Virus record (IMG/VR): IMGVR_UViG_3300031998_000023
DNA from: an uncultured virus (IMG/VR IMGVR_UViG_3300031998_000023)
Lineage: Duplodnaviria > Heunggongvirae > Uroviricota > Caudoviricetes
Length of the DNA stretch: 63,167 nucleotides
Strand: one strand, 5' to 3'
Shown here: positions 1-63,167 of the stretch, piece after piece
Layout: each line of letters opens with the position of its first letter
Position numbering within the stretch: the stretch's first letter is position 1
Made by a program: the position numbers and the translations under genes
The notes under the pieces: generated by a model
Seen by the model: the letters and a program-made list of their open reading frames with translations, nothing else
The model's database searches: none
What the model was told of the DNA's origin: nothing

Positions 1-492
1 GAAGTTGTTAATTTAGACAAAGCATTTGAAGTTTCAATGCGTGGTATTCAAGTTGCTGATAACGATTTCTATAAATTTATTTTTATGGTAAATCTTGGAA
101 CCATATGTGAAAAGAAGTTTGATTATGGAAACGCATTGAATTGTTATATTAATGCACTTCAATTAAATGGTGAATATAGGTTTGTATATCTATTTGCAGC
201 ACGATTGCTTTTCAATATTGTAAAAGACTATGAAAAAGCTTATCAATTATTATATAATGGATTAAAGTATAGTTATCGCCACGACTATTGGTTTGATAGA
301 AACGATGGATGGGATAGCGACTATTATGATTTGATGTCATTATCTGCTTATAATAGTGGGAGAAAAGCAGAAAGTTTAATTTTTGCATTGGTTGCAAGCA
401 GTAAAGACGAATCAGACGAAAGATTAAAAGGAAATATAAATTCAATATTAAATGCAATAACAGATAAAGAAATTACTGATTATGAAGAATAA
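1..492 (+). CDS. TPR-containing protein, 5'-truncated; C-terminus paralogous to downstream glycosyltransferase
   Basis: Frame open from base 1; TPR-like helices; SLSAYNSGRKAESL..DERLKGNI matches SLASYYAGKKKESL..DERLKNNV in next ORF. Confidence 0.7.
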   Translation, partial: EVVNLDKAFEVSMRGIQVADNDFYKFIFMVNLGTICEKKFDYGNALNCYINALQLNGEYRFVYLFAARLLFNIVKDYEKAYQLLYNGLKYSYRHDYWFDRNDGWDSDYYDLMSLSAYNSGRKAESLIFALVASSKDESDERLKGNINSILNAITDKEITDYEE

Positions 493-1618
493 GATATGTG
501 TTTATGCAATTTGCAAAAACGAGGCTCACTTTGTTGATAGGTGGGCAAAGAGTATGTTAGAGGCCGACAGCGTTGTTGTTCTTGATACAGGCTCAACTGA
601 TGATACAGTTGAAAAACTTAAAAGCCATGGAATTACTGTTGAGCAAAAGATTATCAGTCCATGGAGGTTTGATGTTGCACGTAATGAATCAATGAAATTA
701 ATTCCTGATGACTGTAACATCTTGGTATGCACTGATTTAGATGAAGTATTGGACCCAGGTTGGGCTAATGTTCTTAGGGAAAGATGGATTGACGGAGTAC
801 ATAAGAGTTGTTGGTACAAATACGTTTGGAGCCATTTACCTGATGGAAGCAACGGAAGAATCTTTTGGTACAATAAAATCCATGTGAGAGGTTATGAATG
901 GAAATATCCTGTCCACGAATTGCTTGATGTGATTCCTGGTTATGAGAAATCACTTGAGGGCCTTAAAGATTTATGGATTGATGAAGACGGTTTCAAATTG
1001 CATCACTATGCAGTGCCTAAAGAGAGTAGAAATAGTTATTTGCCACTCTTGGAAATGAGAGTACAAGAATACCCTGATGATTTGTCAGGTTGGCACTATC
1101 TAACACATCAATATTTTTATGAAGGAAAATATCAAAACTGTATTGATTTTGGTAAGAAGATGTTAGAGAAATTTGACAGTTCGCTTGATGGTTTGGATAA
1201 GTCAAATATTAATTTATTTATCGGTTATTCATATAGGGAGCTTGGACAATACGATGAAGCATTAGCATCATTCTATAAAGGAATTGAGTTGGACAAGACT
1301 TATATTGAGAATTATCTTGAAGTGGCTGACATTTATCTTGAACACAGCGACAAGAAAGATAGATTTGACCTTGCATATGGCATATTAAAGAAATGCTTCA
1401 AGAACATGTATAGACACTACTCATGGCTTGAGAAAGATGATTCATTTGCTTCAAGGCCGTTTGACCAACTTTCACTTGCTTCTTATTATGCAGGTAAAAA
1501 GAAAGAATCATTGCTTTATGCCTTTATCGCAAGAGAAAGAAACAAATCCGATGAAAGACTCAAGAACAACGTTGATGTTATTTTAGCAAACATTGAAGAC
1601 AAAGATTTAGTGAAATGA
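482..1618 (+). CDS. GT2-family glycosyltransferase with C-terminal TPRs
   Basis: ICKNE, VLDTGSTDDT, FDVARN, DLDE (DxD) and VHE motifs, then TPR repeats. Confidence 0.9.
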   Translation: MKNKICVYAICKNEAHFVDRWAKSMLEADSVVVLDTGSTDDTVEKLKSHGITVEQKIISPWRFDVARNESMKLIPDDCNILVCTDLDEVLDPGWANVLRERWIDGVHKSCWYKYVWSHLPDGSNGRIFWYNKIHVRGYEWKYPVHELLDVIPGYEKSLEGLKDLWIDEDGFKLHHYAVPKESRNSYLPLLEMRVQEYPDDLSGWHYLTHQYFYEGKYQNCIDFGKKMLEKFDSSLDGLDKSNINLFIGYSYRELGQYDEALASFYKGIELDKTYIENYLEVADIYLEHSDKKDRFDLAYGILKKCFKNMYRHYSWLEKDDSFASRPFDQLSLASYYAGKKKESLLYAFIARERNKSDERLKNNVDVILANIEDKDLVK

Positions 1619-1836
1619 AAATCCATATATACGATAATAAATTAAAAAAGGAAACATATTGTTTTGATGTTGTTTGCCCACAACCAGTTGATTTTCTGTT
1701 TGTAAAAGACAGGGAAACAAAGCAAAGGTACTTAATGGAGCGCACACGTGGAGAAGACCCGTTTGAGGGCCATCACTTCTTGCACCCATGCGAATATTCT
1801 CAATACGATGATGTTGAATTGCAAATAGAAAATTAG
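1615..1836 (+). CDS. hypothetical protein
   Basis: ATGA-coupled ORF in gene run. Confidence 0.7.
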   Translation: MKIHIYDNKLKKETYCFDVVCPQPVDFLFVKDRETKQRYLMERTRGEDPFEGHHFLHPCEYSQYDDVELQIEN

Positions 1837-1840
1837 AATT

Positions 1841-2008
1841 ATGAAAGTTTCTGAACTTAAAATTATACTAAATGCCATTGAACTTCCTGATGATAATATT
1901 CCAATAAAGGTTAAACTTGAATTTGATGATGGGAATTATACAGTAAGGAACATTGTTTCATTTAGAGAATATAGTGATTGCTTAATTTTAAATGCTGAAA
2001 AGGATTGA
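1841..2008 (+). CDS. hypothetical protein (55 aa)
   Basis: Read manually (MKVSELK...); fills gap. Confidence 0.6.
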   Translation: MKVSELKIILNAIELPDDNIPIKVKLEFDDGNYTVRNIVSFREYSDCLILNAEKD

Positions 2009-2010
2009 TT

Positions 2011-2520
2011 ATGGGACAATTTAATAACAAAGTTTATAAAGTAATAGAAGAAAGAATGTCACCAAGTGGCCGTGTTGAATATTTTACATTGCCACTATAT
2101 AAGACAATTACAGAAGATGAAATAAAAGGCAAAACATTATTTAAGCCTAAGGAAACAATGGCTGAATGGATGTTTAATAAATGGGGTATAACTTGCACTA
2201 CAGTAAGAACTGATGCTGACCAATATGTCCATGCTTTCATTAGTTATGACAAAGCTCTTGAATATATGCAGGAGCATTTTAAGGGGTATCTATATACACG
2301 TCCTGTAATATACGAGTGTGAAGTTTTAACGGCAAAATTTCCACCTGAAGAAGACGGTAAACTAAAATGTAAAGAAATAAGATTCATAAGGCCCATATCA
2401 CAAATGGTTAATTTCAAGGTTAATGAATATATAGCCATGCAAAAGCCTGAGAAGAAAAAGTCATATGGAATACAATATGATGAAAGCGAAATAAACGGAG
2501 ATACTGATTATAATGAGTAA
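2011..2520 (+). CDS. hypothetical protein
   Basis: ORF in gene run. Confidence 0.7.
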   Translation: MGQFNNKVYKVIEERMSPSGRVEYFTLPLYKTITEDEIKGKTLFKPKETMAEWMFNKWGITCTTVRTDADQYVHAFISYDKALEYMQEHFKGYLYTRPVIYECEVLTAKFPPEEDGKLKCKEIRFIRPISQMVNFKVNEYIAMQKPEKKKSYGIQYDESEINGDTDYNE

Positions 2521-2533
2521 TAAAATATTATGA

Positions 2534-3103
2534 ATGTACGAGATAAAAGTTGAAAACAAAAACATAATAATAACAGACCCATGTTATTTGGACAATGTTA
2601 TGAACAAAAAAGATAAAACCAAAGAACTTGATGAATATTGGCATGAGTTTCTTGGGAACATGGATAGCGATGACTATAGCCCAAGATTACAAAGATTTGG
2701 ATTTACTGATAATATATGCTGTGGAACCGGCTATGGAGATTGGTCTTGCACGACTTTCAGGGTTGGTTTTGACCCAACTGAAATAAAGGAAATGGAAGAC
2801 TTGGAAAAAATTGATGAAGACCAATTGATTAACATTGGAAGTTTTTGCGCTGATGCAGGTATGGTTTGTGTTGTTGATGCAGAAGAACTTAAAAAGTTCA
2901 ATCCAAATTTCTTTGAATGGGCATTTTCACATAGACATTGTGTTACAGCAATTTATGATTTTACTGGTAGGATTGGCGTTACTGAAATTGACCCACATAG
3001 TAAGGATTTTCCATACTTTAGGGTTAGGGTTATTTATGGCGTTGCCGATAAGGAAAAGAATCCAAATGGATATAACTTTTTAGCATATCAAACAGGACTT
3101 TAA
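2534..3103 (+). CDS. hypothetical phage protein
   Basis: ITDPCY / GYGDW / FCADAGMVCV motifs. Confidence 0.75.
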   Translation: MYEIKVENKNIIITDPCYLDNVMNKKDKTKELDEYWHEFLGNMDSDDYSPRLQRFGFTDNICCGTGYGDWSCTTFRVGFDPTEIKEMEDLEKIDEDQLINIGSFCADAGMVCVVDAEELKKFNPNFFEWAFSHRHCVTAIYDFTGRIGVTEIDPHSKDFPYFRVRVIYGVADKEKNPNGYNFLAYQTGL

Positions 3104-3105
3104 TT

Positions 3106-3873
3106 ATGAAATTTTTAGTACAGAAAATAGATAATAAACTTACTTTGGATTTTTGTCACGAATTAGTTGTGTCAAGAATCTATGCACAATGGCGTGGCGA
3201 TGATTTCAAAATCAAGTATGTAAACAACTTATGTATTCCAAAGGATATTAAGAGGCCACAACAATATATACCAGTCGGCACTGTTGAGTTTGTGACTGAT
3301 TACATAAAGACTTATTTTCCCGAAAAGAAAGAATGTTTGATGCCATTGAATGTTCCAGACTGCTTGAGAAGTTATGCGGGTAGATATGTGTTCAATATAA
3401 TTGACCCTTCAGATAGCGTTGATGAATACAATTATATAAAAGACACAATTAAAGATGGTGACAAAATTTTCAGGAAGTCATTGTATAAGATAAAAGACGA
3501 ATCAAATGGATTTACAACATTTAATTCTAATGATATAAGCAATATAGTCGGTTATCAAATATCAACTGAAGCACCTGAAATATTATCCGAATGGCGTGTG
3601 TTTGTTTATCATAACAAAGTACAACAAGTATGCTATTATGATGGGGACCCGCTTGTGTTTCCTGATGCATATAGAATAAGACATATGGTCCATGAATACA
3701 GTAATAATGAAGCCCCAATAGCATACACACTTGATGTATATGTAACTGCTTCAAGTACTTATGTAATGGAATGCCATAGATTTTTCTCATGTGGATTATA
3801 TGGATTTTCTGATAATAGAGTGTTGCCATATATGTTTTCTCAAGAATGGCACGAAATGATGAACTTAGATTAA
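3106..3873 (+). CDS. ATP-grasp domain protein (R2K/DUF4343-like)
   Basis: PVGTVEFV, SEWRVFV, AYTLDV, VMEC..FFSCGLYG motifs. Confidence 0.75.
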   Translation: MKFLVQKIDNKLTLDFCHELVVSRIYAQWRGDDFKIKYVNNLCIPKDIKRPQQYIPVGTVEFVTDYIKTYFPEKKECLMPLNVPDCLRSYAGRYVFNIIDPSDSVDEYNYIKDTIKDGDKIFRKSLYKIKDESNGFTTFNSNDISNIVGYQISTEAPEILSEWRVFVYHNKVQQVCYYDGDPLVFPDAYRIRHMVHEYSNNEAPIAYTLDVYVTASSTYVMECHRFFSCGLYGFSDNRVLPYMFSQEWHEMMNLD

Positions 3874-3887
3874 AAATTCAATAAATT

Positions 3888-4367
3888 ATGAGTAAAAAAT
3901 TTGGAAAAAACAGGTCAGTAGATTGGAGATATTATCATGTACCTTTGAAATATTTGACAAAATTCAAAGGTGGTGCTAATTGTGATAGGGCCACGAAGTA
4001 TAGAGAGGAAACCTATGAAGAATGGCGTGAAAGTATGCTTGATTGGTATTCAAAGAACAAGTGGTATGAAACTCAGGAAGAATTAGAAAACGCTGTGTCA
4101 GAGAAGACATTCGAGGGCGTGAAAAAACTTCAAAAGGAATGGGGACATGAACCTAAAATGATACTTGTTGATGAGGGCAGGGACAAGAGCCTTTGCATTA
4201 TAGACTTCTATGGAAAGAAAAAGGCTTTGGTTGCCTTTAGGAACAACAAAACCTGCAAGATAGGTATGCCAAGGATTTGCCCTATAATAGTCAAAAAGGA
4301 TAAATGGTACATCAGATACAAGGATAAAGACATAATTTTCTCAGACGATAGTGGATGGGTTTGGTAA
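3888..4367 (+). CDS. hypothetical protein
   Basis: ORF in gene run. Confidence 0.7.
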   Translation: MSKKFGKNRSVDWRYYHVPLKYLTKFKGGANCDRATKYREETYEEWRESMLDWYSKNKWYETQEELENAVSEKTFEGVKKLQKEWGHEPKMILVDEGRDKSLCIIDFYGKKKALVAFRNNKTCKIGMPRICPIIVKKDKWYIRYKDKDIIFSDDSGWVW

Positions 4368-4371
4368 AAAG

Positions 4372-4400
4372 TTGGTTTAGTCCAACTTTTTTTGTATATT
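4372..4400 (+). promoter_or_regulatory. class II (sigma70-like) promoter
   Basis: TTGGTT-N17-TATATT, overlapping a terminator hairpin. Confidence 0.55.
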
Positions 4401-4428
4401 CAAGGTAAATTACTAAAACTTTATCAAT

Positions 4429-4836
4429 ATGAAGAAAATTTTATTCTTATTTATCGTGGCTATAAGTGTCACATTTACAGGATGTAAGTCAAACGAAGAA
4501 AAGTTTGACTGTTATAATTATTTTGCTAAAAACCCTTCTTGCATTCAGAAAATTGTGGATGCAGAAAATAACAAAGCTCCGTTGGCTGTTCAAGAGTACA
4601 ACAAAATCAAGAACAATGTTGTTAAGATTGAGTTTCAAAAACTTACTATTACTCATGGAACAGACTATGCTTGCAAGGGGTATTTTACAACAGCTTGGAC
4701 AATTAAGAGCGAATATTTTGGAGAGGAACCATTTGAGTATTTGATTCCTTGTGAAGATATTCGATATAATCCAAAGAACGAGTATATAATTTGGAGAATT
4801 ATTTGGCCCGATGAACATCCATTTTTAGACAAATGA
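4429..4836 (+). CDS. putative lipoprotein
   Basis: MKK-hydrophobic-FTGC lipobox; paralog of 5047..5484. Confidence 0.75.
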   Translation: MKKILFLFIVAISVTFTGCKSNEEKFDCYNYFAKNPSCIQKIVDAENNKAPLAVQEYNKIKNNVVKIEFQKLTITHGTDYACKGYFTTAWTIKSEYFGEEPFEYLIPCEDIRYNPKNEYIIWRIIWPDEHPFLDK

Positions 4837-5045
4837 ACTTTATAACTGATAAAAACGGTAAAATTTTAAGAGTTGGCGATATGGTTCACGATGATTGGGG
4901 CTATGACCTGATTGTTCAGCGTGAAGAAGATGGCGATGGATACAATGGGAAACTTGTTTGTGACAAAAATGATTCTTGTGCCAATATACCATATTGTCTT
5001 GTAAGTGAAGAAATTACATTCGTTAAACATACAAATTTAAATTAA
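4833..5045 (+). CDS. small YopX-like protein
   Basis: DKNGKILRVGDMV motif. Confidence 0.5.
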   Translation: MNFITDKNGKILRVGDMVHDDWGYDLIVQREEDGDGYNGKLVCDKNDSCANIPYCLVSEEITFVKHTNLN

Positions 5046-5046
5046 A

Positions 5047-5484
5047 ATGAAAAGATTATTTTTGCTATTGATTATGGCACTCACACTTTTGACAAGCTGT
5101 GACATTGCCCAAACTAGAGGTAATTTAAAAAATTACATTCTCAAAAAAGAATCCTCACAAATGCCAGTGAGGGTTCAGAACTATTCAATTAACAACGAAA
5201 ACATTGTTGACATTAAGATTGACAGTGTTAGTTTATCATTCCTCAATGACCAAAGCATTACTCCATTGAGTGGGTACATTGCTACTACATGGAAATTCAA
5301 AAAGGAATATCTTGCTGATTATACACAATATCCAATGTTCAGCGATGACGAAGACAATTCTGATTATGAATTTGAATATAAGAAATATCTTGTTCCTTTA
5401 GTCAATTTTAGTGACCCTGATGCTACAGGAAATTATATTGAATATTTTGCTGAGTGGCCGTTAGATACTCCATTTAAAAAGTAA
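5047..5484 (+). CDS. putative lipoprotein
   Basis: LLTSC lipobox; shares GY..T.W, YL.P, WP...PF with 4429..4836. Confidence 0.75.
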   Translation: MKRLFLLLIMALTLLTSCDIAQTRGNLKNYILKKESSQMPVRVQNYSINNENIVDIKIDSVSLSFLNDQSITPLSGYIATTWKFKKEYLADYTQYPMFSDDEDNSDYEFEYKKYLVPLVNFSDPDATGNYIEYFAEWPLDTPFKK

Positions 5485-5488
5485 TAAT

Positions 5489-5968
5489 ATGTATAGAGAA
5501 ATAGAATTCAGAGGAAAACGCATTGATGAATATGCTCCTGGTACTATGGTATATGGTAGTCTTTATCAAAACAAAGACGGAAGATGCTTTATTCGTGTTG
5601 AAACAAATGACAAATTGGACATGTTTGAAGTTGACCCAAGTAGCGTTGGCCAATATACAGGAAAGAAAGATAGGGATGGCAACAAAATCTTTGAAAACGA
5701 TTTAGTTAAATTGGTGACAAAAGATTTTTTCCGTATCTTTAAAGTCGTATATGGAGAAACTGAAAGAGCCGTTGACCCACTTGATGGGTTTGAAGATAAT
5801 GGAGAAACCACCGTTGTCGAAATTAATGGATGGATGTATGAACTTGTTTATGCAAGCGACTTTGATTGCTCAGGAGAAAACATAGTTCTTTTACCAATGA
5901 TTGATGAATACGGACTTACCGACACTTGTAAAATGAGCGTTATTAACACAGATTACGATGGAAAATAA
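5489..5968 (+). CDS. YopX family phage protein
   Basis: REIEFRGKR...VGQYTGKKDRDGNKIFENDLV. Confidence 0.85.
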   Translation: MYREIEFRGKRIDEYAPGTMVYGSLYQNKDGRCFIRVETNDKLDMFEVDPSSVGQYTGKKDRDGNKIFENDLVKLVTKDFFRIFKVVYGETERAVDPLDGFEDNGETTVVEINGWMYELVYASDFDCSGENIVLLPMIDEYGLTDTCKMSVINTDYDGK

Positions 5969-6518
5969 AATCAAATTTTGCAGCTATTGCCCTTATTGCC
6001 AAATTGGGCCCATTTATTACTGTCCTGAATGTGATGATGAAGAACAGGACTTGTACTGTGAAAAACTTAAAAAGACAGTATTTGAGGGACTTTGTTGGAA
6101 CGAAATAGCTGGTAGGCACAAACGTTCTGATGGCGTAATTGATGGTATGGATAAAATACCTTCAGATTGCCCAATGCATTTTTCTGAAGAAACCGTGAAG
6201 CAAACTGCTGAATCTGAGAAAATAGAAAACGGCATGCTATTTAACCCAAGCAATGGCAAGGAAAAAGATGACTTAATGGTAATGGAGATTGAAGACATGG
6301 TTGATATGCTCCTAAAGTCAGAAAGCGGCGTATATGTAGTATTTGATGGAACCGGTAAAGTTAGGTATGAAGGTGATATTCAACACTGTTTTGCATACTA
6401 TACCATGTATTCAAAATGGATGGGGTTTCCACCTGTAATTTATTCCATTGAGGAATACAAAAGAATGATTGCTGAAATAAACGAAGCACATAGAAAGCAT
6501 GGCCTTGATGAAATTTGA
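5958..6518 (+). CDS. Cys-rich hypothetical protein
   Basis: CSYCPYC, CPEC. Confidence 0.7.
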   Translation: MENKIKFCSYCPYCQIGPIYYCPECDDEEQDLYCEKLKKTVFEGLCWNEIAGRHKRSDGVIDGMDKIPSDCPMHFSEETVKQTAESEKIENGMLFNPSNGKEKDDLMVMEIEDMVDMLLKSESGVYVVFDGTGKVRYEGDIQHCFAYYTMYSKWMGFPPVIYSIEEYKRMIAEINEAHRKHGLDEI

Positions 6519-6524
6519 GGCCAT

Positions 6525-6553
6525 TTGCTTTTTTTATGTAAATTTTGTATATT
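6525..6553 (+). promoter_or_regulatory. class II (sigma70-like) promoter
   Basis: TTGCTT-N17-TATATT. Confidence 0.55.
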
Positions 6554-6702
6554 AAAGGTATGGAAAATACTAACGAAATTAAGTTTACAGATTTATGCCA
6601 AAATAACATAGATTGTAAAAAATGTAAATACAATAACGCTCAATGCTTTGGTGTTGGGTGTCCTGATTTTGAACCATTTATAACCGATTTATCTAAAGAA
6701 AT

Positions 6703-6930
6703 ATGATTGCAAGAGTTATATACGAGGGACAATTAAGTGATAATTTAGAAGACTGCTTTGCTGAACTTATAAAAAAAGCACGAATTGCAGAGACATACTT
6801 TTATCTTAGGTGGAATGGCGTTACTATTTTTATTTCAGATAGTGATACTGTTGACTCATTATTGCAGAAGTATGAAGATGGTCTAAAGGCCCAAGAACTT
6901 TTAAGTAAATTCAAAAGAGAAAACAACTAA
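6703..6930 (+). CDS. hypothetical protein
   Basis: ORF in gene run. Confidence 0.65.
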   Translation: MIARVIYEGQLSDNLEDCFAELIKKARIAETYFYLRWNGVTIFISDSDTVDSLLQKYEDGLKAQELLSKFKRENN

Positions 6931-6946
6931 TTTAAAATAAATTAAT

Positions 6947-7219
6947 ATGATTGACTTTAAAACCAACGAAATTTACGAGTTTATCGCTGTTGAAAAACGG
7001 TATGAGGAACTTGGAACAAAGATTGAAAACGCTTGCCAAAAGTTCTGTGAAAAGAACATTCAAGGGAAATATCTTGGATGGGGGTTCAATGAACGTCAAA
7101 CTTTAATTGAAATCACATATTCCTATGTGAAGCATGGCGAGGAAGTGGTTGATTATGAATCAGTTTCTTTTGATGAAATTGTAAACCTTATTAAAGAAGA
7201 ATCAACACAAATTAAGTAA
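6947..7219 (+). CDS. hypothetical protein
   Basis: ORF in gene run. Confidence 0.7.
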   Translation: MIDFKTNEIYEFIAVEKRYEELGTKIENACQKFCEKNIQGKYLGWGFNERQTLIEITYSYVKHGEEVVDYESVSFDEIVNLIKEESTQIK

Positions 7220-7220
7220 T

Positions 7221-7493
7221 ATGAGCGATTTGGATTTATATAGGCTTATTTTGAGACATTGTAACGAATACCATGAGGATGGGATTTTCTTTATTGCTCC
7301 ATGGGATTTGAAAGACTTTGTTCAGGACCTTGGGATTAAAGACAGCGAGAACGGAGTACCTGCCACAATTACAACTGATGGCTTTCTTGCTATTGATACT
7401 CATGAGTTTGAATCTTGGTTTGAAGAGGATATTGAAGAAATAATAAAAAGATTAAACGAAGACATAAATGTCCACCTTCCAAGAAAATATTGA
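7221..7493 (+). CDS. hypothetical protein
   Basis: ORF in gene run. Confidence 0.7.
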   Translation: MSDLDLYRLILRHCNEYHEDGIFFIAPWDLKDFVQDLGIKDSENGVPATITTDGFLAIDTHEFESWFEEDIEEIIKRLNEDINVHLPRKY

Positions 7494-7842
7494 TATAAGA
7501 TGCTATTCAACTTGGAAAAAGAACAACAACCCTGAAATCTATTGCGTTCAAGATGGTGTAAAAGGTTGGGCCGTGCAAACTGTTGGTCCAACCATTGAGC
7601 ATTATGGATGGAAGCAATGCGTTTTTGATTATGACTACGGCCTTTGTCAAGAAATAAAGCCAAAGCGAAAAGCGTTGGAACTTCTTGAATCAATTTGGGG
7701 TAAAGAATGGATGAAAGACAAGAAATTTGTCTATTATCTTTACATTGGAACAAACGGTTATATGGACTGTTTGTATGTTTGGTACAAAGATAAGAATGAG
7801 CCAGATTTGGATTTAGAATATTGGAATAAAAAATATGAATAA
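7468..7842 (+). CDS. hypothetical protein
   Basis: ORF in gene run. Confidence 0.7.
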   Translation: MSTFQENIDIRCYSTWKKNNNPEIYCVQDGVKGWAVQTVGPTIEHYGWKQCVFDYDYGLCQEIKPKRKALELLESIWGKEWMKDKKFVYYLYIGTNGYMDCLYVWYKDKNEPDLDLEYWNKKYE

Positions 7843-9001
7843 CTTATTAACAGATTATTTTTTCTTGAAATCGTTCTATTGCATGGGCAAAGAACATGAA
7901 GTTTGCTATGATTGTGCTTACTGCCGTGCAAGAGACAAGAATAATGTAAAAGAGTATTTTACTCCACCGTCAGAGATAAATCCATTGTTTACTAAAATAC
8001 CGGTTGTAATCAATGTGTTCTACGGCGACCCGCTTTTGTATCTTTTAGATACTATAAAGTGCCTTTCAATACTTAAAGAGGCACATCACCAAGGCCCTGT
8101 AATTATAATTACAAAAGGTGATATGTCAGAGAAAAAAGTGATAGAGACTTTTGATAAAGATTGGGGCCTTAAAATCTACTTCGGATTATCAGTATTCGGA
8201 AACGATGAATTTGACAGTGTTGGTACACTTGACAGGCTTAGAAGTAATTTGAAGGTTTGCCAAGAATTATCAAAGAAATACACATACTCGTATGGTATTG
8301 AGTATAGGCCAATTATCAATGGTATCAATGATTCAGATGAAGTAATGAAGCAAATATTCATGCTTGCTGCATATCATTATACAGGTATTGCATACTCAGG
8401 TCTTCAAGTTGAGCCTGAACTTGCTGCATACATCAAAGAGAAAAATTTGCCGTTTACTCCATATGAAGGATATGAGTTTGGTATGAAAAAGAATATCAGT
8501 AATGAAGTTATTGATAAATTGAAATACTATTCAAAAATGTATAGAATTCCAATTTTCAAAAAGACAAGCTGTTCAATATCATATTTTCTTAATATTGGAA
8601 GAGATTATAATTCACATTATTACAGGCCAAATGAAATGGGTTGTGCCGATTGTCCTAATAAGGTTAATTGTTTAGGATTAAAAGAAGAATTCAATGACGT
8701 AATCGGATGTTGGGATTGGGAGGAAGAATCAAAGAAGTTTCCATTTGACCTTAAAATGGTGTATAAGCAAAACCATGAATGTAGGCTTCACAGGGAAGGC
8801 TTATGTAAATTCCCATCTGACGATTGTATGAACATTAGCGGAAATTTGCTCACAACAGATAGGAAACTAACAACAAGTGATGTAAGAGTTATCAAGTGGC
8901 TTACAGGCTTTACAGTTGATGCTGATTTTGAAGAAAGCCCTTATATAAGTGAAGATTGGTTGGTAAACAATAATTCAAATAAAGAAGAAAACAATGGTTG
9001 A
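7835..9001 (+). CDS. putative radical SAM protein with Cys-rich C-terminus
   Basis: CYDCAYC, YGDP, IITKG, EYRPII motifs; extra Cys cluster. Confidence 0.6.
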   Translation: MNNLLTDYFFLKSFYCMGKEHEVCYDCAYCRARDKNNVKEYFTPPSEINPLFTKIPVVINVFYGDPLLYLLDTIKCLSILKEAHHQGPVIIITKGDMSEKKVIETFDKDWGLKIYFGLSVFGNDEFDSVGTLDRLRSNLKVCQELSKKYTYSYGIEYRPIINGINDSDEVMKQIFMLAAYHYTGIAYSGLQVEPELAAYIKEKNLPFTPYEGYEFGMKKNISNEVIDKLKYYSKMYRIPIFKKTSCSISYFLNIGRDYNSHYYRPNEMGCADCPNKVNCLGLKEEFNDVIGCWDWEEESKKFPFDLKMVYKQNHECRLHREGLCKFPSDDCMNISGNLLTTDRKLTTSDVRVIKWLTGFTVDADFEESPYISEDWLVNNNSNKEENNG

Positions 9002-9434
9002 CAGAAGTAGAAGACAAGTAGAAGATATTCTATACTCAAAGATGCTATCCTGCTATCCATTTGAGGAATATGCGGCAAAGGAATACATAAATTATCTTAA
9101 AGGACACCCAGAAGAAAGCCCTGATACTGTTCATATGCGTATTGACTCTTATGAAAGGGAAGAAGACCATTATGGAAATGGTGGCGGATATGACAGATAT
9201 GTAAGGATTTATAAAACAAGAGAAGAAACTGATGCAGAATATAATAAGCGTGTCAGCGAAGAGGAAAAAAAGGAAATAGATATATATTTTCGCACAATTG
9301 AATTTGAAACTAACGAGGTTTTACGAAGATTAAACCTTAGTAATTGTGACAAAGACAAGGCAAGATGGCTTACTTGGGATATGATGGAAAAGGCCAATAA
9401 AAAAATAAACGAAAAAAGAAATGAATACATTTAA
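8994..9434 (+). CDS. hypothetical protein
   Basis: ORF in gene run. Confidence 0.7.
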   Translation: MVDRSRRQVEDILYSKMLSCYPFEEYAAKEYINYLKGHPEESPDTVHMRIDSYEREEDHYGNGGGYDRYVRIYKTREETDAEYNKRVSEEEKKEIDIYFRTIEFETNEVLRRLNLSNCDKDKARWLTWDMMEKANKKINEKRNEYI

Positions 9435-9440
9435 TTAGTT

Positions 9441-9455
9441 TGGCACGGTTTTTGT
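9441..9455 (+). promoter_or_regulatory. class I sigma54-type promoter
   Basis: TGGCACGGTTTTTGT, intergenic. Confidence 0.75.
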
Positions 9456-9486
9456 TAGTGATACAAATGAGCAAAAATAAAATTAA

Positions 9487-9777
9487 ATGAGTAATTTAAA
9501 CTTAATTCAACAAGCTATGGGTTTAATTCACATAATTCCTGTTGTATGCAGTCACGGTGAACTTGATGACAAAAAAGTAGATAAACTATTTGCCTACTTT
9601 ATTTGGTTTGTACTTATGCTGTGTGGTGTTGTCTTTGGATATGTACTTCAAAGTGTTGCTTGGGGAATTGGTGCTACTGCATTTTTTATTATAATTGGAA
9701 TTTGTATCATATTATGGAAAAAAGATACTGAAAAAGAACGTTTAACTAAAAAAGAAAAAGAAAATGAATTGGATTAA
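9487..9777 (+). CDS. membrane protein
   Basis: Two hydrophobic helices. Confidence 0.7.
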   Translation: MSNLNLIQQAMGLIHIIPVVCSHGELDDKKVDKLFAYFIWFVLMLCGVVFGYVLQSVAWGIGATAFFIIIGICIILWKKDTEKERLTKKEKENELD

Positions 9778-9879
9778 TTTTTTCAAGATGTGTTTCTTCT
9801 TCGACCCTATTTGCAAGTGGGCCGTTGCTAACGCTGAACTGATTACTGAGTACATTAACCCTATTATTGCGATGCTATA

Positions 9880-10281
9880 ATGGAAGCAAAAGAGATTTTA
9901 GAAAAACTCAAAGAGGGTGCTAACTTTGAATTGAAGTATGATGAAGATGGCCGATTGGATGGCTATGGCGCTATAAACCGTTTTGAATGCTGTAAGGTTG
10001 GTGGCGGAATGACCCAATCTTGGTATGAAAATGTTCATTATCCTTCAAGAAAGAAAATACTTGAATCACTTCCTTGGAATGTGGTGGAAAACCCACGTAA
10101 TCCAAAAGAAGGTGAATATCCTACAGAAGCCGGCGAATACATTGTAATGCTTGATTGCGATGAACACGCTGTATGGCATAACATATTTCATGATGGGCGT
10201 TGGGTAATATACAACAGGACCCATGTAAAATGGTGGATGCCAATTACTGACGAAATGAAAGAAATTATAAGTAAAAAATAA
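9880..10281 (+). CDS. DUF551-like phage protein
   Basis: PTEAGEYIV...VKWWMPI. Confidence 0.5.
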   Translation: MEAKEILEKLKEGANFELKYDEDGRLDGYGAINRFECCKVGGGMTQSWYENVHYPSRKKILESLPWNVVENPRNPKEGEYPTEAGEYIVMLDCDEHAVWHNIFHDGRWVIYNRTHVKWWMPITDEMKEIISKK

Positions 10282-10292
10282 ATAATATTATT

Positions 10293-10637
10293 ATGGTAGA
10301 ACCGATTAGACCTGAAGAAATTAAAGTGCAAAAGGTTGAATTCCCTGATTTTGTCATTGAAGCCTTCAATGAACTTATTCAAGAAAAATGGAATGAAGCC
10401 AAGAAATCTGCTGTTGTAAAGCAAGAAGAAATCGTTATCAGAATTTTGGAAAAATCAGTTAGCGACAAGAACAACGCAGAAGTTATCGAAAGAAACGAAA
10501 TCTTCAAGAACCACTGGCTTGATGTGGAAGACACATACAGGGCTTATGGATGGGACGTTAAGTACTTCAAGAAGCCTTATTTCGAAACAAAGAAAGATAG
10601 TTATTTTGTGTTTACGAAAAATGAAGAAACAGATTAG
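10293..10637 (+). CDS. hypothetical phage protein
   Basis: PDFVIEAFNELI..WLDVEDTYRAYGWDVKY. Confidence 0.75.
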   Translation: MVEPIRPEEIKVQKVEFPDFVIEAFNELIQEKWNEAKKSAVVKQEEIVIRILEKSVSDKNNAEVIERNEIFKNHWLDVEDTYRAYGWDVKYFKKPYFETKKDSYFVFTKNEETD

Positions 10638-10959
10638 AAAAACAGGCGAAATCATTGAAGTCATCACTTACAGTGGGGGTAGCACTCAAAGAACAGAAAA
10701 TGACTATGTAAGTTATATCAATGAGCGTGGAGAAGAAAGGTCTGCAAAACTCAATTACTTTTGGGATTTGGCTGACGTTGATGATGGCAAAGTATCTTAT
10801 TGGGAAGACTTTAGAAATAAAGCAGCCCTGAAGATATTTTGTAAGAGATTAAGTAGTTGCTATAATGATGAAGACATCATTGATTCAATGAGTTTGTCTA
10901 TTCATTATGCCAATCACTTAACATCAATGCTTATGGACAATAAGTTCAAAAAAGAATAA
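10621..10959 (+). CDS. hypothetical protein
   Basis: Start moved to MKKQIRKTGE. Confidence 0.65.
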   Translation: MKKQIRKTGEIIEVITYSGGSTQRTENDYVSYINERGEERSAKLNYFWDLADVDDGKVSYWEDFRNKAALKIFCKRLSSCYNDEDIIDSMSLSIHYANHLTSMLMDNKFKKE

Positions 10960-10964
10960 TAGAC

Positions 10965-11165
10965 ATGAAAAAGTGGAGATTGACAAAGGTGTTTAGAATT
11001 GATGAACACCTTGTGGTTGCCGACTCTATAGAAAAGGCAATCAAATTATATAAAGCCTATATGGATGATGAATATATCACCATTAAACATGTTGAAACCG
11101 TTTTTGGTGATTACTCATGTATTCAAGATGGCGCAATAATAGAGAGAAAAGAAGATGAATATTGA
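10965..11165 (+). CDS. hypothetical protein
   Basis: ORF in gene run. Confidence 0.65.
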   Translation: MKKWRLTKVFRIDEHLVVADSIEKAIKLYKAYMDDEYITIKHVETVFGDYSCIQDGAIIERKEDEY

Positions 11166-12357
11166 TTTCAAACGTATTTTTACAAATATGCCCATTGGGA
11201 CTAAGTTATATAGCCCAATATGTGGAGAATGTATTCTTGAGCGCATAAATACTGAAGGTGATGTTATCACAAGTTTTACCGATGAAAAAGGTGAGAAAAG
11301 ACACATGACTTTCAACGGTAATTTTGGACTTGTAAAAGATTGTAACCATGGAAAGGTTATGATTTATCCTGATGACGAAATGAGATGGGATTATTGGCAA
11401 ACAAAGTTGTTCAAGAAAGGCGATTATGTTTCAAATTCAAAGGGTTTTATTGCTATTTTCATAAACAAAACCGAATGTTATTCATTCAAAGGTGAAAAAA
11501 AGGCTTTTTTTGACCTAACAACTTTTCACTATGCCGATAAAAAGGAAAGGGAATTGCTTGATAATTCTTTGAGAGAAGAAGGATTTGTTTGGGATGGCAA
11601 TAATATGGCCGTTATTGTTGATACACCTAATTTTAAGATTGGCGAGATAATCAAAGTTAAGAATACTGGTTATTTTAATTCTGGAAATCCTATTAAAATT
11701 GTTGACATTAAGAAAACAAAGTATGTTTTTGAAGACGGAACAACAATGCCAATAGTCAAACAAGGTGAATATGTACATGTAGGATATGCACCAATTTTTA
11801 AGAAAGGACAACTTATCAGGCATAAGACAAATAAAGAACATTTTGTAGTTGATGATGTTACTGAACGCTACTATGTCCTTAAAGGATTAAAAAGACAAAA
11901 TCTTCTTCTTGACTTTCAAAACGAATGGGAAGTAGTTCTTGCTGAGCATCCTGATTATTGTTCATATGGCAATTGTAAGTTATTGTATGAAAATGGATTT
12001 GAATTTGGACCTCCATTTGCTGCTTGTGACTTGTATGATATATATGGATTCTACTCAGGTGATAGCCATCAAGTAGTGTTTGATGATTATGTTGTTGATG
12101 AAAAAGATGTTCTTAGAATACCTCAAGATTCAGCAATTAAATGGATTCGTGACATATACGGAGTTGAAATCGGTACAACTCCTATGGTTGACTCTGAAAC
12201 AAATAAGACTGTTTATATTCCGTATGCAAGAACACGTGATAATGATGGTTTGACATTTGTAAACAGAATGGGATACCAAGAGGTTAAAGAAGTTGAAAGC
12301 CCAAGTGGTGCTATTGATTGCGCAATAAGATTTGTTTTAACAAAACTATACAAATGA
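11155..12357 (+). CDS. multidomain hypothetical protein
   Basis: N-term resembles 16145..16783, two FK.G repeats, C-term KLL.E.GF-family domain. Confidence 0.75.
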   Translation: MNIDFKRIFTNMPIGTKLYSPICGECILERINTEGDVITSFTDEKGEKRHMTFNGNFGLVKDCNHGKVMIYPDDEMRWDYWQTKLFKKGDYVSNSKGFIAIFINKTECYSFKGEKKAFFDLTTFHYADKKERELLDNSLREEGFVWDGNNMAVIVDTPNFKIGEIIKVKNTGYFNSGNPIKIVDIKKTKYVFEDGTTMPIVKQGEYVHVGYAPIFKKGQLIRHKTNKEHFVVDDVTERYYVLKGLKRQNLLLDFQNEWEVVLAEHPDYCSYGNCKLLYENGFEFGPPFAACDLYDIYGFYSGDSHQVVFDDYVVDEKDVLRIPQDSAIKWIRDIYGVEIGTTPMVDSETNKTVYIPYARTRDNDGLTFVNRMGYQEVKEVESPSGAIDCAIRFVLTKLYK

Positions 12358-12767
12358 GATACGACCAACAAGAAAGAGACTTTTCTAAGCCATACAAAAC
12401 CTTTAATGATTTGTCTGAGGGAGATAAAATCTTTATGTACGACATAGAAGAGAACGAAGTCTACGATTGTAAAGTGTCTAAAATAGAAAAAGAAGATGCT
12501 TCAAGCTATTTTGACGTTAATCGTAAAGAAGTTAAATTGGTGGTTGATAAACTTGGTGTTTGTTCATACGGATTTACTGTGTATGATGGAAACACCTTTA
12601 TATCAATGTACCATAACGGCGAATGTTTTGCAATCACTGACAAACGAATTGCAGAACAAATATCATATATAATATTGCATAGAAATCAATACCAATGGTC
12701 CACGATTATGAAAGTATTCGGCGGACCTCTTGATGGATATGCCAAACAACCAGTAATTTTAGGATAA
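12354..12767 (+). CDS. hypothetical protein
   Basis: ATG coupled to upstream stop. Confidence 0.7.
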   Translation: MRYDQQERDFSKPYKTFNDLSEGDKIFMYDIEENEVYDCKVSKIEKEDASSYFDVNRKEVKLVVDKLGVCSYGFTVYDGNTFISMYHNGECFAITDKRIAEQISYIILHRNQYQWSTIMKVFGGPLDGYAKQPVILG

Positions 12768-12768
12768 T

Positions 12769-13083
12769 ATGGGCGGATTTATTGCTAAACAACCAAACGG
12801 ATTGTATTGTAGATTCTCAACTGTTGTTGATACAATTACCAACATGAATATGACTGAAGAAGACTACATTAATTATTGCGTTGAACGTGCTAAAGAAGAA
12901 GCAGTTAGAGAGGCAAAAGATGTACTTAAACATTGGATTCATCCTTTTGAAGAAGTGAAAAATTCATTTCACCCAGGAAATAACACAATTGAAGAATTTA
13001 ACGAAATGCTTCATGAAATGGGTGATGAAGAAGGTCTTAGCGAAGAACGTATTAAAGAACTTGAAGAACTTTTAAAAGAATAA
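12769..13083 (+). CDS. hypothetical phage protein
   Basis: FIAKQPNGLYCRFSTVVD motif. Confidence 0.75.
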   Translation: MGGFIAKQPNGLYCRFSTVVDTITNMNMTEEDYINYCVERAKEEAVREAKDVLKHWIHPFEEVKNSFHPGNNTIEEFNEMLHEMGDEEGLSEERIKELEELLKE

Positions 13084-13087
13084 TAAA

Positions 13088-13381
13088 ATGGGACTTTACA
13101 AAAAATGGAAAGAGCATAACGCTTTCAATGCTGAAAACTGTAGAAGAAAGCAAAACAAAATGGTAAACGACAGATATGAAAAGAAAATCGAAGACATTCG
13201 AGCAAGAATTGATTATGTCGTAAATAACTGTTCTGATGAACATGCAGTAATCTATTGCGTTAAAAACAATGAAAGAGACATGTATGAAAACATACAGAAT
13301 TACTTCTACAACCTTGGATTTACTGCTGTTATAGAGGAAATCAAGGGACTTAATAACGAATATCTAATAGTTAGTTGGTGA
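13088..13381 (+). CDS. hypothetical protein
   Basis: ORF in gene run. Confidence 0.7.
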   Translation: MGLYKKWKEHNAFNAENCRRKQNKMVNDRYEKKIEDIRARIDYVVNNCSDEHAVIYCVKNNERDMYENIQNYFYNLGFTAVIEEIKGLNNEYLIVSW

Positions 13382-13755
13382 TGGTTGTAATATTTTTGTT
13401 CTTATATTTCATTAATTTGGTATTGGATTTTTCATTCCAAACACCATTTATGTCAGAATACAAATCAAAGAGCGATTATGTTCTTTTCGTTCATTGTGCA
13501 ATTTGGGGCCTTGGTATATGGTTTGCACTTATGCCATTTGGCTTGTTTGCATGGTGGAAACTTGCAATGCTTGTTGGTGGACACTTTATTATTGACAGGT
13601 GGAAATGCCTTGGCCACTATAAATTATGGCCAATGAAGAAGGTATCGCTACCATTTGGCGATGGCTACAAAAAAGAACCTGTTATTTCAGACTTTGGTTC
13701 TCTTTACATTGACCAAACATTGCATGCAATTCAAATTGTATTATGCCTATTATAA
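13375..13755 (+). CDS. DUF3307-like membrane protein
   Basis: DF..Q, HCAIW, HFIID, DQTLH motifs. Confidence 0.7.
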   Translation: MVMVVIFLFLYFINLVLDFSFQTPFMSEYKSKSDYVLFVHCAIWGLGIWFALMPFGLFAWWKLAMLVGGHFIIDRWKCLGHYKLWPMKKVSLPFGDGYKKEPVISDFGSLYIDQTLHAIQIVLCLL

Positions 13756-13766
13756 TGCTGTAAGAT

Positions 13767-14144
13767 ATGGAAGATAGATATATTATCGAATGTACTTGTA
13801 TAAACAAAGATAACGACTTTGGAATGAATGTCGGCGATGTGTTTTACTACAACAAAAAAGCACAATCATACAGGTACTTAACTAAAAAATGGAGTAAAAA
13901 AGAATGGCATTATGACGTTGGTACTTGTAATCTTGTTATTGATGAGCCAGGAAATTGCAACCCATATTCAGATAACTATTGGGATTATTGTGCTCCTGTT
14001 ACTCCAAAAATGAATAATGCTAAGATTTTTAAACGTCTTGGCGAAACTGAAAATACAATTAAGCACGTTGAAAAAGTTGGGGATTTCTCTTGCAAAATCC
14101 TTGTTTTAAAAACAGTTGTAGAAGAATATAAAAAAGAAAAATAA
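13767..14144 (+). CDS. hypothetical protein
   Basis: ORF in gene run. Confidence 0.7.
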   Translation: MEDRYIIECTCINKDNDFGMNVGDVFYYNKKAQSYRYLTKKWSKKEWHYDVGTCNLVIDEPGNCNPYSDNYWDYCAPVTPKMNNAKIFKRLGETENTIKHVEKVGDFSCKILVLKTVVEEYKKEK

Positions 14145-14365
14145 TGAAAAAGAATACAATTAAATATAGAGTAGATTTTTCAGCGCACCAATCAGTTGTT
14201 GTTGAAGTACCTGATACTGAATACTCTGAGGAAGAAGCAATTAAGCTTGCAGAGAGATATGTATATGACATGTGTCCATCTTGGGAAGTTGATGATGGCG
14301 GAATTGAAGAAGCGGAAGATAACGATGAACCTGTAAATAATGTAGATATTGATTTTATAAACTAA
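14144..14365 (+). CDS. acidic hypothetical protein
   Basis: ORF in gene run. Confidence 0.7.
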   Translation: MKKNTIKYRVDFSAHQSVVVEVPDTEYSEEEAIKLAERYVYDMCPSWEVDDGGIEEAEDNDEPVNNVDIDFIN

Positions 14366-14378
14366 AAAAATTATAACT

Positions 14379-15092
14379 ATGACAGAACAAGAATTTCACG
14401 ACAGTAGAATACCATTCTATATTGAGCAAAATTATGAACATGATGTAAAAATATTACCAGCTGGGCTATCTCATAAGGATGCCATTCCTTTTTGGAAATA
14501 TGATGCTGTTGAAAAATATTGTGTTAGAGGGTATCTAAAAGATAGGGTTTTAATGCTTTATCAAGGAAAAGACTTTGAAATCCCGTTTGCAACATATGAC
14601 TTGGAAAAACTATTGAGGGAATTACAAATTCTTTCAGGCTCATTGGATTACATCGGACTTGGATGCAAAGTAGGTGAAGTTGGTGAGGTATGGGAACCAT
14701 TGGAAAAAATAGAAATGTCAAAGCACCCAAAGTACATATCATACATGATTACCATTGGAGGTGATGCAGGGTGGAGATTCAGCAACAGAAAAGAGTGGTG
14801 TTCAATTGAATATATTCTTTTGTTTGATTCTGAAAAATGGACCATGGAGGCCATTGCGGGTGAAATGAAAAATATATACAATTTGTATCGTAAGACCCAT
14901 GGGTTTACATATGCCGAAGAGTATGATAATGCAATAGAATATATAAAAAATTTGATTGCACGTGATGGGGTTTATGTGCGTAATGGAGGTCTTGGAGCTT
15001 CTGAGGAAAAAATAATAGACCCACCATTTTCTGAAGTTGAAATTTGGAACATGAATGGAAGTACTTATAATCCAAATTACAGTAAGGGCTAA
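14379..15092 (+). CDS. hypothetical protein
   Basis: ORF in gene run. Confidence 0.75.
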   Translation: MTEQEFHDSRIPFYIEQNYEHDVKILPAGLSHKDAIPFWKYDAVEKYCVRGYLKDRVLMLYQGKDFEIPFATYDLEKLLRELQILSGSLDYIGLGCKVGEVGEVWEPLEKIEMSKHPKYISYMITIGGDAGWRFSNRKEWCSIEYILLFDSEKWTMEAIAGEMKNIYNLYRKTHGFTYAEEYDNAIEYIKNLIARDGVYVRNGGLGASEEKIIDPPFSEVEIWNMNGSTYNPNYSKG

Positions 15093-15098
15093 AAAGTT

Positions 15099-15113
15099 TG
15101 GCACGGTTTTTGA
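15099..15113 (+). promoter_or_regulatory. class I sigma54-type promoter
   Basis: TGGCACGGTTTTTGA. Confidence 0.75.
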
Positions 15114-15147
15114 TAGGAAAACGGTAACAACTTAAAAAAAAATTACT

Positions 15148-15978
15148 ATGTTCGACATTTTTGGATTTAAAGCAAGAAAACAAGCAAGAGAAGAAAAAAG
15201 AAAGGCTAAAGAAGCCGAAAAACTTGCAATTGCTCAAGAAAAAAAGAGACAGTACAGAGAACGCAAAGAGAAAATTGATGCGTATTTGGCTGAGTACAAG
15301 AAGCAAGACGATGAAAGACGCTCTGAAAAATACAGAGAAAGAAGTGAACGTGCAAATAGAACCAATAACACGTGTCCAAAATGTGGCTCTAAGGATGTTA
15401 TTCATAATATTGTACGTGGTAAGGGAGAAATTCATGGAGAGAGTCATTCTTCATATACGTCTTCAAGCAGTAGTTTTTTGTTTGGTGGCTCATCATATGG
15501 CTATGGCTCAGGCCACGGAAAGATTGATGGCGAGTTTGACACGTTACCTGTGAATAAGTGCAAGAAATGTGGGAATGAATGGAACATTGAGGAGGTAAAA
15601 TATCCTGATAGCGAAAACATTTTCGATACATGGAAAGAGTTTGCCCCAAGTTGCTTGTATTATAGAATTGAGGAATATTTTAAATTAGAGTATGACCCAT
15701 ACGATGAGAAAGAGCCATGTAATTCTCTTGAAGAAAAGAGAGAAAAATTCTTTGAGGATGCATCAAAGAATTGGAATTTGGTAAAATACAAAAAGGTCCC
15801 AAGATATATGCTTGAATATGCTTTGTTTAACGGCATGACAGAATCTTCATATCGTATAGAGCATCTGCCTAAGGAATTCAATTATCACGAAGATGATGAC
15901 GAATATTCCTACAGGATGACAGATGAACTTTGGGAAATCGTTAAGAAAATCGTTGGATGGGAAGGAACTGAAGAATGA
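15148..15978 (+). CDS. coiled-coil plus Zn-ribbon protein
   Basis: CPKCGS...CKKCGNEW. Confidence 0.75.
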   Translation: MFDIFGFKARKQAREEKRKAKEAEKLAIAQEKKRQYRERKEKIDAYLAEYKKQDDERRSEKYRERSERANRTNNTCPKCGSKDVIHNIVRGKGEIHGESHSSYTSSSSSFLFGGSSYGYGSGHGKIDGEFDTLPVNKCKKCGNEWNIEEVKYPDSENIFDTWKEFAPSCLYYRIEEYFKLEYDPYDEKEPCNSLEEKREKFFEDASKNWNLVKYKKVPRYMLEYALFNGMTESSYRIEHLPKEFNYHEDDDEYSYRMTDELWEIVKKIVGWEGTEE

Positions 15979-16144
15979 AAACCTGTGTTAAGTGGTTTGT
16001 AAAAGATGGACTTGAATTTATTCCTGGTATGGAGTACAAAGTTGAGTTCAATCCAATTGACAAGAACCTATACATTTATACGGTTTGGGGATTTACCACG
16101 ATTACAACCTCACAATTAAGCACACACTTTATTTAATAAAAAAG

Positions 16145-16783
16145 ATGAATAACATATCAGAAATTTTAAAAAACGCCCCAGCGGGCTTAAAATTGTGGTC
16201 TATGGGCCATGGATATTGCACGTTTTATCGTGTATTTGATGACGTTGGTAAACGTGATTATATTAGAGTGTTTACTGTACGTGGTCAAAAACTTGAGTTT
16301 ATGCCTGACGGAAGATTAACTCCTGAAGGTGAATGTCTTCTTTTTCCATCCGAAACAAAGGATTGGGATAATTGGCAAGAAATATTAATGCCACAAGTCC
16401 CTGGTACGGTAATCGTTGATTCATATGGAGATTCATTTTTATTTGGCGGATATGAGTGGTATCCTAAAAACCCAAATGAATTGTTTTCTGTGATACGATA
16501 CCATAAATTCGATTACCATGATGCAAGATTTGCCACAAAGGAAGAGAGTGAGAAACTAATTGAAGAAATTAAAAGTAATGGGTTCGTTTGGAATGAAGAC
16601 AGCCGAACTTTAGAAAAATTACCTACTATGACGAAATTGGATGAATTAAAAGCATTGCAAAAAGAAATTGAAGAGTATGGCAAGTATCTTGAGGAATCAA
16701 CATACAATCCATATGAAAAAGTACAACATTTTTCAAAAACCCTTAAAGAAATTATAAATAAATATGAAGAGGATACCATTTGA
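16145..16783 (+). CDS. hypothetical phage protein
   Basis: MNNISEILKNAP.G.KLWS...GECLLFPS; paralog of 11155 N-term. Confidence 0.75.
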   Translation: MNNISEILKNAPAGLKLWSMGHGYCTFYRVFDDVGKRDYIRVFTVRGQKLEFMPDGRLTPEGECLLFPSETKDWDNWQEILMPQVPGTVIVDSYGDSFLFGGYEWYPKNPNELFSVIRYHKFDYHDARFATKEESEKLIEEIKSNGFVWNEDSRTLEKLPTMTKLDELKALQKEIEEYGKYLEESTYNPYEKVQHFSKTLKEIINKYEEDTI

Positions 16784-17294
16784 TTTAAAATACAGAAGTG
16801 AGATTGAAGATAAACAATATCACTTAGAAACAAAAGACGGAAAACCTGTTGAAATTGTTAAATGGGACAGTAATGGCCTTGCGCCAATAGTGGCACTTGT
16901 GGAAATGAGGGAAGGCCGAGGTGAAGAGCCTGTTTGGTACGATAACGATGGACACTGCCATGCATGTGGATTTGATGCCAATGATTTGATTATTGTAACT
17001 GATGAGCATGAAGCACCAGGAGAAATCCGTGCTTTAATTGAAGAAATGATTTCAGCAATTAATGAAAACGGACAAATGTCATCTATAAGAAAAGAACTTT
17101 TTATAGATACATATACAGAAAGGCTCACAAATTTAGCCATGAAGAAGATATGTGAAGACATTGAGGATTTTCCGGACGCTGATGAATACTATGATTATTG
17201 GTATGCATATACAGCACCTGAAGAAAAAACTGGGCGAATGTGCTTCGATGAAGGCCGAAAATATGAAAGAATGATAAAGAAAGGCACTGATTAA
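16764..17294 (+). CDS. hypothetical phage protein
   Basis: PFDL..R.EIE....ETKDGKPVEIVKWD. Confidence 0.75.
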   Translation: MKRIPFDLKYRSEIEDKQYHLETKDGKPVEIVKWDSNGLAPIVALVEMREGRGEEPVWYDNDGHCHACGFDANDLIIVTDEHEAPGEIRALIEEMISAINENGQMSSIRKELFIDTYTERLTNLAMKKICEDIEDFPDADEYYDYWYAYTAPEEKTGRMCFDEGRKYERMIKKGTD

Positions 17295-17308
17295 TCAGTG
17301 CTTTTTTT
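17282..17308 (+). terminator. intrinsic terminator
   Basis: GCACTGATTAATCAGTGC followed by T7. Confidence 0.8.
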
Positions 17309-17335
17309 GTTTTTAATTAGAATATTTTGTATAAT
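17307..17335 (+). promoter_or_regulatory. class II (sigma70-like) promoter
   Basis: TTGTTT-N17-TATAAT. Confidence 0.6.
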
Positions 17336-17355
17336 CTATAAAATTGTACACTAAT

Positions 17356-18066
17356 ATGAAGAAAGCTATTGAAATGATTGCCGATGAAAGAGAAAGGCAA
17401 AAAAAAGTTGAAGGTTGGAGTGAAGAACATGATGACCAACATATAGATAATGAGTTGGCTAATGCTGCCGCAACATATGCCATGGATAATAATTGTAGAG
17501 AAGCACTTACTGAAATGTGTCCTGAGCCATTATTGCCAGTACCACCAACATGGCCATTTGATGATAAATTTTGGAAGCCAAGTAAAGACAATAGGATTAG
17601 AGAACTTGTTAAAGCAGGTGCTTTGATTGTTGCTGAAATTGAAAGGCTTCAACGTTTGGAAGAACGTAAACGCATTTACATAAATGATGAATATGTAACA
17701 TATTACACAGCAAACCTTTTAAAAGAAAAAGGGTTTGATGGACCATGCGAAATGTTTTTTTGCAAACCGAGCGAAGGCTATATGAGTAATGAAAAATGCA
17801 GAGAATGGCATAACTCACGTCTTAGAAGCGATATGTCTTGTACTTGCCCGACTCAACAAATGGCGATGAAGTGGATTAGAGAAGCATACAAAATAAATTT
17901 ACAGCCTGAGATTTATTACTGTGAAGACGGGCAAAGATGGCTTTGCAAAATTTTAAAAATTGGAAAGTATAATACTGAACTTGTAAAAACAATTATGAAT
18001 AATGATTCATACGAAATTGCTTGTTCGAATGCAATCAATTATTGCCTTGAAGAATTAATACCATGA
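17356..18066 (+). CDS. two-domain phage protein (ER.RQ..EGW..EHDD.H domain + KLLKEKGF domain)
   Basis: RELVKAGALIVAEIERL then YVT..TA.LLKEKGF...PTQQMAMKW. Confidence 0.75.
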   Translation: MKKAIEMIADERERQKKVEGWSEEHDDQHIDNELANAAATYAMDNNCREALTEMCPEPLLPVPPTWPFDDKFWKPSKDNRIRELVKAGALIVAEIERLQRLEERKRIYINDEYVTYYTANLLKEKGFDGPCEMFFCKPSEGYMSNEKCREWHNSRLRSDMSCTCPTQQMAMKWIREAYKINLQPEIYYCEDGQRWLCKILKIGKYNTELVKTIMNNDSYEIACSNAINYCLEELIP

Positions 18067-18518
18067 ATGTAGAAAACTTGCAATCACAATGTTATGAAGA
18101 TACATCTGATTCATTACAAGAATCTTATGTTACAGTAGAAACAGCAAAATTGTTAAAAGAAAAAGGATTTAATGTAAAAACTGAATTTTTATACGAAGAA
18201 GGAAAGCCTAATTTAATTGAAAGTTATGTTTCAAATAGTGAATTACTTTCTGAATGCTATTCAGCTCCAACACATGATTTGGCCCTGAAATGGCTAAGAG
18301 AACGGCACAATATAGTTGTTCTGGCAAAGCCACTTGATTACGATGATAAGTTTTATATTGAAATATTCAAAAAGACTGATGGTGAGTGGCATTTATCCGG
18401 TGATGAAGACACAAGTTTGGTTTGGACGGGCGATACCCCATTGACTGTTAATTATAATACTTATGAAGAAGCCACAGATGAAGGCATAAAATATTGTTTA
18501 GAAAATTTGTTTAAATAA
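18063..18518 (+). CDS. KLLKEKGF-family hypothetical protein
   Basis: YVTVETAKLLKEKGF..APT..A.KWLRE.H..YEEA..GIKYCL. Confidence 0.75.
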   Translation: MNVENLQSQCYEDTSDSLQESYVTVETAKLLKEKGFNVKTEFLYEEGKPNLIESYVSNSELLSECYSAPTHDLALKWLRERHNIVVLAKPLDYDDKFYIEIFKKTDGEWHLSGDEDTSLVWTGDTPLTVNYNTYEEATDEGIKYCLENLFK

Positions 18519-18524
18519 AAAGTT

Positions 18525-18539
18525 TGGCACGATATTTGT
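18525..18539 (+). promoter_or_regulatory. class I sigma54-type promoter
   Basis: TGGCACGATATTTGT. Confidence 0.75.
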
Positions 18540-18571
18540 TATAGTTTGATAGAACTTAAAATTTTAATACA

Positions 18572-19024
18572 ATGAAAAAACTTTTCCTTATTCTTATTAC
18601 CGCTATCGTGATGACTGGATGTTACACAAGCGAAGACCAAAAACAATTACGTGACGAATGCAGAAGCCTTGAGGCCCAAAAGAGTTCTCTTACTTCTGAA
18701 ATTTCAAGACTTCAAAGCCGTAAAAGCACACTTTCCACTGACGTTGCACAACTTGAGCGTGAGAAAACCGCTTTAAGGAATGGAAGGGAGCCTGTTTACA
18801 TTGTTAAGTTTGAAATCAAACAAGGTACATTTACGCTTGACCCATTTGAGCATATCAAGAATTCCATGAATGCCATTGAGGTTGAGATTCCTGTGAACAA
18901 AGACTTTTATAATAGATTGTCTGTTGGACAGGATATTACTGATTCATTCAAGTACGGTTCACTTATCATGGATGGTGATTTCAGTACTTTGCATATGCGA
19001 GTGAAAAATAAGAGAATTGAATAA
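18572..19024 (+). CDS. coiled-coil lipoprotein
   Basis: VMTGC lipobox, heptad repeat. Confidence 0.75.
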   Translation: MKKLFLILITAIVMTGCYTSEDQKQLRDECRSLEAQKSSLTSEISRLQSRKSTLSTDVAQLEREKTALRNGREPVYIVKFEIKQGTFTLDPFEHIKNSMNAIEVEIPVNKDFYNRLSVGQDITDSFKYGSLIMDGDFSTLHMRVKNKRIE

Positions 19025-19031
19025 AAATTAA

Positions 19032-19427
19032 ATGACTGAAGAAGCATATGTTTCGTTTGAAACTGCTAAACTATTAAGAAAAAAAGGCTTTACAGAGCCA
19101 ACATATTGGGCATACCATATATTCGATGACGGATATTTGGACTTGCGCAGTTACAACTTTCCTTTAGGCAACATAGACTTGGATAATAGTGAATATGCTG
19201 CCCCGACACAACAGATGGCTATGCGATGGCTCAGAGAGACCCATAAGCTATCTGTTGAGTCTGTTTGGTTCTCAGACAAAGGTGTATGGTGGGGCCGTGT
19301 TGTTCCAATTGATTCAAACCCTGATGAAGAGTTGGAACAAAAGGCGTTGGGCTTTGATTACCCAGGATTATCCTATGAAGATGCGTGTGAAACAGGAATA
19401 AAATATTGCTTATTGAATTTGATATGA
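19032..19427 (+). CDS. KLLKEKGF-family hypothetical protein
   Basis: YVSFETAKLLRKKGF..APTQQMAMRWLRETH. Confidence 0.75.
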   Translation: MTEEAYVSFETAKLLRKKGFTEPTYWAYHIFDDGYLDLRSYNFPLGNIDLDNSEYAAPTQQMAMRWLRETHKLSVESVWFSDKGVWWGRVVPIDSNPDEELEQKALGFDYPGLSYEDACETGIKYCLLNLI

Positions 19428-19599
19428 CAAGGGAAGAAAAAATAAAAGACATAATTAGTACGTTGCTTGCATATGGCCTTATGGATTATGAAAGGGCAAA
19501 AAGAGATAATGAGTATTTACGTGAGTGTATCAGTACTTATGTGGAGGCCGCTAATATTGCAAGGGAAAGTATGAATATGCCATTAATTGATTTGGAATT

Positions 19600-19989
19600 A
19601 TGAACACTGAATTGACAACTGAAGAATGTAGAGAATTAGACAAAGATGCTGCTGAGTTCTTTTTGAATGCACAGACAGAATATGGTGGTTTTGGAAGATG
19701 GGCTATTGATTCAACGGGTATGGCCATGCCAAAAACAATGGCACAATTTGGTGCTGAATGGTATAAGAAAAAAGTTATAGAGAAAAATAAAAATCATTAC
19801 CATTGCGATACATGCTTTTTTGGCGAAGATGATAGTGGAAGCTATTTTTCAGATAGGCTAACAAGATATATCGAAGAAACATATAACAGAGAAGATATTG
19901 AAGTTGTTGACATGAAAATAACATATGAGAAAAGGCATATTGACCAGCCTGGCCAATATCGTGTGTTTTTCATTTATAAAAACATTTAA
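19600..19989 (+). CDS. hypothetical protein
   Basis: ORF in gene run. Confidence 0.7.
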   Translation: MNTELTTEECRELDKDAAEFFLNAQTEYGGFGRWAIDSTGMAMPKTMAQFGAEWYKKKVIEKNKNHYHCDTCFFGEDDSGSYFSDRLTRYIEETYNREDIEVVDMKITYEKRHIDQPGQYRVFFIYKNI

Positions 19990-19991
19990 CC

Positions 19992-20495
19992 ATGAGAATA
20001 TTAACTCCTGATAAGGAAATACAAGTAGAACCTAAAAAGTATGACATATCAAACAAAAATGACCTTTCAATATTCTTGGCAGGTACTATTGATAATGGGG
20101 AATCATATAATTGGCAACAAGGGGTGATTGATAATTTATCAAATTGCAATCTACCAAATTTAACCATATATAATCCGAGACGTGATAAATGGGACCCTGA
20201 TGCTGATGAAGAACAGATGTTTGAACAAATCAAATGGGAACAAAAGTACTTGAATGAATGTGACATTATATTGATGGTACTTAAAAAAGGCTCAAAATCT
20301 CCAATTAGTCTTTTGGAATTAGGCCAATTTTGTGATGATAACAAAATAATTTTATGTTGCGCTGAAGAATTTTATAGGCTTACAAATGTAAAGTATATTG
20401 CACAGGCTTATGAAATACCGTTGTATTATGTTGATGATGTTGATAAAATAACAGAAATAATTCTTGATACTATAAATTTAATTGGAGAACTATGA
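19992..20495 (+). CDS. nucleoside 2-deoxyribosyltransferase-like protein
   Basis: IFLAGTID..NWQ, YNPRR, EQIKWE, SPISLLELG. Confidence 0.85.
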   Translation: MRILTPDKEIQVEPKKYDISNKNDLSIFLAGTIDNGESYNWQQGVIDNLSNCNLPNLTIYNPRRDKWDPDADEEQMFEQIKWEQKYLNECDIILMVLKKGSKSPISLLELGQFCDDNKIILCCAEEFYRLTNVKYIAQAYEIPLYYVDDVDKITEIILDTINLIGEL

Positions 20496-20836
20496 AAGTA
20501 GAAGTTGAACATGTATTTCAATACGCAGTGTCATTAAATTCAGATTTGGATTATTTGAGGTTGCCTGTATATACCAATTTTGATTTCACAAAGAAATACG
20601 AAGATGTTGGTATGAGCCAGTTTGAAAGTCATTTAAGGGTTGAAGATGATATTAAAGACATTGTATTCAATAAGGAAAAAATAGAACAATTGAAGAAGGA
20701 ACTTTGCGAAAAGATTATGGCCTGTGAAAATCCTTTTAACATATGTTGTGTTGATTGGGACGGTGGCTATCTTGTCGAAGAAAAAGACATACTTGAAAAT
20801 CAAATAGATTTCAAAAAAAGATTTGGTGAACAATAA
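20492..20836 (+). CDS. hypothetical protein
   Basis: ORF in gene run. Confidence 0.7.
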   Translation: MKVEVEHVFQYAVSLNSDLDYLRLPVYTNFDFTKKYEDVGMSQFESHLRVEDDIKDIVFNKEKIEQLKKELCEKIMACENPFNICCVDWDGGYLVEEKDILENQIDFKKRFGEQ

Positions 20837-20839
20837 GTT

Positions 20840-20854
20840 TGGCACGATTTTTGA
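20840..20854 (+). promoter_or_regulatory. class I sigma54-type promoter
   Basis: TGGCACGATTTTTGA. Confidence 0.75.
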
Positions 20855-20886
20855 TTTATGAATTGTAAATTTTAAAACTTTATATT

Positions 20887-21435
20887 ATGACAGACTTAGA
20901 ATATGCAGTAAAGCACTCAAGGTACGATGGATATGGAAGAGGTAAATTTCCGGATGTAATCCCTTTGGATTTCGGAATGGATTTAAAACTCGAAACAAAA
21001 CCTGAGTATTACCCTAAAATTTCAACGTATCATGAGAGTGGAAAACGAACAGTGACGCTTGAAGTTGATTCCTATGCGGGATATTGTGCGGGCGCAATCC
21101 ATTGGTATGGAAAACTCAAAGCAGATGGTATTGACATTGCTGAAGATACCATTGACGAAAGAACAGGTAAGCCACGGACAACTATTCACGGTGGATATAT
21201 TTGCGAGGAATATAAGAACATGGAAAACAATGCTTTTTATAATTCAAGATATGATTTTGAGATTCTTCGTGAATTGACACAGGAAGATATTGACAGCGAC
21301 CCACATAGATGGGAGTTTTATCGCCCTGGCGATATGGTTAATGCTTTCTATACACCTAAAGAAGTGATTGAAATTGCTAAGAAAGTTGTTTCGGCACGTT
21401 TCCCTGGTTGGAATTTTGAAATCAAAGAATACTAA
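20887..21435 (+). CDS. hypothetical protein
   Basis: First ORF after promoter. Confidence 0.75.
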   Translation: MTDLEYAVKHSRYDGYGRGKFPDVIPLDFGMDLKLETKPEYYPKISTYHESGKRTVTLEVDSYAGYCAGAIHWYGKLKADGIDIAEDTIDERTGKPRTTIHGGYICEEYKNMENNAFYNSRYDFEILRELTQEDIDSDPHRWEFYRPGDMVNAFYTPKEVIEIAKKVVSARFPGWNFEIKEY

Positions 21436-21437
21436 TT

Positions 21438-21683
21438 ATGATTAATACTACTTTAATACTTTACAGATGCAATAACCCCGAATGGGGCCCTATGCTCATC
21501 CAAACAGAAGAACACTTCCCGACACCAGAAAGAGCCTTGGAAATCTATAAGGATTATCTAAGAAAAACTCCATTGGGACAAATGCATCCTAACTGGGTTG
21601 AAGAAAACTCAACAGTTGAGACTCAGGCTGTTGTTATTAGCAATGTATTACTGAGTGAAGACCAAATATTGAAATTAATTTAA
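21438..21683 (+). CDS. hypothetical protein
   Basis: ORF in gene run. Confidence 0.65.
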   Translation: MINTTLILYRCNNPEWGPMLIQTEEHFPTPERALEIYKDYLRKTPLGQMHPNWVEENSTVETQAVVISNVLLSEDQILKLI

Positions 21684-21694
21684 AAAGAATAATT

Positions 21695-22093
21695 ATGAAA
21701 GAATGTAGAGATTGTTTCCACGAATATCATTGTCCTATGCCACAGGAAGGCTATAATTATAACCCTGATACTTGTCCATATAATCCTGATAATCAAGGTC
21801 CTAAATTATCAAAGGATAAACATTTAGAGGAAGTACGTAAGGAAATGGATTCTTACAATAAGAAGATTTTCCAATTTGAACATGACTTCAAGCCTACAAA
21901 TAATGGTAATGTGAAACCTGATAAAGATGGTTTTTATGTTACAATTCGTTGTGGCCTAAGTGGTATTTACCAAATGCTTAATGAATGGAAAAATGGTAGG
22001 TGGATGTGTGGAGTTCTTGATGGAAGCACAACTATTGCTTTCTCAAGAGAGACTATTGAATTAGAATCATTGAAATATTACAAAGGAGAATAG
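21695..22093 (+). CDS. hypothetical protein
   Basis: ORF in gene run. Confidence 0.7.
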   Translation: MKECRDCFHEYHCPMPQEGYNYNPDTCPYNPDNQGPKLSKDKHLEEVRKEMDSYNKKIFQFEHDFKPTNNGNVKPDKDGFYVTIRCGLSGIYQMLNEWKNGRWMCGVLDGSTTIAFSRETIELESLKYYKGE

Positions 22094-22094
22094 T

Positions 22095-22391
22095 ATGGAA
22101 AAACAACCAGAAATAACAATTGAAAATTTGATTTTATGGTTTCGGGACCAATTCAAGAGAAAGACTTGGTTCAGGAACTTTTTCATTACAGGTAATGCAT
22201 GGGCAGCATTTAGTATTAATTCCCATGTAAACCAACATACAGGCAAGCCAAAAGTAATGTATAATACAGAAAAAACAGCAAAAAAGTCTGCTGAGGCAAT
22301 GAGTGAGAAATATGGCACTCATTTCAGTTATTACAAGTGTTTGTTCTGCAATGGATACCATGTTGGTAAAAACCGAGATAATAAGATTTAA
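22095..22391 (+). CDS. Zn-finger-like phage protein
   Basis: KV.Y.T...A...YKCLFCNGYHVG. Confidence 0.7.
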   Translation: MEKQPEITIENLILWFRDQFKRKTWFRNFFITGNAWAAFSINSHVNQHTGKPKVMYNTEKTAKKSAEAMSEKYGTHFSYYKCLFCNGYHVGKNRDNKI

Positions 22392-22401
22392 TAATATGTA
22401 A

Positions 22402-22923
22402 ATGTATAGTAGTTTTAGTTTAGAGGAATTAAAAACAGATGAACCTTGGAAATATGACATAGTTTGGACAACAAAGCAGAAAGACACTGATGTAATATGT
22501 AGCAAATATAATAGAATACGTGGCTACAACAAACACTCAACAAATGTTGCTAATACGGAAGAAGCAATATACCAATTAAAATTCATTTTAGAAACAATTA
22601 TACCTCAAAAAAAAGAAGAATATATTAAATTTAAAGAATTGGCTGAGAGTTCTTTATTGCCAAACTCAATAAAACCATTAACCTCAGCATATTCAAGTTT
22701 ACTTGAAGTCTCTGAACAGGCTAAAAAAGAACTTAAAAACTTTCAAGAAATAGAAAATGATTTTTGTGAAAGAGAACGTGCTTGGCTTGATTTTACTACA
22801 TGGGGACCTCGTGGGTTTATGATTGATGTTATGCATGATTTGGAATGTATTGAAGGGTTCGAGAACAGTGATTATTATGATGAAGCAATTTTTATTATTA
22901 ACAAGTTTAGAATAAGATTATGA
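22402..22923 (+). CDS. hypothetical protein
   Basis: ORF in gene run. Confidence 0.7.
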   Translation: MYSSFSLEELKTDEPWKYDIVWTTKQKDTDVICSKYNRIRGYNKHSTNVANTEEAIYQLKFILETIIPQKKEEYIKFKELAESSLLPNSIKPLTSAYSSLLEVSEQAKKELKNFQEIENDFCERERAWLDFTTWGPRGFMIDVMHDLECIEGFENSDYYDEAIFIINKFRIRL

Positions 22924-23258
22924 CACGTCAAGAATTCAAATCTGCTGTTTTTGCTGTTACTAAAGGAAAGTGTTGCGTTCCTGGATGCAACTGTGACGCA
23001 GTAGATGCTCACCATATATTAGACCGTCACCTTTGGAAAGATTACGGTTACAGAATGTCAAATGGTGCTGCTCTTTGCGCAGAACATCATTTAGATGCTG
23101 AGACTGGAAAGATAACTCCAAGACAATGTATGGAGTATATGGGCATAAAGAAAGAAGATATAGAGATGCCAGAAGCGTTTAACGAAGTTATGACATATGA
23201 AGAATATGTTGATTTCCTATTAAATGACGAAATAAATGTTTCGGGAGAATTGATATAA
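22920..23258 (+). CDS. HNH endonuclease-like protein
   Basis: CCVPGC..DAHHI..NGAALCAEHH. Confidence 0.8.
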   Translation: MTRQEFKSAVFAVTKGKCCVPGCNCDAVDAHHILDRHLWKDYGYRMSNGAALCAEHHLDAETGKITPRQCMEYMGIKKEDIEMPEAFNEVMTYEEYVDFLLNDEINVSGELI

Positions 23259-23263
23259 AAAAG

Positions 23264-23293
23264 AAAATCAGTCTGATAAAGGCTGATTTTTTT
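23264..23293 (+). terminator. intrinsic terminator
   Basis: AATCAGTC-loop-GGCTGATT followed by T run. Confidence 0.7.
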
Positions 23294-23300
23294 GTTTTAT

Positions 23301-23315
23301 TGGCACGATTTTTGT
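23301..23315 (+). promoter_or_regulatory. class I sigma54-type promoter
   Basis: TGGCACGATTTTTGT. Confidence 0.75.
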
Positions 23316-23453
23316 ATATTTTCACCATGGAAGATATTGAAGACGATAAACATTGTAGCTTTTGCATAAATTATGAAACAAGTAATGGATTCATGTATTG
23401 CACGTTTCTAAAAAGACGAATAACAGCAAGAAAAAGACCTTGTAAAGAATATT

Positions 23454-24581
23454 ATGATACAAGACTTATACAATATAATGACTGAAAAGTTCGGTGAGCA
23501 AATGAAGCAAACACCACAGTCGCCAAAATTCCATGGCGAAGGTGATGTCTATGCCCATACTATGATGGTATGCGATGCCTTAAAGCAATTACCTGAGTAT
23601 GCGAAACTCACTGAAAAACAGCAGGATATATTATATGCTGCTGCACTTCTTCATGATATTGGTAAGATAAGTACAACTGTATTCGAGGATGGTGACTGGC
23701 ATTCTCCATACCATGCATTAAAAGGTAGTAGAATTGCCCGTGAACTGTTATTCAAGGATTTGAATATTGGTGGTACTAAAGAACTTATGGAAATGAGGGA
23801 AACAATATGCACGTTAATAAGATACCATTCATTTCCAACACATGCATTTAATGAAAAAGTTGGTGTTTTGAAGATGCACGAAATAGCATCTAATAGTCTT
23901 TTAATGCCTGAATTTTCAATTAAAATGCTTTGTATTCTTTCAAAATCTGACATTCTTGGAAGAATATGCGAAGACCAAGCACAATCTTTATATGAAGTTT
24001 CTTTATGTGAGGAATTAGCAAAAGAAGAGGGTTGCTATGAATCATGCTATCCATTTCCTTCAGACAAGACAAGAAGAGTGTTTCTTTCAAAGAATAATGT
24101 TTGGAAAGATTCAGAATTGTATGATGACACTTGGGGAACTGTTTATATGATGAGTGGCTTGCCTGGCGTTGGGAAAGATTATACAATTAAGAAAGAACTT
24201 TGCGATATACCAATGATTTCTCTTGATGAAATTCGTAAAGAGAAAAAGATTTCACCTACTGACAATCAAGGCGCTGTTGCCAATGCTGGTCGTGAAATGG
24301 CAAAAGAATATCTTCGTAAGCACCAATCATTTGTATGGAATGCGACAAACTTAACTCCACAAATGAGAGAACAACTTATTAGTTTGTTTGAAAGTTATAA
24401 TGCCAATGTACACATAATGTATGTTGAAAGCGCTTATGACAAATTATCAAAGCAGAATAAAGACAGAGAAGATGTTGTACCTCAAGAAGTTATTGATAAA
24501 ATGATTGGTAAATTAGTTCTACCATTGGCATTTGAAGCAAGAAATGTGACTTGGATGTGCTCAAATAATAATAAAAATTAA
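23454..24581 (+). CDS. HD-domain phosphohydrolase fused to AAA_33/polynucleotide-kinase-like P-loop
   Basis: HGEGDVYAHT, ALLHDIGK, GLPGVGKD, SLDEIR, WNATN. Confidence 0.85.
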   Translation: MIQDLYNIMTEKFGEQMKQTPQSPKFHGEGDVYAHTMMVCDALKQLPEYAKLTEKQQDILYAAALLHDIGKISTTVFEDGDWHSPYHALKGSRIARELLFKDLNIGGTKELMEMRETICTLIRYHSFPTHAFNEKVGVLKMHEIASNSLLMPEFSIKMLCILSKSDILGRICEDQAQSLYEVSLCEELAKEEGCYESCYPFPSDKTRRVFLSKNNVWKDSELYDDTWGTVYMMSGLPGVGKDYTIKKELCDIPMISLDEIRKEKKISPTDNQGAVANAGREMAKEYLRKHQSFVWNATNLTPQMREQLISLFESYNANVHIMYVESAYDKLSKQNKDREDVVPQEVIDKMIGKLVLPLAFEARNVTWMCSNNNKN

Positions 24582-24588
24582 ATATATC

Positions 24589-24897
24589 ATGAAAGGATAC
24601 AAAACAAGTAAAGATTTTACACATTTAAGAGAATTATTAGACAAAGGAATACGTGTTGTATGCTTTGTTACATATAATTTCAACAAGTTCCATCATGATG
24701 AAGAACCAATTATTACCACTGATATATGCTTTGGTAAGGTTCTTAATGAAGGAAGTCCTGAGTACAAGCACTATTCTTTCGGAGCAAGAGGTATTGAATA
24801 TTGTGACTACTGGCCAAGCATGGACAGAGAGAAAAAAACATTTGAAGAGACTTGTGAAGAATATAATATAGAGTACATTGAACCAACAGAAGAATGA
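24589..24897 (+). CDS. hypothetical protein
   Basis: ORF in gene run. Confidence 0.7.
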   Translation: MKGYKTSKDFTHLRELLDKGIRVVCFVTYNFNKFHHDEEPIITTDICFGKVLNEGSPEYKHYSFGARGIEYCDYWPSMDREKKTFEETCEEYNIEYIEPTEE

Positions 24898-25091
24898 AAG
24901 ACCGCAAAGGAAATACAATAACAAAAGGCTCCATGCTCAAAAACACAGCAACAAAGGATATTGTTGTTATTGAGAGAATTGAGAATGATAAAGCCTATGT
25001 TGAGAATGACGAAATAAATGACTATGGCTATATTGGTAATTGGTTTATTTCAAAAGATGAAATTGCTGACCATTGGGAATTAATATTTTAA
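24894..25091 (+). CDS. hypothetical protein
   Basis: ORF in gene run. Confidence 0.65.
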   Translation: MKDRKGNTITKGSMLKNTATKDIVVIERIENDKAYVENDEINDYGYIGNWFISKDEIADHWELIF

Positions 25092-25245
25092 ATTATGGAT
25101 AAAGAAATTATACAACAAATCTTAGATAAGATTGATTCAACTATTGCCGATTATAAGAATGACCATGATTTAACATCGGGGGAAAGAACTTGGGCAACAT
25201 GTGCATTGGGTGAAGTAAAAATGTTTGTCAAAATGTTTGCTTAAT

Positions 25246-25260
25246 TGGCACGATTTTTGA
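25246..25260 (+). promoter_or_regulatory. class I sigma54-type promoter
   Basis: TGGCACGATTTTTGA. Confidence 0.75.
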
Positions 25261-25284
25261 TGTAACAAATAAAAATTAACTGTT

Positions 25285-25554
25285 ATGAGTAAAACAAGAG
25301 TTTGGTTTAGGCCCATTGAGGGTACTGAAGTTATAGAAGGAAACCATCGTTCTGTAAAGGTGGAAAAGATTCTTCAAGGTAAGAAGTGGTGGATGTTAAG
25401 ATGGCATGACTGCTATACAAAAGTTGATGAAAAGGGAATGGAATATCTTCCAATAAAATCAGGATACTTTATGGATACTGATGAATGGAAAGAACTTTTA
25501 GAAAAAGAAAAATATATTTGGCTGTTTTATCCTTATTTCATAATTAAACTTTAA
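25285..25554 (+). CDS. hypothetical protein
   Basis: First ORF after promoter. Confidence 0.7.
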   Translation: MSKTRVWFRPIEGTEVIEGNHRSVKVEKILQGKKWWMLRWHDCYTKVDEKGMEYLPIKSGYFMDTDEWKELLEKEKYIWLFYPYFIIKL

Positions 25555-25559
25555 CTAAA

Positions 25560-26048
25560 ATGAACAAATCACGTAAATACTACATTGCCACATTAATTTG
25601 TGGGATTCTTATGATTTTGGCATTTTTCTTCGAGTTCTATCTTTTATGTGCTTTTTTGTTTTGGCCTACTGTTATTCTGCCTTTTTTTGGTTATTGGAAA
25701 CAAAGAGACGAAAGAACAATTAAAGATTACAGTGAATTTATTGACATGTCTGACTTCTCAATAGGGATGGATATGCAAGAAGTGATGAGGAAAAATTCAA
25801 AGTATGTAGTAACACGTATATATGATGAAAAAACATTAGAGCCAAATAATATTTGCCCATCATGCGGAGCACACACGCACAATGGTAAGTGTTCTTATTG
25901 CGGAGGTGTTTATGATACAAGCCTTAATATTTCTGGCCTTGAATACAATTGCATATATGGAGCAAGAATATTTGAATTCGATTCTGACGGAAAGTTAGTT
26001 AAAATTAAGAAATGGGCTTATCCTATTGAAAAGTTTTTAAGCGAATAA
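25560..26048 (+). CDS. membrane protein with Zn ribbon
   Basis: 2 TM segments, CPSCG..CSYCG. Confidence 0.7.
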   Translation: MNKSRKYYIATLICGILMILAFFFEFYLLCAFLFWPTVILPFFGYWKQRDERTIKDYSEFIDMSDFSIGMDMQEVMRKNSKYVVTRIYDEKTLEPNNICPSCGAHTHNGKCSYCGGVYDTSLNISGLEYNCIYGARIFEFDSDGKLVKIKKWAYPIEKFLSE

Positions 26049-26066
26049 TTAATAAAATTTTATAAT

Positions 26067-26444
26067 ATGAAAATTTACGTTTACTATGAAGAAGATGGGC
26101 GTGTTGGATATGTACGTTTGTTAGAGCCCGAAAAGGGTCATACAATCCAAGATTACTATGACAAGGCAAAAGAATACAATGAGAAATTGAAAAGAGAGGC
26201 TTATGTCATCTTTGATATTGAAGATGAGAAACTTGGGGAAGCCATTCTTTATCTCTTAGGTGAAAAAAAATACAAGAGATATGCTGACATTGATGACCTT
26301 GACGATTCAATTAATAACATCAGGTCAGAAGTTGTTGATTTGTATGATACTGCATTTGATATGAATCAAAGCATTGAACGCATTGAGAAACTGTTTGAAA
26401 AGGTAAAAGAATCTTTTGAAAAATTGGAAGGAACCAATAAATGA
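26067..26444 (+). CDS. hypothetical protein
   Basis: ORF in gene run. Confidence 0.7.
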   Translation: MKIYVYYEEDGRVGYVRLLEPEKGHTIQDYYDKAKEYNEKLKREAYVIFDIEDEKLGEAILYLLGEKKYKRYADIDDLDDSINNIRSEVVDLYDTAFDMNQSIERIEKLFEKVKESFEKLEGTNK

Positions 26445-26800
26445 GTGCTTTGGTATTTGGCTTATTAATTATGCTCGTTTCGTTCCTATATTTAGGGTCA
26501 ATTGCTGTTGAGGATTATAAAACGAAAAAGTTTGGAAAGCATGTTATTTCCTTATTTCAGCCGGGAAGGGTTGTAAAGGAAATAGAAATAAGTGGCCATG
26601 TAAAGCCAATTGAACATATAAGGAGTGTTTACACTGTTATAGAAAGAAAAGATTACTATGTCTTAGTTAAAGATGAAAAAGGATTTGAAAACGAATTTTC
26701 TATTGGCGGATTTTTCATGCTTAGTGATAGAGTTGACTTCTATGAAAGTGATGGCACATTTATAGAAAGCGTTAGTTCTAAAAAGTATTTAGAATATTAA
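26441..26800 (+). CDS. membrane-anchored hypothetical protein
   Basis: N-terminal TM segment. Confidence 0.7.
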   Translation: MSALVFGLLIMLVSFLYLGSIAVEDYKTKKFGKHVISLFQPGRVVKEIEISGHVKPIEHIRSVYTVIERKDYYVLVKDEKGFENEFSIGGFFMLSDRVDFYESDGTFIESVSSKKYLEY

Positions 26801-26801
26801 T

Positions 26802-26829
26802 TTGTAATAATAAATTTTAATTGTATATT
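26802..26829 (+). promoter_or_regulatory. class II (sigma70-like) promoter
   Basis: TTGTAA-N16-TATATT. Confidence 0.45.
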
Positions 26830-26835
26830 CTTAAT

Positions 26836-27108
26836 ATGGAAATAAACAATATTGATAAAGGATATATTGAAAATGAACGTGATAAGGCCCTAAAGAACGA
26901 CCATTTTGTTCTTGATATATGGTCATGGAAACGTGGATGGGGAGCCGCTATGAGGTTTGCAAAGAAAGTAGATAATGCGTATGGTATTTGTGACCATTGC
27001 CATAAACTAATACTTCCAAACAAAAATGGAGAGGCTGATTATGTTATTGGGGTTGATTGTATATTATGCTCAGATTGTAATAATAAACTTAAAAACGAAG
27101 AAATCTAA
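26836..27108 (+). CDS. Zn-finger hypothetical protein
   Basis: CDHC...CSDC. Confidence 0.65.
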   Translation: MEINNIDKGYIENERDKALKNDHFVLDIWSWKRGWGAAMRFAKKVDNAYGICDHCHKLILPNKNGEADYVIGVDCILCSDCNNKLKNEEI

Positions 27109-27539
27109 TGTGCTTATATTCTGACAGTAGAGTTGCCATGGTTGCAGAAAAAGACATTGAATGCTACAAACTCGTTAGACCTTATTATGATAGGAATGAT
27201 GAGTATGCAACTTATTTTATGTGTTCAAAAATTGAGCCTGAAGTGCTAAGTGGAGAAACACCATTTGTTGGCAAAAAGATATTTGTTGATGGACAGATTT
27301 CAGAAAATTTTGACACACTACCAAGTATTCGTGATTACAAATACAAAATAAGGGACAACTATATTCATACATTTGCAAACTTGGAAGATTTTGAAACACT
27401 TGGATTTAAGAATTTCAATGTTTTTAAATGTGTTATACCAAAGGGAGCCAAGTTTTTTATGGGAACGTTTCCAATAAGGGAAAATAGCCTTGATGCTTTT
27501 TGTTCAAGTGAAATAATTTTTAAAGAAAAGATACAATGA
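27108..27539 (+). CDS. hypothetical phage protein
   Basis: MCL..AEKDIECYK..IHTF..CVIPKG; paralog of 38839..39309. Confidence 0.75.
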   Translation: MCLYSDSRVAMVAEKDIECYKLVRPYYDRNDEYATYFMCSKIEPEVLSGETPFVGKKIFVDGQISENFDTLPSIRDYKYKIRDNYIHTFANLEDFETLGFKNFNVFKCVIPKGAKFFMGTFPIRENSLDAFCSSEIIFKEKIQ

Positions 27540-27985
27540 AGACAGTAACATGTGCAATGGTTTTAATCAATAAAGATGGCGACATTTTAGGTTGCCATGG
27601 AACTGAAAAGCCAATCGAAAACGGATATGATTTGCCAAAGGGTTGCCGTGATGATGCCGATAAAGATGATTTAGCTACGGCAATAAGAGAGTTACAGGAA
27701 GAAACAGGAATTATTCTTCTTGATAAAGAAAATGTTATTGATGCGGGTGTACATAAGCATAACGCCAAGAAAAACATTCATATATTCATTTATAGAGTTA
27801 AGTCTTTTATGAATTTGTTTGACCTTAGCAAATTGAATTGTACCACATACTTTGAGGATAAGCATGGTAAAACAGTTCCTGAAATGGATGGATATAGGAT
27901 TATTTCAAAAGGAGAACGTAGTAAGTATTTCTACCATGTTCTTCAAGACAAATTTGAATTGATTGACAAATTAAACGAAAAATGA
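27536..27985 (+). CDS. NUDIX hydrolase
   Basis: Nudix box PKG...AIRELQEETG. Confidence 0.9.
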   Translation: MKTVTCAMVLINKDGDILGCHGTEKPIENGYDLPKGCRDDADKDDLATAIRELQEETGIILLDKENVIDAGVHKHNAKKNIHIFIYRVKSFMNLFDLSKLNCTTYFEDKHGKTVPEMDGYRIISKGERSKYFYHVLQDKFELIDKLNEK

Positions 27986-28109
27986 AAGTATTGATTTTTA
28001 TACTTAGTTTTATTTTGATTATGGGAATCGTTGGAGTAATTGCTACGATAACAGATGATAGCGATTATGATTCATATGATGACGATTACTATTGGATGGA
28101 TGATTAATT

Positions 28110-28754
28110 ATGGCAAGCACAGAATTTTACATTATTAAACAAGACAAACACATTGAGTATTACGGAGCAGCAAAGGCTGCAATGATGGGTTCACTACATA
28201 TTTGGAATACTCTTGAAAAGAAGTATTTACCTTCTCTTAAAAGATATTCTTGGGAAATTGGTGAACCAAGAGAAGAAGAATATAAGAGCAGAGTTACACA
28301 AAGCATGGTTAGTTTCTTCTCAGGTGGGCAAGATTATATACAAGAAGTGTGGAATCTTGGTATTACAAAAGATATAGATGTTGATTGGAAAGACCGTCTT
28401 GTGATGGAATCAACAATGGACAATGTGTACATTGCATATGATGACATGGTAGAGCTTGCAGATGCACTTAGAAGTGTTGAATATGCAACTGACAATATGA
28501 AAACACAGGCCGATTTATTTGATGAAATCCATGAGAAATACACAAAGGATGACATTATTGGTGTGTTCGTTTTAGGAACAAGCGTTTGCTCAATTAGTGA
28601 CCAAGCTTCTTATGCTGATGATGACACTGAACATGAGTTTCCATTGTTTAATGAAAAGTGGGATGATTGTATCGGTAGGCTCAGGAAATTGAGAGACTTG
28701 GGCTATGATATTGACAAATATGTAGAATTTGAAAATAATAACAAAACTGAATAA
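28110..28754 (+). CDS. hypothetical protein
   Basis: ORF in gene run. Confidence 0.75.
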   Translation: MASTEFYIIKQDKHIEYYGAAKAAMMGSLHIWNTLEKKYLPSLKRYSWEIGEPREEEYKSRVTQSMVSFFSGGQDYIQEVWNLGITKDIDVDWKDRLVMESTMDNVYIAYDDMVELADALRSVEYATDNMKTQADLFDEIHEKYTKDDIIGVFVLGTSVCSISDQASYADDDTEHEFPLFNEKWDDCIGRLRKLRDLGYDIDKYVEFENNNKTE

Positions 28755-28756
28755 AC

Positions 28757-28951
28757 ATGACTACACAAGCAATTTTAGTATCCATTCAATTTCTTTTGAT
28801 TATAGTGCAAGTTATTTCTGGCATTATTCACATGAGAAAACTTAGAAATGGCGAAAAACTTACTGAAGACCAAACTCGTGCATTTAGAATTTTGAATTTT
28901 GGACCTTGTATTTTAGTTTGGATTATCTTCTTTATTATCCTATTCATGTAA
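28757..28951 (+). CDS. small membrane protein
   Basis: 2 TM segments. Confidence 0.65.
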   Translation: MTTQAILVSIQFLLIIVQVISGIIHMRKLRNGEKLTEDQTRAFRILNFGPCILVWIIFFIILFM

Positions 28952-28954
28952 CTT

Positions 28955-28969
28955 TGGCACGATTTTTGA
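28955..28969 (+). promoter_or_regulatory. class I sigma54-type promoter
   Basis: TGGCACGATTTTTGA. Confidence 0.75.
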
Positions 28970-28999
28970 TATAGTAAGGTAAATCAAAATTCACATATC

Positions 29000-29977
29000 A
29001 TGGAAAATATTAAAACCGCTGGTGATTTTATCGCAAACGTACTTAACAAGGAATTTTTCCCTGTTCAAATTGACAATGATTTCAAAGTTGGTCATGGGCA
29101 TACTTTGTCTGTGAAAATTGTAATGCCTTGCTATTGTCAGGCCAATTGTCCTTTCTGCTTCAATAAGCAAACAAGTGAGACACAAGTCCATGACACAAGA
29201 GCTTTTTTCAAGAATATGAAAGATTCTCTTGAGGAACTGTTTGCAAATATCCATGACAGACGTATTTCCCTTGACATTACGGGAAATGAGCCAACTTTCA
29301 ATGTAAAAGAGTTCGTTGAACTTATGAATATGTTGGCATACTTCAAAGAACGATACAAAGAGAAAGTTGACAAGATTGTTCTTACTACCAACGGCTATCA
29401 TCTTAATGAGTGCATGATTTACATGAAGGATATTGTGGATATTGTCAATATCTCAGTCCACCATTATGAGTATCTGAAAAGAACATCGGAAATATTCAGG
29501 ACCAAATATATTCCTTCAAATGAAGACCTTAAAAAGTTGAATGAAGAGTTACATGAAAGAGGTATTGCAACTACTTCAATTGCAGTTATTTATGAACCTT
29601 TTGAGGATTATTTGGACTATGTTTTGTTTGTCCTGAAATTTGTTGACTTCTCAAAGGATTGTGGATTCGACAATACAAGAATCAGGCTTGACTTCTGTGA
29701 TGAGACAGGAGAAATGAACAAGATTTTCAACGAATATAAATTTGACGAAGAGATTGTCCAAGAACAGGCTGGCCTTGCTACAAAGATTCTCAACAGACAT
29801 GGATTTGAAATTAGGATTTACAAGGGGGTTAAAGACCTTGTTGATTATGTTATCGGTGTAGAAATGGTTGTTGATGATGATGGTAAAATTTACCTTGACT
29901 ACAATAAGAGGTATTGCCTAAATGGTGAAGAATATTGGCATACGTTCAATGATTTTATTTACGTAATTAAACAGTAA
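29000..29977 (+). CDS. radical SAM protein
   Basis: CQANCPFC (CxxxCxxC), ITGNEPT, LTTNG, NISVH. Confidence 0.9.
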   Translation: MENIKTAGDFIANVLNKEFFPVQIDNDFKVGHGHTLSVKIVMPCYCQANCPFCFNKQTSETQVHDTRAFFKNMKDSLEELFANIHDRRISLDITGNEPTFNVKEFVELMNMLAYFKERYKEKVDKIVLTTNGYHLNECMIYMKDIVDIVNISVHHYEYLKRTSEIFRTKYIPSNEDLKKLNEELHERGIATTSIAVIYEPFEDYLDYVLFVLKFVDFSKDCGFDNTRIRLDFCDETGEMNKIFNEYKFDEEIVQEQAGLATKILNRHGFEIRIYKGVKDLVDYVIGVEMVVDDDGKIYLDYNKRYCLNGEEYWHTFNDFIYVIKQ

Positions 29978-30145
29978 TATTATGGCTAACATTCATAACA
30001 CTTTCGGAGAGTTTGAAATGGATTGGGATGGATTCTTCAAAGATTGTATTGTCCCAATTATGAACACAGAAACTAACTCACTATTGACACAAGAAATTAA
30101 AGACGAATGGGCAAGAATTGCAGTAACCATTAACGCAGATAAACT

Positions 30146-30589
30146 ATGATTACAATTGATTCGGTAGAACCTGGCACGAAGTTCGTAACAACGGCAATTA
30201 TGCACAAAGATGACAAACGTGAATTTTTGAAACATTTTGGTGCATCAAGAGACCATTGCTATGTATGGGGCTGCAAGCCTGAAGACATTGTTGATGTTGA
30301 ATGTGAGATAATCGAAAACGATGTTCTTGTGGACCAATTAATGAGAGACAAGAACTATGACTGCAACAAACAAGATTATTTTGCATGTGTCAGTGTTGAA
30401 GATGATGGTACGCTTGATGTTGGAATCGTTGAACCAAACATTAAAGTATTCTTTATGTGTTTCCCATACGGATGTGATGCCGAAAGACTTTGGAATCACG
30501 ATGTAAAAGACGTTTGGACACACGAATTAAAACATAAAAAGGGAGATAGAAAAAACTATATGGTAACATTAAAAGTCAAAATATTATGA
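30146..30589 (+). CDS. hypothetical protein
   Basis: ORF in gene run. Confidence 0.7.
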   Translation: MITIDSVEPGTKFVTTAIMHKDDKREFLKHFGASRDHCYVWGCKPEDIVDVECEIIENDVLVDQLMRDKNYDCNKQDYFACVSVEDDGTLDVGIVEPNIKVFFMCFPYGCDAERLWNHDVKDVWTHELKHKKGDRKNYMVTLKVKIL

Positions 30590-30852
30590 TTTACTTAGAA
30601 AGAATTTGGAACTTAATTAAGTGGATTTTCCTTTTGATTACACGAATAGTAGGAATGTTTACACTGATTCCTATTGCTTTTGTTCTTCAAATAAGCGTTG
30701 AACTTATTGTAGCAGCAGTTTATTATGTAGTTACAGGAAACAACTATTGGGACTTCCATTACCCGATTGTTGAAGCTGTTATGGAATGGATAATCAATTG
30801 CGAAGAATTTGAATGGAGAAAGAAATATTACGACAAAGATAGAACGTGGTAA
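30586..30852 (+). CDS. YY.V.TG-family membrane protein
   Basis: Hydrophobic core then AVYYVVTG. Confidence 0.7.
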   Translation: MIYLERIWNLIKWIFLLITRIVGMFTLIPIAFVLQISVELIVAAVYYVVTGNNYWDFHYPIVEAVMEWIINCEEFEWRKKYYDKDRTW

Positions 30853-30874
30853 ATAATTTAATAAACAATAACTT

Positions 30875-31312
30875 ATGGAAATTTTAATTATTATTTTGAT
30901 TGTAGTTCTTATACTACAAAGCGGTATGTACATTTACGGGCACTTTTTTGATATTCATGCCAATAAGGAAAATGATGCTGCACTTAGTATGATGGATACT
31001 GCATTGAAACAGTATTCTTCTAACATAATCAGCCTTCAAAAGCAACTTCAAGGCCGTGATGATTCAATTGCACAGTGGAGTAAAAATTACAATGATTTGA
31101 CAAAGAAATTCAATCAACTTGTGGCTTTCCTACCTAATGCAATTCAAAAGGAATCAATCAGAAAGGTTGCCAATGGAGAATCAAATGAATCTGATATTGA
31201 AATCATCAAGGAGTACTACAAGTGGCTTCAGAATATCAAGTACGATGATTCAGTCGAAAGGTATGATGAAAAACTTGAAAATCATTCAGATAATGAAACA
31301 GAAGATAAGTAA
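30875..31312 (+). CDS. membrane-anchored coiled-coil protein
   Basis: N-terminal TM segment, heptads. Confidence 0.7.
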   Translation: MEILIIILIVVLILQSGMYIYGHFFDIHANKENDAALSMMDTALKQYSSNIISLQKQLQGRDDSIAQWSKNYNDLTKKFNQLVAFLPNAIQKESIRKVANGESNESDIEIIKEYYKWLQNIKYDDSVERYDEKLENHSDNETEDK

Positions 31313-31413
31313 AAAAGATGTTCAAAGAAGCTTCCAAAAGTGCATGGAGGCTTCTTTAATCTTATCTGTTGATAAGGTTTATAGTAAACAAAATAAAATT
31401 AAAATTGTAAGAA

Positions 31414-31713
31414 ATGTCAGAACACAAGTATAATGTTTTCTTTTGTACAAGATACGGTGAATTAGCTAACCGTGTTTGCCCTAAAATCAATAGTGATGAT
31501 TGGGATGAACTTGAAGACTGCTGTAGTTCATGCAGTGCAAGAGGGCAACTTGAAACTGAAGTCGAAGAATTTGATGTAAGATGTATAAAAGATACATATA
31601 AGTTCAAAAAGGGTGATGTTGTGAAAGCCTATGTATGGACAGAGAAACATTTTATAGTTGGTGGCTATATCACTAATATAGATGATTTCCAAGAAAACTT
31701 TGATGTGGTATAA
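31414..31713 (+). CDS. hypothetical protein
   Basis: ORF in gene run. Confidence 0.65.
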   Translation: MSEHKYNVFFCTRYGELANRVCPKINSDDWDELEDCCSSCSARGQLETEVEEFDVRCIKDTYKFKKGDVVKAYVWTEKHFIVGGYITNIDDFQENFDVV

Positions 31714-31764
31714 TTTGTCGGAAAGTCACTTTTTTTATATAGTTTCCGACAAAATTTGAAAGTT

Positions 31765-31779
31765 TGGCACAGTTTTTGA
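31765..31779 (+). promoter_or_regulatory. class I sigma54-type promoter
   Basis: TGGCACAGTTTTTGA, just after TTTGTCGGAAA/TTTCCGACAAA inverted repeat. Confidence 0.7.
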
Positions 31780-31810
31780 TGTATATTGCAGTGAATAAAT
31801 TTTTTAAAAT

Positions 31811-31939
31811 ATGTCAGTACCATACAGAGGCCCGAAATGTAATTGCTGCGGAGTAAGGCAAGATTTACGCTCAGCACCATGCGAATGTGATGGATGCGAT
31901 GCAGGAATAAAGAAAGAAAAAGATGATAGCGAAGACTGA
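31811..31939 (+). CDS. small Cys-rich protein (42 aa)
   Basis: Read manually: MSVPYRGPKCNCCG...CECDGC; first ATG after promoter. Confidence 0.55.
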   Translation: MSVPYRGPKCNCCGVRQDLRSAPCECDGCDAGIKKEKDDSED

Positions 31940-32352
31940 AGATAGTAATACAATTACCAATTCGATGCCTGATTATCCATGTGCATATTGTGGAAGACGA
32001 AACTGCACAATGAGTGTATCAAGCTTTGGTAAGTGTCCACATTTTACACGTGAAGTCATATATGACAATGTTGTAATGGGTGAAAGCGAAACAAAGCCTA
32101 AAAACTACATTAAACGAAACCACCATAAGAAAAGAAGTTATCATAGAGGAAAGTTTTAAGCCATGAATATGTTTGAAGAATATAAAGTAGAGAATGGTGG
32201 TATATGGATTCCAAAGTCAGAATTGGAACGCTTGAGAGTACATTACTATGAAAAGGCAATAAGGCAAGGTAATTCTCAAATGTATAATGACTTTAATAAG
32301 TCAATTGGTAAACAAAACCTAATTGAAAATTTAATAGGACTAATAGAAGAAA

Positions 32353-32649
32353 ATGAGTAATTTGATTTACGAACTAACAAAAGAACATTTGACAGAAGAT
32401 GACCTTAAAGTTATCAAGCACTTAAATGCAATTGATAATTTGTTCAAAAAAGGAAATCTTTCAATTTGTGGATTATTTGCTACTCCTGATACTATCCATG
32501 TATTAAAACATGTAGATGGAGCTGACTACAGCGTTTACGACTCAACATATATCGTTTCAGATGGAGGGGACCCCGATGATTATGGAGATTTAGGAATACA
32601 CAGCGCAAGTGAATTAGAAGAATTATACGAACAACAAGAAGAATCATGA
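32353..32649 (+). CDS. hypothetical protein
   Basis: ORF in gene run. Confidence 0.7.
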   Translation: MSNLIYELTKEHLTEDDLKVIKHLNAIDNLFKKGNLSICGLFATPDTIHVLKHVDGADYSVYDSTYIVSDGGDPDDYGDLGIHSASELEELYEQQEES

Positions 32650-32803
32650 AGTGTGAACTGATTTGGATTAACAAAGAGGGTAGTGAATCATATGGAATCG
32701 AATACCCATCAATTAGAAAGGCAAAGAAAAGTGGCGAAGAAGCCATTAAAAAGGGATTTGCTTATAAGTTTAAAATTATTAAACACCCAAAAATTAAATC
32801 ATA

Positions 32804-33202
32804 ATGGAATACTTTGAAAGATTTTTGAAAATAATTTTGTCTGTATTAAAACTTTTTGGTATAATATTATCAACAATAGGTCTTGGCCTTATGATGCTAA
32901 TACAGATGATTTGCATTTTTTTCACATTTATTATAACAATGTGTGTACTTGTGCCAATTGAATTTTTAGTTGTAAGGCCGATATACTTCATCTTGACTGG
33001 CAGCAAGTTCTTGAATGTCTATTATGGCGTACTTATAATGTTTGAGGACATTATTGAGACAGGTGTTCTTACATTCAGAAGACTTGAGGGGGAATCCAAT
33101 TACGACCATGAAAGATGGAGAAGCGCACACAATGATGTTGATTTTTATGGCAACATATGGAATAAAATTTGTAGCATTAAAATTAAAATAGAAGATGAGT
33201 AA
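32804..33202 (+). CDS. YY.V.TG-family membrane protein
   Basis: RPIYFILTG. Confidence 0.7.
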   Translation: MEYFERFLKIILSVLKLFGIILSTIGLGLMMLIQMICIFFTFIITMCVLVPIEFLVVRPIYFILTGSKFLNVYYGVLIMFEDIIETGVLTFRRLEGESNYDHERWRSAHNDVDFYGNIWNKICSIKIKIEDE

Positions 33203-33539
33203 CGAATATTGGAAACGATTCAAGGAAGCATTTGTAGTACCGATTATGTCATTTTTACTCGGTGCTTTATTTGTTATATTTGCCATACTTCAAGCTGTTT
33301 TATTCCCAGTATTTGGGGTTTTATTCATTGCTACGTTCATTATGTTTAGCATAGCAGATGGATTGGATAGAATACTTATTGCCCCTGCTTACTATGTCAT
33401 TACTGGCGAAAAGGCGCATGAATATTCATGGAATAGTGCATATAAGAGGCCACTTCAAATTTTTAGTGATTTGGTTGACAAATTTGGAAACTGGGCTGAT
33501 AAATCCCCGTTCTGTATATATGGAGAATTATTTAACTAA
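33195..33539 (+). CDS. YY.V.TG-family membrane protein
   Basis: APAYYVITG. Confidence 0.7.
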   Translation: MSNEYWKRFKEAFVVPIMSFLLGALFVIFAILQAVLFPVFGVLFIATFIMFSIADGLDRILIAPAYYVITGEKAHEYSWNSAYKRPLQIFSDLVDKFGNWADKSPFCIYGELFN

Positions 33540-33550
33540 AATATTAGATT

Positions 33551-33784
33551 ATGAATAAAGAGCAACTTAACGAAGCTATGAAGCTCGATTTTCAAATTAA
33601 TACATACGAGCAAATAGTAAAAACTATAACAAATGAAAAAGCATTTCCTGATGCTCATTTTGTTATGGTGAAAGATAATAACCCAAGTTCTGGAACTGCA
33701 CTACCAAAAGAAATTGAGGATGACATTGTAGAACTAATAGTAAACCATGTTTCAAAACTTAAAGAAAGATTTGCAAGTCTATGA
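33551..33784 (+). CDS. hypothetical protein
   Basis: Tandem paralog of next ORF. Confidence 0.65.
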   Translation: MNKEQLNEAMKLDFQINTYEQIVKTITNEKAFPDAHFVMVKDNNPSSGTALPKEIEDDIVELIVNHVSKLKERFASL

Positions 33785-34020
33785 GCCCTGATAAAGTAGA
33801 ACAAGCATTAAAACTTTATTTCAATATTGAGAATTGTGAAGATATTGAATTTGAGTTAACAAGACCTGATGATGAATATCAAAGCAATTTCTATTTTAAA
33901 CAACGTTCTTTCAATGGAAGAACAAAGGAAATCTTAATCCCATCAGAATTGTATGGAAAGATTATGGACCTTATTTCAGAATTTAAAAAAGACCAACAGA
34001 AAAAGCTTGAAGAATTATGA
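33781..34020 (+). CDS. hypothetical protein
   Basis: Tandem paralog of previous ORF. Confidence 0.65.
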   Translation: MSPDKVEQALKLYFNIENCEDIEFELTRPDDEYQSNFYFKQRSFNGRTKEILIPSELYGKIMDLISEFKKDQQKKLEEL

Positions 34021-34090
34021 TTGAATTTATTGAAGGCGAACCTTTCTGCCATTACAATGGTGTACTATTGGGAGGATAAATTTTAAACTT

Positions 34091-34105
34091 TGGCACGGTT
34101 TTTGT
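34091..34105 (+). promoter_or_regulatory. class I sigma54-type promoter
   Basis: TGGCACGGTTTTTGT. Confidence 0.75.
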
Positions 34106-34136
34106 ATATGGATAAGTAAACATTAAAATTATAATT

Positions 34137-34745
34137 ATGGTCACACTTGAAAACGTAAGAGAACTTAACGATTTGCACAATCTACCAAAAGACATTCATG
34201 TCAATAAGAATGTTCTGTTGGATTATAGATTAACTGATGCTCTTAAAGCAACAGAGGAAAATCCAAGAAACCGTAAATATGACTTTGACGTTTTTCTGCC
34301 AAAGTACGGAATTAACCTACAGCGCCCTTATGTATGGGAACATTACCAACAGAGTGAGTTTATTTTCTCTATTCTGTTCGAGAAGCCACTTGAGCCTGTC
34401 GTAATCGTTCAACACACGTTTAACTACGATGTCAGAAGCGAAAGCATCAACTATGTGATTGATGGTAAACAACGTCTTATGACTATTCAGAAATTCCTTA
34501 GAAATGAATTTTCAATCAATATCAATGGACAAGACTGTTATTTCAAGGATTTTGATGATAAACTTCAATGGTTCTTTGAATCAAGGGCAAATAGTATGAC
34601 CGCATTGGTTTATTATTCATATCCTGACGTTCCTGTTACTGATGATATGAAGATTTATCTGTTTAATTTCTACAATTTCTCAGGTACGCCACAAACCGAA
34701 GAGCATAAAAACAAATTACAATCATTATTAAAAAACGAAAATTGA
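34137..34745 (+). CDS. DUF262 (ParB/Srx-like, GmrSD N-terminal) domain protein
   Basis: LQRPYVW and VIDGKQRLMT motifs. Confidence 0.85.
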   Translation: MVTLENVRELNDLHNLPKDIHVNKNVLLDYRLTDALKATEENPRNRKYDFDVFLPKYGINLQRPYVWEHYQQSEFIFSILFEKPLEPVVIVQHTFNYDVRSESINYVIDGKQRLMTIQKFLRNEFSININGQDCYFKDFDDKLQWFFESRANSMTALVYYSYPDVPVTDDMKIYLFNFYNFSGTPQTEEHKNKLQSLLKNEN

Positions 34746-34749
34746 AACC

Positions 34750-34986
34750 ATGAAAATTGAAATTGAAATCGAAGACAAATATTTGAACGCTATTGCTGCA
34801 CAAATGATATTGGATGCAGACTCAAAATATGAAGAAATGATTGCTGAGCAAGCAAAGCAAAAATGTATGGAAGATACAATTGTCCTACGTACTGACAGTT
34901 TGGGCGATGATGCAAAGGAATTACAATTGGGCCTTGCAATGATGGCTATGGGCCAAGTTGCTGATGAAATCGAATACAACAGATAA
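34750..34986 (+). CDS. hypothetical protein
   Basis: ORF in gene run. Confidence 0.65.
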   Translation: MKIEIEIEDKYLNAIAAQMILDADSKYEEMIAEQAKQKCMEDTIVLRTDSLGDDAKELQLGLAMMAMGQVADEIEYNR

Positions 34987-34988
34987 CT

Positions 34989-35276
34989 ATGGCTTGCACT
35001 TACGAATACGAAACAGGAAAAGTGACACTTGATTTCCATCTTGTGGCATACAACGAAATATGTACGTTGCGTGGCCTAAAAGGTAAAGCAGGAAACCAAG
35101 AGTGTCATCGTTGCCCATTTTATGGCGGCTCTTATTCAGATATGAGTACTATAAATTGGGATTCATTTGTTAAGTGTAAGCATAAAGACGCTAAAAATTC
35201 AGAAAACAGCACAGGAGCAATGTCTGCCGTTATTGAAAAATTCATAGAAGAAGCATTAACCCATTATTACGATTAA
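34989..35276 (+). CDS. hypothetical protein
   Basis: ORF in gene run. Confidence 0.65.
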   Translation: MACTYEYETGKVTLDFHLVAYNEICTLRGLKGKAGNQECHRCPFYGGSYSDMSTINWDSFVKCKHKDAKNSENSTGAMSAVIEKFIEEALTHYYD

Positions 35277-35280
35277 AATT

Positions 35281-35583
35281 ATGAAAGCTTTATATTCAAA
35301 CTACATTATTGACGTTGTTGAAGCAAACTATAACGAACAAGGCTACAAGTGGATGACACCTAATAGAAAATGCTATTTCAGAGAAAACGAAATTGAAATT
35401 CTTGATACTGAAGGTAAATGCGTTTGTGAAATCTTACGAGAGCACAAAGAAGCCAAGATGGAATTAACATACGATTGTTACACCAGCCTTGATATGGGAT
35501 ATGGATGGATTGGCGCTTTTGGCGAAGGTGGAGCAGTGGAAGACATTCAATTCTGTCCATTCTGTGGTAAAAAATTTGATTAA
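35281..35583 (+). CDS. hypothetical protein
   Basis: C-terminal FCPFCGKK. Confidence 0.7.
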   Translation: MKALYSNYIIDVVEANYNEQGYKWMTPNRKCYFRENEIEILDTEGKCVCEILREHKEAKMELTYDCYTSLDMGYGWIGAFGEGGAVEDIQFCPFCGKKFD

Positions 35584-35595
35584 AATTCAATTAAA

Positions 35596-35934
35596 ATGAA
35601 AAGACAAGATATTAAAAAAGGCGATACAGTTTGTATCATTAACACAGCGAAAAATGATTATGAATTTGTTACAGAAACAGAAGTAACAAGCGCTGGTTCA
35701 AAGTTTATTGTAACTAAACATTCAGGAAACTCAAACAAATTTGGTTCAGAAACCCATCGTTCTGAATATCTTGGCTATTTGCTTTACAAGGGAACAAAGG
35801 CCGAGTGTGAAGAATATATAAAAGAAAGAAATGAGGCAAAGGGGTTGATTAATAAGATTGTACGCCATCTTGAATGGGGTGAACCTGACCCCAAAGTTGT
35901 AAAAGAGATTTATAACCTAATCAAAGAGGAATAA
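35596..35934 (+). CDS. hypothetical protein
   Basis: ORF in gene run. Confidence 0.7.
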   Translation: MKRQDIKKGDTVCIINTAKNDYEFVTETEVTSAGSKFIVTKHSGNSNKFGSETHRSEYLGYLLYKGTKAECEEYIKERNEAKGLINKIVRHLEWGEPDPKVVKEIYNLIKEE

Positions 35935-36727
35935 CATGGATGAAGAAAAAGATTTTAACAAACCCATGAGAGATTTGCTTGCTGAGATAAGTAAGCATCT
36001 TTCCGATTATTCAGGATACATTGATGACAATGACCTTGGAAATATCGAAGACCCTCATTGGATAGTAGAATAAAATGCTATGACACAAGAAGAAAAAAAT
36101 AACGTAATCAAAAAAGCGGCTGAATGGCTTTACATGAACTTGGATATGCCTGAGGCTGACAAACATTGGTGGGTTGAAGACTTTTGTAATTATATGGATA
36201 TAATTTTAGATTAATTGATATGGATAAACAAGAATTAAAAATAGGAGATACCTTCAATGTCGGTAGAAGTAAGAAAATCTATGAAGTAATTGGGATTTTT
36301 GAGGAAAATGGGAAAAAGTTCATTTGGGGTAGAACAAAAACTGATTATGGATTTAGCTATTCCCATGCTTTTACATATGATGATGAAGGTAAACTTTATG
36401 AAAGGAGTTAATTATGCCTTTGAAATTGAAAATAAAATTCAAACTTTGTCGCTTATGCTCACGTCTTGGTGATTATTGTAATAATAACCCATATGATGAT
36501 ATAGCATATGCCTTTTATTTGATTTTTGCATCATTAATTTATTAATATCATGTATAGATTAGTTACTACATCAAATGGCGGACTTGTCAGAAAGCATTAT
36601 TACGATGACTATGACGATATGGAATATCAGTCCGTATTCCTACAATTCAGCCCAAATGTAACAAAGGCTGTTGGACAAAAATTGGGATTTTTTAAGTGGA
36701 TAACACTGTTTACAATAGGAGAATAAA

Positions 36728-36982
36728 ATGACACAGTTAGAAAGAGAATATTTCGCAACATTTACGCTTGAACGCCTGAAGGCTTTCTATAAGGCCATTG
36801 CCAAGAAGACACATTTCTCAAGTTATTATGATGAAGACCGTTATGGGAATCGTATATATAACGGAATTAGTTATGTGACAAGAAAATGGCTTAGGCCAGG
36901 AGGTCAAGTAATTGAAATTAAAATCAATAAGCGTAAGATTCGCAACGCAATAAAAGAGCGAGAAAATGAAATACAAATGTAG
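36728..36982 (+). CDS. hypothetical protein
   Basis: ORF in gene run. Confidence 0.65.
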   Translation: MTQLEREYFATFTLERLKAFYKAIAKKTHFSSYYDEDRYGNRIYNGISYVTRKWLRPGGQVIEIKINKRKIRNAIKERENEIQM

Positions 36983-37130
36983 TTTTTGTGCATGGCAAAA
37001 TCCATGGCTTCCATCACATTGTTTTTATCATGGAAGAATTTTGGATAAAGAAGAACAATGGGGAGATGAAGATTGTGAACATTGGAAAGAAAAAGAAAAC
37101 AGATTATAACAATTAAAATTTTTAAATATT

Positions 37131-37382
37131 ATGAGTACATTTTGGTTAATTTATTTTATTTGCCTTGGTATAGCATTCTTTTTTGTATTGCTTACATTAG
37201 GCTTGTTTGAGTTGGAATATGAGGAAAAGATTCCGATTCCTTATGCTATTCTTGCAATGGCAATTTGCGCAGTGCCAGGCCTTGGAATGCTTGGAACATT
37301 GATTCTTATAATTGCTATTGTTGCAGGTGTAATTGAGGGTGATATTGTACCGAAAAAGTTTGAAAAAGATAATGAAGAATAA
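37131..37382 (+). CDS. membrane protein
   Basis: 2-3 TM segments. Confidence 0.7.
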   Translation: MSTFWLIYFICLGIAFFFVLLTLGLFELEYEEKIPIPYAILAMAICAVPGLGMLGTLILIIAIVAGVIEGDIVPKKFEKDNEE

Positions 37383-37393
37383 TCTGATTTACC

Positions 37394-38044
37394 ATGGGAT
37401 TAATAGGAATAAGTAAAGATTATTTGGAAGAAAAGGCATTAAAGGCTTTTCCTGAAGATTTGTATTACTTTGGATGTGATTACATTGACCAAAACAATGA
37501 CAAAAGGGAAGGCTATAAAAATGGCTATATGGATGCCATTGATGACCACGAAGAAGCAATCCGTGAACACGATTTATGCGGAATGGCGGCAAAAAAAAGA
37601 ATAGAGTTATATAAAAAGGCTCTACACGATTGGGGGATTGGACCACAAATAATGATGGTAATGGAAGAGACAGGAGAGATGCTTAACGCTATTGGTAAAT
37701 ATGACCGTGGACGTGTAAATGAGGATGAAGTCATTACAGAACTTGCTGATGTGTGGATTTTAATGGAACAAATGGCAGTGTTCTTTGGATGGGATAGATT
37801 CCAAAATGAAAAAGAACGCAAACTTGCACGACTTAAAGAACGTCTCAATAAGGGATATACACTTGACGATGCCAAGAAAAAGAAATTGGAATACATAGTA
37901 GAAGATGACCGTGATGGCGATTCTGACAATTATGTACGGTATCTAATCAAGAATCCAAAAACAGGAGAAACAATAAGAAGAGGTATTTACGAATACCAAT
38001 TACAAAATGTATTAGACTCACTTCCAATAATTTATGAGGATTGA
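37394..38044 (+). CDS. MazG-like NTP pyrophosphohydrolase domain protein
   Basis: QIMMVMEETGEMLNAI...ITELADVWI...KERKLARL. Confidence 0.8.
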   Translation: MGLIGISKDYLEEKALKAFPEDLYYFGCDYIDQNNDKREGYKNGYMDAIDDHEEAIREHDLCGMAAKKRIELYKKALHDWGIGPQIMMVMEETGEMLNAIGKYDRGRVNEDEVITELADVWILMEQMAVFFGWDRFQNEKERKLARLKERLNKGYTLDDAKKKKLEYIVEDDRDGDSDNYVRYLIKNPKTGETIRRGIYEYQLQNVLDSLPIIYED

Positions 38045-38214
38045 TAAATGGCAAAGTGTATAAAATGCGGTAAAGAAATAGCTGGCCATGTATATGGAAA
38101 CATGTGCCGTGATTCAGAATCTTACTGCAAAGAATGCTATGACAAATTATCTCAAGAAGAAAAAAAATTGCTTGATTGGCATTTTAGTTGTGATTGGTTT
38201 TAAAATTTAGATAT

Positions 38215-38598
38215 ATGAATAAAGAAGAAAAAAAAGAAATTCAACTTATCCTTAATTCAGTATTCGAGGAAATAAGAAGCGGACACCTTGAACGTGCATG
38301 GGAAGTTTATGACGAATTTGAAAAAATGCTTAAAAAACTTATGAATAAAGACAACCCAAGCGAACAGATGAAAGATTTCATCTACAAAGTTGCAAACATT
38401 TGTTTTGAAATATCAAAAATAAACTCAGGGGGAAGAGTTGAACCCAATTTTTCCATGAGACAAATAATGGATTGCTTCGATGCCTTTGAAGAATCAGATG
38501 AAAAAGGTAGAGAGTATTATGCTAAACTTGAAGAGTTTGTAAAAGAAAATAATGGTCCTGAAAAAGATGGACTAATGTATAGTCCTGAACTTGATTAA
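38215..38598 (+). CDS. hypothetical protein
   Basis: ORF in gene run. Confidence 0.7.
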   Translation: MNKEEKKEIQLILNSVFEEIRSGHLERAWEVYDEFEKMLKKLMNKDNPSEQMKDFIYKVANICFEISKINSGGRVEPNFSMRQIMDCFDAFEESDEKGREYYAKLEEFVKENNGPEKDGLMYSPELD

Positions 38599-38790
38599 TA
38601 TGGAAAATAAGCCGAAAACCTGTATATACTGCAAAACTTGCAGACATTGGTATTTCTCCACGAAGTACCCAAAACCAATGCCAAACGTATGCTTCATTGA
38701 CAGACATACTTGGGAAGATGACGATGAAGACTTCAACAATTTGAAAGAAAAATGTGAATGTTGGACTTTTGATACCCGCATCTAAAAGTT

Positions 38791-38805
38791 TGGCACGGTT
38801 TTTGA
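38791..38805 (+). promoter_or_regulatory. class I sigma54-type promoter
   Basis: TGGCACGGTTTTTGA. Confidence 0.75.
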
Positions 38806-38838
38806 TAAGTGTAAGGCATAACTTTAAAAATTAAAATT

Positions 38839-39309
38839 ATGTGTTGCATTTCAAAAGAAAAAAAGACAAAAACCGCTGAGACCGATATTCACGTTCTTAA
38901 AATCATGCAAAAGAAAGCAAAGGGCTATCGTACACCCTTTACGCACCATTACCTTAAAAAGAACATAATGAGTGGCGAAATGCCACTTGTTGCTTCTTGC
39001 GATGGATTCCATTTTAAAGGGAATCTTTTGGGCAGGAAATCATTTTGGGATAGCCTTATGTATGATTGTGTTGATAAAGATGCGGACAAATTGTATATCT
39101 ATGACAATGGTTTTATCCATACATTCCCTTCAGACAAAAATTTGAAAGTCCTTAAAAACAGGGGATTTGAGATTTTTGATTGTATCATCCCAGCTGGCGC
39201 TGAATATGTGGAGGGTGAATGCGTTGTTCTTGGGGGCAATGCCAATGTTATAAAGCAAAAAACATATGCCTCTTCACAAATATATTTTGTAGGAAAGCAT
39301 CAGGACTAA
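38839..39309 (+). CDS. hypothetical phage protein
   Basis: Paralog of 27108..27539 (FIHTF, CIIPAG). Confidence 0.75.
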   Translation: MCCISKEKKTKTAETDIHVLKIMQKKAKGYRTPFTHHYLKKNIMSGEMPLVASCDGFHFKGNLLGRKSFWDSLMYDCVDKDADKLYIYDNGFIHTFPSDKNLKVLKNRGFEIFDCIIPAGAEYVEGECVVLGGNANVIKQKTYASSQIYFVGKHQD

Positions 39310-39312
39310 AAT

Positions 39313-39594
39313 TTGAATTATATGGATAATATCGCAAAGAAACTAAAGTTCAATTATTTTGGGGTTTACGAATATTCCCATTCAAAGGATAATATCCTTA
39401 CATATATCAAACAGCCTGAACATTTTTATGATGATTGGGAGGAAAACGGCGGTATTTTGGTCGTTAAGTATAGGCCCGAAATGACGGAGAAAGACAGATA
39501 TGTCGTTCTTCATTGTGTCGAAGTTGGAAACAACGGAAACATTTTCTCTGTTGATATTTCAAGTTTGAACAAAATTCCTGAAATTGTTGACTGA
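39313..39594 (+). CDS. hypothetical protein
   Basis: ORF in gene run. Confidence 0.65.
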   Translation: MNYMDNIAKKLKFNYFGVYEYSHSKDNILTYIKQPEHFYDDWEENGGILVVKYRPEMTEKDRYVVLHCVEVGNNGNIFSVDISSLNKIPEIVD

Positions 39595-39605
39595 CCAAAT
39601 AAGTT

Positions 39606-39620
39606 TGGCATAGTTTTTGA
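39606..39620 (+). promoter_or_regulatory. class I sigma54-type promoter
   Basis: TGGCATAGTTTTTGA. Confidence 0.7.
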
Positions 39621-39653
39621 TAATATTACGGTGTAACTTTAAAATTAATCTAA

Positions 39654-39998
39654 ATGAGAACTGAAGAAATTAACATCAACTCAAACTCTTTTGAGTTCAA
39701 CGGAAAAAAGTACGATTGTGAGCCTGTTGTTGAACGTGACAAGAAACTTATTATGGCAGAGGCCGAGGAATCCCATAAAGAGGCCATTGAAGAACTGTAC
39801 GAGAAAGATTCATTGGCCCCGCATCACGTCAAACTGTATGTTGATGACAACAACTGGCCACTGTATCTGATGGTCATCTACATCATCAACTACAAGGACA
39901 ACAAGGGCGGAAGATACGCCTGTGGCGACTATTACCCGATTGACAACAACATTTCAAAGGTTTATCCTCATCCTTTTCAAACAAGTATTTGTTGGTAA
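39654..39998 (+). CDS. hypothetical protein
   Basis: Single-gene unit after promoter. Confidence 0.75.
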   Translation: MRTEEININSNSFEFNGKKYDCEPVVERDKKLIMAEAEESHKEAIEELYEKDSLAPHHVKLYVDDNNWPLYLMVIYIINYKDNKGGRYACGDYYPIDNNISKVYPHPFQTSICW

Positions 39999-40007
39999 TT
40001 GGATTTT

Positions 40008-40022
40008 TGGCATGATTTTTGT
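40008..40022 (+). promoter_or_regulatory. class I sigma54-type promoter
   Basis: TGGCATGATTTTTGT. Confidence 0.7.
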
Positions 40023-40053
40023 ATATTCATAGTAAACCTCAAAAATTTGAATT

Positions 40054-40344
40054 ATGACAAAAGAAGAAATCTACAATGCACTTCACAAAATTGATGTGAT
40101 TGCTGAACTTGAAACAAAAAACGGATTCTTTTATATCGAAAATTCTATTGATGAATATCATTCACGTGCAACTTCATACCACAAAACACTCAAAGAAGCT
40201 GTTGATGCACTGATGGAAAGCAGTGATTGGTTCTGCCCTAAAGGTACAGGAACAATAGTTTTCCAAGAATACGGATTAAATGGTAAAACTGTATCTATCT
40301 ATAGCGGTGGATGGGAAAACGAATTTGGTAAACTTTGGATTTAA
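40054..40344 (+). CDS. hypothetical protein
   Basis: First ORF after promoter. Confidence 0.7.
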   Translation: MTKEEIYNALHKIDVIAELETKNGFFYIENSIDEYHSRATSYHKTLKEAVDALMESSDWFCPKGTGTIVFQEYGLNGKTVSIYSGGWENEFGKLWI

Positions 40345-40561
40345 AAATTATAATTATGGAAACCAACAAAGAAGTAAAGATGCCCACTTGGGTAAAAGTG
40401 AAAAAGGGTGATGAATTCACCGAAGATGTGTTCTTCGCAACTCACGAAGACCTTGTTGAAAAAGGCCGTTATTCAAATATGCTCTATGGCAAAGGTTGCC
40501 ATGCTAAGGAAGATGGCTATATTTTAAGCCGTGAATCATTAACTAAAATCCCGATTGAACA

Positions 40562-40948
40562 ATGAGCAGAAGACTTGATTCTTTTAAAAAAGGTGAGTGG
40601 ATTGTCACTACCGATGGAAAAATTGCTCAAATACTTGAGGAAAAAAACGAATACGGCAATGTGAAATTTTCAAATGGTTATGTTGAATGCTCTTATAATG
40701 GAGGCACAGAAGCATATCCATTAACATTGCACACAAAAGTCATTGCTGAAGGCATTGATGACTACTTTACAAAGTTCGTCAAAAAAGGCTTATTGTTCCC
40801 CAAAACAGGTAGAAAACTTGAGGAATTTGGCTATCGCCTTTTGGAACTTCCTGAAACAGAAAGCCATGAAAAATATAGAGCAATCTATAATGAAATGGAT
40901 GCCTATATGCAAGAACTTGAAGAACACATGAAATATTTTAAAGATTAA
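40562..40948 (+). CDS. hypothetical protein
   Basis: ORF in gene run. Confidence 0.7.
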   Translation: MSRRLDSFKKGEWIVTTDGKIAQILEEKNEYGNVKFSNGYVECSYNGGTEAYPLTLHTKVIAEGIDDYFTKFVKKGLLFPKTGRKLEEFGYRLLELPETESHEKYRAIYNEMDAYMQELEEHMKYFKD

Positions 40949-40953
40949 CTTAC

Positions 40954-41361
40954 ATGAGTGACCTTGTTTCTTTTGAAACTTCAAAATTATTGAAGGAAAA
41001 GGGCTTTCATGCCCCATGTAAAGCATGGTATGCAGAATATACTTCCATGTATGGTGGTGAAAAATACGAAGTTATACAATTTGATGATAGAAACCGTTTT
41101 GAGCCACAATATAAATTTATTTGTTCTGTGCCAACTTTCTATCAAGTTATGACATGGCTTATTGAAAAACACAATTTGTTCATTTCAACAATACACCTTG
41201 ATAGAGGATGGTTTTCTTATATAGGCGGAGCAAAAATTGATGACGGAAAGTTATTCATTGATTGTGAAAGCCGAATTGATAATTACGACATACCAATTTG
41301 CGAAACTTACGAAGAAGCAATGGAAACTTCAATTAAATATTGTCTCGAAAAACTAATTTAA
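40954..41361 (+). CDS. KLLKEKGF-family hypothetical protein
   Basis: VSFETSKLLKEKGF..PT..WLIEKH..TYEEAMETSIKYCL. Confidence 0.75.
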   Translation: MSDLVSFETSKLLKEKGFHAPCKAWYAEYTSMYGGEKYEVIQFDDRNRFEPQYKFICSVPTFYQVMTWLIEKHNLFISTIHLDRGWFSYIGGAKIDDGKLFIDCESRIDNYDIPICETYEEAMETSIKYCLEKLI

Positions 41362-41526
41362 TATGAGTAAAACCACAATTTTAACCATCATTGGATGGAT
41401 TCTTTTGATTGTTGGATGGTGCGTAATAAAAGCAGCCCCATTGGTCGCTGCTATTATTTTTTTTGTGGCATTTTTTATCTTTGCAACTAATATTGTTAGA
41501 CTACACAAAGAAAACCATTAGAATCC

Positions 41527-41778
41527 ATGAGTAAACTGACTAAATCAGAAAAACTACGCTTGAAACTCAATATTGAATCACATGAAGATGCGGTTCAGTA
41601 TATTGGAAAGAAGTGTAAGAAACTTTCTGGAAAACCATTCAAAAGCCAACTATGGGAAAATACCATTAAAGACGTTGGTGTTATTACAGGAAATGACGGA
41701 AAAGAAAAACTTGCATTCTCATTTATTGAGGATGATTCGTTGGTTTCCTGTAAAATGTTATATATAGCGGAGGAATAA
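41527..41778 (+). CDS. hypothetical protein
   Basis: ORF in gene run. Confidence 0.65.
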   Translation: MSKLTKSEKLRLKLNIESHEDAVQYIGKKCKKLSGKPFKSQLWENTIKDVGVITGNDGKEKLAFSFIEDDSLVSCKMLYIAEE

Positions 41779-41780
41779 AT

Positions 41781-42593
41781 ATGAAAGTTAATTTTAAATA
41801 TAATGTTGGTGATACGGTATTACTGAAAAAGTTACCATCGTATCAAAACATGCAATACGGTAAGTATGTACTTGAAAGTGAATTTACGCCAAAAGAATAT
41901 AAAATTTCAAGATGTAAATGTACAATTAAAGCAAACAATATTGTAAATGTGGTTTACAATTTATACGCCTATTGTGATGAGTACATTCAATTTCATAATT
42001 GGATACCTGAAGAAGATTTGGAAGGAACGCCTAATGAGCATGAAGAAACTATTGAATTCATTTCCCACGATAAAGAACTGTTGTCAATTGGTGATACCGT
42101 AATAGCAGATGCCTTTTGGGGTGATTATGAAGATTCACATTTATCACCAAGTCTTACTTTCACGTATGTTGGTACAATTGTTGGATTTGAGTATGAAATA
42201 AATGAAGCAAAAAAGATTATAAGAACTGCCTTAGTCGAAAGGGGTGACGGAACTAACCATTTTGAATTTACTCCATATCTTGTGAAAAATATGGATGAAA
42301 AATTTGCATTTGAATACGTAAAGTTCTGTAAAAAAGAAAGATTCAATCCAATAAAAGAAGCAGAAAGAAAATATGGTGCAAACCATATAGTTTTACTACA
42401 AGGAATACATCTTTGGGGTACAGTTATTAACATGTACAACAATTGGAGTAAATATAGGGATGGCGGAAAGAAAAAATATTATCCAAGAAAGAGAAAACCG
42501 GCAGACCCATTAAAGGCTGACATAAAGAAACTGTTAAAGTCTTTGTCTAAAGAACAAAAAGAGGAATTGAAAAAACAATTACTTAAAGATTAA
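41781..42593 (+). CDS. hypothetical protein
   Basis: ORF in gene run. Confidence 0.75.
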   Translation: MKVNFKYNVGDTVLLKKLPSYQNMQYGKYVLESEFTPKEYKISRCKCTIKANNIVNVVYNLYAYCDEYIQFHNWIPEEDLEGTPNEHEETIEFISHDKELLSIGDTVIADAFWGDYEDSHLSPSLTFTYVGTIVGFEYEINEAKKIIRTALVERGDGTNHFEFTPYLVKNMDEKFAFEYVKFCKKERFNPIKEAERKYGANHIVLLQGIHLWGTVINMYNNWSKYRDGGKKKYYPRKRKPADPLKADIKKLLKSLSKEQKEELKKQLLKD

Positions 42594-42597
42594 TGAC

Positions 42598-42870
42598 ATG
42601 ACAAATATGGAAAAGTATTATATGTTACCTAAACACTTGATTAACAAGGATAATATTGATGTGTATTGTGATTGTAATTATACAGTACACGTAACATTTT
42701 CTCAAGAAATCAAGGATGAACTTGCTAAATGGCCCGAAGAAAAAATGAAAGACATTTTGGATGATGTAAAAACATCAGCAGAAAATGTTGGATTGCACAC
42801 TCCATATTCACTTGAAACAATGGAAATAATTTATGAGTCTATTGTATGCACATTGAATCAAATGTATTAA
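42598..42870 (+). CDS. hypothetical protein
   Basis: ORF in gene run. Confidence 0.65.
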   Translation: MTNMEKYYMLPKHLINKDNIDVYCDCNYTVHVTFSQEIKDELAKWPEEKMKDILDDVKTSAENVGLHTPYSLETMEIIYESIVCTLNQMY

Positions 42871-42887
42871 TTTAAATTTTAAACACA

Positions 42888-43739
42888 ATGGATAAAAAAG
42901 AATTAATCAAAGAAGTTATTGAAGATTTTACAGAAGAATTTCATAACAAACTCGAAGAAGAAAAACTAGAAGTGCCTGAAATCACAGATGATGATATTGA
43001 AAAGGTTATCAATGAATTTTTCAAAAAAGAAAACCTTACAGCAGCCGAAAGATATTTGTCTGATGTTCTTGATGAGTATGTAGAAGATACATACGAAAAG
43101 ATTAATTGGAGCCTTGATAGGGATGCTATTAAAGAAACAGATGAATATAAGGCATGGAGAAGGCACAGCGATGTTTCAGGAGTTTGGTATAAATGCCGTT
43201 ACGACTGCAATTTATCCAAAAATTGGGTAGAAGTAAATGGTAGGGCGCATACTGCTGAAGAGGCTGCTAAAATTGCAGCTGACAAATGGTGTGAACTTAT
43301 ATTTGGTTGGCATTTACAAGACAATGGCGCACTGAATGAAAGCCATGGTTGTGGATTTCCTGCTTGTGCCCTAGCTACAATCCTTGCTAATGATGCAAAA
43401 GCCGACATTACTGATGAAATGAAACAAAAAGCCCATGAATTATTCCAAGAATACTACAAGAGGCTTATCCATTTTGGAGAAACATATGACATGGATGACA
43501 TTGAATGGCTCAAAACAACATTGAAGAGCAAAAACAATGAATACGATTGGAAATACGGATTCAATATTGACATGTATTGTGATTATGACCCAAGTTGGGC
43601 CATTTACCTAATCCTCGAAAATGCAGGAATCCCTGAAAGAAAAATCCATAGTATTTGCCCATGGAAAACAGGTATCTCAATAAGACCTGAAGACTATGCC
43701 GTAATGTATAGAACTTATCAACATACAGATGAACTATGA
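42888..43739 (+). CDS. hypothetical protein
   Basis: QDNG, CDYDP, PWKT motifs. Confidence 0.75.
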   Translation: MDKKELIKEVIEDFTEEFHNKLEEEKLEVPEITDDDIEKVINEFFKKENLTAAERYLSDVLDEYVEDTYEKINWSLDRDAIKETDEYKAWRRHSDVSGVWYKCRYDCNLSKNWVEVNGRAHTAEEAAKIAADKWCELIFGWHLQDNGALNESHGCGFPACALATILANDAKADITDEMKQKAHELFQEYYKRLIHFGETYDMDDIEWLKTTLKSKNNEYDWKYGFNIDMYCDYDPSWAIYLILENAGIPERKIHSICPWKTGISIRPEDYAVMYRTYQHTDEL

Positions 43740-43887
43740 CCAATGAAGAAAAAAAAGGTATAGCAAACTGGTTCATACTTTATTGTAAAAGAAACAAAAT
43801 TAATAAGCCCACAAAAGATATTGTTGAAGACTTCATATCCACTTATTCAATTGATATTGACTGTGAGTATTTAATGAATGTCAAAAT

Positions 43888-44253
43888 ATGACGAAAGAAG
43901 AAGAAGATTTATTATCCAAAGACCTTTGTGCAAGATTAAAATACCATCCATTTATTAAGGGTAAAGAAGGCTATGCAATTAATGAAGGAAGACTTACAGG
44001 TGTTTTTACATCAGGAATTGTAATTATGACTGGTGGCGGCAGTCGGCATCATTATTTTTGGAAGGAAGCAAAACCGTATCTTCGTTCATTGTCAAAAATG
44101 ACTAAAGCAGAAAAAGAAGAACTATTCCAATTGATGGGTAATGGAACCGATGTGGAAAGAATTGATTTCTACAATGAACATCATCTTGATTACCGTGGAC
44201 TTATTAGAAAAAGAATTGCCCTTGAAGCACCAAAAGATATGTATAAATTATAA
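43888..44253 (+). CDS. hypothetical phage protein
   Basis: DLCARL..KPYLRSLSKMT..HHLDYRGLI...ALEAP. Confidence 0.75.
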   Translation: MTKEEEDLLSKDLCARLKYHPFIKGKEGYAINEGRLTGVFTSGIVIMTGGGSRHHYFWKEAKPYLRSLSKMTKAEKEELFQLMGNGTDVERIDFYNEHHLDYRGLIRKRIALEAPKDMYKL

Positions 44254-44256
44254 TAT

Positions 44257-44754
44257 ATGGATATTTTAAGCGTTATAGAAGAGTACGAAACTCTATTGAA
44301 AACAAAAGAGGATGTTGAAACTTATTTTGAAGAGCATCCTGAAGACTTAAAGGTATTGTTTATTGACAAATGCTTTATCATTAAAGGCTTTGATTATAGA
44401 ATATTCATGTACAAGGTAAAGCACGTTCTTACTGATTGTGGCCGACCTAAATATATCCAAGACTTTGAATTTGAACATGGATATAAACTCTACGATGTTG
44501 AGCATGAATTAACCGAACATTGCTCATACTGGGAAAAAATAATATATTCCATAAATAACTATAGATTCATGAAGACATCAAACCTTTATGACATATATAA
44601 ATCCATGGAAGAAGTAAGCGAAGAAAAATTCTTTGAGGAACTTGAAAAAGAAACCCATATTAAGAACATTAGAGAACTACCACATTTTAATAATCTAACA
44701 ACTGTTTTTGACGGAAACAAAGAAAATGACAATGAAAGATGGCCACTTAGTTAG
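44257..44754 (+). CDS. hypothetical protein
   Basis: ORF in gene run. Confidence 0.7.
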   Translation: MDILSVIEEYETLLKTKEDVETYFEEHPEDLKVLFIDKCFIIKGFDYRIFMYKVKHVLTDCGRPKYIQDFEFEHGYKLYDVEHELTEHCSYWEKIIYSINNYRFMKTSNLYDIYKSMEEVSEEKFFEELEKETHIKNIRELPHFNNLTTVFDGNKENDNERWPLS

Positions 44755-44756
44755 TT

Positions 44757-44771
44757 TGGCATGATTTTTGT
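44757..44771 (+). promoter_or_regulatory. class I sigma54-type promoter
   Basis: TGGCATGATTTTTGT. Confidence 0.7.
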
Positions 44772-44804
44772 ATATAATCAGTAAACAACATTAAAATCAT
44801 AATT

Positions 44805-45236
44805 ATGGATAAAAACACATACTATCTCGCACATCCAGAAAAATTGTTTGAAAACGAAGAAGACGAAACTTACTTCACACAAGCAGAAGTTTTACTTGGA
44901 ATGCTTCCAACGTTTTATAACCATAGGCTTGATAGAAATATGCTTATTGAAAACATTTGTGCAAAAACAAACAATTATTTGGATTTCACAAATGAAATTA
45001 TGAAAAGAATGCTTGTATATAACAAATACAATGAAATTCTTATTGAAGCAAAGTGCGAAAAAGATACCGAATTGTTGCGAGAAGAAATCAGATGTGAAGA
45101 ACAAGAGAAAGCAAATGAACGAGTACAAAATTATTGTGACCATCATTGGGGCTATAAAGAATGGGTTGACTCTTGTTACTATAAATGCACTTGTACAAAA
45201 TGTGGAAAGACTGAATATTTTTATGAAAGGGATTAA
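44805..45236 (+). CDS. hypothetical protein with C-terminal Zn ribbon
   Basis: CDHHW...CTKCGK. Confidence 0.7.
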   Translation: MDKNTYYLAHPEKLFENEEDETYFTQAEVLLGMLPTFYNHRLDRNMLIENICAKTNNYLDFTNEIMKRMLVYNKYNEILIEAKCEKDTELLREEIRCEEQEKANERVQNYCDHHWGYKEWVDSCYYKCTCTKCGKTEYFYERD

Positions 45237-45241
45237 AAGTC

Positions 45242-45256
45242 TGGCATGATTTTTGT
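45242..45256 (+). promoter_or_regulatory. class I sigma54-type promoter
   Basis: TGGCATGATTTTTGT. Confidence 0.7.
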
Positions 45257-45292
45257 ATAATAGTTCAATGTAATTAAAATTCTAAAAATAAA

Positions 45293-45655
45293 ATGAAAAG
45301 AGATTGTTGGATGGACCCTTATGGGAACATAACATATGTTGAAGAGTTCAAGCACGAAAAAGTTGCACAAGAGATTCTGAAAGATGAGTTTCCCATGGAT
45401 GGAAACAGACCAATTGATTTTGATGATTGGGAGGAGCGTGGATTTAGTGAGTGCTTCCAAGAAACTCTTGAGAAGAGAGGTTGGATAAGATTCTCCACCA
45501 CAATTGACAGATGGAGTTGTGAGCATATTATCGGATATGAGGATGATTATCCAAGACCAACAAAGGCTCAAATAGACAAAATGTATGAGCTTACAGGATT
45601 TTACTATTATGATGATTCTACGTATAGCAGATTCTTTAACTTTGACGAAATTTAA
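45293..45655 (+). CDS. hypothetical phage protein
   Basis: WMDPYG...H...LEKRGWIR..PTKAQ. Confidence 0.75.
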   Translation: MKRDCWMDPYGNITYVEEFKHEKVAQEILKDEFPMDGNRPIDFDDWEERGFSECFQETLEKRGWIRFSTTIDRWSCEHIIGYEDDYPRPTKAQIDKMYELTGFYYYDDSTYSRFFNFDEI

Positions 45656-45666
45656 ATTTTAATTAT

Positions 45667-46101
45667 ATGGAAAAGCCTATTAAAAATTGGAAATTATTGG
45701 AAAGCGGCATTAATGTTGTTGATGCCCTTAACGCTCTTGAAACCCAAACCTACAAGGGAAAAGAAGGTATCTATGCTATCAAAAGCGAAAATGGCCGATT
45801 TATCACTCCATTCAATTGTGATGCAAATAATTCCATGGACAAAGCGACCAAGATGTCAATTTTTGACATTAAAAGCCCATGGATGATTCTTGTACCTGAT
45901 GATGAGCGAGAAAAATTGACCAATGAAATGGCTCAACTATTGAAACGTTCAAATTGGACCGATTTAACATATCAACATATTGACCATCTTAATTTACCTA
46001 AAATGTGGGAATATGTCAGCGAAAAAATTGGTAGTGATGAAAAACTCATCTATAAAACCATGAAGTGGTTCTTTGGAAACGAAATCTACAAAAACAAATA
46101 A
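45667..46101 (+). CDS. hypothetical protein
   Basis: ORF in gene run. Confidence 0.7.
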   Translation: MEKPIKNWKLLESGINVVDALNALETQTYKGKEGIYAIKSENGRFITPFNCDANNSMDKATKMSIFDIKSPWMILVPDDEREKLTNEMAQLLKRSNWTDLTYQHIDHLNLPKMWEYVSEKIGSDEKLIYKTMKWFFGNEIYKNK

Positions 46102-46104
46102 TCC

Positions 46105-46440
46105 ATGATTACAAATTCTAATCACCTGTTCGTATCATACGATGAACTTGAAAGCCTTTTCAATGAGGCCCTTGAAATCGAAATCAAAGAATGGAAAGAA
46201 GAAAAAGAAAGATTCTTCAAAGACCCATTCAATAAGAAACAAAGAAACACTGGCAACTATATGCCAAACGCAATCTTTAGACTTTGGCTTACTATTCCAA
46301 AAAACCTTGTTACCACAGAAACATTCAATAAGTTGAAGAACGAAATTGAAAACGCTGGTTGGACCATCCATGACTACAGATGGAGAAAAGACGAAAGAAC
46401 TGAAGAAGACCAAATTTTTATCCATATCGAAAAAAAGTAA
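46105..46440 (+). CDS. hypothetical protein
   Basis: ORF in gene run. Confidence 0.7.
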   Translation: MITNSNHLFVSYDELESLFNEALEIEIKEWKEEKERFFKDPFNKKQRNTGNYMPNAIFRLWLTIPKNLVTTETFNKLKNEIENAGWTIHDYRWRKDERTEEDQIFIHIEKK

Positions 46441-46628
46441 AACCATGGAAACCGTATTTACATTAAGCATTATTGGTTGGATACTCACCTTTATTGGTTG
46501 GGGACTTAACCTTTCCAATATGAAAAATTACACAAAAACAAAAAACACAATTGCTATTATCAGTTTTAGCATTGGACTAATTTTGTTTGTAATTTCAATG
46601 ACTATTTGTTTCACAATGCTATAAACCC

Positions 46629-46964
46629 ATGAAAAGATTATATAAAGTCGAAGGAAGTAGTTTCTATGATTCAAGGTTTATCTGCATCATCCTTGCAGAT
46701 GAAATGCCACCACATCATTATGGTATTGGTGGAATGTTTGTTAGTAGAAGCGAAACTGACGAATACATGGAATGGAAAGAACTAATTAAAGACGTAATTG
46801 AAGATTACGAATACGATGGCTGTTGTAAAGTCAATCATATCTATGACTACACAATCCATGAACTGAACGTTGATTTTGGTAGAATCCAATTCGAAGCTGT
46901 AGGCTATAATGAAAATGATTATCTACCTATTGTCGTTTCTTTCGATAAATGGTATATTGAATAA
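46629..46964 (+). CDS. hypothetical protein
   Basis: ORF in gene run. Confidence 0.7.
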   Translation: MKRLYKVEGSSFYDSRFICIILADEMPPHHYGIGGMFVSRSETDEYMEWKELIKDVIEDYEYDGCCKVNHIYDYTIHELNVDFGRIQFEAVGYNENDYLPIVVSFDKWYIE

Positions 46965-46981
46965 CAAAATTTTTGGAACCC

Positions 46982-47287
46982 ATGAAAATAATTAATGCTT
47001 TAAAGAAACTCGGAGATAAGTTTTATTTAAATTTTAATGACTTTCTCAAAACAGGCGGTGGCTATACACTATTTGTCATCGCATTGGTAGCAATCGCAAT
47101 GGCCGTTGTATCGCACTATTACCTACTTGGATTTAACCTTGTGTGGTTCCTGTGCTTTGAATTGCCATTGTATATCTTTTGCGGTTGGGCCCTATGGAAA
47201 GCCCTCAGGATGTATAACCAAACCCTGGCCGATATAGAACAAAACGAAAAAGAACGTAACGAAAGAAAATCCCATGAAGTACATTAA
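46982..47287 (+). CDS. membrane protein
   Basis: 2 TM segments. Confidence 0.7.
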   Translation: MKIINALKKLGDKFYLNFNDFLKTGGGYTLFVIALVAIAMAVVSHYYLLGFNLVWFLCFELPLYIFCGWALWKALRMYNQTLADIEQNEKERNERKSHEVH

Positions 47288-47684
47288 ACGATTCCTCAAC
47301 ATCATTTCCATTATCCTAAAATTCTTCGGTAAATTACTTGCAATGTTAGGATATGTATTACTCGTTGCCATACACATTGTCTTGGCCATCTCAACTACAC
47401 CAATCGTTCTAATACTACATCTTTTAGAACTTGTCACTGTACGATTCTTCTATTACGTTGCAACAGGAAAGAAATACTCAGACACATACAATAAATTCGT
47501 TGACTTGTGGATTTGTACAATATGCCTCGAAAAACCAATCCTGAATAAAAAGAAACAAGAAGAATATTACCGTTTCCTATATAGTTTATTTGACCGTGAA
47601 AAATATTTGACTTATTTGGATTACAAATACGGAACCCTATGGGAAAATATACAAAGTATTGACCTTAAATTAAAATACGAATGA
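47274..47684 (+). CDS. YY.V.TG-family membrane protein
   Basis: RFFYYVATG. Confidence 0.7.
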   Translation: MKYIKRFLNIISIILKFFGKLLAMLGYVLLVAIHIVLAISTTPIVLILHLLELVTVRFFYYVATGKKYSDTYNKFVDLWICTICLEKPILNKKKQEEYYRFLYSLFDREKYLTYLDYKYGTLWENIQSIDLKLKYE

Positions 47685-47995
47685 ATAACTTTACAATACC
47701 AAAATACGTTAAAAGACTCCTGCAAGGTTCTATCTTACTTGATGAACCATATAGGATAAAAGTATTCTCCAATAATAAGGTCGGTGGAGAAAAAGGCTTC
47801 CTGAAGGAAATTGAAAAATTTCTTGAGTGGTGCAAAAGATGGTATGCCGATGCAACCATCATCGAAGATGGAATGTGGTATAAAAAATACCCAACAGCAC
47901 AGTCAGCCTATAACCACAACCACCATAACTATTTCATTCTGGAAATCACTGACCCCGTTATGCTAAAACTTGAAAAAGAGGGTATTGTAAAATAG
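47681..47995 (+). CDS. hypothetical protein
   Basis: Last gene of + arm. Confidence 0.7.
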   Translation: MNNFTIPKYVKRLLQGSILLDEPYRIKVFSNNKVGGEKGFLKEIEKFLEWCKRWYADATIIEDGMWYKKYPTAQSAYNHNHHNYFILEITDPVMLKLEKEGIVK

Positions 47996-48494
47996 TATAA
48001 AAGTAATATCATTTTGATAGCATTCTTATACACAAATTGTAATTTATATTTTCAGATGGGTTGTTTAATTTAAATTGCAATTTTATTTTAAGAGATTAAA
48101 AATGAGAAAGTTATAAGTGCCTGATAATCAGAACATTCGTAAAACACTGATAATCCGAGTGGTATAAAGTGGGAAAATGTGGAGTTTTTAGCACATTTCT
48201 CCCTCTTTTTTTTTGTACAAAATCGGGCATGAATCAAAATATAACTTTCGAATATTTTCTGCCTGAAAAATATGGATGATTTTTATTGGAATTTTTTTGC
48301 TTGGGCCCTGTGGGAAAAGTGCCAATCCATTTGTGGCTTGTGGGAATTTCAATTAAAATTTTTAATTTAGAAACAAACTAAATTACAATTACAATTAAAA
48401 TTTAGAATGGTTCTAAATAACTGTGGCTCATGGCATTAGTGTGGAAATCTATTTTGCACAAAAAATATTTAGACAAAATCGTCAGACACGATGG

Positions 48495-48614
48495 ATTATA
48501 ATTTTAATTAGAAATTTAAATTGTTAATTATAATTTTAATTATGGGATTAGGATTGTAATTATAATTTTAATTATTAATGCTGAGCAGGGCATGGGTGGA
48601 TTATAATTTTAATT
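48495..48614. repeat. four direct copies of ATTATAATTTTAATT in strand-convergence zone
   Basis: Copies at ~48495, 48527, 48559, 48600; another at 48964. Confidence 0.7.
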
Positions 48615-48659
48615 GTAAATAAAAAAGGGCCCTTGTGAGACCCTTGCTTAATTTTAATT

Positions 48660-48914
48660 TTAATTATCCTCTGTTTTATCAGGGGATTCTTCGACTTTAT
48701 TTGGCACGGTAGGAGAATTATCGTTAGAATACTTTCCGAATCCCTTGGCCTTGTCTATAAGACCTGCCGCTTGGATGAGGAAGAATATTGCTGCGAATAA
48801 GAGAATGAAGTTGAGCAATGCAGAAGCGAAAGCGGCTGTCACTGCGAAGTAGAAGCAAGCAATACTTGCCACAAAAAGTACGAATGTGAGTAAATCATTT
48901 AAAAATTTGTTCAT
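48660..48914 (-). CDS. small membrane protein
   Basis: 2 TM segments, charged tail. Confidence 0.7.
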   Translation of the reverse strand: MNKFLNDLLTFVLFVASIACFYFAVTAAFASALLNFILLFAAIFFLIQAAGLIDKAKGFGKYSNDNSPTVPNKVEESPDKTEDN

Positions 48915-49151
48915 ATAAAATTAAAATTAGATAATAATAAATAGTCGGTAGATATATTAAAAAATTATAATTTTAATTAAAAAAAATAAAGGGTATGCTG
49001 GAGTCTACTCTACTATTCGCTTTTTACGTGTTGGAGTCTACTCTCCTACTCACAGTTTTGCGTTCAGCCCCTGTGTGGCATTTGGCCATCCAATTGTTTA
49101 ATATGTTTCCGATATTACGGCGGTGACTTATTCATAACACTGCAATGTATA

Positions 49152-49166
49152 TCAAAAACCGTGCCA
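49152..49166 (-). promoter_or_regulatory. class I sigma54-type promoter
   Basis: TGGCACGGTTTTTGA on - strand. Confidence 0.75.
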
Positions 49167-49182
49167 AACTATGCAGGACCAG

Positions 49183-49196
49183 TACGCAATTGCGTA
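49183..49196. repeat. palindrome TACGCAATTGCGTA (copy 1 of 5)
   Basis: Also 52946, 53679, 54918, 60270. Confidence 0.8.
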
Positions 49197-49202
49197 TATT
49201 AT

Positions 49203-49237
49203 AAAAAAAAATTGGGCCCTTCTTGCGAAAGGCCCAC
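49203..49237 (-). terminator. intrinsic terminator
   Basis: TGGGCC hairpin followed by T run on - strand. Confidence 0.7.
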
Positions 49238-49274
49238 AAAAATAATAAAAAAAACTCATTACGTATGCTATGCG

Positions 49275-49505
49275 TTACATACCATGGTTTTCCATATACA
49301 CAAGGGAATCATAAATCTCATCTACGGGATTTGGCCCATTAGGTAAATTACAATCATGGATAATTGCATTTTTAATTTCAATATTTGTCCATGAATTTTT
49401 TCCTTTTTGTTTTTTAGTGAGCCCGATGGATTGTCCACCTTCAGTACGAATGATTTGGTTAATCATTTCGAGGGCTCTTTCTTTGGCTTGTTCTCTTGTG
49501 ACCAT
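49275..49505 (-). CDS. hypothetical protein
   Basis: ORF in - arm. Confidence 0.7.
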   Translation of the reverse strand: MVTREQAKERALEMINQIIRTEGGQSIGLTKKQKGKNSWTNIEIKNAIIHDCNLPNGPNPVDEIYDSLVYMENHGM

Positions 49506-49523
49506 TTTAATTTTAATTATTCT

Positions 49524-49964
49524 TTAGTGCGACAATTTTGATGAAAGTTCTTTGGCTTTTGCAAGATACCATTGCTCTTTGTTGAAGTCTTCCATGAGTT
49601 TCTTTTGCATGGCTTCCTTAGTATCATCTTCGGCAGGTTTTGTGCCCATGCGCATGCGATACTTATAGGCGGTCATTTTGCACCACTCCATGGTTGCTTT
49701 CGTACCCCAAATCTTTTCCATCATATCAACAACTTCTACATCGTAGTTGTTGTAATGCTTAGGATGGTTGACCATTTCATATTCGCCATTGTCATCTTTC
49801 TTAGTCATGTCCTTTGCTCTTCTTACTGACTGAACGAGTTGTTCAACTCTGTCAACCTTTTCAGATGGTTTTGATTCTGGTCTTGGACGGTGGATACATG
49901 AATTAGGACCATACTTGATACTTGTTTGTAATCTTCCGATTAATTCTGCTTCTTTATCATTCAT
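49524..49964 (-). CDS. DUF3310 (SaV-like) protein
   Basis: MVNHPKHY..EVVD..AYKYRMRMG.K..EDFNKEQWY. Confidence 0.85.
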   Translation of the reverse strand: MNDKEAELIGRLQTSIKYGPNSCIHRPRPESKPSEKVDRVEQLVQSVRRAKDMTKKDDNGEYEMVNHPKHYNNYDVEVVDMMEKIWGTKATMEWCKMTAYKYRMRMGTKPAEDDTKEAMQKKLMEDFNKEQWYLAKAKELSSKLSH

Positions 49965-49989
49965 AGCTATGTATAATTTTAATTGTTAT

Positions 49990-50301
49990 TTAAAAATCGA
50001 AATAATGTTCTTCCTGTAGGATAGCGCTGTCATCAGGCTTATCCTGATTACCGGGAACACTGTTAACTCTTTCGAGTTGGGTAATGCCATGGTCCTGTAC
50101 ATAATATACGTACCACAGTTCTCCATTGATGTCACAGGTATATCTGTGAATCTTACGCCAACCGAATTCAGTGTTAACTTTGATGGTCATCACATCGCTT
50201 GGTTCGACTTCGACTACAGAACCTTCGACCCCGCATCCACATTCACATCCTGTAAGGACCATGGTGAATGCTAATATTAATACAAATACAAGTTTTTTCA
50301 T
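49990..50301 (-). CDS. putative lipoprotein
   Basis: VLTGC lipobox. Confidence 0.75.
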   Translation of the reverse strand: MKKLVFVLILAFTMVLTGCECGCGVEGSVVEVEPSDVMTIKVNTEFGWRKIHRYTCDINGELWYVYYVQDHGITQLERVNSVPGNQDKPDDSAILQEEHYFDF

Positions 50302-50308
50302 AGTTTAT

Positions 50309-50337
50309 AATATACAAAAATTTTAATTAAACTTCAA
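50309..50337 (-). promoter_or_regulatory. class II (sigma70-like) promoter
   Basis: TTGAAG-N17-TATATT. Confidence 0.55.
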
Positions 50338-51223
50338 TTTTTTCAAGTAAAGATTTCAACCTGGCTTCAGCACCTTTCCTGAGTTGTCTGACTCTCTCAG
50401 ATGTTAAGTTAAGCGCCTCACCGATTTCGATGTTATTGCAAGGCTTATTGTAGTCGCCCATGCCATAAGCCATCTTAATGATTTGTGCCTCACGCTCAGG
50501 GAGCCTTGAAATTGCCTTGGCTACTTCGTAAGCGGTGTCACTCTTCCTGGTTTCGACTTCGTAGTCATTCTCAGTAGACGCATAGTCTGTGAAATCCTTG
50601 GACATCTCGAATGTGTAGTTATCGTCTTCAGAACCATCAGTGGTGTCTTCAATTCTTTCAATTGTGGCTCCATAAATGTCATTTCTGTCAGCGAGTTCGA
50701 TGCCATATTTCTCGAACAGGATGTCTTCCACTTCGAAGATAGTAGGCTTACGGCCCTGAGTTCTGTAGAATTCCTCTTCAATCTTCTTTACCTTAGGAGT
50801 AATCTTTGCATTGTTTGCAGGACGCACCACAAGGTTCTCATCATCCAGGAAGTGCTTGATTGCTCTACGGACGTAGTACTGTGCATACGTCATGAACTTA
50901 TTATCCTTGGTGATGTCGAAGTTGTCAAACGTCTCGTACATACCGATGGTTCCGACATTGATGAGTTCAAGCAGCATTCCATTGTCGCCATTGGAATAAC
51001 AGTTGGCTATGTCATAGAGGAATCTTTGATGTGACATCACAATCTTCTTCTTGATTTCAGTCTTCTCTGCTTCAGACGTACCATCGGCGTAGTACTTCAC
51101 AAGCAGGTCTCTCTCTTCCTCAGGAGAGATAGGTTTGCTCTTGGAGCCCTTGATGTCAGTCAAGTAGGCAACAACGAGGTCATCCTTTTTTCTGATTTTA
51201 TTGTAACTCTTCACATTAATCAT
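50327..51223 (-). CDS. phage-encoded sigma70-family RNA polymerase sigma factor (RpoD/RpoS-like, no region 1.1)
   Basis: YLTDI..PISPEEE (1.2), ELINVGTIG..FD..KFMTYAQYYVRRAI (2), LPEREAQII..EIGEALNLTSERVRQL (4.2). Confidence 0.92.
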   Translation of the reverse strand: MINVKSYNKIRKKDDLVVAYLTDIKGSKSKPISPEEERDLLVKYYADGTSEAEKTEIKKKIVMSHQRFLYDIANCYSNGDNGMLLELINVGTIGMYETFDNFDITKDNKFMTYAQYYVRRAIKHFLDDENLVVRPANNAKITPKVKKIEEEFYRTQGRKPTIFEVEDILFEKYGIELADRNDIYGATIERIEDTTDGSEDDNYTFEMSKDFTDYASTENDYEVETRKSDTAYEVAKAISRLPEREAQIIKMAYGMGDYNKPCNNIEIGEALNLTSERVRQLRKGAEARLKSLLEKIEV

Positions 51224-51241
51224 ATTATTAAAATTTTATTT

Positions 51242-51415
51242 TTAAGCTTCAGGAATGGTTTCTTCTTCGTAATTCTTAATTAACTTATCCAATTGTAAGT
51301 ACGTAAGATGGAAGCCTAATTCATAGACATTCTTCTTCAGACCTTCTTCATGTGCTTCCTTACAAGCATCTCTCCATTCCTTGAGTTCTTTAACTAAATT
51401 TTCTTCAGGTGTCAT
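51242..51415 (-). CDS. hypothetical protein (57 aa) upstream of sigma gene
   Basis: Read manually: MTPEENLVKELKEW... Confidence 0.65.
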   Translation of the reverse strand: MTPEENLVKELKEWRDACKEAHEEGLKKNVYELGFHLTYLQLDKLIKNYEEETIPEA

Positions 51416-51438
51416 AATTTTACTTTTTTCTTACCCTA

Positions 51439-51453
51439 TCAAATATCGTGCCA
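51439..51453 (-). promoter_or_regulatory. class I sigma54-type promoter heading the sigma70 operon
   Basis: TGGCACGATATTTGA. Confidence 0.75.
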
Positions 51454-51523
51454 GACTATTCGATTTGGCATTAAAATTTTAATTTGTTCATAATTTAATA
51501 TAGAATGAACACCACAATATTCA

Positions 51524-51538
51524 ACAAAAACCGTGCCA
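51524..51538 (-). promoter_or_regulatory. class I sigma54-type promoter (tandem)
   Basis: TGGCACGGTTTTTGT. Confidence 0.75.
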
Positions 51539-51555
51539 GAAATTTCAATTAGATA

Positions 51556-51587
51556 AAAAAAAAGCACGAAATTCGAGAATTCCGTGC
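51556..51587 (-). terminator. terminator of tRNA/ncRNA operon
   Basis: GCACGGAATT-CTCG-AATTTCGTGC followed by T run. Confidence 0.8.
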
Positions 51588-51726
51588 AAACAAACACACA
51601 TTGTTCCATGATTTAAAATCGAAACTTGCCAAGCAAGAGGCTCATGGAAGCCTGGGTGTACGGTTGTCCTATACTCCACCAATTAGTTTTTCAAACAGAA
51701 GCGAAACTAATAAAACTCCATAAGTT

Positions 51727-51916
51727 TCAGAAAGCGAGAAAAACCGATGTATCATTTAGCGCTGTGTACTTTCCAAGGTTTTCACGCCCAAGTCTCTGGT
51801 CTTAGCAGCCGTATCTAAGGGCTGTGCGCCTAGACTTGGAGAGAGTGCGCATCTCATCATCTTTGAATTAACTAATTACATTAATTTGATTTTGAGCTTT
51901 GCTGTACGCTTTCTTC
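51727..51916 (-). ncRNA. candidate structured RNA closed by TACAGCAA helix
   Basis: AGAAAGCG/CGCTTTCT closing stem; internal CCAAGTCT/AGACTTGG stem and pseudoknot. Confidence 0.5.
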
Positions 51917-51919
51917 AAG

Positions 51920-51991
51920 TAGCGGGAGAAGGATTCGAACCTCCGACCTCAAGGTTATGAGCCTTGCGAGCTGCCTCTGCTCCACCCCGCA
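51920..51991 (-). tRNA. tRNA-Met(CAT), initiator-like
   Basis: Cloverleaf, CTCATAA loop, 1:72 mismatch, GGTTCGAATCC; no CCA. Confidence 0.9.
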
Positions 51992-52013
51992 TCAATATCA
52001 AAGAACTAATCTT

Positions 52014-52096
52014 GTCTCAATTGTGGACTCGGACCACTGTGTTCCGTACTTACGCTATCCAAGGCACGGGCGTTACACTCTAACCTGAATTGAGCC
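52014..52096 (-). ncRNA. tRNA-like RNA without canonical anticodon loop
   Basis: CTCAATT/AATTGAG acceptor stem, GTGG-TCCGAGT-CCAC T-arm. Confidence 0.55.
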
Positions 52097-52208
52097 GGAG
52101 GTTTTGTTTTACTTCAAACAGACCTACCTAACTGTTTTGAACTTAACTTTAAATTAAATTGGCTTGCTTCTCAGCAGTCTATGTATAAATTTGATTATTT
52201 TCATGTTA

Positions 52209-52275
52209 TCAGAAAACAGTATGACAAACAAAAACCCTCTCTTTGTGTATTGAATAGTTGCTGTATGTTTTCTTC
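52209..52275 (-). ncRNA. TACAGCAA helix motif element
   Basis: AGAAAACA-TACAGCAA...TGTTTTCTGA. Confidence 0.45.
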
Positions 52276-52285
52276 TAACGTTATA

Positions 52286-52314
52286 AATATACAATTAAAT
52301 TTGAAAAAAAACAA
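52286..52314 (-). promoter_or_regulatory. class II (sigma70-like) promoter
   Basis: TTGTTT-N17-TATATT. Confidence 0.6.
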
Positions 52315-52345
52315 ATTTTTTCGTATTTTTTTTATTTTTTTCTTG

Positions 52346-52422
52346 TCGGGACGGTAGGAATCGAACCTACATGTAACCAATTACCGTTTCAACAAGGTAT
52401 AAGCTTGAGCGGATACGCCCCG
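52346..52422 (-). tRNA. atypical tRNA-like RNA, anticodon TAT (Ile?), D-loop displaced 3' of anticodon arm
   Basis: CGGGGCG/CGTCCCG acceptor, GTAGG-TTCGATT-CCTAC T-arm, CAAG-CTTATAC-CTTG arm. Confidence 0.7.
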
Positions 52423-52821
52423 TCAGTTATGGATAAACTTAACCTTGGACTTCTCCGGTACGCTTCCCTTGAAATAATGAGAATAGTTGAATTGATACCC
52501 ATGCTTGGCCTTATTTCTCATTGTAATTACTGTGATGGTATCGTTATCAATGTGGCAGAGCATTACGTTGACCATATCTACCGTCAGGGTATCGTTAGCA
52601 AGTCCAAGTGTAAAACAGGAACCGCCATCCCCCAGGTTGAAATGATAAGTTGAATCATCAATTCTATTGACATCAACCTGAGCATCAATCTTTGCTTGCT
52701 CAGCAAGTTCCTGTCGTTCTCTTGAATCCTGAATTGCAAAATACAATACAGCACCAAGAGCAGCGATTCCAAGAATCATAATAATCACTAAAATTTTTGA
52801 GAGTTTACTTTCGTTTTCCAT
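52423..52821 (-). CDS. membrane-anchored hypothetical protein
   Basis: N-terminal TM; stop codon abuts the atypical tRNA. Confidence 0.7.
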   Translation of the reverse strand: MENESKLSKILVIIMILGIAALGAVLYFAIQDSRERQELAEQAKIDAQVDVNRIDDSTYHFNLGDGGSCFTLGLANDTLTVDMVNVMLCHIDNDTITVITMRNKAKHGYQFNYSHYFKGSVPEKSKVKFIHN

Positions 52822-52851
52822 GGTTAAAGTTTTAGATTAAAGTTTTAATTG

Positions 52852-52936
52852 TAGCGGGAGCGGGACTCGAACCCGCACGGACGGTTAGTCCAGAAGATTT
52901 TAAGTCTGCCGTGTCTACCAATTCCACCACCCCGCC
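52852..52936 (-). tRNA. tRNA-Leu(TAA)
   Basis: Class II cloverleaf with long variable arm, CTTAAAA loop. Confidence 0.92.
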
Positions 52937-52970
52937 ATAAATGCATACGCAATTGCGTATATTATTACTG

Positions 52971-53045
52971 TGGGAGATGAGGGATTCGAACCCCCGACCT
53001 GCTGGATGTAAGCCAGTTGCGCTGTACCGACTGCGCCAATCTCCC
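52971..53045 (-). tRNA. tRNA-Val(TAC)
   Basis: Cloverleaf, CTTACAT loop. Confidence 0.92.
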
Positions 53046-53048
53046 AAG

Positions 53049-53238
53049 TTTGTTACGTTGATGTACGGTCCATCTCTTTTATAACACCATAGGCGCAAAT
53101 GGAAAGCCGGCCTCCATTCACTCGGTGTCACCCTCGTTGACTACCCATTGGCTTGAGTAGCCCCGGTACGTAACATAACAGAAGAGGATGCCTTGCCAAG
53201 TCGGGGTCTCTAATTTTAATTAGAAACATCCTCTCTGT
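53049..53238 (-). ncRNA. candidate structured spacer RNA(s)
   Basis: GAGGATG/CATCCTC hairpin; GTTACGT/ACGTAAC-closed multi-stem domain. Confidence 0.45.
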
Positions 53239-53241
53239 TTG

Positions 53242-53315
53242 TGGTCCCTCCAGGGTTTGAACCTGGGACCTACTGATTATGAGTCAGTTGCTCTAACCAA
53301 CTGCGCTAAGGGACC
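53242..53315 (-). tRNA. tRNA-CAT, probably Ile2
   Basis: Cloverleaf GGTCCCTTAGCGCAG.., CTCATAA loop, paired 1:72. Confidence 0.88.
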
Positions 53316-53324
53316 AAATGCATG

Positions 53325-53455
53325 GATTTGTTGTTGATAGTAGTAAACCCAAGAACACTACTTCGTGGTATCACCCACTAACGTATTCAGGCTACGCTGA
53401 GCCCCCCACATCTCCTTGCATTGTGGGCAGCAATGCGGTTAGTAACAAACATAGC
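53325..53455 (-). ncRNA. candidate pseudoknotted spacer RNA
   Basis: TTTGTT/AACAAA and ACTAAC/GTTAGT closing stems; two H-type pseudoknots. Confidence 0.45.
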
Positions 53456-53510
53456 CGCCAAGCGAGTACTGTTTAACGCCAAAGTACTTGAAACGAGCCA
53501 ACGTTGCTTG

Positions 53511-53583
53511 AGCGGCATAAGGGAATCGAACCCTCACCCCCAGCTTGGAAGGCTGGTATACTAAACCGTTATACGAATGCCGC
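53511..53583 (-). tRNA. tRNA-Gly(TCC)
   Basis: Cloverleaf, CTTCCAA loop, U73. Confidence 0.92.
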
Positions 53584-53629
53584 ATTCGATAGAAAAGTGC
53601 TTACTACTATGCTTCATAAGCACTTATTA

Positions 53630-53658
53630 AATATACAATTTTAATTTCTTAATATCAA
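53630..53658 (-). promoter_or_regulatory. class II (sigma70-like) promoter for tRNA operon
   Basis: TTGATA-N17-TATATT. Confidence 0.6.
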
Positions 53659-53696
53659 ATATTTTTTTAGTTAAACGATACGCAATTGCGTATATT

Positions 53697-54059
53697 TTAC
53701 TTTTTCACTGCACGTTTGGCCTTTATTGTTTCTCCGTGACCGAACAAGTCATAGAATTTGTCAATGATATTTGATATTGCTGGCCAATCGTACAATCCAT
53801 TTGCTGCGCCTCCTGCTACGAGACCGAAACCTGCACCAATTAAGTAATCAACCCAGCCTAATCCGAATGTCAACCCGCCTGTTAAGACTGTCAATACTCC
53901 GCATAATATTGCTACGACCCATGATATGATATGCTTTGCATTTGCATTTTCAATATCGAAAGCACCGTTAATAGCACCAGTGATAACTGTTGTACTTGCA
54001 ATAATGGTAGGGATAAAGATTAAAAGTTGTTGCAGTAAAGCTGCTATTGTAATCGCCAT
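53697..54059 (-). CDS. holin-like 3-TM membrane protein
   Basis: Three hydrophobic helices, G..AGGAANGLYD motif, basic tail. Confidence 0.55.
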   Translation of the reverse strand: MAITIAALLQQLLIFIPTIIASTTVITGAINGAFDIENANAKHIISWVVAILCGVLTVLTGGLTFGLGWVDYLIGAGFGLVAGGAANGLYDWPAISNIIDKFYDLFGHGETIKAKRAVKK

Positions 54060-54124
54060 ACTAATTTATTTATTAAAAGTTATTATTAAACTCCTAAAAA
54101 ATAAATAGTATGACAATTATAATT

Positions 54125-54856
54125 TTACGGAATAATCTTTGAAATTTGCATGAACGTATCAGGATATTCGTCTTCGCAAGATGAGAATGTTGCCTTCAAC
54201 GTGTGTTTTCCGTCACAAGACTTCATTTCAAGGTATCTTGATTCCGACCTCATAAGGAAGTATCCAATCTTCAAATAATCGGGCAACTTGGTAATGATGT
54301 TCATGATTCGTGCGCCAAGCGTGGACATTCCATAGTTTCTTGACGAAAGATAGAGAGCAATCAAGTCGCCACTATTGTTGAACGCATAGATGTTGTTTCT
54401 TGCCATCCAAAACATTTTGAGGACGTTATTCAAGCCCAAATCTTTCTCCCAAAAGTCACTTGTGGGCATACAGAAATGGTCTTGGGTCACCGGCAGGTAA
54501 ATGTCTGTTCCAATGACAATGAAATACAGAACGCCACCGCATCTAACTTCTGCCTTATAGACATCAACGTTATTGAAACACTTGGGAGTGGTAGGTGCGC
54601 CACTGCAAACAAGTTTTGGTGTTTTATCAACCATGTATGATGAGCCGTAGCCACAATCAGCGAGAACCTTGTTGATTTTGGTAGTGTAGTCTTTGACTTC
54701 CTCAGCCTCAACTTCACGCCATTCAAGCCAATCAACGCCACTGATGCTTTTTTGAACAATCTTTTTAAATTTTTCGACAGCCTCTTCTTTTGAAGATGCT
54801 TCAATGCCATCTCTAAAAATGCAGGACAGCATAGTTCCGCCAACGTTATACTTCAT
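54125..54856 (-). CDS. hypothetical protein
   Basis: Cassette gene. Confidence 0.75.
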   Translation of the reverse strand: MKYNVGGTMLSCIFRDGIEASSKEEAVEKFKKIVQKSISGVDWLEWREVEAEEVKDYTTKINKVLADCGYGSSYMVDKTPKLVCSGAPTTPKCFNNVDVYKAEVRCGGVLYFIVIGTDIYLPVTQDHFCMPTSDFWEKDLGLNNVLKMFWMARNNIYAFNNSGDLIALYLSSRNYGMSTLGARIMNIITKLPDYLKIGYFLMRSESRYLEMKSCDGKHTLKATFSSCEDEYPDTFMQISKIIP

Positions 54857-54899
54857 AATTTTAATTTGTGTGTTTGTTAATGTTCAATTTAATTAGTAA

Positions 54900-54914
54900 T
54901 CAAAAACCGTACCA
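54900..54914 (-). promoter_or_regulatory. class I sigma54-type promoter (variant)
   Basis: TGGTACGGTTTTTGA. Confidence 0.6.
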
Positions 54915-54933
54915 AAGTACGCATTTGCGTATA

Positions 54934-55152
54934 TTAATCGGTAAAATATTCTTCATGGCCATCCTCGAAGCGCAAAGCGCAAGCCGCTGACTTCCATTTG
55001 TAACGTAGGCCACAAACAACGCCTCTACCAAAGGCCATTGCTTCTGCCATGTTATTGACTTCGATGGTGTCCCATTGGCTGTATCTTGTTTCCAAGATTT
55101 TCCCGCCTTTGTCGTTTGTCTTATAGGTGCAAAGAGTTACTTGTACTTTCAT
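54934..55152 (-). CDS. hypothetical protein
   Basis: Start moved to MKVQV. Confidence 0.7.
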   Translation of the reverse strand: MKVQVTLCTYKTNDKGGKILETRYSQWDTIEVNNMAEAMAFGRGVVCGLRYKWKSAACALRFEDGHEEYFTD

Positions 55153-55165
55153 TGTAATTTTAATT

Positions 55166-55714
55166 TTAAGTCCATGCAAATTGCCAATCTAACTTTTTGA
55201 AGGTATCCTTCATTTGAACGTACTTTTCATAGTTAGGCTCATCCTTGTCCAAAAGGTTTCGCTGTCCATGTTTGGAGAGTTGGCTAATGGTCATAATGTT
55301 AGTTCCGTCATGGTGATAGCCATAGACAATGACTTCGCCATCCTTAAACTGAATCTTATAATCCAAATAGTCATTGGAAGACCGCAAGGCAAATTTGATA
55401 GCCTCGGTCAATGAGGTGAAAACTTGCTCAATGTAGCCTTTTCTATGGCCATTCCAAAGGCCAAGGTCAAAGGTAATCATGTAAAATCCATGCTCAGCCT
55501 TTGAATAGTGGAGATTATCAAAGAAGTTATCGTAATCAAGTTCAGCCTCTTCGTAAACCCAACTCCAATAATCTTCTGAATCCTCTTCTGAAGGCTCCAT
55601 TTCGTTTTCCTTGCACCATTCAAGGTAGTTTTCATAGGAATAATCTTCATCATATCCTCTTCCACCACTTTGAATTAAAGTGAAGTCCTTTTTATTAAAT
55701 TCTTGTTTTGCCAT
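55166..55714 (-). CDS. hypothetical phage protein
   Basis: DLGLWNG...HHDGTN motif. Confidence 0.75.
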   Translation of the reverse strand: MAKQEFNKKDFTLIQSGGRGYDEDYSYENYLEWCKENEMEPSEEDSEDYWSWVYEEAELDYDNFFDNLHYSKAEHGFYMITFDLGLWNGHRKGYIEQVFTSLTEAIKFALRSSNDYLDYKIQFKDGEVIVYGYHHDGTNIMTISQLSKHGQRNLLDKDEPNYEKYVQMKDTFKKLDWQFAWT

Positions 55715-55725
55715 GATTTTAATTT

Positions 55726-55905
55726 TTAGTCAAGTTCTCCGATTTCGTCAACTTCCATTTCATCACCATCAATGACTTCATTGTGGGTTCCTTCCCAACC
55801 ACATTCGGGGCAAACATAGTCCGTATTTGCGGTTTCATAATTGTAATTGGATTCGCCTTGAACAAACTCATGGCCACATTCGGGACAATACATTTTCTCT
55901 TCCAT
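55726..55905 (-). CDS. Zn-ribbon protein (59 aa)
   Basis: Read manually; two CPECG motifs. Confidence 0.7.
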   Translation of the reverse strand: MEEKMYCPECGHEFVQGESNYNYETANTDYVCPECGWEGTHNEVIDGDEMEVDEIGELD

Positions 55906-55943
55906 AGTGTTATGTTTTTATTGGTTAGACTTACTTTATTATA

Positions 55944-55958
55944 TCAAAAACCATGCCA
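55944..55958 (-). promoter_or_regulatory. class I sigma54-type promoter
   Basis: TGGCATGGTTTTTGA. Confidence 0.7.
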
Positions 55959-56022
55959 TTTTTCAACTTCATGGATTAAAATTTTTATTTTTTTTCGGGC
56001 ATAATGTTCACTACAATATAGC

Positions 56023-56037
56023 ACAAAAATCATGCCA
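56023..56037 (-). promoter_or_regulatory. class I sigma54-type promoter (empty cassette)
   Basis: TGGCATGATTTTTGT. Confidence 0.7.
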
Positions 56038-56104
56038 AACTATAAAAAAAAAGCGGCACTTTTTCAAGCACCGCTTCCAAAATATTTAGTGAACGCTTTC
56101 AGCC

Positions 56105-56626
56105 TTATTCTGCTTCGTCTTTGAAAAGTGAATTTACTTCCTCAACGAGTTTGTCCATGTCTTGGAGGTCAGCATCATCCAAAATCAGTGTGCCAACATA
56201 ATCATCAAAATCATCGCCAATGAATACATCGTAATAGCCATCGCCATCGCTTGAAGGCTCAATGCAAGCCTCGCCATAGTCGGATTCGACAACAATATGG
56301 ATTCTCGGCAGTCCCCAATCTTCGGCAGTGTCGCAGATGGTGTCCCAATAGTTGCCGTATTCCACCAAATCGGATTCAATTTGTTCGGCAAGTTCTCTCA
56401 TTTGCTCATCGGTTACTTTGGCAGTATCAAAGCCCTTTGAACGTACATCGGTCTTTGAAACACAGGTAACAACGTAGTCGCCTAACATTTCAGTAGGCAC
56501 AAGAAGAAATTCGCCTTCTTCATCATTGCTGACGATAACGCCAACTCTCGTTTTCAATCCCTCATAGGATTTTTCAAGTTGAGCAATACCTTCGTTTTCG
56601 GACTTGTTAATTCTCTTGTAATACAT
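56105..56626 (-). CDS. acidic hypothetical protein
   Basis: Start moved to MYYKR, downstream of promoter. Confidence 0.75.
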   Translation of the reverse strand: MYYKRINKSENEGIAQLEKSYEGLKTRVGVIVSNDEEGEFLLVPTEMLGDYVVTCVSKTDVRSKGFDTAKVTDEQMRELAEQIESDLVEYGNYWDTICDTAEDWGLPRIHIVVESDYGEACIEPSSDGDGYYDVFIGDDFDDYVGTLILDDADLQDMDKLVEEVNSLFKDEAE

Positions 56627-56664
56627 ATTATTTAATTTTAATTGGTTAGACACTTTAATTATAA

Positions 56665-56679
56665 TCAAAAACTATGCCA
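56665..56679 (-). promoter_or_regulatory. class I sigma54-type promoter
   Basis: TGGCATAGTTTTTGA. Confidence 0.7.
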
Positions 56680-56681
56680 AA

Positions 56682-57011
56682 TTACCACGGAATAGGAAAT
56701 TCCATGAAAAATAATTTTGCTGCATATTCATATTGGAAATTTTGTTCTTCCAATACATTGCAATACTCTTTGAAATAAAATTCCTCATCTTCGGACAAAA
56801 GATTCATGGGAAGGGTATCATCCCTATCTTGGCAAGAAATATCTCGGTCAAGAAGGCTATTGACTGCAACCTTTTCTTTTGATTCGTCAAAGATATTGAT
56901 ATAGCCCCAATCATTGAATTGGACTACATAAAAGGACTTGCCTAATTTGTCACTCCAAAACTTGAAGAGAAATCCGTTTTCAAGTTCGATGTTTCCAACT
57001 TCTTTAATCAT
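56682..57011 (-). CDS. hypothetical protein
   Basis: Cassette gene. Confidence 0.75.
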   Translation of the reverse strand: MIKEVGNIELENGFLFKFWSDKLGKSFYVVQFNDWGYINIFDESKEKVAVNSLLDRDISCQDRDDTLPMNLLSEDEEFYFKEYCNVLEEQNFQYEYAAKLFFMEFPIPW

Positions 57012-57048
57012 AGTTCTTATAATTTTAATTGGTTATACTTATTTCCTT

Positions 57049-57063
57049 ACAAATATCATGCCA
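57049..57063 (-). promoter_or_regulatory. class I sigma54-type promoter
   Basis: TGGCATGATATTTGT. Confidence 0.7.
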
Positions 57064-57066
57064 AAA

Positions 57067-57516
57067 TTAGCACTCTACATACCAATATCCGTTAAATTGT
57101 TCTTTGTACCAATCGTAAGATTCATCGTAAGGGATTCTATCTTCATGGGAAATTTCGTGCTTTCTTATTTCTACTATATCACAACCTACCATTTTTTCAA
57201 TCCTTTCCTCAACAATTCTATCCATTACGCTGAAATGGCATTGTTTAATCTCGTTAAGGAAATGTTCAAGTTCTTCAATATTGTGTGCCACAAATCCACG
57301 AACACCCATTTTGAAAACAATAGGAAAATAGTATTTGCCACTTCTAACATCGTACTTATAATATACTGAATAGTGATTGTCGAAAATCTTTGCTCCACTT
57401 AACCTTGCGCCATTCAAACCATTTGCAAGTTTAAGGGCTTGCCAACCATAAGGCTCATTGGCACAATTCCAACCAATCAATTCTTTGAATTTGTCTCTTG
57501 AAATGTAATTTTCCAT
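57067..57516 (-). CDS. hypothetical protein
   Basis: Start moved to MENYISR. Confidence 0.75.
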   Translation of the reverse strand: MENYISRDKFKELIGWNCANEPYGWQALKLANGLNGARLSGAKIFDNHYSVYYKYDVRSGKYYFPIVFKMGVRGFVAHNIEELEHFLNEIKQCHFSVMDRIVEERIEKMVGCDIVEIRKHEISHEDRIPYDESYDWYKEQFNGYWYVEC

Positions 57517-57551
57517 AGTGTGTGTTTGTTTAATGTTCACTGCAATATACC

Positions 57552-57566
57552 ACAAAAACCGTGCCA
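57552..57566 (-). promoter_or_regulatory. class I sigma54-type promoter
   Basis: TGGCACGGTTTTTGT. Confidence 0.75.
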
Positions 57567-57630
57567 AAAAGAGAAAAGCAGTACAAAAAAATGCACTGCT
57601 TTTCAAAAAAATGTGTATTAAGAAAGGAGG

Positions 57631-58500
57631 TTATTTCAGTTCCGTTTCGTAGAGTTTACCCCACCACCAATCCATGTGGTCAATATCATGGATTTCAACG
57701 TAATTGTCTTTTTCGACAATGACAAGTTCTTTCTCTTCGTAGTATTGCAAAAACTCTTCTTTGACATATTCAAGTGTGTCTTTGAGGTCTTGCTTTGCTT
57801 TTTCCTTGCTGTCGAAGGCTGCAATGGCAGGAGCGGAATCATGGTCAACGTACTTGCAGTTCACATACTGACAATTTGTCACATAGACAACTTGGTCATA
57901 GCCGCTTTTTTCAGCCTCTGCAAAGAATTGTGAAAGGTCATTGAAAGAGACACTAAACCAATCCTTGTCAATTTTTGGGGCTTTGTAATCGTGGACTTCT
58001 ACAATGCTGTTGTCGAAAGAAAGAACATGAACATCGTATAATTCTTTGTTGTCGGGGTCTTCAATGCTCAGCAAGCAATAGATACTTCCGCCATGTTTTT
58101 CTGCATAGGCGCACTCAATATCGCCATAGACAACAATCTCTTTGTCATCGAAGCAAATAGGCTTACCATCTTCAACAATGATAAAGTCTCGCTTGTACTT
58201 GTTCATCATGGCACGAGTTTCATCTTCTTCAAGGTTGAGCAAAACGCACCATGAGTTTTCAAACGAAACATCTTCGTTGTTGATATAGTCAAAGAGATTT
58301 CCAACGTTTTCAAAGAACGTTGATTGTGAACGGCTTGACATATTGTAGATGCTTAAATCGTTGCCGAATTGAGCAAGAAGCATCATAAATACTTTCTTTG
58401 AATCTTCTTTTTCGGTAGTGTCGAACATTCTAAACGACTTGTCGGGGTGTTCGATAATTTGATTTTCTTGTGTGCTGATAGGATAAGTAACTAAAATCAT
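57631..58500 (-). CDS. hypothetical protein
   Basis: Cassette gene. Confidence 0.8.
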   Translation of the reverse strand: MILVTYPISTQENQIIEHPDKSFRMFDTTEKEDSKKVFMMLLAQFGNDLSIYNMSSRSQSTFFENVGNLFDYINNEDVSFENSWCVLLNLEEDETRAMMNKYKRDFIIVEDGKPICFDDKEIVVYGDIECAYAEKHGGSIYCLLSIEDPDNKELYDVHVLSFDNSIVEVHDYKAPKIDKDWFSVSFNDLSQFFAEAEKSGYDQVVYVTNCQYVNCKYVDHDSAPAIAAFDSKEKAKQDLKDTLEYVKEEFLQYYEEKELVIVEKDNYVEIHDIDHMDWWWGKLYETELK

Positions 58501-58538
58501 AATGTGTGTTTTTTATTGGTTATACGTTATTATTACTT

Positions 58539-58553
58539 ACAAATATCATGCCA
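58539..58553 (-). promoter_or_regulatory. class I sigma54-type promoter
   Basis: TGGCATGATATTTGT. Confidence 0.7.
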
Positions 58554-59040
58554 AACTATCATCGGCAAAAGTTCCAAATGGACATTCTTTGTCATTGACT
58601 ACTTCGGTGCAATTATCGAAGCACAGCCACATATCCACGTTGTTGTTAGCCCTAAATTTGTTGAGGGCTGCATTAATGGCATCCTCTTCTTCACATTCGG
58701 GCATGGCGTTTTTGTTGATTACGACCCTTGTAGTCAGTTCAAAGGTGACAAGTTTGGCAACCTTTTCGGTTTGCTTTGTCTCTTCTTTGATAACCTCTTT
58801 AACCCTTGCTTCTACAAAGGTTTTAAGATGTTCATGGTAACGAGCCGAAAACTGCACGGCTGTCTCATGTTCAAACTTCTCTTTGAAGATTTTAGCCCAT
58901 TCAAAGGCATACTTTTCAGTGACTTCATTCTTGGTGATGATTTTGTCTTGCAAATCATTGAAAATGGGCGTTGCATAGTTGGCAACATCAATAATGAGAG
59001 AGAGAAAATCAATTTCTTTTTCGCTTGAAAACTTACTCAT
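58546..59040 (-). CDS. hypothetical protein
   Basis: Cassette gene; stop lies inside next promoter. Confidence 0.75.
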   Translation of the reverse strand: MSKFSSEKEIDFLSLIIDVANYATPIFNDLQDKIITKNEVTEKYAFEWAKIFKEKFEHETAVQFSARYHEHLKTFVEARVKEVIKEETKQTEKVAKLVTFELTTRVVINKNAMPECEEEDAINAALNKFRANNNVDMWLCFDNCTEVVNDKECPFGTFADDSLA

Positions 59041-59078
59041 GGTTTATAATTTTAATTGGTTATTTGCTTAATAATAGT

Positions 59079-59093
59079 ACAAAATCCGTGCCA
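59079..59093 (-). promoter_or_regulatory. class I sigma54-type promoter inside a stem-loop
   Basis: TGGCACGGATTTTGT; AAAATCCGTGCC/GGCACGGATTTT inverted repeat. Confidence 0.75.
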
Positions 59094-59136
59094 AAGTTGC
59101 CAAAGGCACGGATTTTTTTACACACAATATGAAAGA

Positions 59137-60210
59137 TTAGAAAAGATTGTCGTATTGATTTTTAAGTTCATCAATCATGTGGGCAATGTCGCAAGGTTCA
59201 CCTACAAAGACGATGTTCCAACCATTTTCTTTGTCATCCTCAATGTCAATGTTTCCATAGTTTTGGTAGATAGCATCAACGCCATAGTTTTTGATAACCT
59301 TAAAGACAACGTACTTCATTTCATCGTAAATGTGTACCATTTGGTCATGGAACGTTGCGGCACTTCCAAACTTGAATTTGTAGGTGAGAATGTTGGCCAT
59401 GATTTCAAAGTATTGGTCATCGCTCAACTTGGAACAAAGGTCACGATGATTTTGTGGCAGTTCGTTTTTGTGTTCAGCAACAATAGAGTGCTTTCTTTCG
59501 ATAACAAAGATTTTTTCGCCTTCGGGCTGTCTATCGTCAATATCCTCCCTAACAAGGTTAATCATGGTAGAATTGCCATCGCAGATAGTCAGCATACCGA
59601 TAAACCATCTTTGCCACTTCTCCAACTTTTCCTCTTCAACGGGCAAATCCCAATAGTTGAACAAGGTGCAGCGAACATCAATGAATTGTTCACTTTCATT
59701 GAGATATTCCAAGATTTTGCCATAGGAAACTTCGTCAGTTTTGCCGCCAAGTTGAGCAAGGGCGTTTTGATACAAAGCCTCGCCAATGACGTGTTCTTGA
59801 ACAAAGTCGCCTTCGCTTGCAATGGCGTTAAGGTCGCTATCCTTATATTCATTGATAAGATTATAAAGAACATCGTTAAACCTTTCGGGGGTCTTGTAGG
59901 TTTCACGGATATAGCCCATGATGTTACCAATAATGACTTCACGCATGGAAACTTCGGTTTTGAAGATTTCCCAAAGAGACACACCTGCATCATCCCTTGC
60001 GTAGTCGTAGCCGATGCAAAGGCTTCCATCTTCGTAGCCGTTGGGTGCATCCAATTCTTCCATTGGAATCTCATCGCCACACTTCTTCAAATAATCGTAT
60101 ATTTGTTGAATCATTTGTTTGTGCGCTTGTTCGTGGGACACAAAGGTAAACACCTGCTTTGGTGAAAATGATTCTTGGGTCAAGGTCTCGGTTAATGTGT
60201 AGATAATCAT
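59137..60210 (-). CDS. hypothetical protein
   Basis: Cassette gene with own promoter and leader. Confidence 0.8.
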   Translation of the reverse strand: MIIYTLTETLTQESFSPKQVFTFVSHEQAHKQMIQQIYDYLKKCGDEIPMEELDAPNGYEDGSLCIGYDYARDDAGVSLWEIFKTEVSMREVIIGNIMGYIRETYKTPERFNDVLYNLINEYKDSDLNAIASEGDFVQEHVIGEALYQNALAQLGGKTDEVSYGKILEYLNESEQFIDVRCTLFNYWDLPVEEEKLEKWQRWFIGMLTICDGNSTMINLVREDIDDRQPEGEKIFVIERKHSIVAEHKNELPQNHRDLCSKLSDDQYFEIMANILTYKFKFGSAATFHDQMVHIYDEMKYVVFKVIKNYGVDAIYQNYGNIDIEDDKENGWNIVFVGEPCDIAHMIDELKNQYDNLF

Positions 60211-60250
60211 AATGTGTGTTTTTTTAATTGGTTAGACGTTTCTATTTACA

Positions 60251-60265
60251 GCAATAATCGTGCCA
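60251..60265 (-). promoter_or_regulatory. class I sigma54-type promoter (canonical -12)
   Basis: TGGCACGATTATTGC. Confidence 0.8.
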
Positions 60266-60285
60266 AAGGTACGCATTTGCGTATA

Positions 60286-60456
60286 TTATTCGTAATTTTT
60301 AATTGAAATTTTGTTTCTTTTACGATTGTAGAGTTTTTTTGACTTATGTACTCTTGAAGGTCGGAGGCTTATAATTTTCCCATGAGCCTTGATTTCTCTT
60401 TCTCGGTCAAGTTGGCAAGCAACCTTTACACTATCGTATTTCTTTTTCTTTTTCAC
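60286..60456 (-). CDS. small basic protein (56 aa), ArfA-like motif
   Basis: GTG start coupled to upstream stop; REIKAHGK..RPSRVHKSKKLYNRKRNK. Confidence 0.6.
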   Translation of the reverse strand: MKKKKKYDSVKVACQLDREREIKAHGKIISLRPSRVHKSKKLYNRKRNKISIKNYE

Positions 60457-60635
60457 TGCTCAACTAAAATTTTATCTTGCGGGTCATCGCTTTGGTAGAT
60501 GTATGCTTTTTCGGCTTTCTTGGATGAGCATTGCAATCTTGCGTAGTCCATGCAAAGAGCCAAACACTCAAATTCTCTTATTTCTCTATCAACGACTGAT
60601 AAATCGTTAAGCCATTCTATTGAATATTGTCTCAT
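60453..60635 (-). CDS. hypothetical protein
   Basis: Coupled ORF. Confidence 0.65.
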   Translation of the reverse strand: MRQYSIEWLNDLSVVDREIREFECLALCMDYARLQCSSKKAEKAYIYQSDDPQDKILVEQ

Positions 60636-60799
60636 TCTCCCTGCCCTTCCATGTGCTTATCAATTACTTCTTGTGCTTTTTCCAAAGTTGGGCAATTTAC
60701 CTCTTCAATATCTTCATAATTGTTAAAGGCAATGTAAGCACTGAAAGTTCCGTCAGACCATTTGCGGATTTGATTCCCTTTATAGATAATAGTTTCCAT
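60632..60799 (-). CDS. hypothetical protein (55 aa)
   Basis: Read manually: METIIYKG... Confidence 0.6.
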   Translation of the reverse strand: METIIYKGNQIRKWSDGTFSAYIAFNNYEDIEEVNCPTLEKAQEVIDKHMEGQGE

Positions 60800-60807
60800 A
60801 ATTTTAA

Positions 60808-60822
60808 TCAATTTCTATGCCA
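60808..60822 (-). promoter_or_regulatory. class I sigma54-type promoter (degenerate)
   Basis: TGGCATAGAAATTGA within end of upstream ORF; very close to next ATG. Confidence 0.45.
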
Positions 60823-61140
60823 AAATTCATATTCTTTGTCATCAACGCCAATTAACTTGTAATTGAAAGCATTGATAAGCCAACCATAATCATCGGACAA
60901 TTTGTCAGCAAGTCCATTGACAAACTCTTTGACAACTTCCAAATCATTTGTTGCTTGGGGTAATGGATAGTATTTTTCAGTCGGGAGGTTTGCTTCAATC
61001 TCTTCGATTGCTGCATCAATTTCTTCACCCGTCATATCGTCAGTGTCATAGACATCTTCGATTTCAACGCACCAATCAATTTCAGTGCATTTTACACCTT
61101 TGATTTCGGTTTTACACCAACCCATATTGACTTTTGCCAT
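60808..61140 (-). CDS. acidic hypothetical protein
   Basis: Cassette gene. Confidence 0.75.
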   Translation of the reverse strand: MAKVNMGWCKTEIKGVKCTEIDWCVEIEDVYDTDDMTGEEIDAAIEEIEANLPTEKYYPLPQATNDLEVVKEFVNGLADKLSDDYGWLINAFNYKLIGVDDKEYEFWHRN

Positions 61141-61175
61141 AGTATTTAATTTTAATTGGTTATACTATTATTATA

Positions 61176-61190
61176 GCAAAAAGTGTGCCA
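61176..61190 (-). promoter_or_regulatory. class I sigma54-type promoter (canonical -12)
   Basis: TGGCACACTTTTTGC. Confidence 0.8.
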
Positions 61191-61192
61191 AA

Positions 61193-61450
61193 TTATTCCC
61201 AAATGGAAAGGTTTTTAATCTTTTCTTGATTTTCTTTTGTGAGGTTGTCAAACTCTTTCCAATACCCATTGTTTTCTTCGTCAAGCAAATAGGCAAGCAA
61301 TTCGTTGGATTCCTCAAAGTAAACGAGTTGAGCAAGTTCAAGCCCATCATCAATTACTTCATCGTAAATATCAACATACTTTTCATCGGCTTCAACACCT
61401 GCTTCACCTTCAGCCTTGATAATGGCAATGATTTCTTCTTTTGTTTTCAT
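61193..61450 (-). CDS. acidic hypothetical protein
   Basis: Cassette gene. Confidence 0.75.
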   Translation of the reverse strand: MKTKEEIIAIIKAEGEAGVEADEKYVDIYDEVIDDGLELAQLVYFEESNELLAYLLDEENNGYWKEFDNLTKENQEKIKNLSIWE

Positions 61451-61487
61451 GGATTATAATTTTAATTGGTTAGCGACTACAATATAC

Positions 61488-61502
61488 ACAAAAACCATGC
61501 CA
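61488..61502 (-). promoter_or_regulatory. class I sigma54-type promoter
   Basis: TGGCATGGTTTTTGT. Confidence 0.7.
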
Positions 61503-61504
61503 AA

Positions 61505-62035
61505 CTATTCAAAGTATGACAAGGCTTCGTAATTAAATCTAACAAAATCTTTTTCTTTATGGCAGACTTCCTGCAAGATGGAAACCCAATTTTCCATAGG
61601 AGTATTTTCTTTGATGAACTTGTTAATCATATTGCAGAAAAACGTAACTTCATCCAAAATATCCTCATTAGTGTTTTTAGGAAAACCTAAACTCAATGCT
61701 TCCCCAAGATTGGAAATGAACATTGAGGTAAAGAATCCATGTAAGCCCATGCTGTCGCCAAACTCGGAGGCATAACACCAAATTCCAATTATCTTTCTAT
61801 CTTTGCAGTATTCCTTTGCAATTCTCCAATCAAATACATAACCTCGCCAATCCTTACTGAACAATCCGCTACGGCTACCATGACCCAACAAAAGAATTGT
61901 ATCATCGTCATTTTTGGCTAATTCATGCACAACATCATCCCTTGTAGGATTATACAATAAAGTACAATCAATCCCTTCATAAACAGCCTTCAGTCTTGCT
62001 GTATCTTCCATCGAATCAATGTGAATAACAATCAT
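61505..62035 (-). CDS. hypothetical protein, possible His-Cys peptidase fold
   Basis: LLLGHG...IGIWCYA. Confidence 0.7.
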   Translation of the reverse strand: MIVIHIDSMEDTARLKAVYEGIDCTLLYNPTRDDVVHELAKNDDDTILLLGHGSRSGLFSKDWRGYVFDWRIAKEYCKDRKIIGIWCYASEFGDSMGLHGFFTSMFISNLGEALSLGFPKNTNEDILDEVTFFCNMINKFIKENTPMENWVSILQEVCHKEKDFVRFNYEALSYFE

Positions 62036-62069
62036 TTCAATTTTAATTTAATGTTCACTACAATATATA

Positions 62070-62084
62070 ACAAAAAGTGTGCCA
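62070..62084 (-). promoter_or_regulatory. class I sigma54-type promoter inside a stem-loop
   Basis: TGGCACACTTTTTGT; AAAGTGTG/CACACTTT inverted repeat. Confidence 0.75.
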
Positions 62085-62130
62085 AACTTTTCAGTAAGAC
62101 ACACTTTCGCACCAATTAAAAATTAAACAT

Positions 62131-62397
62131 CTATGAATTTTTGTATTCGGCTTCGCTGATGAAGATTCGTACCCCATCGGTTGCTTCGTAGCCTTCATTG
62201 TAGGCGGCATAACTCGTTTCCGTGACTTCCTCGGTGTCGTAGTTGAGGCTACCTACCTTTTGTTCTTCTTTTTCTTTTACGATTTCTTCTTGCAGGACTT
62301 CCTTTGCCTTGTCCATGCTGTCAGTTACTGCAATAGTTTTGATTTCGATGTTGAAATCATAATTGCAATTTTTGATAATGACGTATTTCTTTTCCAT
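62131..62397 (-). CDS. hypothetical protein
   Basis: Start moved to MEKKY, after tRNA-Lys. Confidence 0.7.
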   Translation of the reverse strand: MEKKYVIIKNCNYDFNIEIKTIAVTDSMDKAKEVLQEEIVKEKEEQKVGSLNYDTEEVTETSYAAYNEGYEATDGVRIFISEAEYKNS

Positions 62398-62417
62398 AGT
62401 TTGAGTTTTTAAGTGTG

Positions 62418-62490
62418 TGCGCTCGGTGGGACTCGAACCCACGACTCCCACATTAAAAGTGTGGTACTCTACCGACTGAGTTACGGACGC
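62418..62490 (-). tRNA. tRNA-Lys(TTT)
   Basis: Cloverleaf, CTTTTAA loop, one acceptor-stem mismatch. Confidence 0.9.
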
Positions 62491-62530
62491 AAAATATATC
62501 GGTCTTATGTCCGATTGCCATCTAATAGTA

Positions 62531-62578
62531 ATTTTGCCGTGCGACTGCGAAGGGATTTTGCCTTGCCACTGCGAAGGG
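62531..62578. repeat. 24-bp tandem duplication
   Basis: ATTTTGCCGTGCGACTGCGAAGGG / ATTTTGCCTTGCCACTGCGAAGGG. Confidence 0.8.
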
Positions 62579-62907
62579 TCTTTCCTATTAGATATATTAT
62601 AATTTCTATTTGGGCGATGCTCTTGCCAAGGTCATGGACTTTTTGTTTCTATTGCGGCTTTGTAACGTATCCCGAACTTTACCCTATAAACCGCTCTCTT
62701 TTATTGGGGTTTCTATCACTATTAAATTATCAAAAATATCAAATATATATTACCGATTTACGGCTGACCTCTAATGCTTTTCATATTCAAAGATGCTCTT
62801 ATATAATTACAAATTCCGGATTATTACTTGGTTTTAGTTTGCTTTGGGCTTGTCTCTCGGTCTCATACTATTTAGCGATTTAGATGTTAGACTTCGATTT
62901 ATTACTT

Positions 62908-62922
62908 ACAAATATCGTGCCA
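62908..62922 (-). promoter_or_regulatory. class I sigma54-type promoter
   Basis: TGGCACGATATTTGT. Confidence 0.75.
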
Positions 62923-62929
62923 AAGTGGG

Positions 62930-63167
62930 CTAATCTTCTACGAGGTAAACGAATTTTCCGCTTTCAAGCCCTTTTCTACGCTCTTCCCCACTATAACCGC
63001 ACCATTCACGGCAATACTTTGATGTGGTGGTTGAGTATTCATGGCTTCTCGTAAGATAGAGTTTGCCGCCTGTCCGAATACCAATCAAGGTATCGAATGA
63101 CTGAAAAAGGTTGCCGTTTTCAAAACGAACTTCGTACTGATTACGGACTGCTTCACCACTTCGGGGT
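62930..63167 (-). CDS. hypothetical phage protein, 5'-truncated
   Basis: Read manually: ..NQYEV..FQSFDTLI..EYSTTTSKY.. Confidence 0.7.
   Translation of the reverse strand, partial: PRSGEAVRNQYEVRFENGNLFQSFDTLIGIRTGGKLYLTRSHEYSTTTSKYCREWCGYSGEERRKGLESGKFVYLVED

What the first reader, a model, noticed from the sequence alone, without database searches (positions are those of the whole stretch)
9441..62922. Phage-wide regulon of 31 sigma54-type (-24/-12) promoters with a mostly altered -12 element
Seen: TGGCAYR-N4-TTGW with invariant spacing occurs 14 times on + (9441, 15099, 18525, 20840, 23301, 25246, 28955, 31765, 34091, 38791, 39606, 40008, 44757, 45242) and 17 times on - (49152, 51439, 51524, 54900, 55944, 56023, 56665, 57049, 57552, 58539, 59079, 60251, 60808, 61176, 61488, 62070, 62908). 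Every copy is co-oriented with local transcription, nearly all are intergenic, and most lie 25-40 bp before an ATG. Established: this is the RpoN consensus TGGCACG-N4-TTGC. Sigma54 normally needs an AAA+ enhancer-binding protein, and the -12 GC helps hold the closed complex. Only 2 of 31 copies keep TTGC (60251, 61176); the rest read TTGA or TTGT. Inference: the phage drives its early/accessory genes with host (or phage-encoded) sigma54, possibly in an activator-bypass mode enabled by the -12 change. Characterised phage early promoters are sigma70-type or use phage RNAPs, so this would be an unusual transcription strategy.
Basis: partly seen in the sequence, partly recalled or inferred. Interest (0 to 1): 0.88.

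Follow-up and report, generated by a model that had tools for sequence, protein, structure and literature searches.

The report
Sigma-54-type promoter array in jumbo phage
A giant gut/rumen phage carries dozens of copies of the promoter signature normally read by the bacterial sigma-54 factor in front of its small accessory genes, which, if the host factor really reads them, would be a way of running a phage gene programme that has not been described.

Summary
The window has 28 exact TGGCAYR-N4-TTGW sites (0.56 expected), two TTGC sites and one TGGTAC variant. All 31 are co-oriented with the genes, and 24-25 lie 23-43 nt before a start codon. Several sit directly behind terminators, so they are promoters.

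The window belongs to a jumbo T4-superfamily myovirus whose promoters and SD-less leaders point to a Bacteroidota host. Five related viral contigs carry 16-68 such sites each. One reads the textbook sigma-54 consensus, TTGGCACG-N4-TTGCA, so the T/A at -12 here is lineage drift within a sigma-54-type motif.

No phage rpoN, bEBP or RNA polymerase was found. The phages do encode two sigma-70-family factors and use two further promoter classes: a Bacteroidota sigma-A type and a late ACTATTTAT type.

Best reading (about 0.6): host sigma-54 holoenzyme reads these promoters and the activator is unknown. Main rival (about 0.2): the phage sigma inside the array reads them. That fits poorly, because no -10 element lies at a fixed distance.

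The activator-bypass idea is not supported, since bEBP-dependent Salmonella psp promoters also read TTGT. "Phage-wide" overstates it: the sites fill only the accessory-gene region. No start sites could be mapped.

The parts
9441..9455 (+). sigma-54-type promoter site TGGCACGGTTTTTGT
   Evidence: ATG of 96-aa ORF 31 nt downstream
15099..15113 (+). site TGGCACGGTTTTTGA
   Evidence: ORF start 34 nt downstream
18525..18539 (+). site TGGCACGATATTTGT
   Evidence: ORF start 32 nt downstream
20840..20854 (+). site TGGCACGATTTTTGA
   Evidence: ORF start 32 nt downstream
23301..23315 (+). site TGGCACGATTTTTGT, behind a hairpin plus T-run
   Evidence: 52-aa ORF 11 nt downstream; HD/AAA_33 gene starts at 23454
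25246..25260 (+). site TGGCACGATTTTTGA
   Evidence: ORF start 24 nt downstream
28955..28969 (+). site TGGCACGATTTTTGA before the radical-SAM gene
   Evidence: ORF start 30 nt downstream
31765..31779 (+). site TGGCACAGTTTTTGA, subclass followed by TATATTGCAGTG
   Evidence: 42-aa ORF 31 nt downstream
34091..34105 (+). site TGGCACGGTTTTTGT before the GmrSD_N-like gene
   Evidence: the orthologous promoter in G004 keeps the core
38791..38805 (+). site TGGCACGGTTTTTGA
39606..39620 (+). site TGGCATAGTTTTTGA
40008..40022 (+). site TGGCATGATTTTTGT
44757..44771 (+). site TGGCATGATTTTTGT
45242..45256 (+). site TGGCATGATTTTTGT
49152..49166 (-). site TGGCACGGTTTTTGA, behind terminator 49213-49236; no ORF within 80 nt
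51439..51453 (-). site TGGCACGATATTTGA, proximal promoter of the operon holding the phage sigma gene
   Evidence: the G004 orthologue keeps the core
51524..51538 (-). site TGGCACGGTTTTTGT, in tandem 85 bp upstream of 51453, directly behind terminator 51564-51587
54900..54914 (-). variant site TGGTACGGTTTTTGA, abutting a palindrome
   Evidence: ATG 43 nt downstream
55944..55958 (-). site TGGCATGGTTTTTGA
56023..56037 (-). site TGGCATGATTTTTGT, in tandem upstream of 55958, behind terminator 56049-56078
56665..56679 (-). site TGGCATAGTTTTTGA
57049..57063 (-). site TGGCATGATATTTGT
57552..57566 (-). site TGGCACGGTTTTTGT, 6 nt behind terminator 57573-57604
58539..58553 (-). site TGGCATGATATTTGT
59079..59093 (-). 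site TGGCACGGATTTTGT
60251..60265 (-). site TGGCACGATTATTGC (canonical -12), behind a palindrome
60808..60822 (-). weakest site TGGCATAGAAATTGA, inside the end of a gene, ATG 8 nt downstream
61176..61190 (-). site TGGCACACTTTTTGC (canonical -12)
61488..61502 (-). site TGGCATGGTTTTTGT
62070..62084 (-). site TGGCACACTTTTTGT
62908..62922 (-). site TGGCACGATATTTGT, upstream of tRNA-Lys (62417-62490)
50327..51223 (-). phage sigma-70-family factor sigma1 (298 aa), downstream of sites 51453 and 51538
   Evidence: Pfam Sigma70_r2 and r4; PDB hits to SigB/RpoD/SigA over residues 58-290; orthologues in G004, G002, G005 and G007
53630..53638 (-). -7 box (TTGTATATT) of a Bacteroidota sigma-A-type promoter, TTTG about 20 nt upstream, before tRNA-Gly
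   Evidence: consensus from PMC7366714
52286..52294 (-). -7 box of a second sigma-A-type promoter in the tRNA cluster
50309..50317 (-). sigma-A-type -7 box before ORF 49990-50301
48937..48944 (-). late-type promoter core CTATTTAT before ORF 48660-48914
54101..54108 (-). late-type promoter core CTATTTAT before ORF 53697-54059
57573..57604 (-). intrinsic terminator (13-bp stem, T-run) abutting promoter 57566
56049..56078 (-). intrinsic terminator abutting promoter 56037
51564..51587 (-). intrinsic terminator abutting promoter 51538
49213..49236 (-). intrinsic terminator upstream of promoter 49166

Best explanation
The 31 sites are promoters of sigma-54 (RpoN) type. They drive small accessory-gene operons and the phage sigma gene sigma1 in a jumbo T4-superfamily myovirus whose host is most likely a ruminant-gut Bacteroidota. 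The most likely reader is the host RNA polymerase carrying host sigma-54. It would bind TGGCAYG at -24 and TTG(T/A/C) at -12 and start about 12 nt further on, which gives leaders of about 21-23 nt.

Shown: the sites are promoters, the motif and its rigid spacing are those of sigma-54 promoters, and the phage clade has no recognisable rpoN, bEBP or RNA polymerase of its own.

Inferred: The T or A at -12 is drift within the range that sigma-54 tolerates. It is not evidence for activator-independent initiation.
For: 1. Match to sigma-54. The window consensus is (a)aGTT-TGGCAYGRTTTTTGW. The G002 consensus is AGTTTGGCACGgtTtTTGCATAAt, with C at -12 in 44 of 68 sites. In the 40 kb of G007 that I fetched, C occurs in 14 of 19. 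The 15-mer TGGCATGATTTTTGT, found at four window sites, equals the first 15 bases of the Salmonella pspG sigma-54 promoter listed in PMC3844500.

2. Rigid bipartite geometry. 26 of 26 intergenic TGGCAYR have TTG at exactly N4. In five orthologous promoter pairs between the window and G004, the two half-sites persist while the N4 and the flanks change.

3. Promoter function. The strand bias is complete. The motif-to-ATG distance peaks at 31-38 nt in the window, G001, G004 and G002. Sites with an ATG-initiated ORF within 80 nt: window 28 of 32, G001 55 of 66, G004 46 of 56, G002 61 of 72, against 0.33-0.40 at random positions. Strong terminators stand 6-50 nt upstream of four sites, which leaves no room for another promoter.

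4. No sigma-70 architecture. No position 16-32 exceeds 0.7 bit. TAnnnT hexamers are enriched downstream, but their starts are spread over positions 15-25. TTGGCA read as a -35 element would lie only 9-14 bp from them.

5. No rival machinery found. Sigma54_DBD is absent from 10 related or candidate contigs and Sigma54_CBD from 7. The RNAP families PF00623 and PF00562 are absent from 7. PHROGs named no RNA polymerase among 148 G004 proteins.

6. Both phage sigmas carry canonical -10 and -35 reading motifs. Two other promoter classes exist for them to read.

7. Bacteroides thetaiotaomicron rings for the sigma-54 families in the tool's control genomes, so the inferred host phylum can supply the factor.
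Against: No transcription start site, rpoN dependence or binding was measured. The two RNA runs are kept only as contigs and gave no 5' ends.

Sigma-54 needs a bEBP, and none was found. The PF00158 hits are ClpA/B-like chaperones. The other AAA proteins are classical AAA, PF00004. PF14532 gave only sub-threshold matches. No conserved upstream activator site accompanies the sites.

C at -12 is kept in only 2 of 31 window sites.

The phage sigma1 gene lies inside the array in all five lineages where it was seen, behind TGGCA promoters, as an autoregulated middle sigma would.

Three promoter classes could be assigned neatly to host sigma-A plus two phage sigmas. The sigma1 region 4.2 (SERVRQ) could in principle read TTGGCA as a -35-like element.

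TATA-like hexamers are enriched just downstream: TATAWT in 36-38% of sites in the window, G001 and G004, 12% in G002 and 18% in G005, against 2-5% in control leaders.

The host is inferred, not identified, and the contigs are 41-93% complete.
Confidence: 0.6

Rival explanations
1. SPO1-like cascade. Host sigma-A reads the TTTG/TAnnTTTG-type promoters. The phage sigma-70-family factor sigma1 (window 50327-51223) reads the TGGCA class as middle promoters. Sigma2 reads ACTATTTAT as late promoters. The likeness to the sigma-54 consensus is then a coincidence.
For: Two conserved phage sigmas and three promoter classes. Sigma1 lies within the array in the window, G004, G002, G005 and G007. Read-through from the sigma-A-type tRNA promoters upstream (window 52294, 53638) could prime sigma1. 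The conserved region 4.2 SERVRQ could read TTGGCA as TTGnCn. G008 and G009 carry sigma genes and only 5-6 sites each, but both are about 53% complete.
Against: No -10 element lies at a fixed distance, and TAnnnT starts are spread over positions 15-25. The invariant TTG at exactly N4 would fall in a spacer, which sigma-70-family factors do not read. The motif core does not change between lineages whose sigma1 proteins share only 29-57% identity and differ in region 2.4. All the specified positions of the sigma-54 consensus would have to match by chance. Sigma2 has no TGGCA site within 1.5 kb upstream in any of 4 genomes, so no middle-to-late link is visible.
Confidence: 0.2
2. Sigma appropriation or a new specificity factor. 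An unrecognised phage protein binds the 15-bp box and recruits RNA polymerase to the weak TATA-like element just downstream, as T4 MotA/AsiA do at middle promoters. Alternatively an undetected phage polymerase reads the box.
For: TATA-like hexamers are enriched right after the box. Most window proteins have no family: searches scanned 145 ORFs and gave 16 a Pfam match above the curated cut-off. Large proteins of 1209-2423 aa in G004 have no match above the Pfam cut-off and no PHROG match.
Against: The box would cover about -27 to -13, where a bound protein would be expected to block the polymerase rather than recruit it (general knowledge of promoter geometry). The hexamer register varies. No DxDGD-type catalytic motif is shared among the phages (a crude test). 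The identity with the sigma-54 consensus is again left unexplained.
Confidence: 0.12
3. Activator-bypass version of the sigma-54 reading. Because C at -12 is replaced by T or A, host sigma-54 holoenzyme opens these promoters without any AAA+ activator.
For: No bEBP and no conserved upstream site was found. The region melted on opening is AT-rich and TATA-like.
Against: Related phages keep TTGC at most sites: G002 44 of 68, the fetched part of G007 14 of 19. The Salmonella pspA and pspG promoters read TTGT yet are listed among the sigma-54 promoters studied with an activator. That wild-type sigma-54 has no known activator-independent natural promoter is recalled knowledge, not a call.
Confidence: 0.08

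Closest known systems
Bacterial sigma-54 (RpoN) -24/-12 promoters, for example Salmonella pspG and pspA
   Same: TGGCAY(G/A)-N4-TTG core, rigid spacing and an AT-rich stretch after -12. pspG as listed in PMC3844500 begins with the same 15-mer as four window sites, and pspA also reads TTGT.
   Different: Here there are 31 copies in 63 kb of a phage, and 64 in the near-identical contig G001. They stand 300-600 bp apart in places, have no recognisable enhancer sites, and carry T or A at -12 in 29 of 31. Dependence on rpoN and on a bEBP is untested.
Pseudomonas phage YuA sigma-54-like promoter
   Same: A virulent phage with a promoter region associated with sigma-54 (passage of PMC10914365 citing Ceyssens et al. 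2008).
   Different: That passage names one sigma-54-like promoter region among other classes. Here a whole gene block is served by dozens of them, in a different phage lineage and host phylum.
Phage-encoded sigma cascades (Bacillus phage SPO1 gp28 and gp33/34; T4 gp55)
   Same: The phage encodes its own sigma-70-family factors and has temporally distinct promoter classes. The late class ACTATTTAT stands before capsid, portal and sheath genes.
   Different: The TGGCA class lacks the -35/-10 architecture that such factors read. The details of the SPO1 and T4 systems are recalled, not taken from a call.
Bacteroidota sigma-A promoters (TTTG at -33, TAnnTTTG at -7)
   Same: A second promoter class in the same phage matches this consensus (consensus quoted from PMC7366714). 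The T-run plus G of the TGGCA class superficially resembles the TTTG of the -7 box.
   Different: The TGGCA class has G or A where the -7 box has TA. It has no TTTG about 20 nt upstream and carries the extra invariant TGGCAY.

Membership tests
sigma-54-dependent promoter | -24 element TGGCAC with invariant GG, at a fixed distance from the -12 element | tested here: met
   GG in 31 of 31, TGGCAY in 30 of 31 (one TGGTAC), TTG at exactly N4 in 31 of 31. 26 of 26 intergenic TGGCAYR carry the TTG.
sigma-54-dependent promoter | GC (TGC) at -13/-12 | tested here: inconclusive
   G in 31 of 31 but C in only 2 of 31 in the window. C in 44 of 68 in G002 and 14 of 19 in the fetched part of G007. Listed Salmonella sigma-54 promoters include TTGT and TTGA.
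sigma-54-dependent promoter | Transcription starts about 12 nt downstream of the -12 element | not testable with these tools
   Only assembled RNA contigs were available and they gave no 5' ends. Weak purine and G preferences at motif positions 26 and 29 fit but prove nothing.
sigma-54-dependent promoter | Dependence on rpoN | not testable with these tools
   No phage rpoN: PF04552 absent from 10 contigs and PF04963 from 7. The host was not identified. Bacteroides thetaiotaomicron rings in the tool's control for both families.
sigma-54-dependent promoter | Activation by an AAA+ enhancer-binding protein, usually from an upstream site | tested here: inconclusive
   No phage bEBP. No conserved upstream motif in the 30 nt before the site. 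A palindrome precedes 3 of 31 window sites. Host bEBPs could not be examined.
sigma-70-family (phage sigma) promoter | -35 and -10 elements 16-19 bp apart, with a conserved -10 at a fixed distance | tested here: not met
   No position downstream of the motif exceeds 0.7 bit. TAnnnT starts are spread over positions 15-25. TTGGCA would lie 9-14 bp from them.
sigma-70-family (phage sigma) promoter | A phage-encoded sigma factor is present | tested here: met
   Sigma1 at window 50327-51223 and sigma2 in relatives.
T4 MotA/AsiA-type middle promoter | Activator box replacing -35, at a fixed distance from a good -10 element | tested here: not met
   The box abuts the TATA-like hexamers and their register varies. 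PHROGs named no MotA or AsiA among 148 G004 proteins of 180 aa or more, and smaller proteins were not scanned against PHROGs.

The most novel reading that the evidence does not exclude
A clade of jumbo myoviruses of gut and rumen Bacteroidota runs its whole accessory-gene programme, and the expression of one of its own sigma factors, through host sigma-54. That means at least 64 promoters in one near-identical contig. The clade encodes no recognisable enhancer-binding protein. The phage would then have to open sigma-54 closed complexes in a new way: by a non-canonical phage-encoded activator, by hijacking a host bEBP that acts from solution, or by easier melting of its own DNA.
Probability: 0.3. 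Interest if true: 0.9.

Novelty: new variant of a known kind. Interest (0 to 1): 0.8.

Why it matters
Sigma-54 promoters stay silent until an ATPase opens them. Until now they have been treated as a cellular device for tightly gated operons. Seven literature searches found no phage that serves whole gene blocks with them. The only precedent they turned up was a single sigma-54-like promoter region in Pseudomonas phage YuA.

It would also raise a sharp question that can be tested: what activates 60 or more promoters that have no enhancers?

If a phage sigma-70-family factor reads them instead, it would be the first such factor known to recognise a -24/-12-like element.

Either way, the three promoter classes give a usable transcription map for an uncultured phage clade.

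Tried and rejected
1. Mapping start sites from public RNA. Two metatranscriptome runs (sheep gut and bovine gut, coded X1 and X2) hold 13-15% of the sampled words of window 53600-63100. They are kept as contigs, and their ends did not line up with predicted starts. No conclusion was drawn.

2. Host identification through an IS-type transposase of G004 in genome contigs. The best match was 35% identical, to an uncultured Spirochaetales genome, which is uninformative.

3. Folding the conserved AAA protein (G001 38798-39913) to test for a bEBP-like fold. Mean pLDDT was 46 from a 4-sequence alignment, so it is unusable and was not sent to fold search. Its ALLRKGRL motif looks like the second region of homology of classical AAA proteins; that reading is from recall.

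5. Close DNA relatives among deposited phages: none. The capsid-based relatives Flavobacterium phage immuto and Microcystis phage Mel-JY01 have 0 sites, the metagenomic record LR756508 has 2, Prevotella phage Lak-B5 has 4 in 543 kb and MT835492 has 0. No cultured model is therefore at hand.

6. A fourth promoter class was sought by k-mer enrichment and not found.

7. Reading the motif as an mRNA element was rejected, because terminators abut several sites.

8. Contig G010 has 29 TGGCAY-N5-TTG sites and no Sigma70_r2 match. I considered it as independent support but set it aside. Its sites lie on both strands in a low-coding region, mostly without ORFs, and it shares neither of the two AAA proteins tested, the only proteins compared with it.

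Full report
**Observation.** The stated pattern TGGCAYR-N4-TTGW occurs 28 times in the window. Dinucleotide shuffles give 0.56 on average, a maximum of 3, and none of 100 reached 28. The looser TGGCAY-N5-TTG gives 32 matches against 1.58 expected. Those are the 28, the two TTGC sites at 60251-60265(-) and 61176-61190(-), and two TGGCATT matches at 38177 and 38683 that I take as chance. It is the only intergenic, co-oriented one-mismatch variant. The -12 base is T in 16, A in 13 and C in 2.

All 14 + sites lie at or below 45256 and all 17 - sites at or above 49152. This matches the change of coding strand near 48 kb. 27 of 31 overlap no called ORF, and 24 of 31 have the next same-strand start 23-43 nt after the motif. 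That becomes 25 with a 42-aa ORF after 31765. The two half-sites are coupled: 26 of 26 intergenic TGGCAYR carry TTG at exactly N4, against 4 of 36 genic ones. The extended consensus is (a)aGTT-TGGCAYGRTTTTTGW followed by an AT-rich stretch.

**They are promoters.** Strong intrinsic terminators stand directly upstream of sites 49166, 51538, 56037 and 57566. At the last one only 6 nt separate the terminator from the motif. The downstream genes therefore need a promoter, and the motif is the only conserved element there. The same argument excludes an element inside the mRNA.

The distance from motif to ATG is sharply peaked. Sites with an ATG-initiated ORF of 35 aa or more within 80 nt number 28 of 32 in the window, 55 of 66 in G001, 46 of 56 in G004 and 61 of 72 in G002. 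Most of those distances fall at 31-38 nt. At random positions the fraction is 0.33-0.40.

**What the window is.**
- GC content is 33-40%.
- There are about 147 mostly small ORFs. Searches scanned 145 of them against Pfam, and 16 scored above the curated cut-off.
- It has six tRNA genes.
- It has one sigma-70-family gene, sigma1, at 50327-51223(-).
- No whole genome is held. Viral contig G001 (148 kb, CheckV 41% complete) is essentially the same phage: 124 of 145 crude window ORFs hit it, with a median of 100% identity.
- The more complete relative G004 (303 kb, 82%) has a T4 gp23-like capsid protein, portal, sheath, baseplate, terminase pieces, DNA polymerase, helicases, anaerobic NrdD and many homing endonucleases. 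I scanned 148 of its 162 ORFs of 180 aa or more; the 14 that crossed fetch boundaries were left out.
- No RNA polymerase was found. PHROGs named none. PF00623 and PF00562 were absent from 7 contigs. PF00940 was absent too, but its control rang nowhere. No DxDGD motif is shared (a crude test).

**Host inference.**
- Start codons lack Shine-Dalgarno sequences. 5-mer SD frequency is 0.01-0.03 in G001, G004 and G002, at background.
- A second promoter class matches the Bacteroidetes sigma-A consensus, which is TTTG near -33 and TAnnTTTG at -7 as quoted in PMC7366714 (passage). In the phages it reads tTTG-N about 20-TATATTtG. In the window it precedes the tRNA cluster at 52294(-) and 53638(-), and ORFs at 4392, 6545, 26821 and 50317.
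- The abstract of PMC3155529, seen only in the search listing, states a general absence of SD sequences in Bacteroidetes.
- NrdD points to an anaerobic host.
- The only RNA runs holding parts of the window are sheep-gut and bovine-gut metatranscriptomes. Their shares are small, 0.13-0.15, but in X2 14 of the 45 laid contigs are 99% or more identical.

**The motif in relatives.** A scan of viral contigs with the extended motif, followed by pattern searches by handle, found arrays in five related contigs besides G001 and its near twin G006 (31 W-ending sites).

| Contig | TGGCAYR-N4-TTGN sites |
|---|---|
| G002 | 68 |
| G003 | 18 (W-ending only) |
| G004 | 52 |
| G005 | 17 |
| G007 | 22 (TTGH) |

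The reversed-pattern controls gave 0-2. G001 itself has 64 such sites.

These contigs share proteins with the window or with G004. G004 is hit by 23 window ORFs at a median of 58% identity, G005 by 15 and G002 by 11. 79 G004 ORFs hit G003.

The sites are confined to one block. In G004 that block is 4.5-34 kb plus 262-298 kb. In G001 it is 56-148 kb, with none in the first 56 kb.

C at -12 varies by lineage:

| Lineage | Sites with C at -12 |
|---|---|
| Window | 2 of 30 |
| G001 | 7 of 64 |
| G004 | 12 of 52 |
| G005 | 7 of 17 |
| G002 | 44 of 68 |
| G007 (fetched part) | 14 of 19 |

The G002 consensus, AGTTTGGCACGgtTtTTGCATAAt, is the textbook sigma-54 promoter. G007 has only 35% GC, so the loss of C at -12 is not simply a base-composition effect. 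In five orthologous promoter pairs between the window and G004 the half-sites persist while the N4 and the flanks diverge.

Arrays are absent from the nearest deposited phages by capsid or sigma similarity.

**Other promoter classes and sigmas.** K-mer enrichment in upstream regions without TGGCA sites shows aACTATTTAT in all four genomes. For CTATTTAT, G004 has 34 of 100 regions against 0.9 expected, and G005 has 46 of 172. It stands before the capsid, portal, sheath and baseplate genes, so it is the late class. Two copies lie in the window, at 48944 and 54108 on the - strand. No fourth class emerged.

Every lineage has two sigma-70-family genes. Sigma1 is 298 aa and most like SigB, RpoD and SigA across regions 2-4, with region 4.2 SERVRQ conserved. 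It lies in the array behind TGGCA promoters. Sigma2 is 238 aa and RpoS/SigA-like, with WWIRQ and KERIRQ. It is co-transcribed with an SbcC-like gene and has no TGGCA site within 1.5 kb upstream in 4 of 4 genomes.

**Who reads the TGGCA class?** For host sigma-54:
- The sequence match covers every specified consensus position in G002, and every one except C at -12 in the window.
- The spacing is rigid.
- There is no conserved -10 element. No position 16-32 exceeds 0.7 bit.
- The core does not change across lineages whose sigma1 proteins are only 29-57% identical.
- Bona fide sigma-54 promoters in Salmonella read TTGT or TTGA. pspG is listed as TGGCATGATTTTTGTAAG, pspA ends in TTGTATT, and STM0649.S ends in TTGATTA (table passages of PMC3844500).
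- Both phage sigmas carry canonical -10 and -35 reading motifs, and two other classes are available for them.

Against:
- No bEBP was found. The PF00158 hits are ClpA/B-like chaperones. Two AAA proteins are PF00004. PF14532 gave only sub-threshold matches in one of them.
- No enhancer motif is conserved.
- TATA-like hexamers are enriched after the motif. TAnnnT occurs in 62-75% of sites in the window, G001, G004 and G002, and in 45% in G005, against 27-40% in control leaders. TATAWT occurs in 12-38% against 2-5%. Their register varies.
- Sigma1 sits in the array, as an autoregulated middle sigma would.
- TTGGCA resembles a -35 hexamer. It would, however, lie only 9-14 bp from the TATA-like hexamers. 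That is too close for a sigma-70-family factor; this point rests on general knowledge of promoter geometry.

I put host sigma-54 at about 0.6, a phage sigma at about 0.2, another phage factor at about 0.12, and the rest on other readings.

**The bypass idea.** The T or A at -12 cannot by itself indicate activator independence. Relatives with TTGC use the same architecture, and the psp promoters with TTGT are classical sigma-54 promoters. How the promoters are opened remains the open question. That no natural activator-independent sigma-54 promoter is known is from recall.

**Novelty.** Seven full-text searches found no report of a phage promoter set of sigma-54 type. The nearest precedent is one sigma-54-like promoter region in Pseudomonas phage YuA (passage of PMC10914365). 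The two other hits for sigma54 together with 'jumbo phage' were irrelevant (passages). Subscription-only papers were not searchable.

**Limits.** No start sites, no host genome and no binding data are available. The relatives are incomplete contigs (41-93%). My ORF calls are crude. The RNA evidence rests on contigs only.

Noticed in passing
window 49183-49196, 52946-52959, 53679-53692, 54918-54931, 60270-60283: A 14-bp palindrome, TACGCA(A/T)TTGCGTA, always with the same asymmetric flank (AATATA on the gene-sense side). It lies just upstream of three TGGCA-type sites, between two tRNA genes, and upstream of a sigma-A-type promoter. There are 8 copies in G001, 6 in G004, 7 GC-extended copies in the fetched part of G007, and none in G002 or G005. 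It may be an operator or an activator site.
   Followed up: partly
window 31765, 49166, 51538, 56037, 57566, 61502, 62084: A subclass of the sites is followed by TATATTG(C/T)AGTG(AACATT). Four of these stand directly behind strong terminators. Two are the upstream member of a tandem pair about 80 bp before a second site, and three have no ORF within 80 nt. They may be dual promoters or starts of small RNAs.
   Followed up: partly
window - strand leaders, e.g. 56640-56626, 58515-58500, 61465-61450: Many - strand leaders share (G)TCTAACCAATTAAAATTA 8-12 nt before the ATG. G007 has the same leader. It may be a translation-initiation element for SD-less mRNAs.
   Followed up: no
G010 (147.5-kb viral contig) 3-16 kb; loci L311-L318: A phage contig that shares neither of the two proteins tested (GC 43%, CheckV 86% complete, no Sigma70_r2 match) has 29 TGGCAY-N5-TTG sites, 25 of them TTGC. 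27 are packed on both strands into a 13-kb stretch of low coding density and most are not followed by ORFs. This could be an array of sigma-54 binding sites with another purpose.
   Followed up: partly
L020 and about 20 sibling loci (IMG/VR contigs of about 11.5 kb from one metagenome): Small linear contigs with terminal inverted repeats of 250 bp or more. Each repeat holds three tandem copies of a unit of about 50 bp that ends in TTGGCACG-N4-TTGC/T, all pointing inward.
   Followed up: partly
G001 55-65 kb (loci L122, L123): Several sigma-A-type promoters (55240, 56493, 58908, 64241) are followed by GC-rich, non-coding-looking sequence, interleaved with three TGGCA sites. These are probably further tRNA or other RNA genes. 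They were not scanned.
   Followed up: no
G004 246802-247518(-); G006 8288-9001(+): A second phage sigma factor (238 aa, RpoS/SigA-like, apparently lacking region 3) is co-transcribed with an SbcC-like nuclease gene and conserved in all lineages.
   Followed up: partly
G005 upstream regions: In G005 alone, AGGAGGT is enriched before a subset of genes (8-9 regions against about 0.6-0.9 expected; 5-mer SD before 10% of genes against 3% background). Yet its sigma-A-type promoters fit the Bacteroidota consensus best.
   Followed up: no

What the first reader, a model, noticed from the sequence alone, without database searches (positions are those of the whole stretch)
50309..51538. Possible sigma cascade: sigma54-type promoters drive a phage sigma70 that may read a second promoter class
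Seen: two tandem class I promoters (51439, 51524) precede the 57-aa ORF and the sigma70-family gene. A second intergenic motif, TTGnnn-N17-TATAWT always preceded by TTG, occurs at 4372, 6525, 17307 and 26802 (N16) on +, and at 50309, 52286 and 53630 on -. These head lipoprotein genes and the tRNA/ncRNA operon. Established: the Bacteroidetes housekeeping sigma reads TTTG(-33)/TAnnTTTG(-7), not this E. coli-like form. Inference: class II is the cognate promoter of the phage sigma, giving a host sigma54 -> phage sigma70 temporal cascade.
Basis: partly seen in the sequence, partly recalled or inferred. Interest (0 to 1): 0.7.

Follow-up and report, generated by a model that had tools for sequence, protein, structure and literature searches.

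The report
Jumbo phage cascade starts on sigma54
A giant gut virus of Bacteroidetes bacteria appears to switch on its first genes with the host's stress-response sigma factor (sigma54) instead of the usual housekeeping one, and then to hand over to its own sigma factors, which is an unusual way for a phage to start an infection.

Summary
The window belongs to a T4-like jumbo myophage with Bacteroidota-type translation signals. Class I sites (TGGCAYR-N4-TTG) are real: 31 in the window against 2 by chance, all co-oriented with genes. They match the Bacteroidota sigma54 motif. No phage sigma54 or enhancer-binding protein was found. Class II (TTG-N17-TTGTATAWT) is real, recurs in held-out DNA and relatives, and is at background level in 201 Bacteroidales genomes. 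It heads replication, nucleotide, chaperone and tRNA genes, not mainly lipoproteins (2 of 7). The window's sigma (sigma-1) is the only one behind class I, a link conserved in 11 of 13 clade loci. A sister clade uses host sigmaA promoters instead. Best model: host sigma54 → sigma-1 (class II) → gp55-like sigma (class III), an SPO1/T4-type cascade primed by sigma54. The assignment of sigma-1 to class II and the timing are inferred, not shown. How sigma54 is activated is unknown.

The parts
51525..51538 (-). Class I (sigma54-type -24/-12) promoter P1 upstream of sigma-1
   Evidence: tandem class I pair also before sigma-1 in L001, L067-L072, L074, L075
51440..51453 (-). Class I promoter P2, 24 nt from its G(-13) to the ATG of the 57-aa ORF
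51497..51524 (-). Possible weak class II-like site (TTGAAT-N16-TATATT) right behind P1; candidate autoregulatory promoter
   Evidence: similar sequence at the same place in L001, L067, L070; function inferred only
51242..51415 (-). 57-aa ORF, no Pfam or PHROG family; not present between promoter and sigma in L001, L067-L070, so a lineage-specific insertion
50327..51223 (-). Phage sigma-1 (P0001), 298 aa, sigma70 family with regions 2, 3 and 4, no region 1.1
50309..50337 (-). Class II promoter overlapping the last codons of sigma-1; heads a 103-aa lipoprotein-signal ORF and a DUF3310 ORF
   Evidence: conserved just after sigma-1 in 9 of 13 clade loci
52286..52314 (-). Class II promoter heading a non-coding stretch and tRNA-Met (51919-51991)
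53630..53658 (-). Class II promoter heading the tRNA cluster (Gly, Met, Val, Leu; 52851-53583)
4372..4400 (+). Class II promoter before a 135-aa lipoprotein-signal ORF
6525..6553 (+). Class II promoter before a small ORF
17307..17335 (+). Class II promoter before a 236-aa ORF
26802..26829 (+). Class II promoter (16-nt spacer) before a 90-aa ORF
9441..45255 (+). Block with 14 class I sites on + (9441, 15099, 18525, 20840, 23301, 25246, 28955, 31765, 34091, 38791, 39606, 40008, 44757, 45242), each before a run of small ORFs
49153..62922 (-). Block with 17 class I matches on - (two of them, 56182 and 60809, lie in or at the edge of ORFs and may be chance), plus a TGGTAC variant at 54901
49183..60283 (.). 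Five copies of the palindrome TACGCAAWTGCGTA (49183, 52946, 53679, 54918, 60270); three abut class I sites and one lies just upstream of class II 53630; operator-like
   Evidence: 3 more in G001, 6 in G002, 7 in G003, 0 in the 340 kb of G005 scanned

Best explanation
This is a three-tier sigma cascade in a T4-like Bacteroidota jumbo phage. (1) Host RNA polymerase carrying host sigma54 reads about 60 or more class I promoters in a clustered region of small early-type genes, which includes the sigma-1 gene. (2) Sigma-1, a phage sigma70 with regions 2, 3 and 4, binds host core polymerase and reads class II (TTG-N17-TTGTATAWT) in front of replication, nucleotide, chaperone, anti-defence and tRNA genes and in front of the sigma-2 and sigma-3 operons. 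The sites and genes are shown; the assignment to sigma-1 is inferred. (3) The gp55-like sigma-3 reads the -35-less class III motif CTATTTAT before virion and lysis genes (motif shown; reader inferred by analogy to T4). Class II probably arose from dual host-sigmaA/sigma-1 promoters, as in the sister clade, by losing the -7 TTTGC tail once early transcription moved to sigma54. With no phage activator found, opening of class I promoters most likely relies on a host enhancer-binding protein (for example the one serving the chaperone regulon) acting without a fixed enhancer, possibly helped by A/T at -12 (inferred).
For: Class I: 31 against 2; 64 in the 148-kb record G001. G(-13) lies a median 36 nt before the ATG (IQR 34-39, n=102 sites in four phage sets). 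In a genome scan 27 of 80 shown loci were Bacteroidota by title, and 21 of 27 lay intergenic before an ORF against 13 of 54 in other taxa. PMC9723704 (passages read) maps such -24/-12 TSSs before groES, lon and dnaK in Flavobacterium. No sigma54 gene: Pfam search of G002-G006 and a host-sigma54 profile on the window, G001-G003 and G218 1-120 kb. Class II in intergenic DNA against shuffles: 10 vs 0.05 (held-out G001), 19 vs 0.30 (G002), 10 vs 0.38 (G003), 1 vs 0.25 (sister G005). TTG at the -35 position in 16 of 38 intergenic against 8 of 102 coding -10 cores in held-out G001. Background level in 201 Bacteroidales genomes, while the sigmaA pattern gives 100-358 per genome in 5. Class II heads gp32-TK-RecA, 5'-3' exonuclease, primase, ClpB, MTase-UvrD, a Tad2 operon, dUTPase and helicase. 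Class I lies before sigma-1 in 11 of 13 clade loci and 0 of 7 sister loci. The sigma-1 tree splits into two supported clades (99/95 and 98/87) that differ in promoter use: class I 10-68 and sigmaA 0-14 in 9 records, against class I 1-11 and sigmaA 33-116 in 9 records. Orthologs carry class II in this clade and sigmaA promoters in G005 (2 and 4 pairs); class III pairs with class III (9, 11, 6 pairs). In G005, 65 of 68 sigmaA-type sites start TAT against 11-31% in four hosts. The sigma-2 alignment has a gap over region 3. 20 of 59 sigma-3 family members hit PHROG 'late sigma transcription factor'.
Against: No TSS, time-course or in vitro data. Sigma-2 keeps the WW-x-R-Q region 2 residues of host sigmaA while sigma-1 has YY-x-R-R, so by residue identity sigma-2 fits a TAnnnT -10 at least as well. 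The sister clade has a sigma-1 ortholog but only 1 strict class II site in 340 kb; a relaxed class II pattern does hit 22 of its 231 upstream regions against 6 for the reversed control. The sites heading the sigma-2 operon end TATATA, and the site heading the sigma-3 operon is clear only in G003 and weak in G002 and G218. The DNA polymerase and PhoH genes have class III motifs directly upstream. Host sigma54 keeps a Q/L-rich region I, so it should need an activator, and none was found in the phage. Intermediate records exist (G213: 17 class I, 18 sigmaA; G214: 32 and 14), and five records were picked because they held a class I hit. About a quarter of this phage's genome was not seen. The gp55 match is weak (E=0.12; Foldseek gave no hit at E<=0.001).
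Confidence: 0.55

Rival explanations
1. Class II is read by sigma-2 (the 238-aa sigma70 next to the SbcC/gp46-like gene), alone or after priming by sigma-1, and sigma-1 has another or an overlapping promoter set.
For: Sigma-2 keeps host-like region 2.3/2.4 residues and an intact region 4. It is present in this phage (G218) and in G002 and G003.
Against: Its alignment has a gap over region 3 although class II has a conserved TTG just upstream of the -10. No fourth promoter class was seen for sigma-1.
Confidence: 0.2
2. Class II is read by host sigmaA holoenzyme, either unaided in an unsampled host lineage with a relaxed -7 element, or redirected by a phage co-activator in the manner of T4 MotA/AsiA.
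For: Same TTG-N20-TA spacing as host sigmaA promoters. A few hybrid sites ending TATATTTGC exist (G001 L131:18909; G212). Orthologous genes use sigmaA promoters in G005.
Against: The bases after TATAWT are unconstrained, whereas the sigmaA consensus needs TAnnTTTG (PMC7366714, PMC9723704, passages read). No genome among 201 sampled Bacteroidales is enriched for class II. No MotA-box-like conserved element lies between -35 and -10.
Confidence: 0.13
3. Class I sites are mainly decoys that trap host sigma54 holoenzyme in closed complexes (damping the host stress response or storing polymerase), and are only weakly or conditionally productive.
For: 45 sites of the strict pattern in 157 kb against 5-22 per whole host genome. 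No phage activator. The phage carries its own DnaK, ClpB, ClpP and Hsp20, which are sigma54-regulon functions in the host.
Against: Sites are co-oriented with genes and sit at a tight distance from start codons. 44 of 48 class I upstream regions have no other promoter motif. The sigma-1 gene has no other strong promoter.
Confidence: 0.07
4. Class I is read by a phage-encoded, unrecognised sigma54-like or virion-delivered factor, not by host sigma54.
For: About 25% of this phage's genome was not seen. -12 is A/T in 89% of 63 sites against C in 14 of 27 host sites.
Against: The complete relative G003 has class I sites and no sigma54 hit by Pfam or by a host-derived profile. The motif equals the host's. 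-12 C is 38% in G002+G003.
Confidence: 0.05

Closest known systems
Bacillus phage SPO1 sigma cascade
   Same: A host holoenzyme transcribes early genes, including a phage sigma; phage sigmas then drive middle and late genes on host core (PMC13401047, start of abstract only; gene names gp28 and gp33/34 recalled).
   Different: The first tier here is sigma54-type, not housekeeping sigmaA; there are three sigma-like genes; the virion genes are T4-like.
T4 and 'group 2' jumbo phages (gp23 capsid, no own RNA polymerase, full-length plus minimal sigma factors, gp33; PMC7824862 passages)
   Same: Gp23 capsid, T4 portal, sheath, gp32, polB; RpoD-like plus gp55-like sigmas; a -35-less late motif.
   Different: T4 early promoters are sigma70-type and middle transcription uses MotA/AsiA (recalled). 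The late motif here is CTATTTAT on the sense strand, not T4's TATAAATA (recalled).
Bacteroidota sigma54 regulon (Flavobacterium SM4 promoters, PMC9723704; PMC12316311)
   Same: The same -24/-12 motif, TTGGCAYR-N3-TTTG with a relaxed -12 base.
   Different: Here it is on a phage, at 45 strict sites in 157 kb against 5-22 per host genome, heading most early-type genes, with no phage enhancer-binding protein found.
Pseudomonas phage YuA sigma54-like promoter P015 (PMC10914365 passage)
   Same: A phage promoter of sigma54 type.
   Different: One promoter in YuA against a whole regulatory tier of dozens, including the next sigma gene.
Sister clade of about 400-kb phages (G005, G227-G234)
   Same: Orthologs of all three sigmas (G005) and the class III motif.
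   Different: Uses host sigmaA promoters (33-116 per record) in place of class I and class II.

Membership tests
sigma54-dependent promoter | -24 GG and -12 element at fixed spacing (TGGCAYR-N4-TTG) | tested here: met
sigma54-dependent promoter | Canonical C at -12 (TTGC; recalled consensus) | tested here: not met
   C in 11% of 63 sites here and 38% of 65 in G002+G003; also relaxed in Bacteroidota hosts, 14 of 27
sigma54-dependent promoter | Oriented with the gene, at a distance that leaves a normal 5' leader | tested here: met
   median 36 nt from G(-13) to ATG, IQR 34-39, n=102
sigma54-dependent promoter | Upstream enhancer and cognate AAA+ activator | tested here: inconclusive
   no GAFTGA-type protein in the phage DNA seen; no enhancer common to most sites, only a palindrome at a minority; host activators not examined
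sigma54-dependent promoter | Transcription depends on rpoN | not testable with these tools
   needs a cultured phage-host pair
sigma70-family sigma factor (sigma-1) | Regions 2 and 4 present | tested here: met
   Pfam PF04542 and PF04545 over cut-off; profile hits SigA/RpoD at E about 1e-36
sigma70-family sigma factor (sigma-1) | Tryptophan dyad and region 2.4 Gln of primary sigmas | tested here: not met
   YY-x-R-R in P0001 against WW-x-R-Q in host sigmaA and sigma-2
Bacteroidota sigmaA promoter (for class II) | TTTG about 20 nt before TA | tested here: met
Bacteroidota sigmaA promoter (for class II) | -7 element TAnnTTTG | tested here: not met
   positions after TATAWT unconstrained; none of the 7 window sites has it
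SPO1-type sigma cascade | Phage sigma gene under a host-read promoter | tested here: met
   class I before sigma-1 in the window and in 11 of 13 clade loci; 'host-read' is inferred
SPO1-type sigma cascade | Later sigma genes under the middle promoter class | tested here: inconclusive
   class II-like sites head the sigma-2 and sigma-3 operons; clear in G003, variant or weak in G002 and G218
SPO1-type sigma cascade | Temporal order and dependence of middle genes on phage protein synthesis | not testable with these tools
   only assembled RNA contigs were available
T4 gp55-like late sigma (sigma-3) | Sequence similarity to gp55 and no region 4 | tested here: inconclusive
   20 of 59 family members hit phrog_234 at E<=0.05, best 7.5e-6; profile to T4 gp55 E=0.12; no Pfam region 4 hit; Foldseek only weak sigma hits

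The most novel reading that the evidence does not exclude
A whole clade of Bacteroidota jumbo phages has moved its entire first tier of lytic transcription onto host sigma54, with more sigma54 promoters than the host has, and fires them without any phage enhancer-binding protein. It would do so either by activator-bypass promoters (A/T at -12 and an AT-rich melting region) or by exploiting a host stress activator that infection itself switches on. This would be a lytic programme gated by the host's sigma54 stress circuit.
Probability: 0.4. Interest if true: 0.85.

Novelty: new variant of a known kind. Interest (0 to 1): 0.7.

Why it matters
Phage early transcription on host polymerase is normally assumed to use the housekeeping sigma, because sigma54 holoenzyme is locked until an ATPase activator opens it (PMC7057263). 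A phage clade that starts from dozens of sigma54 promoters, next to a sister clade that does the same job with sigmaA promoters, is a natural experiment in rewiring a regulon. It gives ready substrates for asking how sigma54 is activated in Bacteroidota, where the activators of the chaperone regulon are not assigned in the passages read. It also predicts that rpoN or its activator is a host factor for these phages, and offers a candidate orthogonal sigma-promoter pair (sigma-1 with class II) for Bacteroidota engineering.

Tried and rejected
The single-sequence viral search for sigma-1 found nothing; the alignment search worked. The EM motif finder merged classes II and III in AT-rich DNA and was clean only for G005, so anchored patterns with shuffles were used instead. 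The class II pattern was mis-specified (it left out TATATT), so that search is uninformative and was not used. RNA runs: two ruminant-gut metatranscriptome assemblies share 14-18% of the sampled words; run X1 has eight listed pieces of 209-427 nt without differences, but contigs cannot show starts, strand or levels. The search for an enhancer upstream of 151 class I sites found only the palindrome at a minority of sites, plus coding-type words. A 92-aa clade-specific protein in the class I region (L133:7429-7707; 89% and 71% identical in G002 and G003) had no Pfam hit and only atlas hits below 0.8, so no activator or repressor was identified. The four nearest catalogued phage records by capsid protein (Mel-JY01, LR756508, RM378, immuto 2-6A) have 0-2 class I matches. 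Class I as a sigma70 promoter with -35 TTGGCA was rejected because no -10 is conserved downstream. Rfam found only tRNAs in 47900-63167. No complex prediction was run, since sigma with core is a textbook pair. The host species was not identified and no CRISPR-spacer search was done. Earlier scan notes: three look-ups returned nothing. Literature: ten searches listed no paper on a sigma54-driven phage early programme; only open-access text is covered, and supplements were not read.

Full report
What the window is. It holds about 146 mostly small ORFs in two converging blocks (+ up to about 48 kb, - beyond), six tRNAs and 33-41% GC. Shine-Dalgarno-like words occur before only 14 of 146 starts, and A is enriched at -3 and -12/-13; I recall this pattern as Bacteroidota-type initiation. 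Record G001 (148 kb) contains window 9203-63167 at 100% identity. Record G218 matches G001 at 99.97-100% over the three stretches compared (6.3, 3.7 and 14.2 kb). Together they cover about 271 kb of a genome estimated near 360 kb. They encode a T4-type portal, Gp23 capsid, sheath, gp32, polB, anaerobic RNR, DnaK, ClpB, ClpP and a Tad2-like protein. The best capsid matches among catalogued phages include Flavobacterium phage immuto and Rhodothermus phage RM378. The host species is unknown.

Class I. The two sites before the sigma gene are real and belong to a large set: 16 strict matches against 0.02 expected, 31 relaxed against 2.0, and 64 in G001. They cluster in a region of small genes (median 110 aa) in G001, G002 and G003. 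G(-13) lies a median 36 nt before the ATG (IQR 34-39, n=102). No sigma70-type -10 is conserved behind them. Of the 80 loci shown, 27 were Bacteroidota by record title (my assignment); 21 of 27 lay intergenic before an ORF, against 13 of 54 matches in other taxa. Some downstream ORFs look like HtpG, ClpC, Lon and RpoB (recognised from memory, not searched). PMC9723704 and PMC12316311 (passages read) place chaperone and protease genes in the Bacteroidota sigma54 regulon. Five Bacteroidales genomes carry sigma54 with a Q/L-rich N-terminus and 5-22 strict sites each, against 45 in 157 kb of the phage. No sigma54 gene or GAFTGA-type activator was found in the phage DNA seen or in the complete relative G003; the PF00158 hits lie in the ClpB-type protein and other AAA ORFs.

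Class II. All seven sites are confirmed. The strict motif is enriched in intergenic DNA of held-out G001 (10 vs 0.05), G002 (19 vs 0.30) and G003 (10 vs 0.38), but not of sister phage G005 (1 vs 0.25). The -35 TTG is coupled to the -10 core: 16 of 38 intergenic against 8 of 102 coding cores in held-out G001, 27 of 88 against 37 of 386 in G002, and 3 of 48 against 20 of 299 in G005 (the G003 tally was cut from the output). Bases after TATAWT are free. In 201 Bacteroidales genomes the strict pattern gives at most 15 matches, like its reversed control, whereas the sigmaA pattern gives 100-358 in five genomes. Class II heads SSB-thymidine kinase-RecA, 5'-3' exonuclease, primase, helicases, dUTPase, ClpB, a methylase, a Tad2 operon and tRNA clusters: typical middle functions. 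Many class II first genes have no family. Only 2 of the 7 window sites head lipoprotein-signal ORFs.

A third motif, (C/A)TATTTAT with no -35, precedes virion and lysis genes (25 of 126 upstream regions in window+G001, reversed control 4). The DNA polymerase and PhoH genes also have it. The phage has two more sigma-like genes. Sigma-2 (238 aa; regions 2 and 4; alignment gap over region 3) follows an SbcC-like gene. Sigma-3 (296 aa) belongs to a family that weakly matches T4 gp55. Their operons start at class II-like sites, clear in G003 and variant or weak in G002 and G218. Sigma-1 alone sits behind class I: in 11 of 13 clade loci (two pairs are near-identical) and 0 of 7 sister loci. A class II site follows it in 9 of 13.

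Comparative test. Sigma-1 orthologs form two supported clades (44 rows chosen by me from the fetched loci; midpoint root). Nine records at 35% or more identity to P0001 have 10-68 class I and 0-14 sigmaA sites. Nine records at 29-31% have 1-11 and 33-116. G213 is intermediate (17 and 18) (29 records searched; the other ten lack a close sigma-1 hit or hold more distant sigmas; five of these nineteen records were picked by a class I hit). Related records are not independent, so this is essentially one switch. Orthologous genes pair class II with sister sigmaA promoters (2 and 4 pairs) and class III with class III (9, 11, 6 pairs). In G005, 65 of 68 sigmaA-type sites begin TAT, against 59/190, 101/358, 60/278 and 33/298 in four hosts. 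This would follow if those promoters serve both host sigmaA and sigma-1, although selection for strong sigmaA promoters could also explain it. The sigma-1 operon of G005 starts at a sigmaA-like site.

Mechanism and odds. Shown: three motif classes, their gene sets, three sigmas and the conserved layout. Inferred: class I is read by host sigma54 (about 0.85) and is earliest (about 0.75); sigma-1 reads class II (about 0.6, against sigma-2 0.2 and host sigmaA 0.13); sigma-3 reads class III (about 0.75). Region 4.2 of sigma-1 keeps E-R-x-R-Q but has Ser where host sigmaA has Arg, which fits a short TTG -35 by recalled sigma70 contacts. Its region 2 is too changed to predict the -10. The open problem is activation. 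Sigma54 holoenzyme needs an AAA+ activator, although region I mutants bypass this (PMC7057263, passages). The -12 base is A/T in 89% of 63 sites here but C in 38% of sites in G002+G003, so bypass by sequence is not established, and a host activator is the more cautious guess. An operator-like palindrome abuts or overlaps some class I sites in all three clade genomes examined and may time or shut off early transcription.

Novelty. Sigma cascades (SPO1) and multi-sigma T4-like jumbo phages (PMC7824862, passages) are known. A single sigma54-like phage promoter is reported for YuA (PMC10914365, passage). A 2026 preprint proposes a phage AAA+ protein acting on sigma54 polymerase (10.64898/2026.10.06.757011, passages). 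Ten searches of the open-access library listed no report of a phage whose first tier is sigma54-type. Verdict: a real, clade-wide new variant of a known kind of cascade; interest 0.7.

Noticed in passing
L332-L397 (for example L360 1-420): Many linear viral contigs of about 11 kb carry one to three tandem TTTGGCACGGTTTTTG-type motifs 100-210 nt inside both ends, pointing inward; L360 also has a sigmaA-type site and an ORF that looks like a phi29-type DNA polymerase (by eye). A possible second, unrelated use of sigma54 sites at genome termini.
   Followed up: partly
window 49183, 52946, 53679, 54918, 60270: Palindrome TACGCAAWTGCGTA next to or overlapping class I promoters, conserved in G002 and G003, absent from the 340 kb of G005 scanned; operator-like, binding protein unknown.
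   Followed up: partly
L133:7429-7707 (G001): 92-aa protein in the class I region, 89% and 71% identical in G002 and G003, no hit in the 340 kb of G005 compared, no family; candidate regulator.
   Followed up: partly
window 48480-48620: AT-rich repeats (ATTATAATTTTAATT-like) where the two gene blocks converge and GC skew changes sign; possible origin, terminus or terminator region.
   Followed up: no
window 52327-52404 (-) and 51600-51910 (-): A tRNA-like sequence (T-loop visible by eye) that ARAGORN and Rfam did not call, and a non-coding stretch conserved upstream of sigma-1 in relatives and covered by an identical contig in an RNA library; possible ncRNAs.
   Followed up: no
G218 L477:1282-3171; G001 L130:9259-11841, L131:153-518, L131:10602-11267: The phage encodes DnaK, ClpB, Hsp20 and ClpP, functions that belong to the host sigma54 regulon; this may offset titration of host sigma54.
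   Followed up: no
L129:11499-12215: Tad2-like (anti-Thoeris) gene in an operon headed by a class II site.
   Followed up: no
G223 (L389), G222 (L381), G216 (L356): Viral records with 7-18 class I matches and no sigmaA-type array; G222 and G223 had no sigma-1 hit, so sigma54-type promoters may be used by further phage groups.
   Followed up: no
G005 (L175:7269, L178:12337, L179:6694 and others): A subclass of sister-clade promoters ends TTTAC instead of TTTGC, including the one heading the sigma-1 operon.
   Followed up: no
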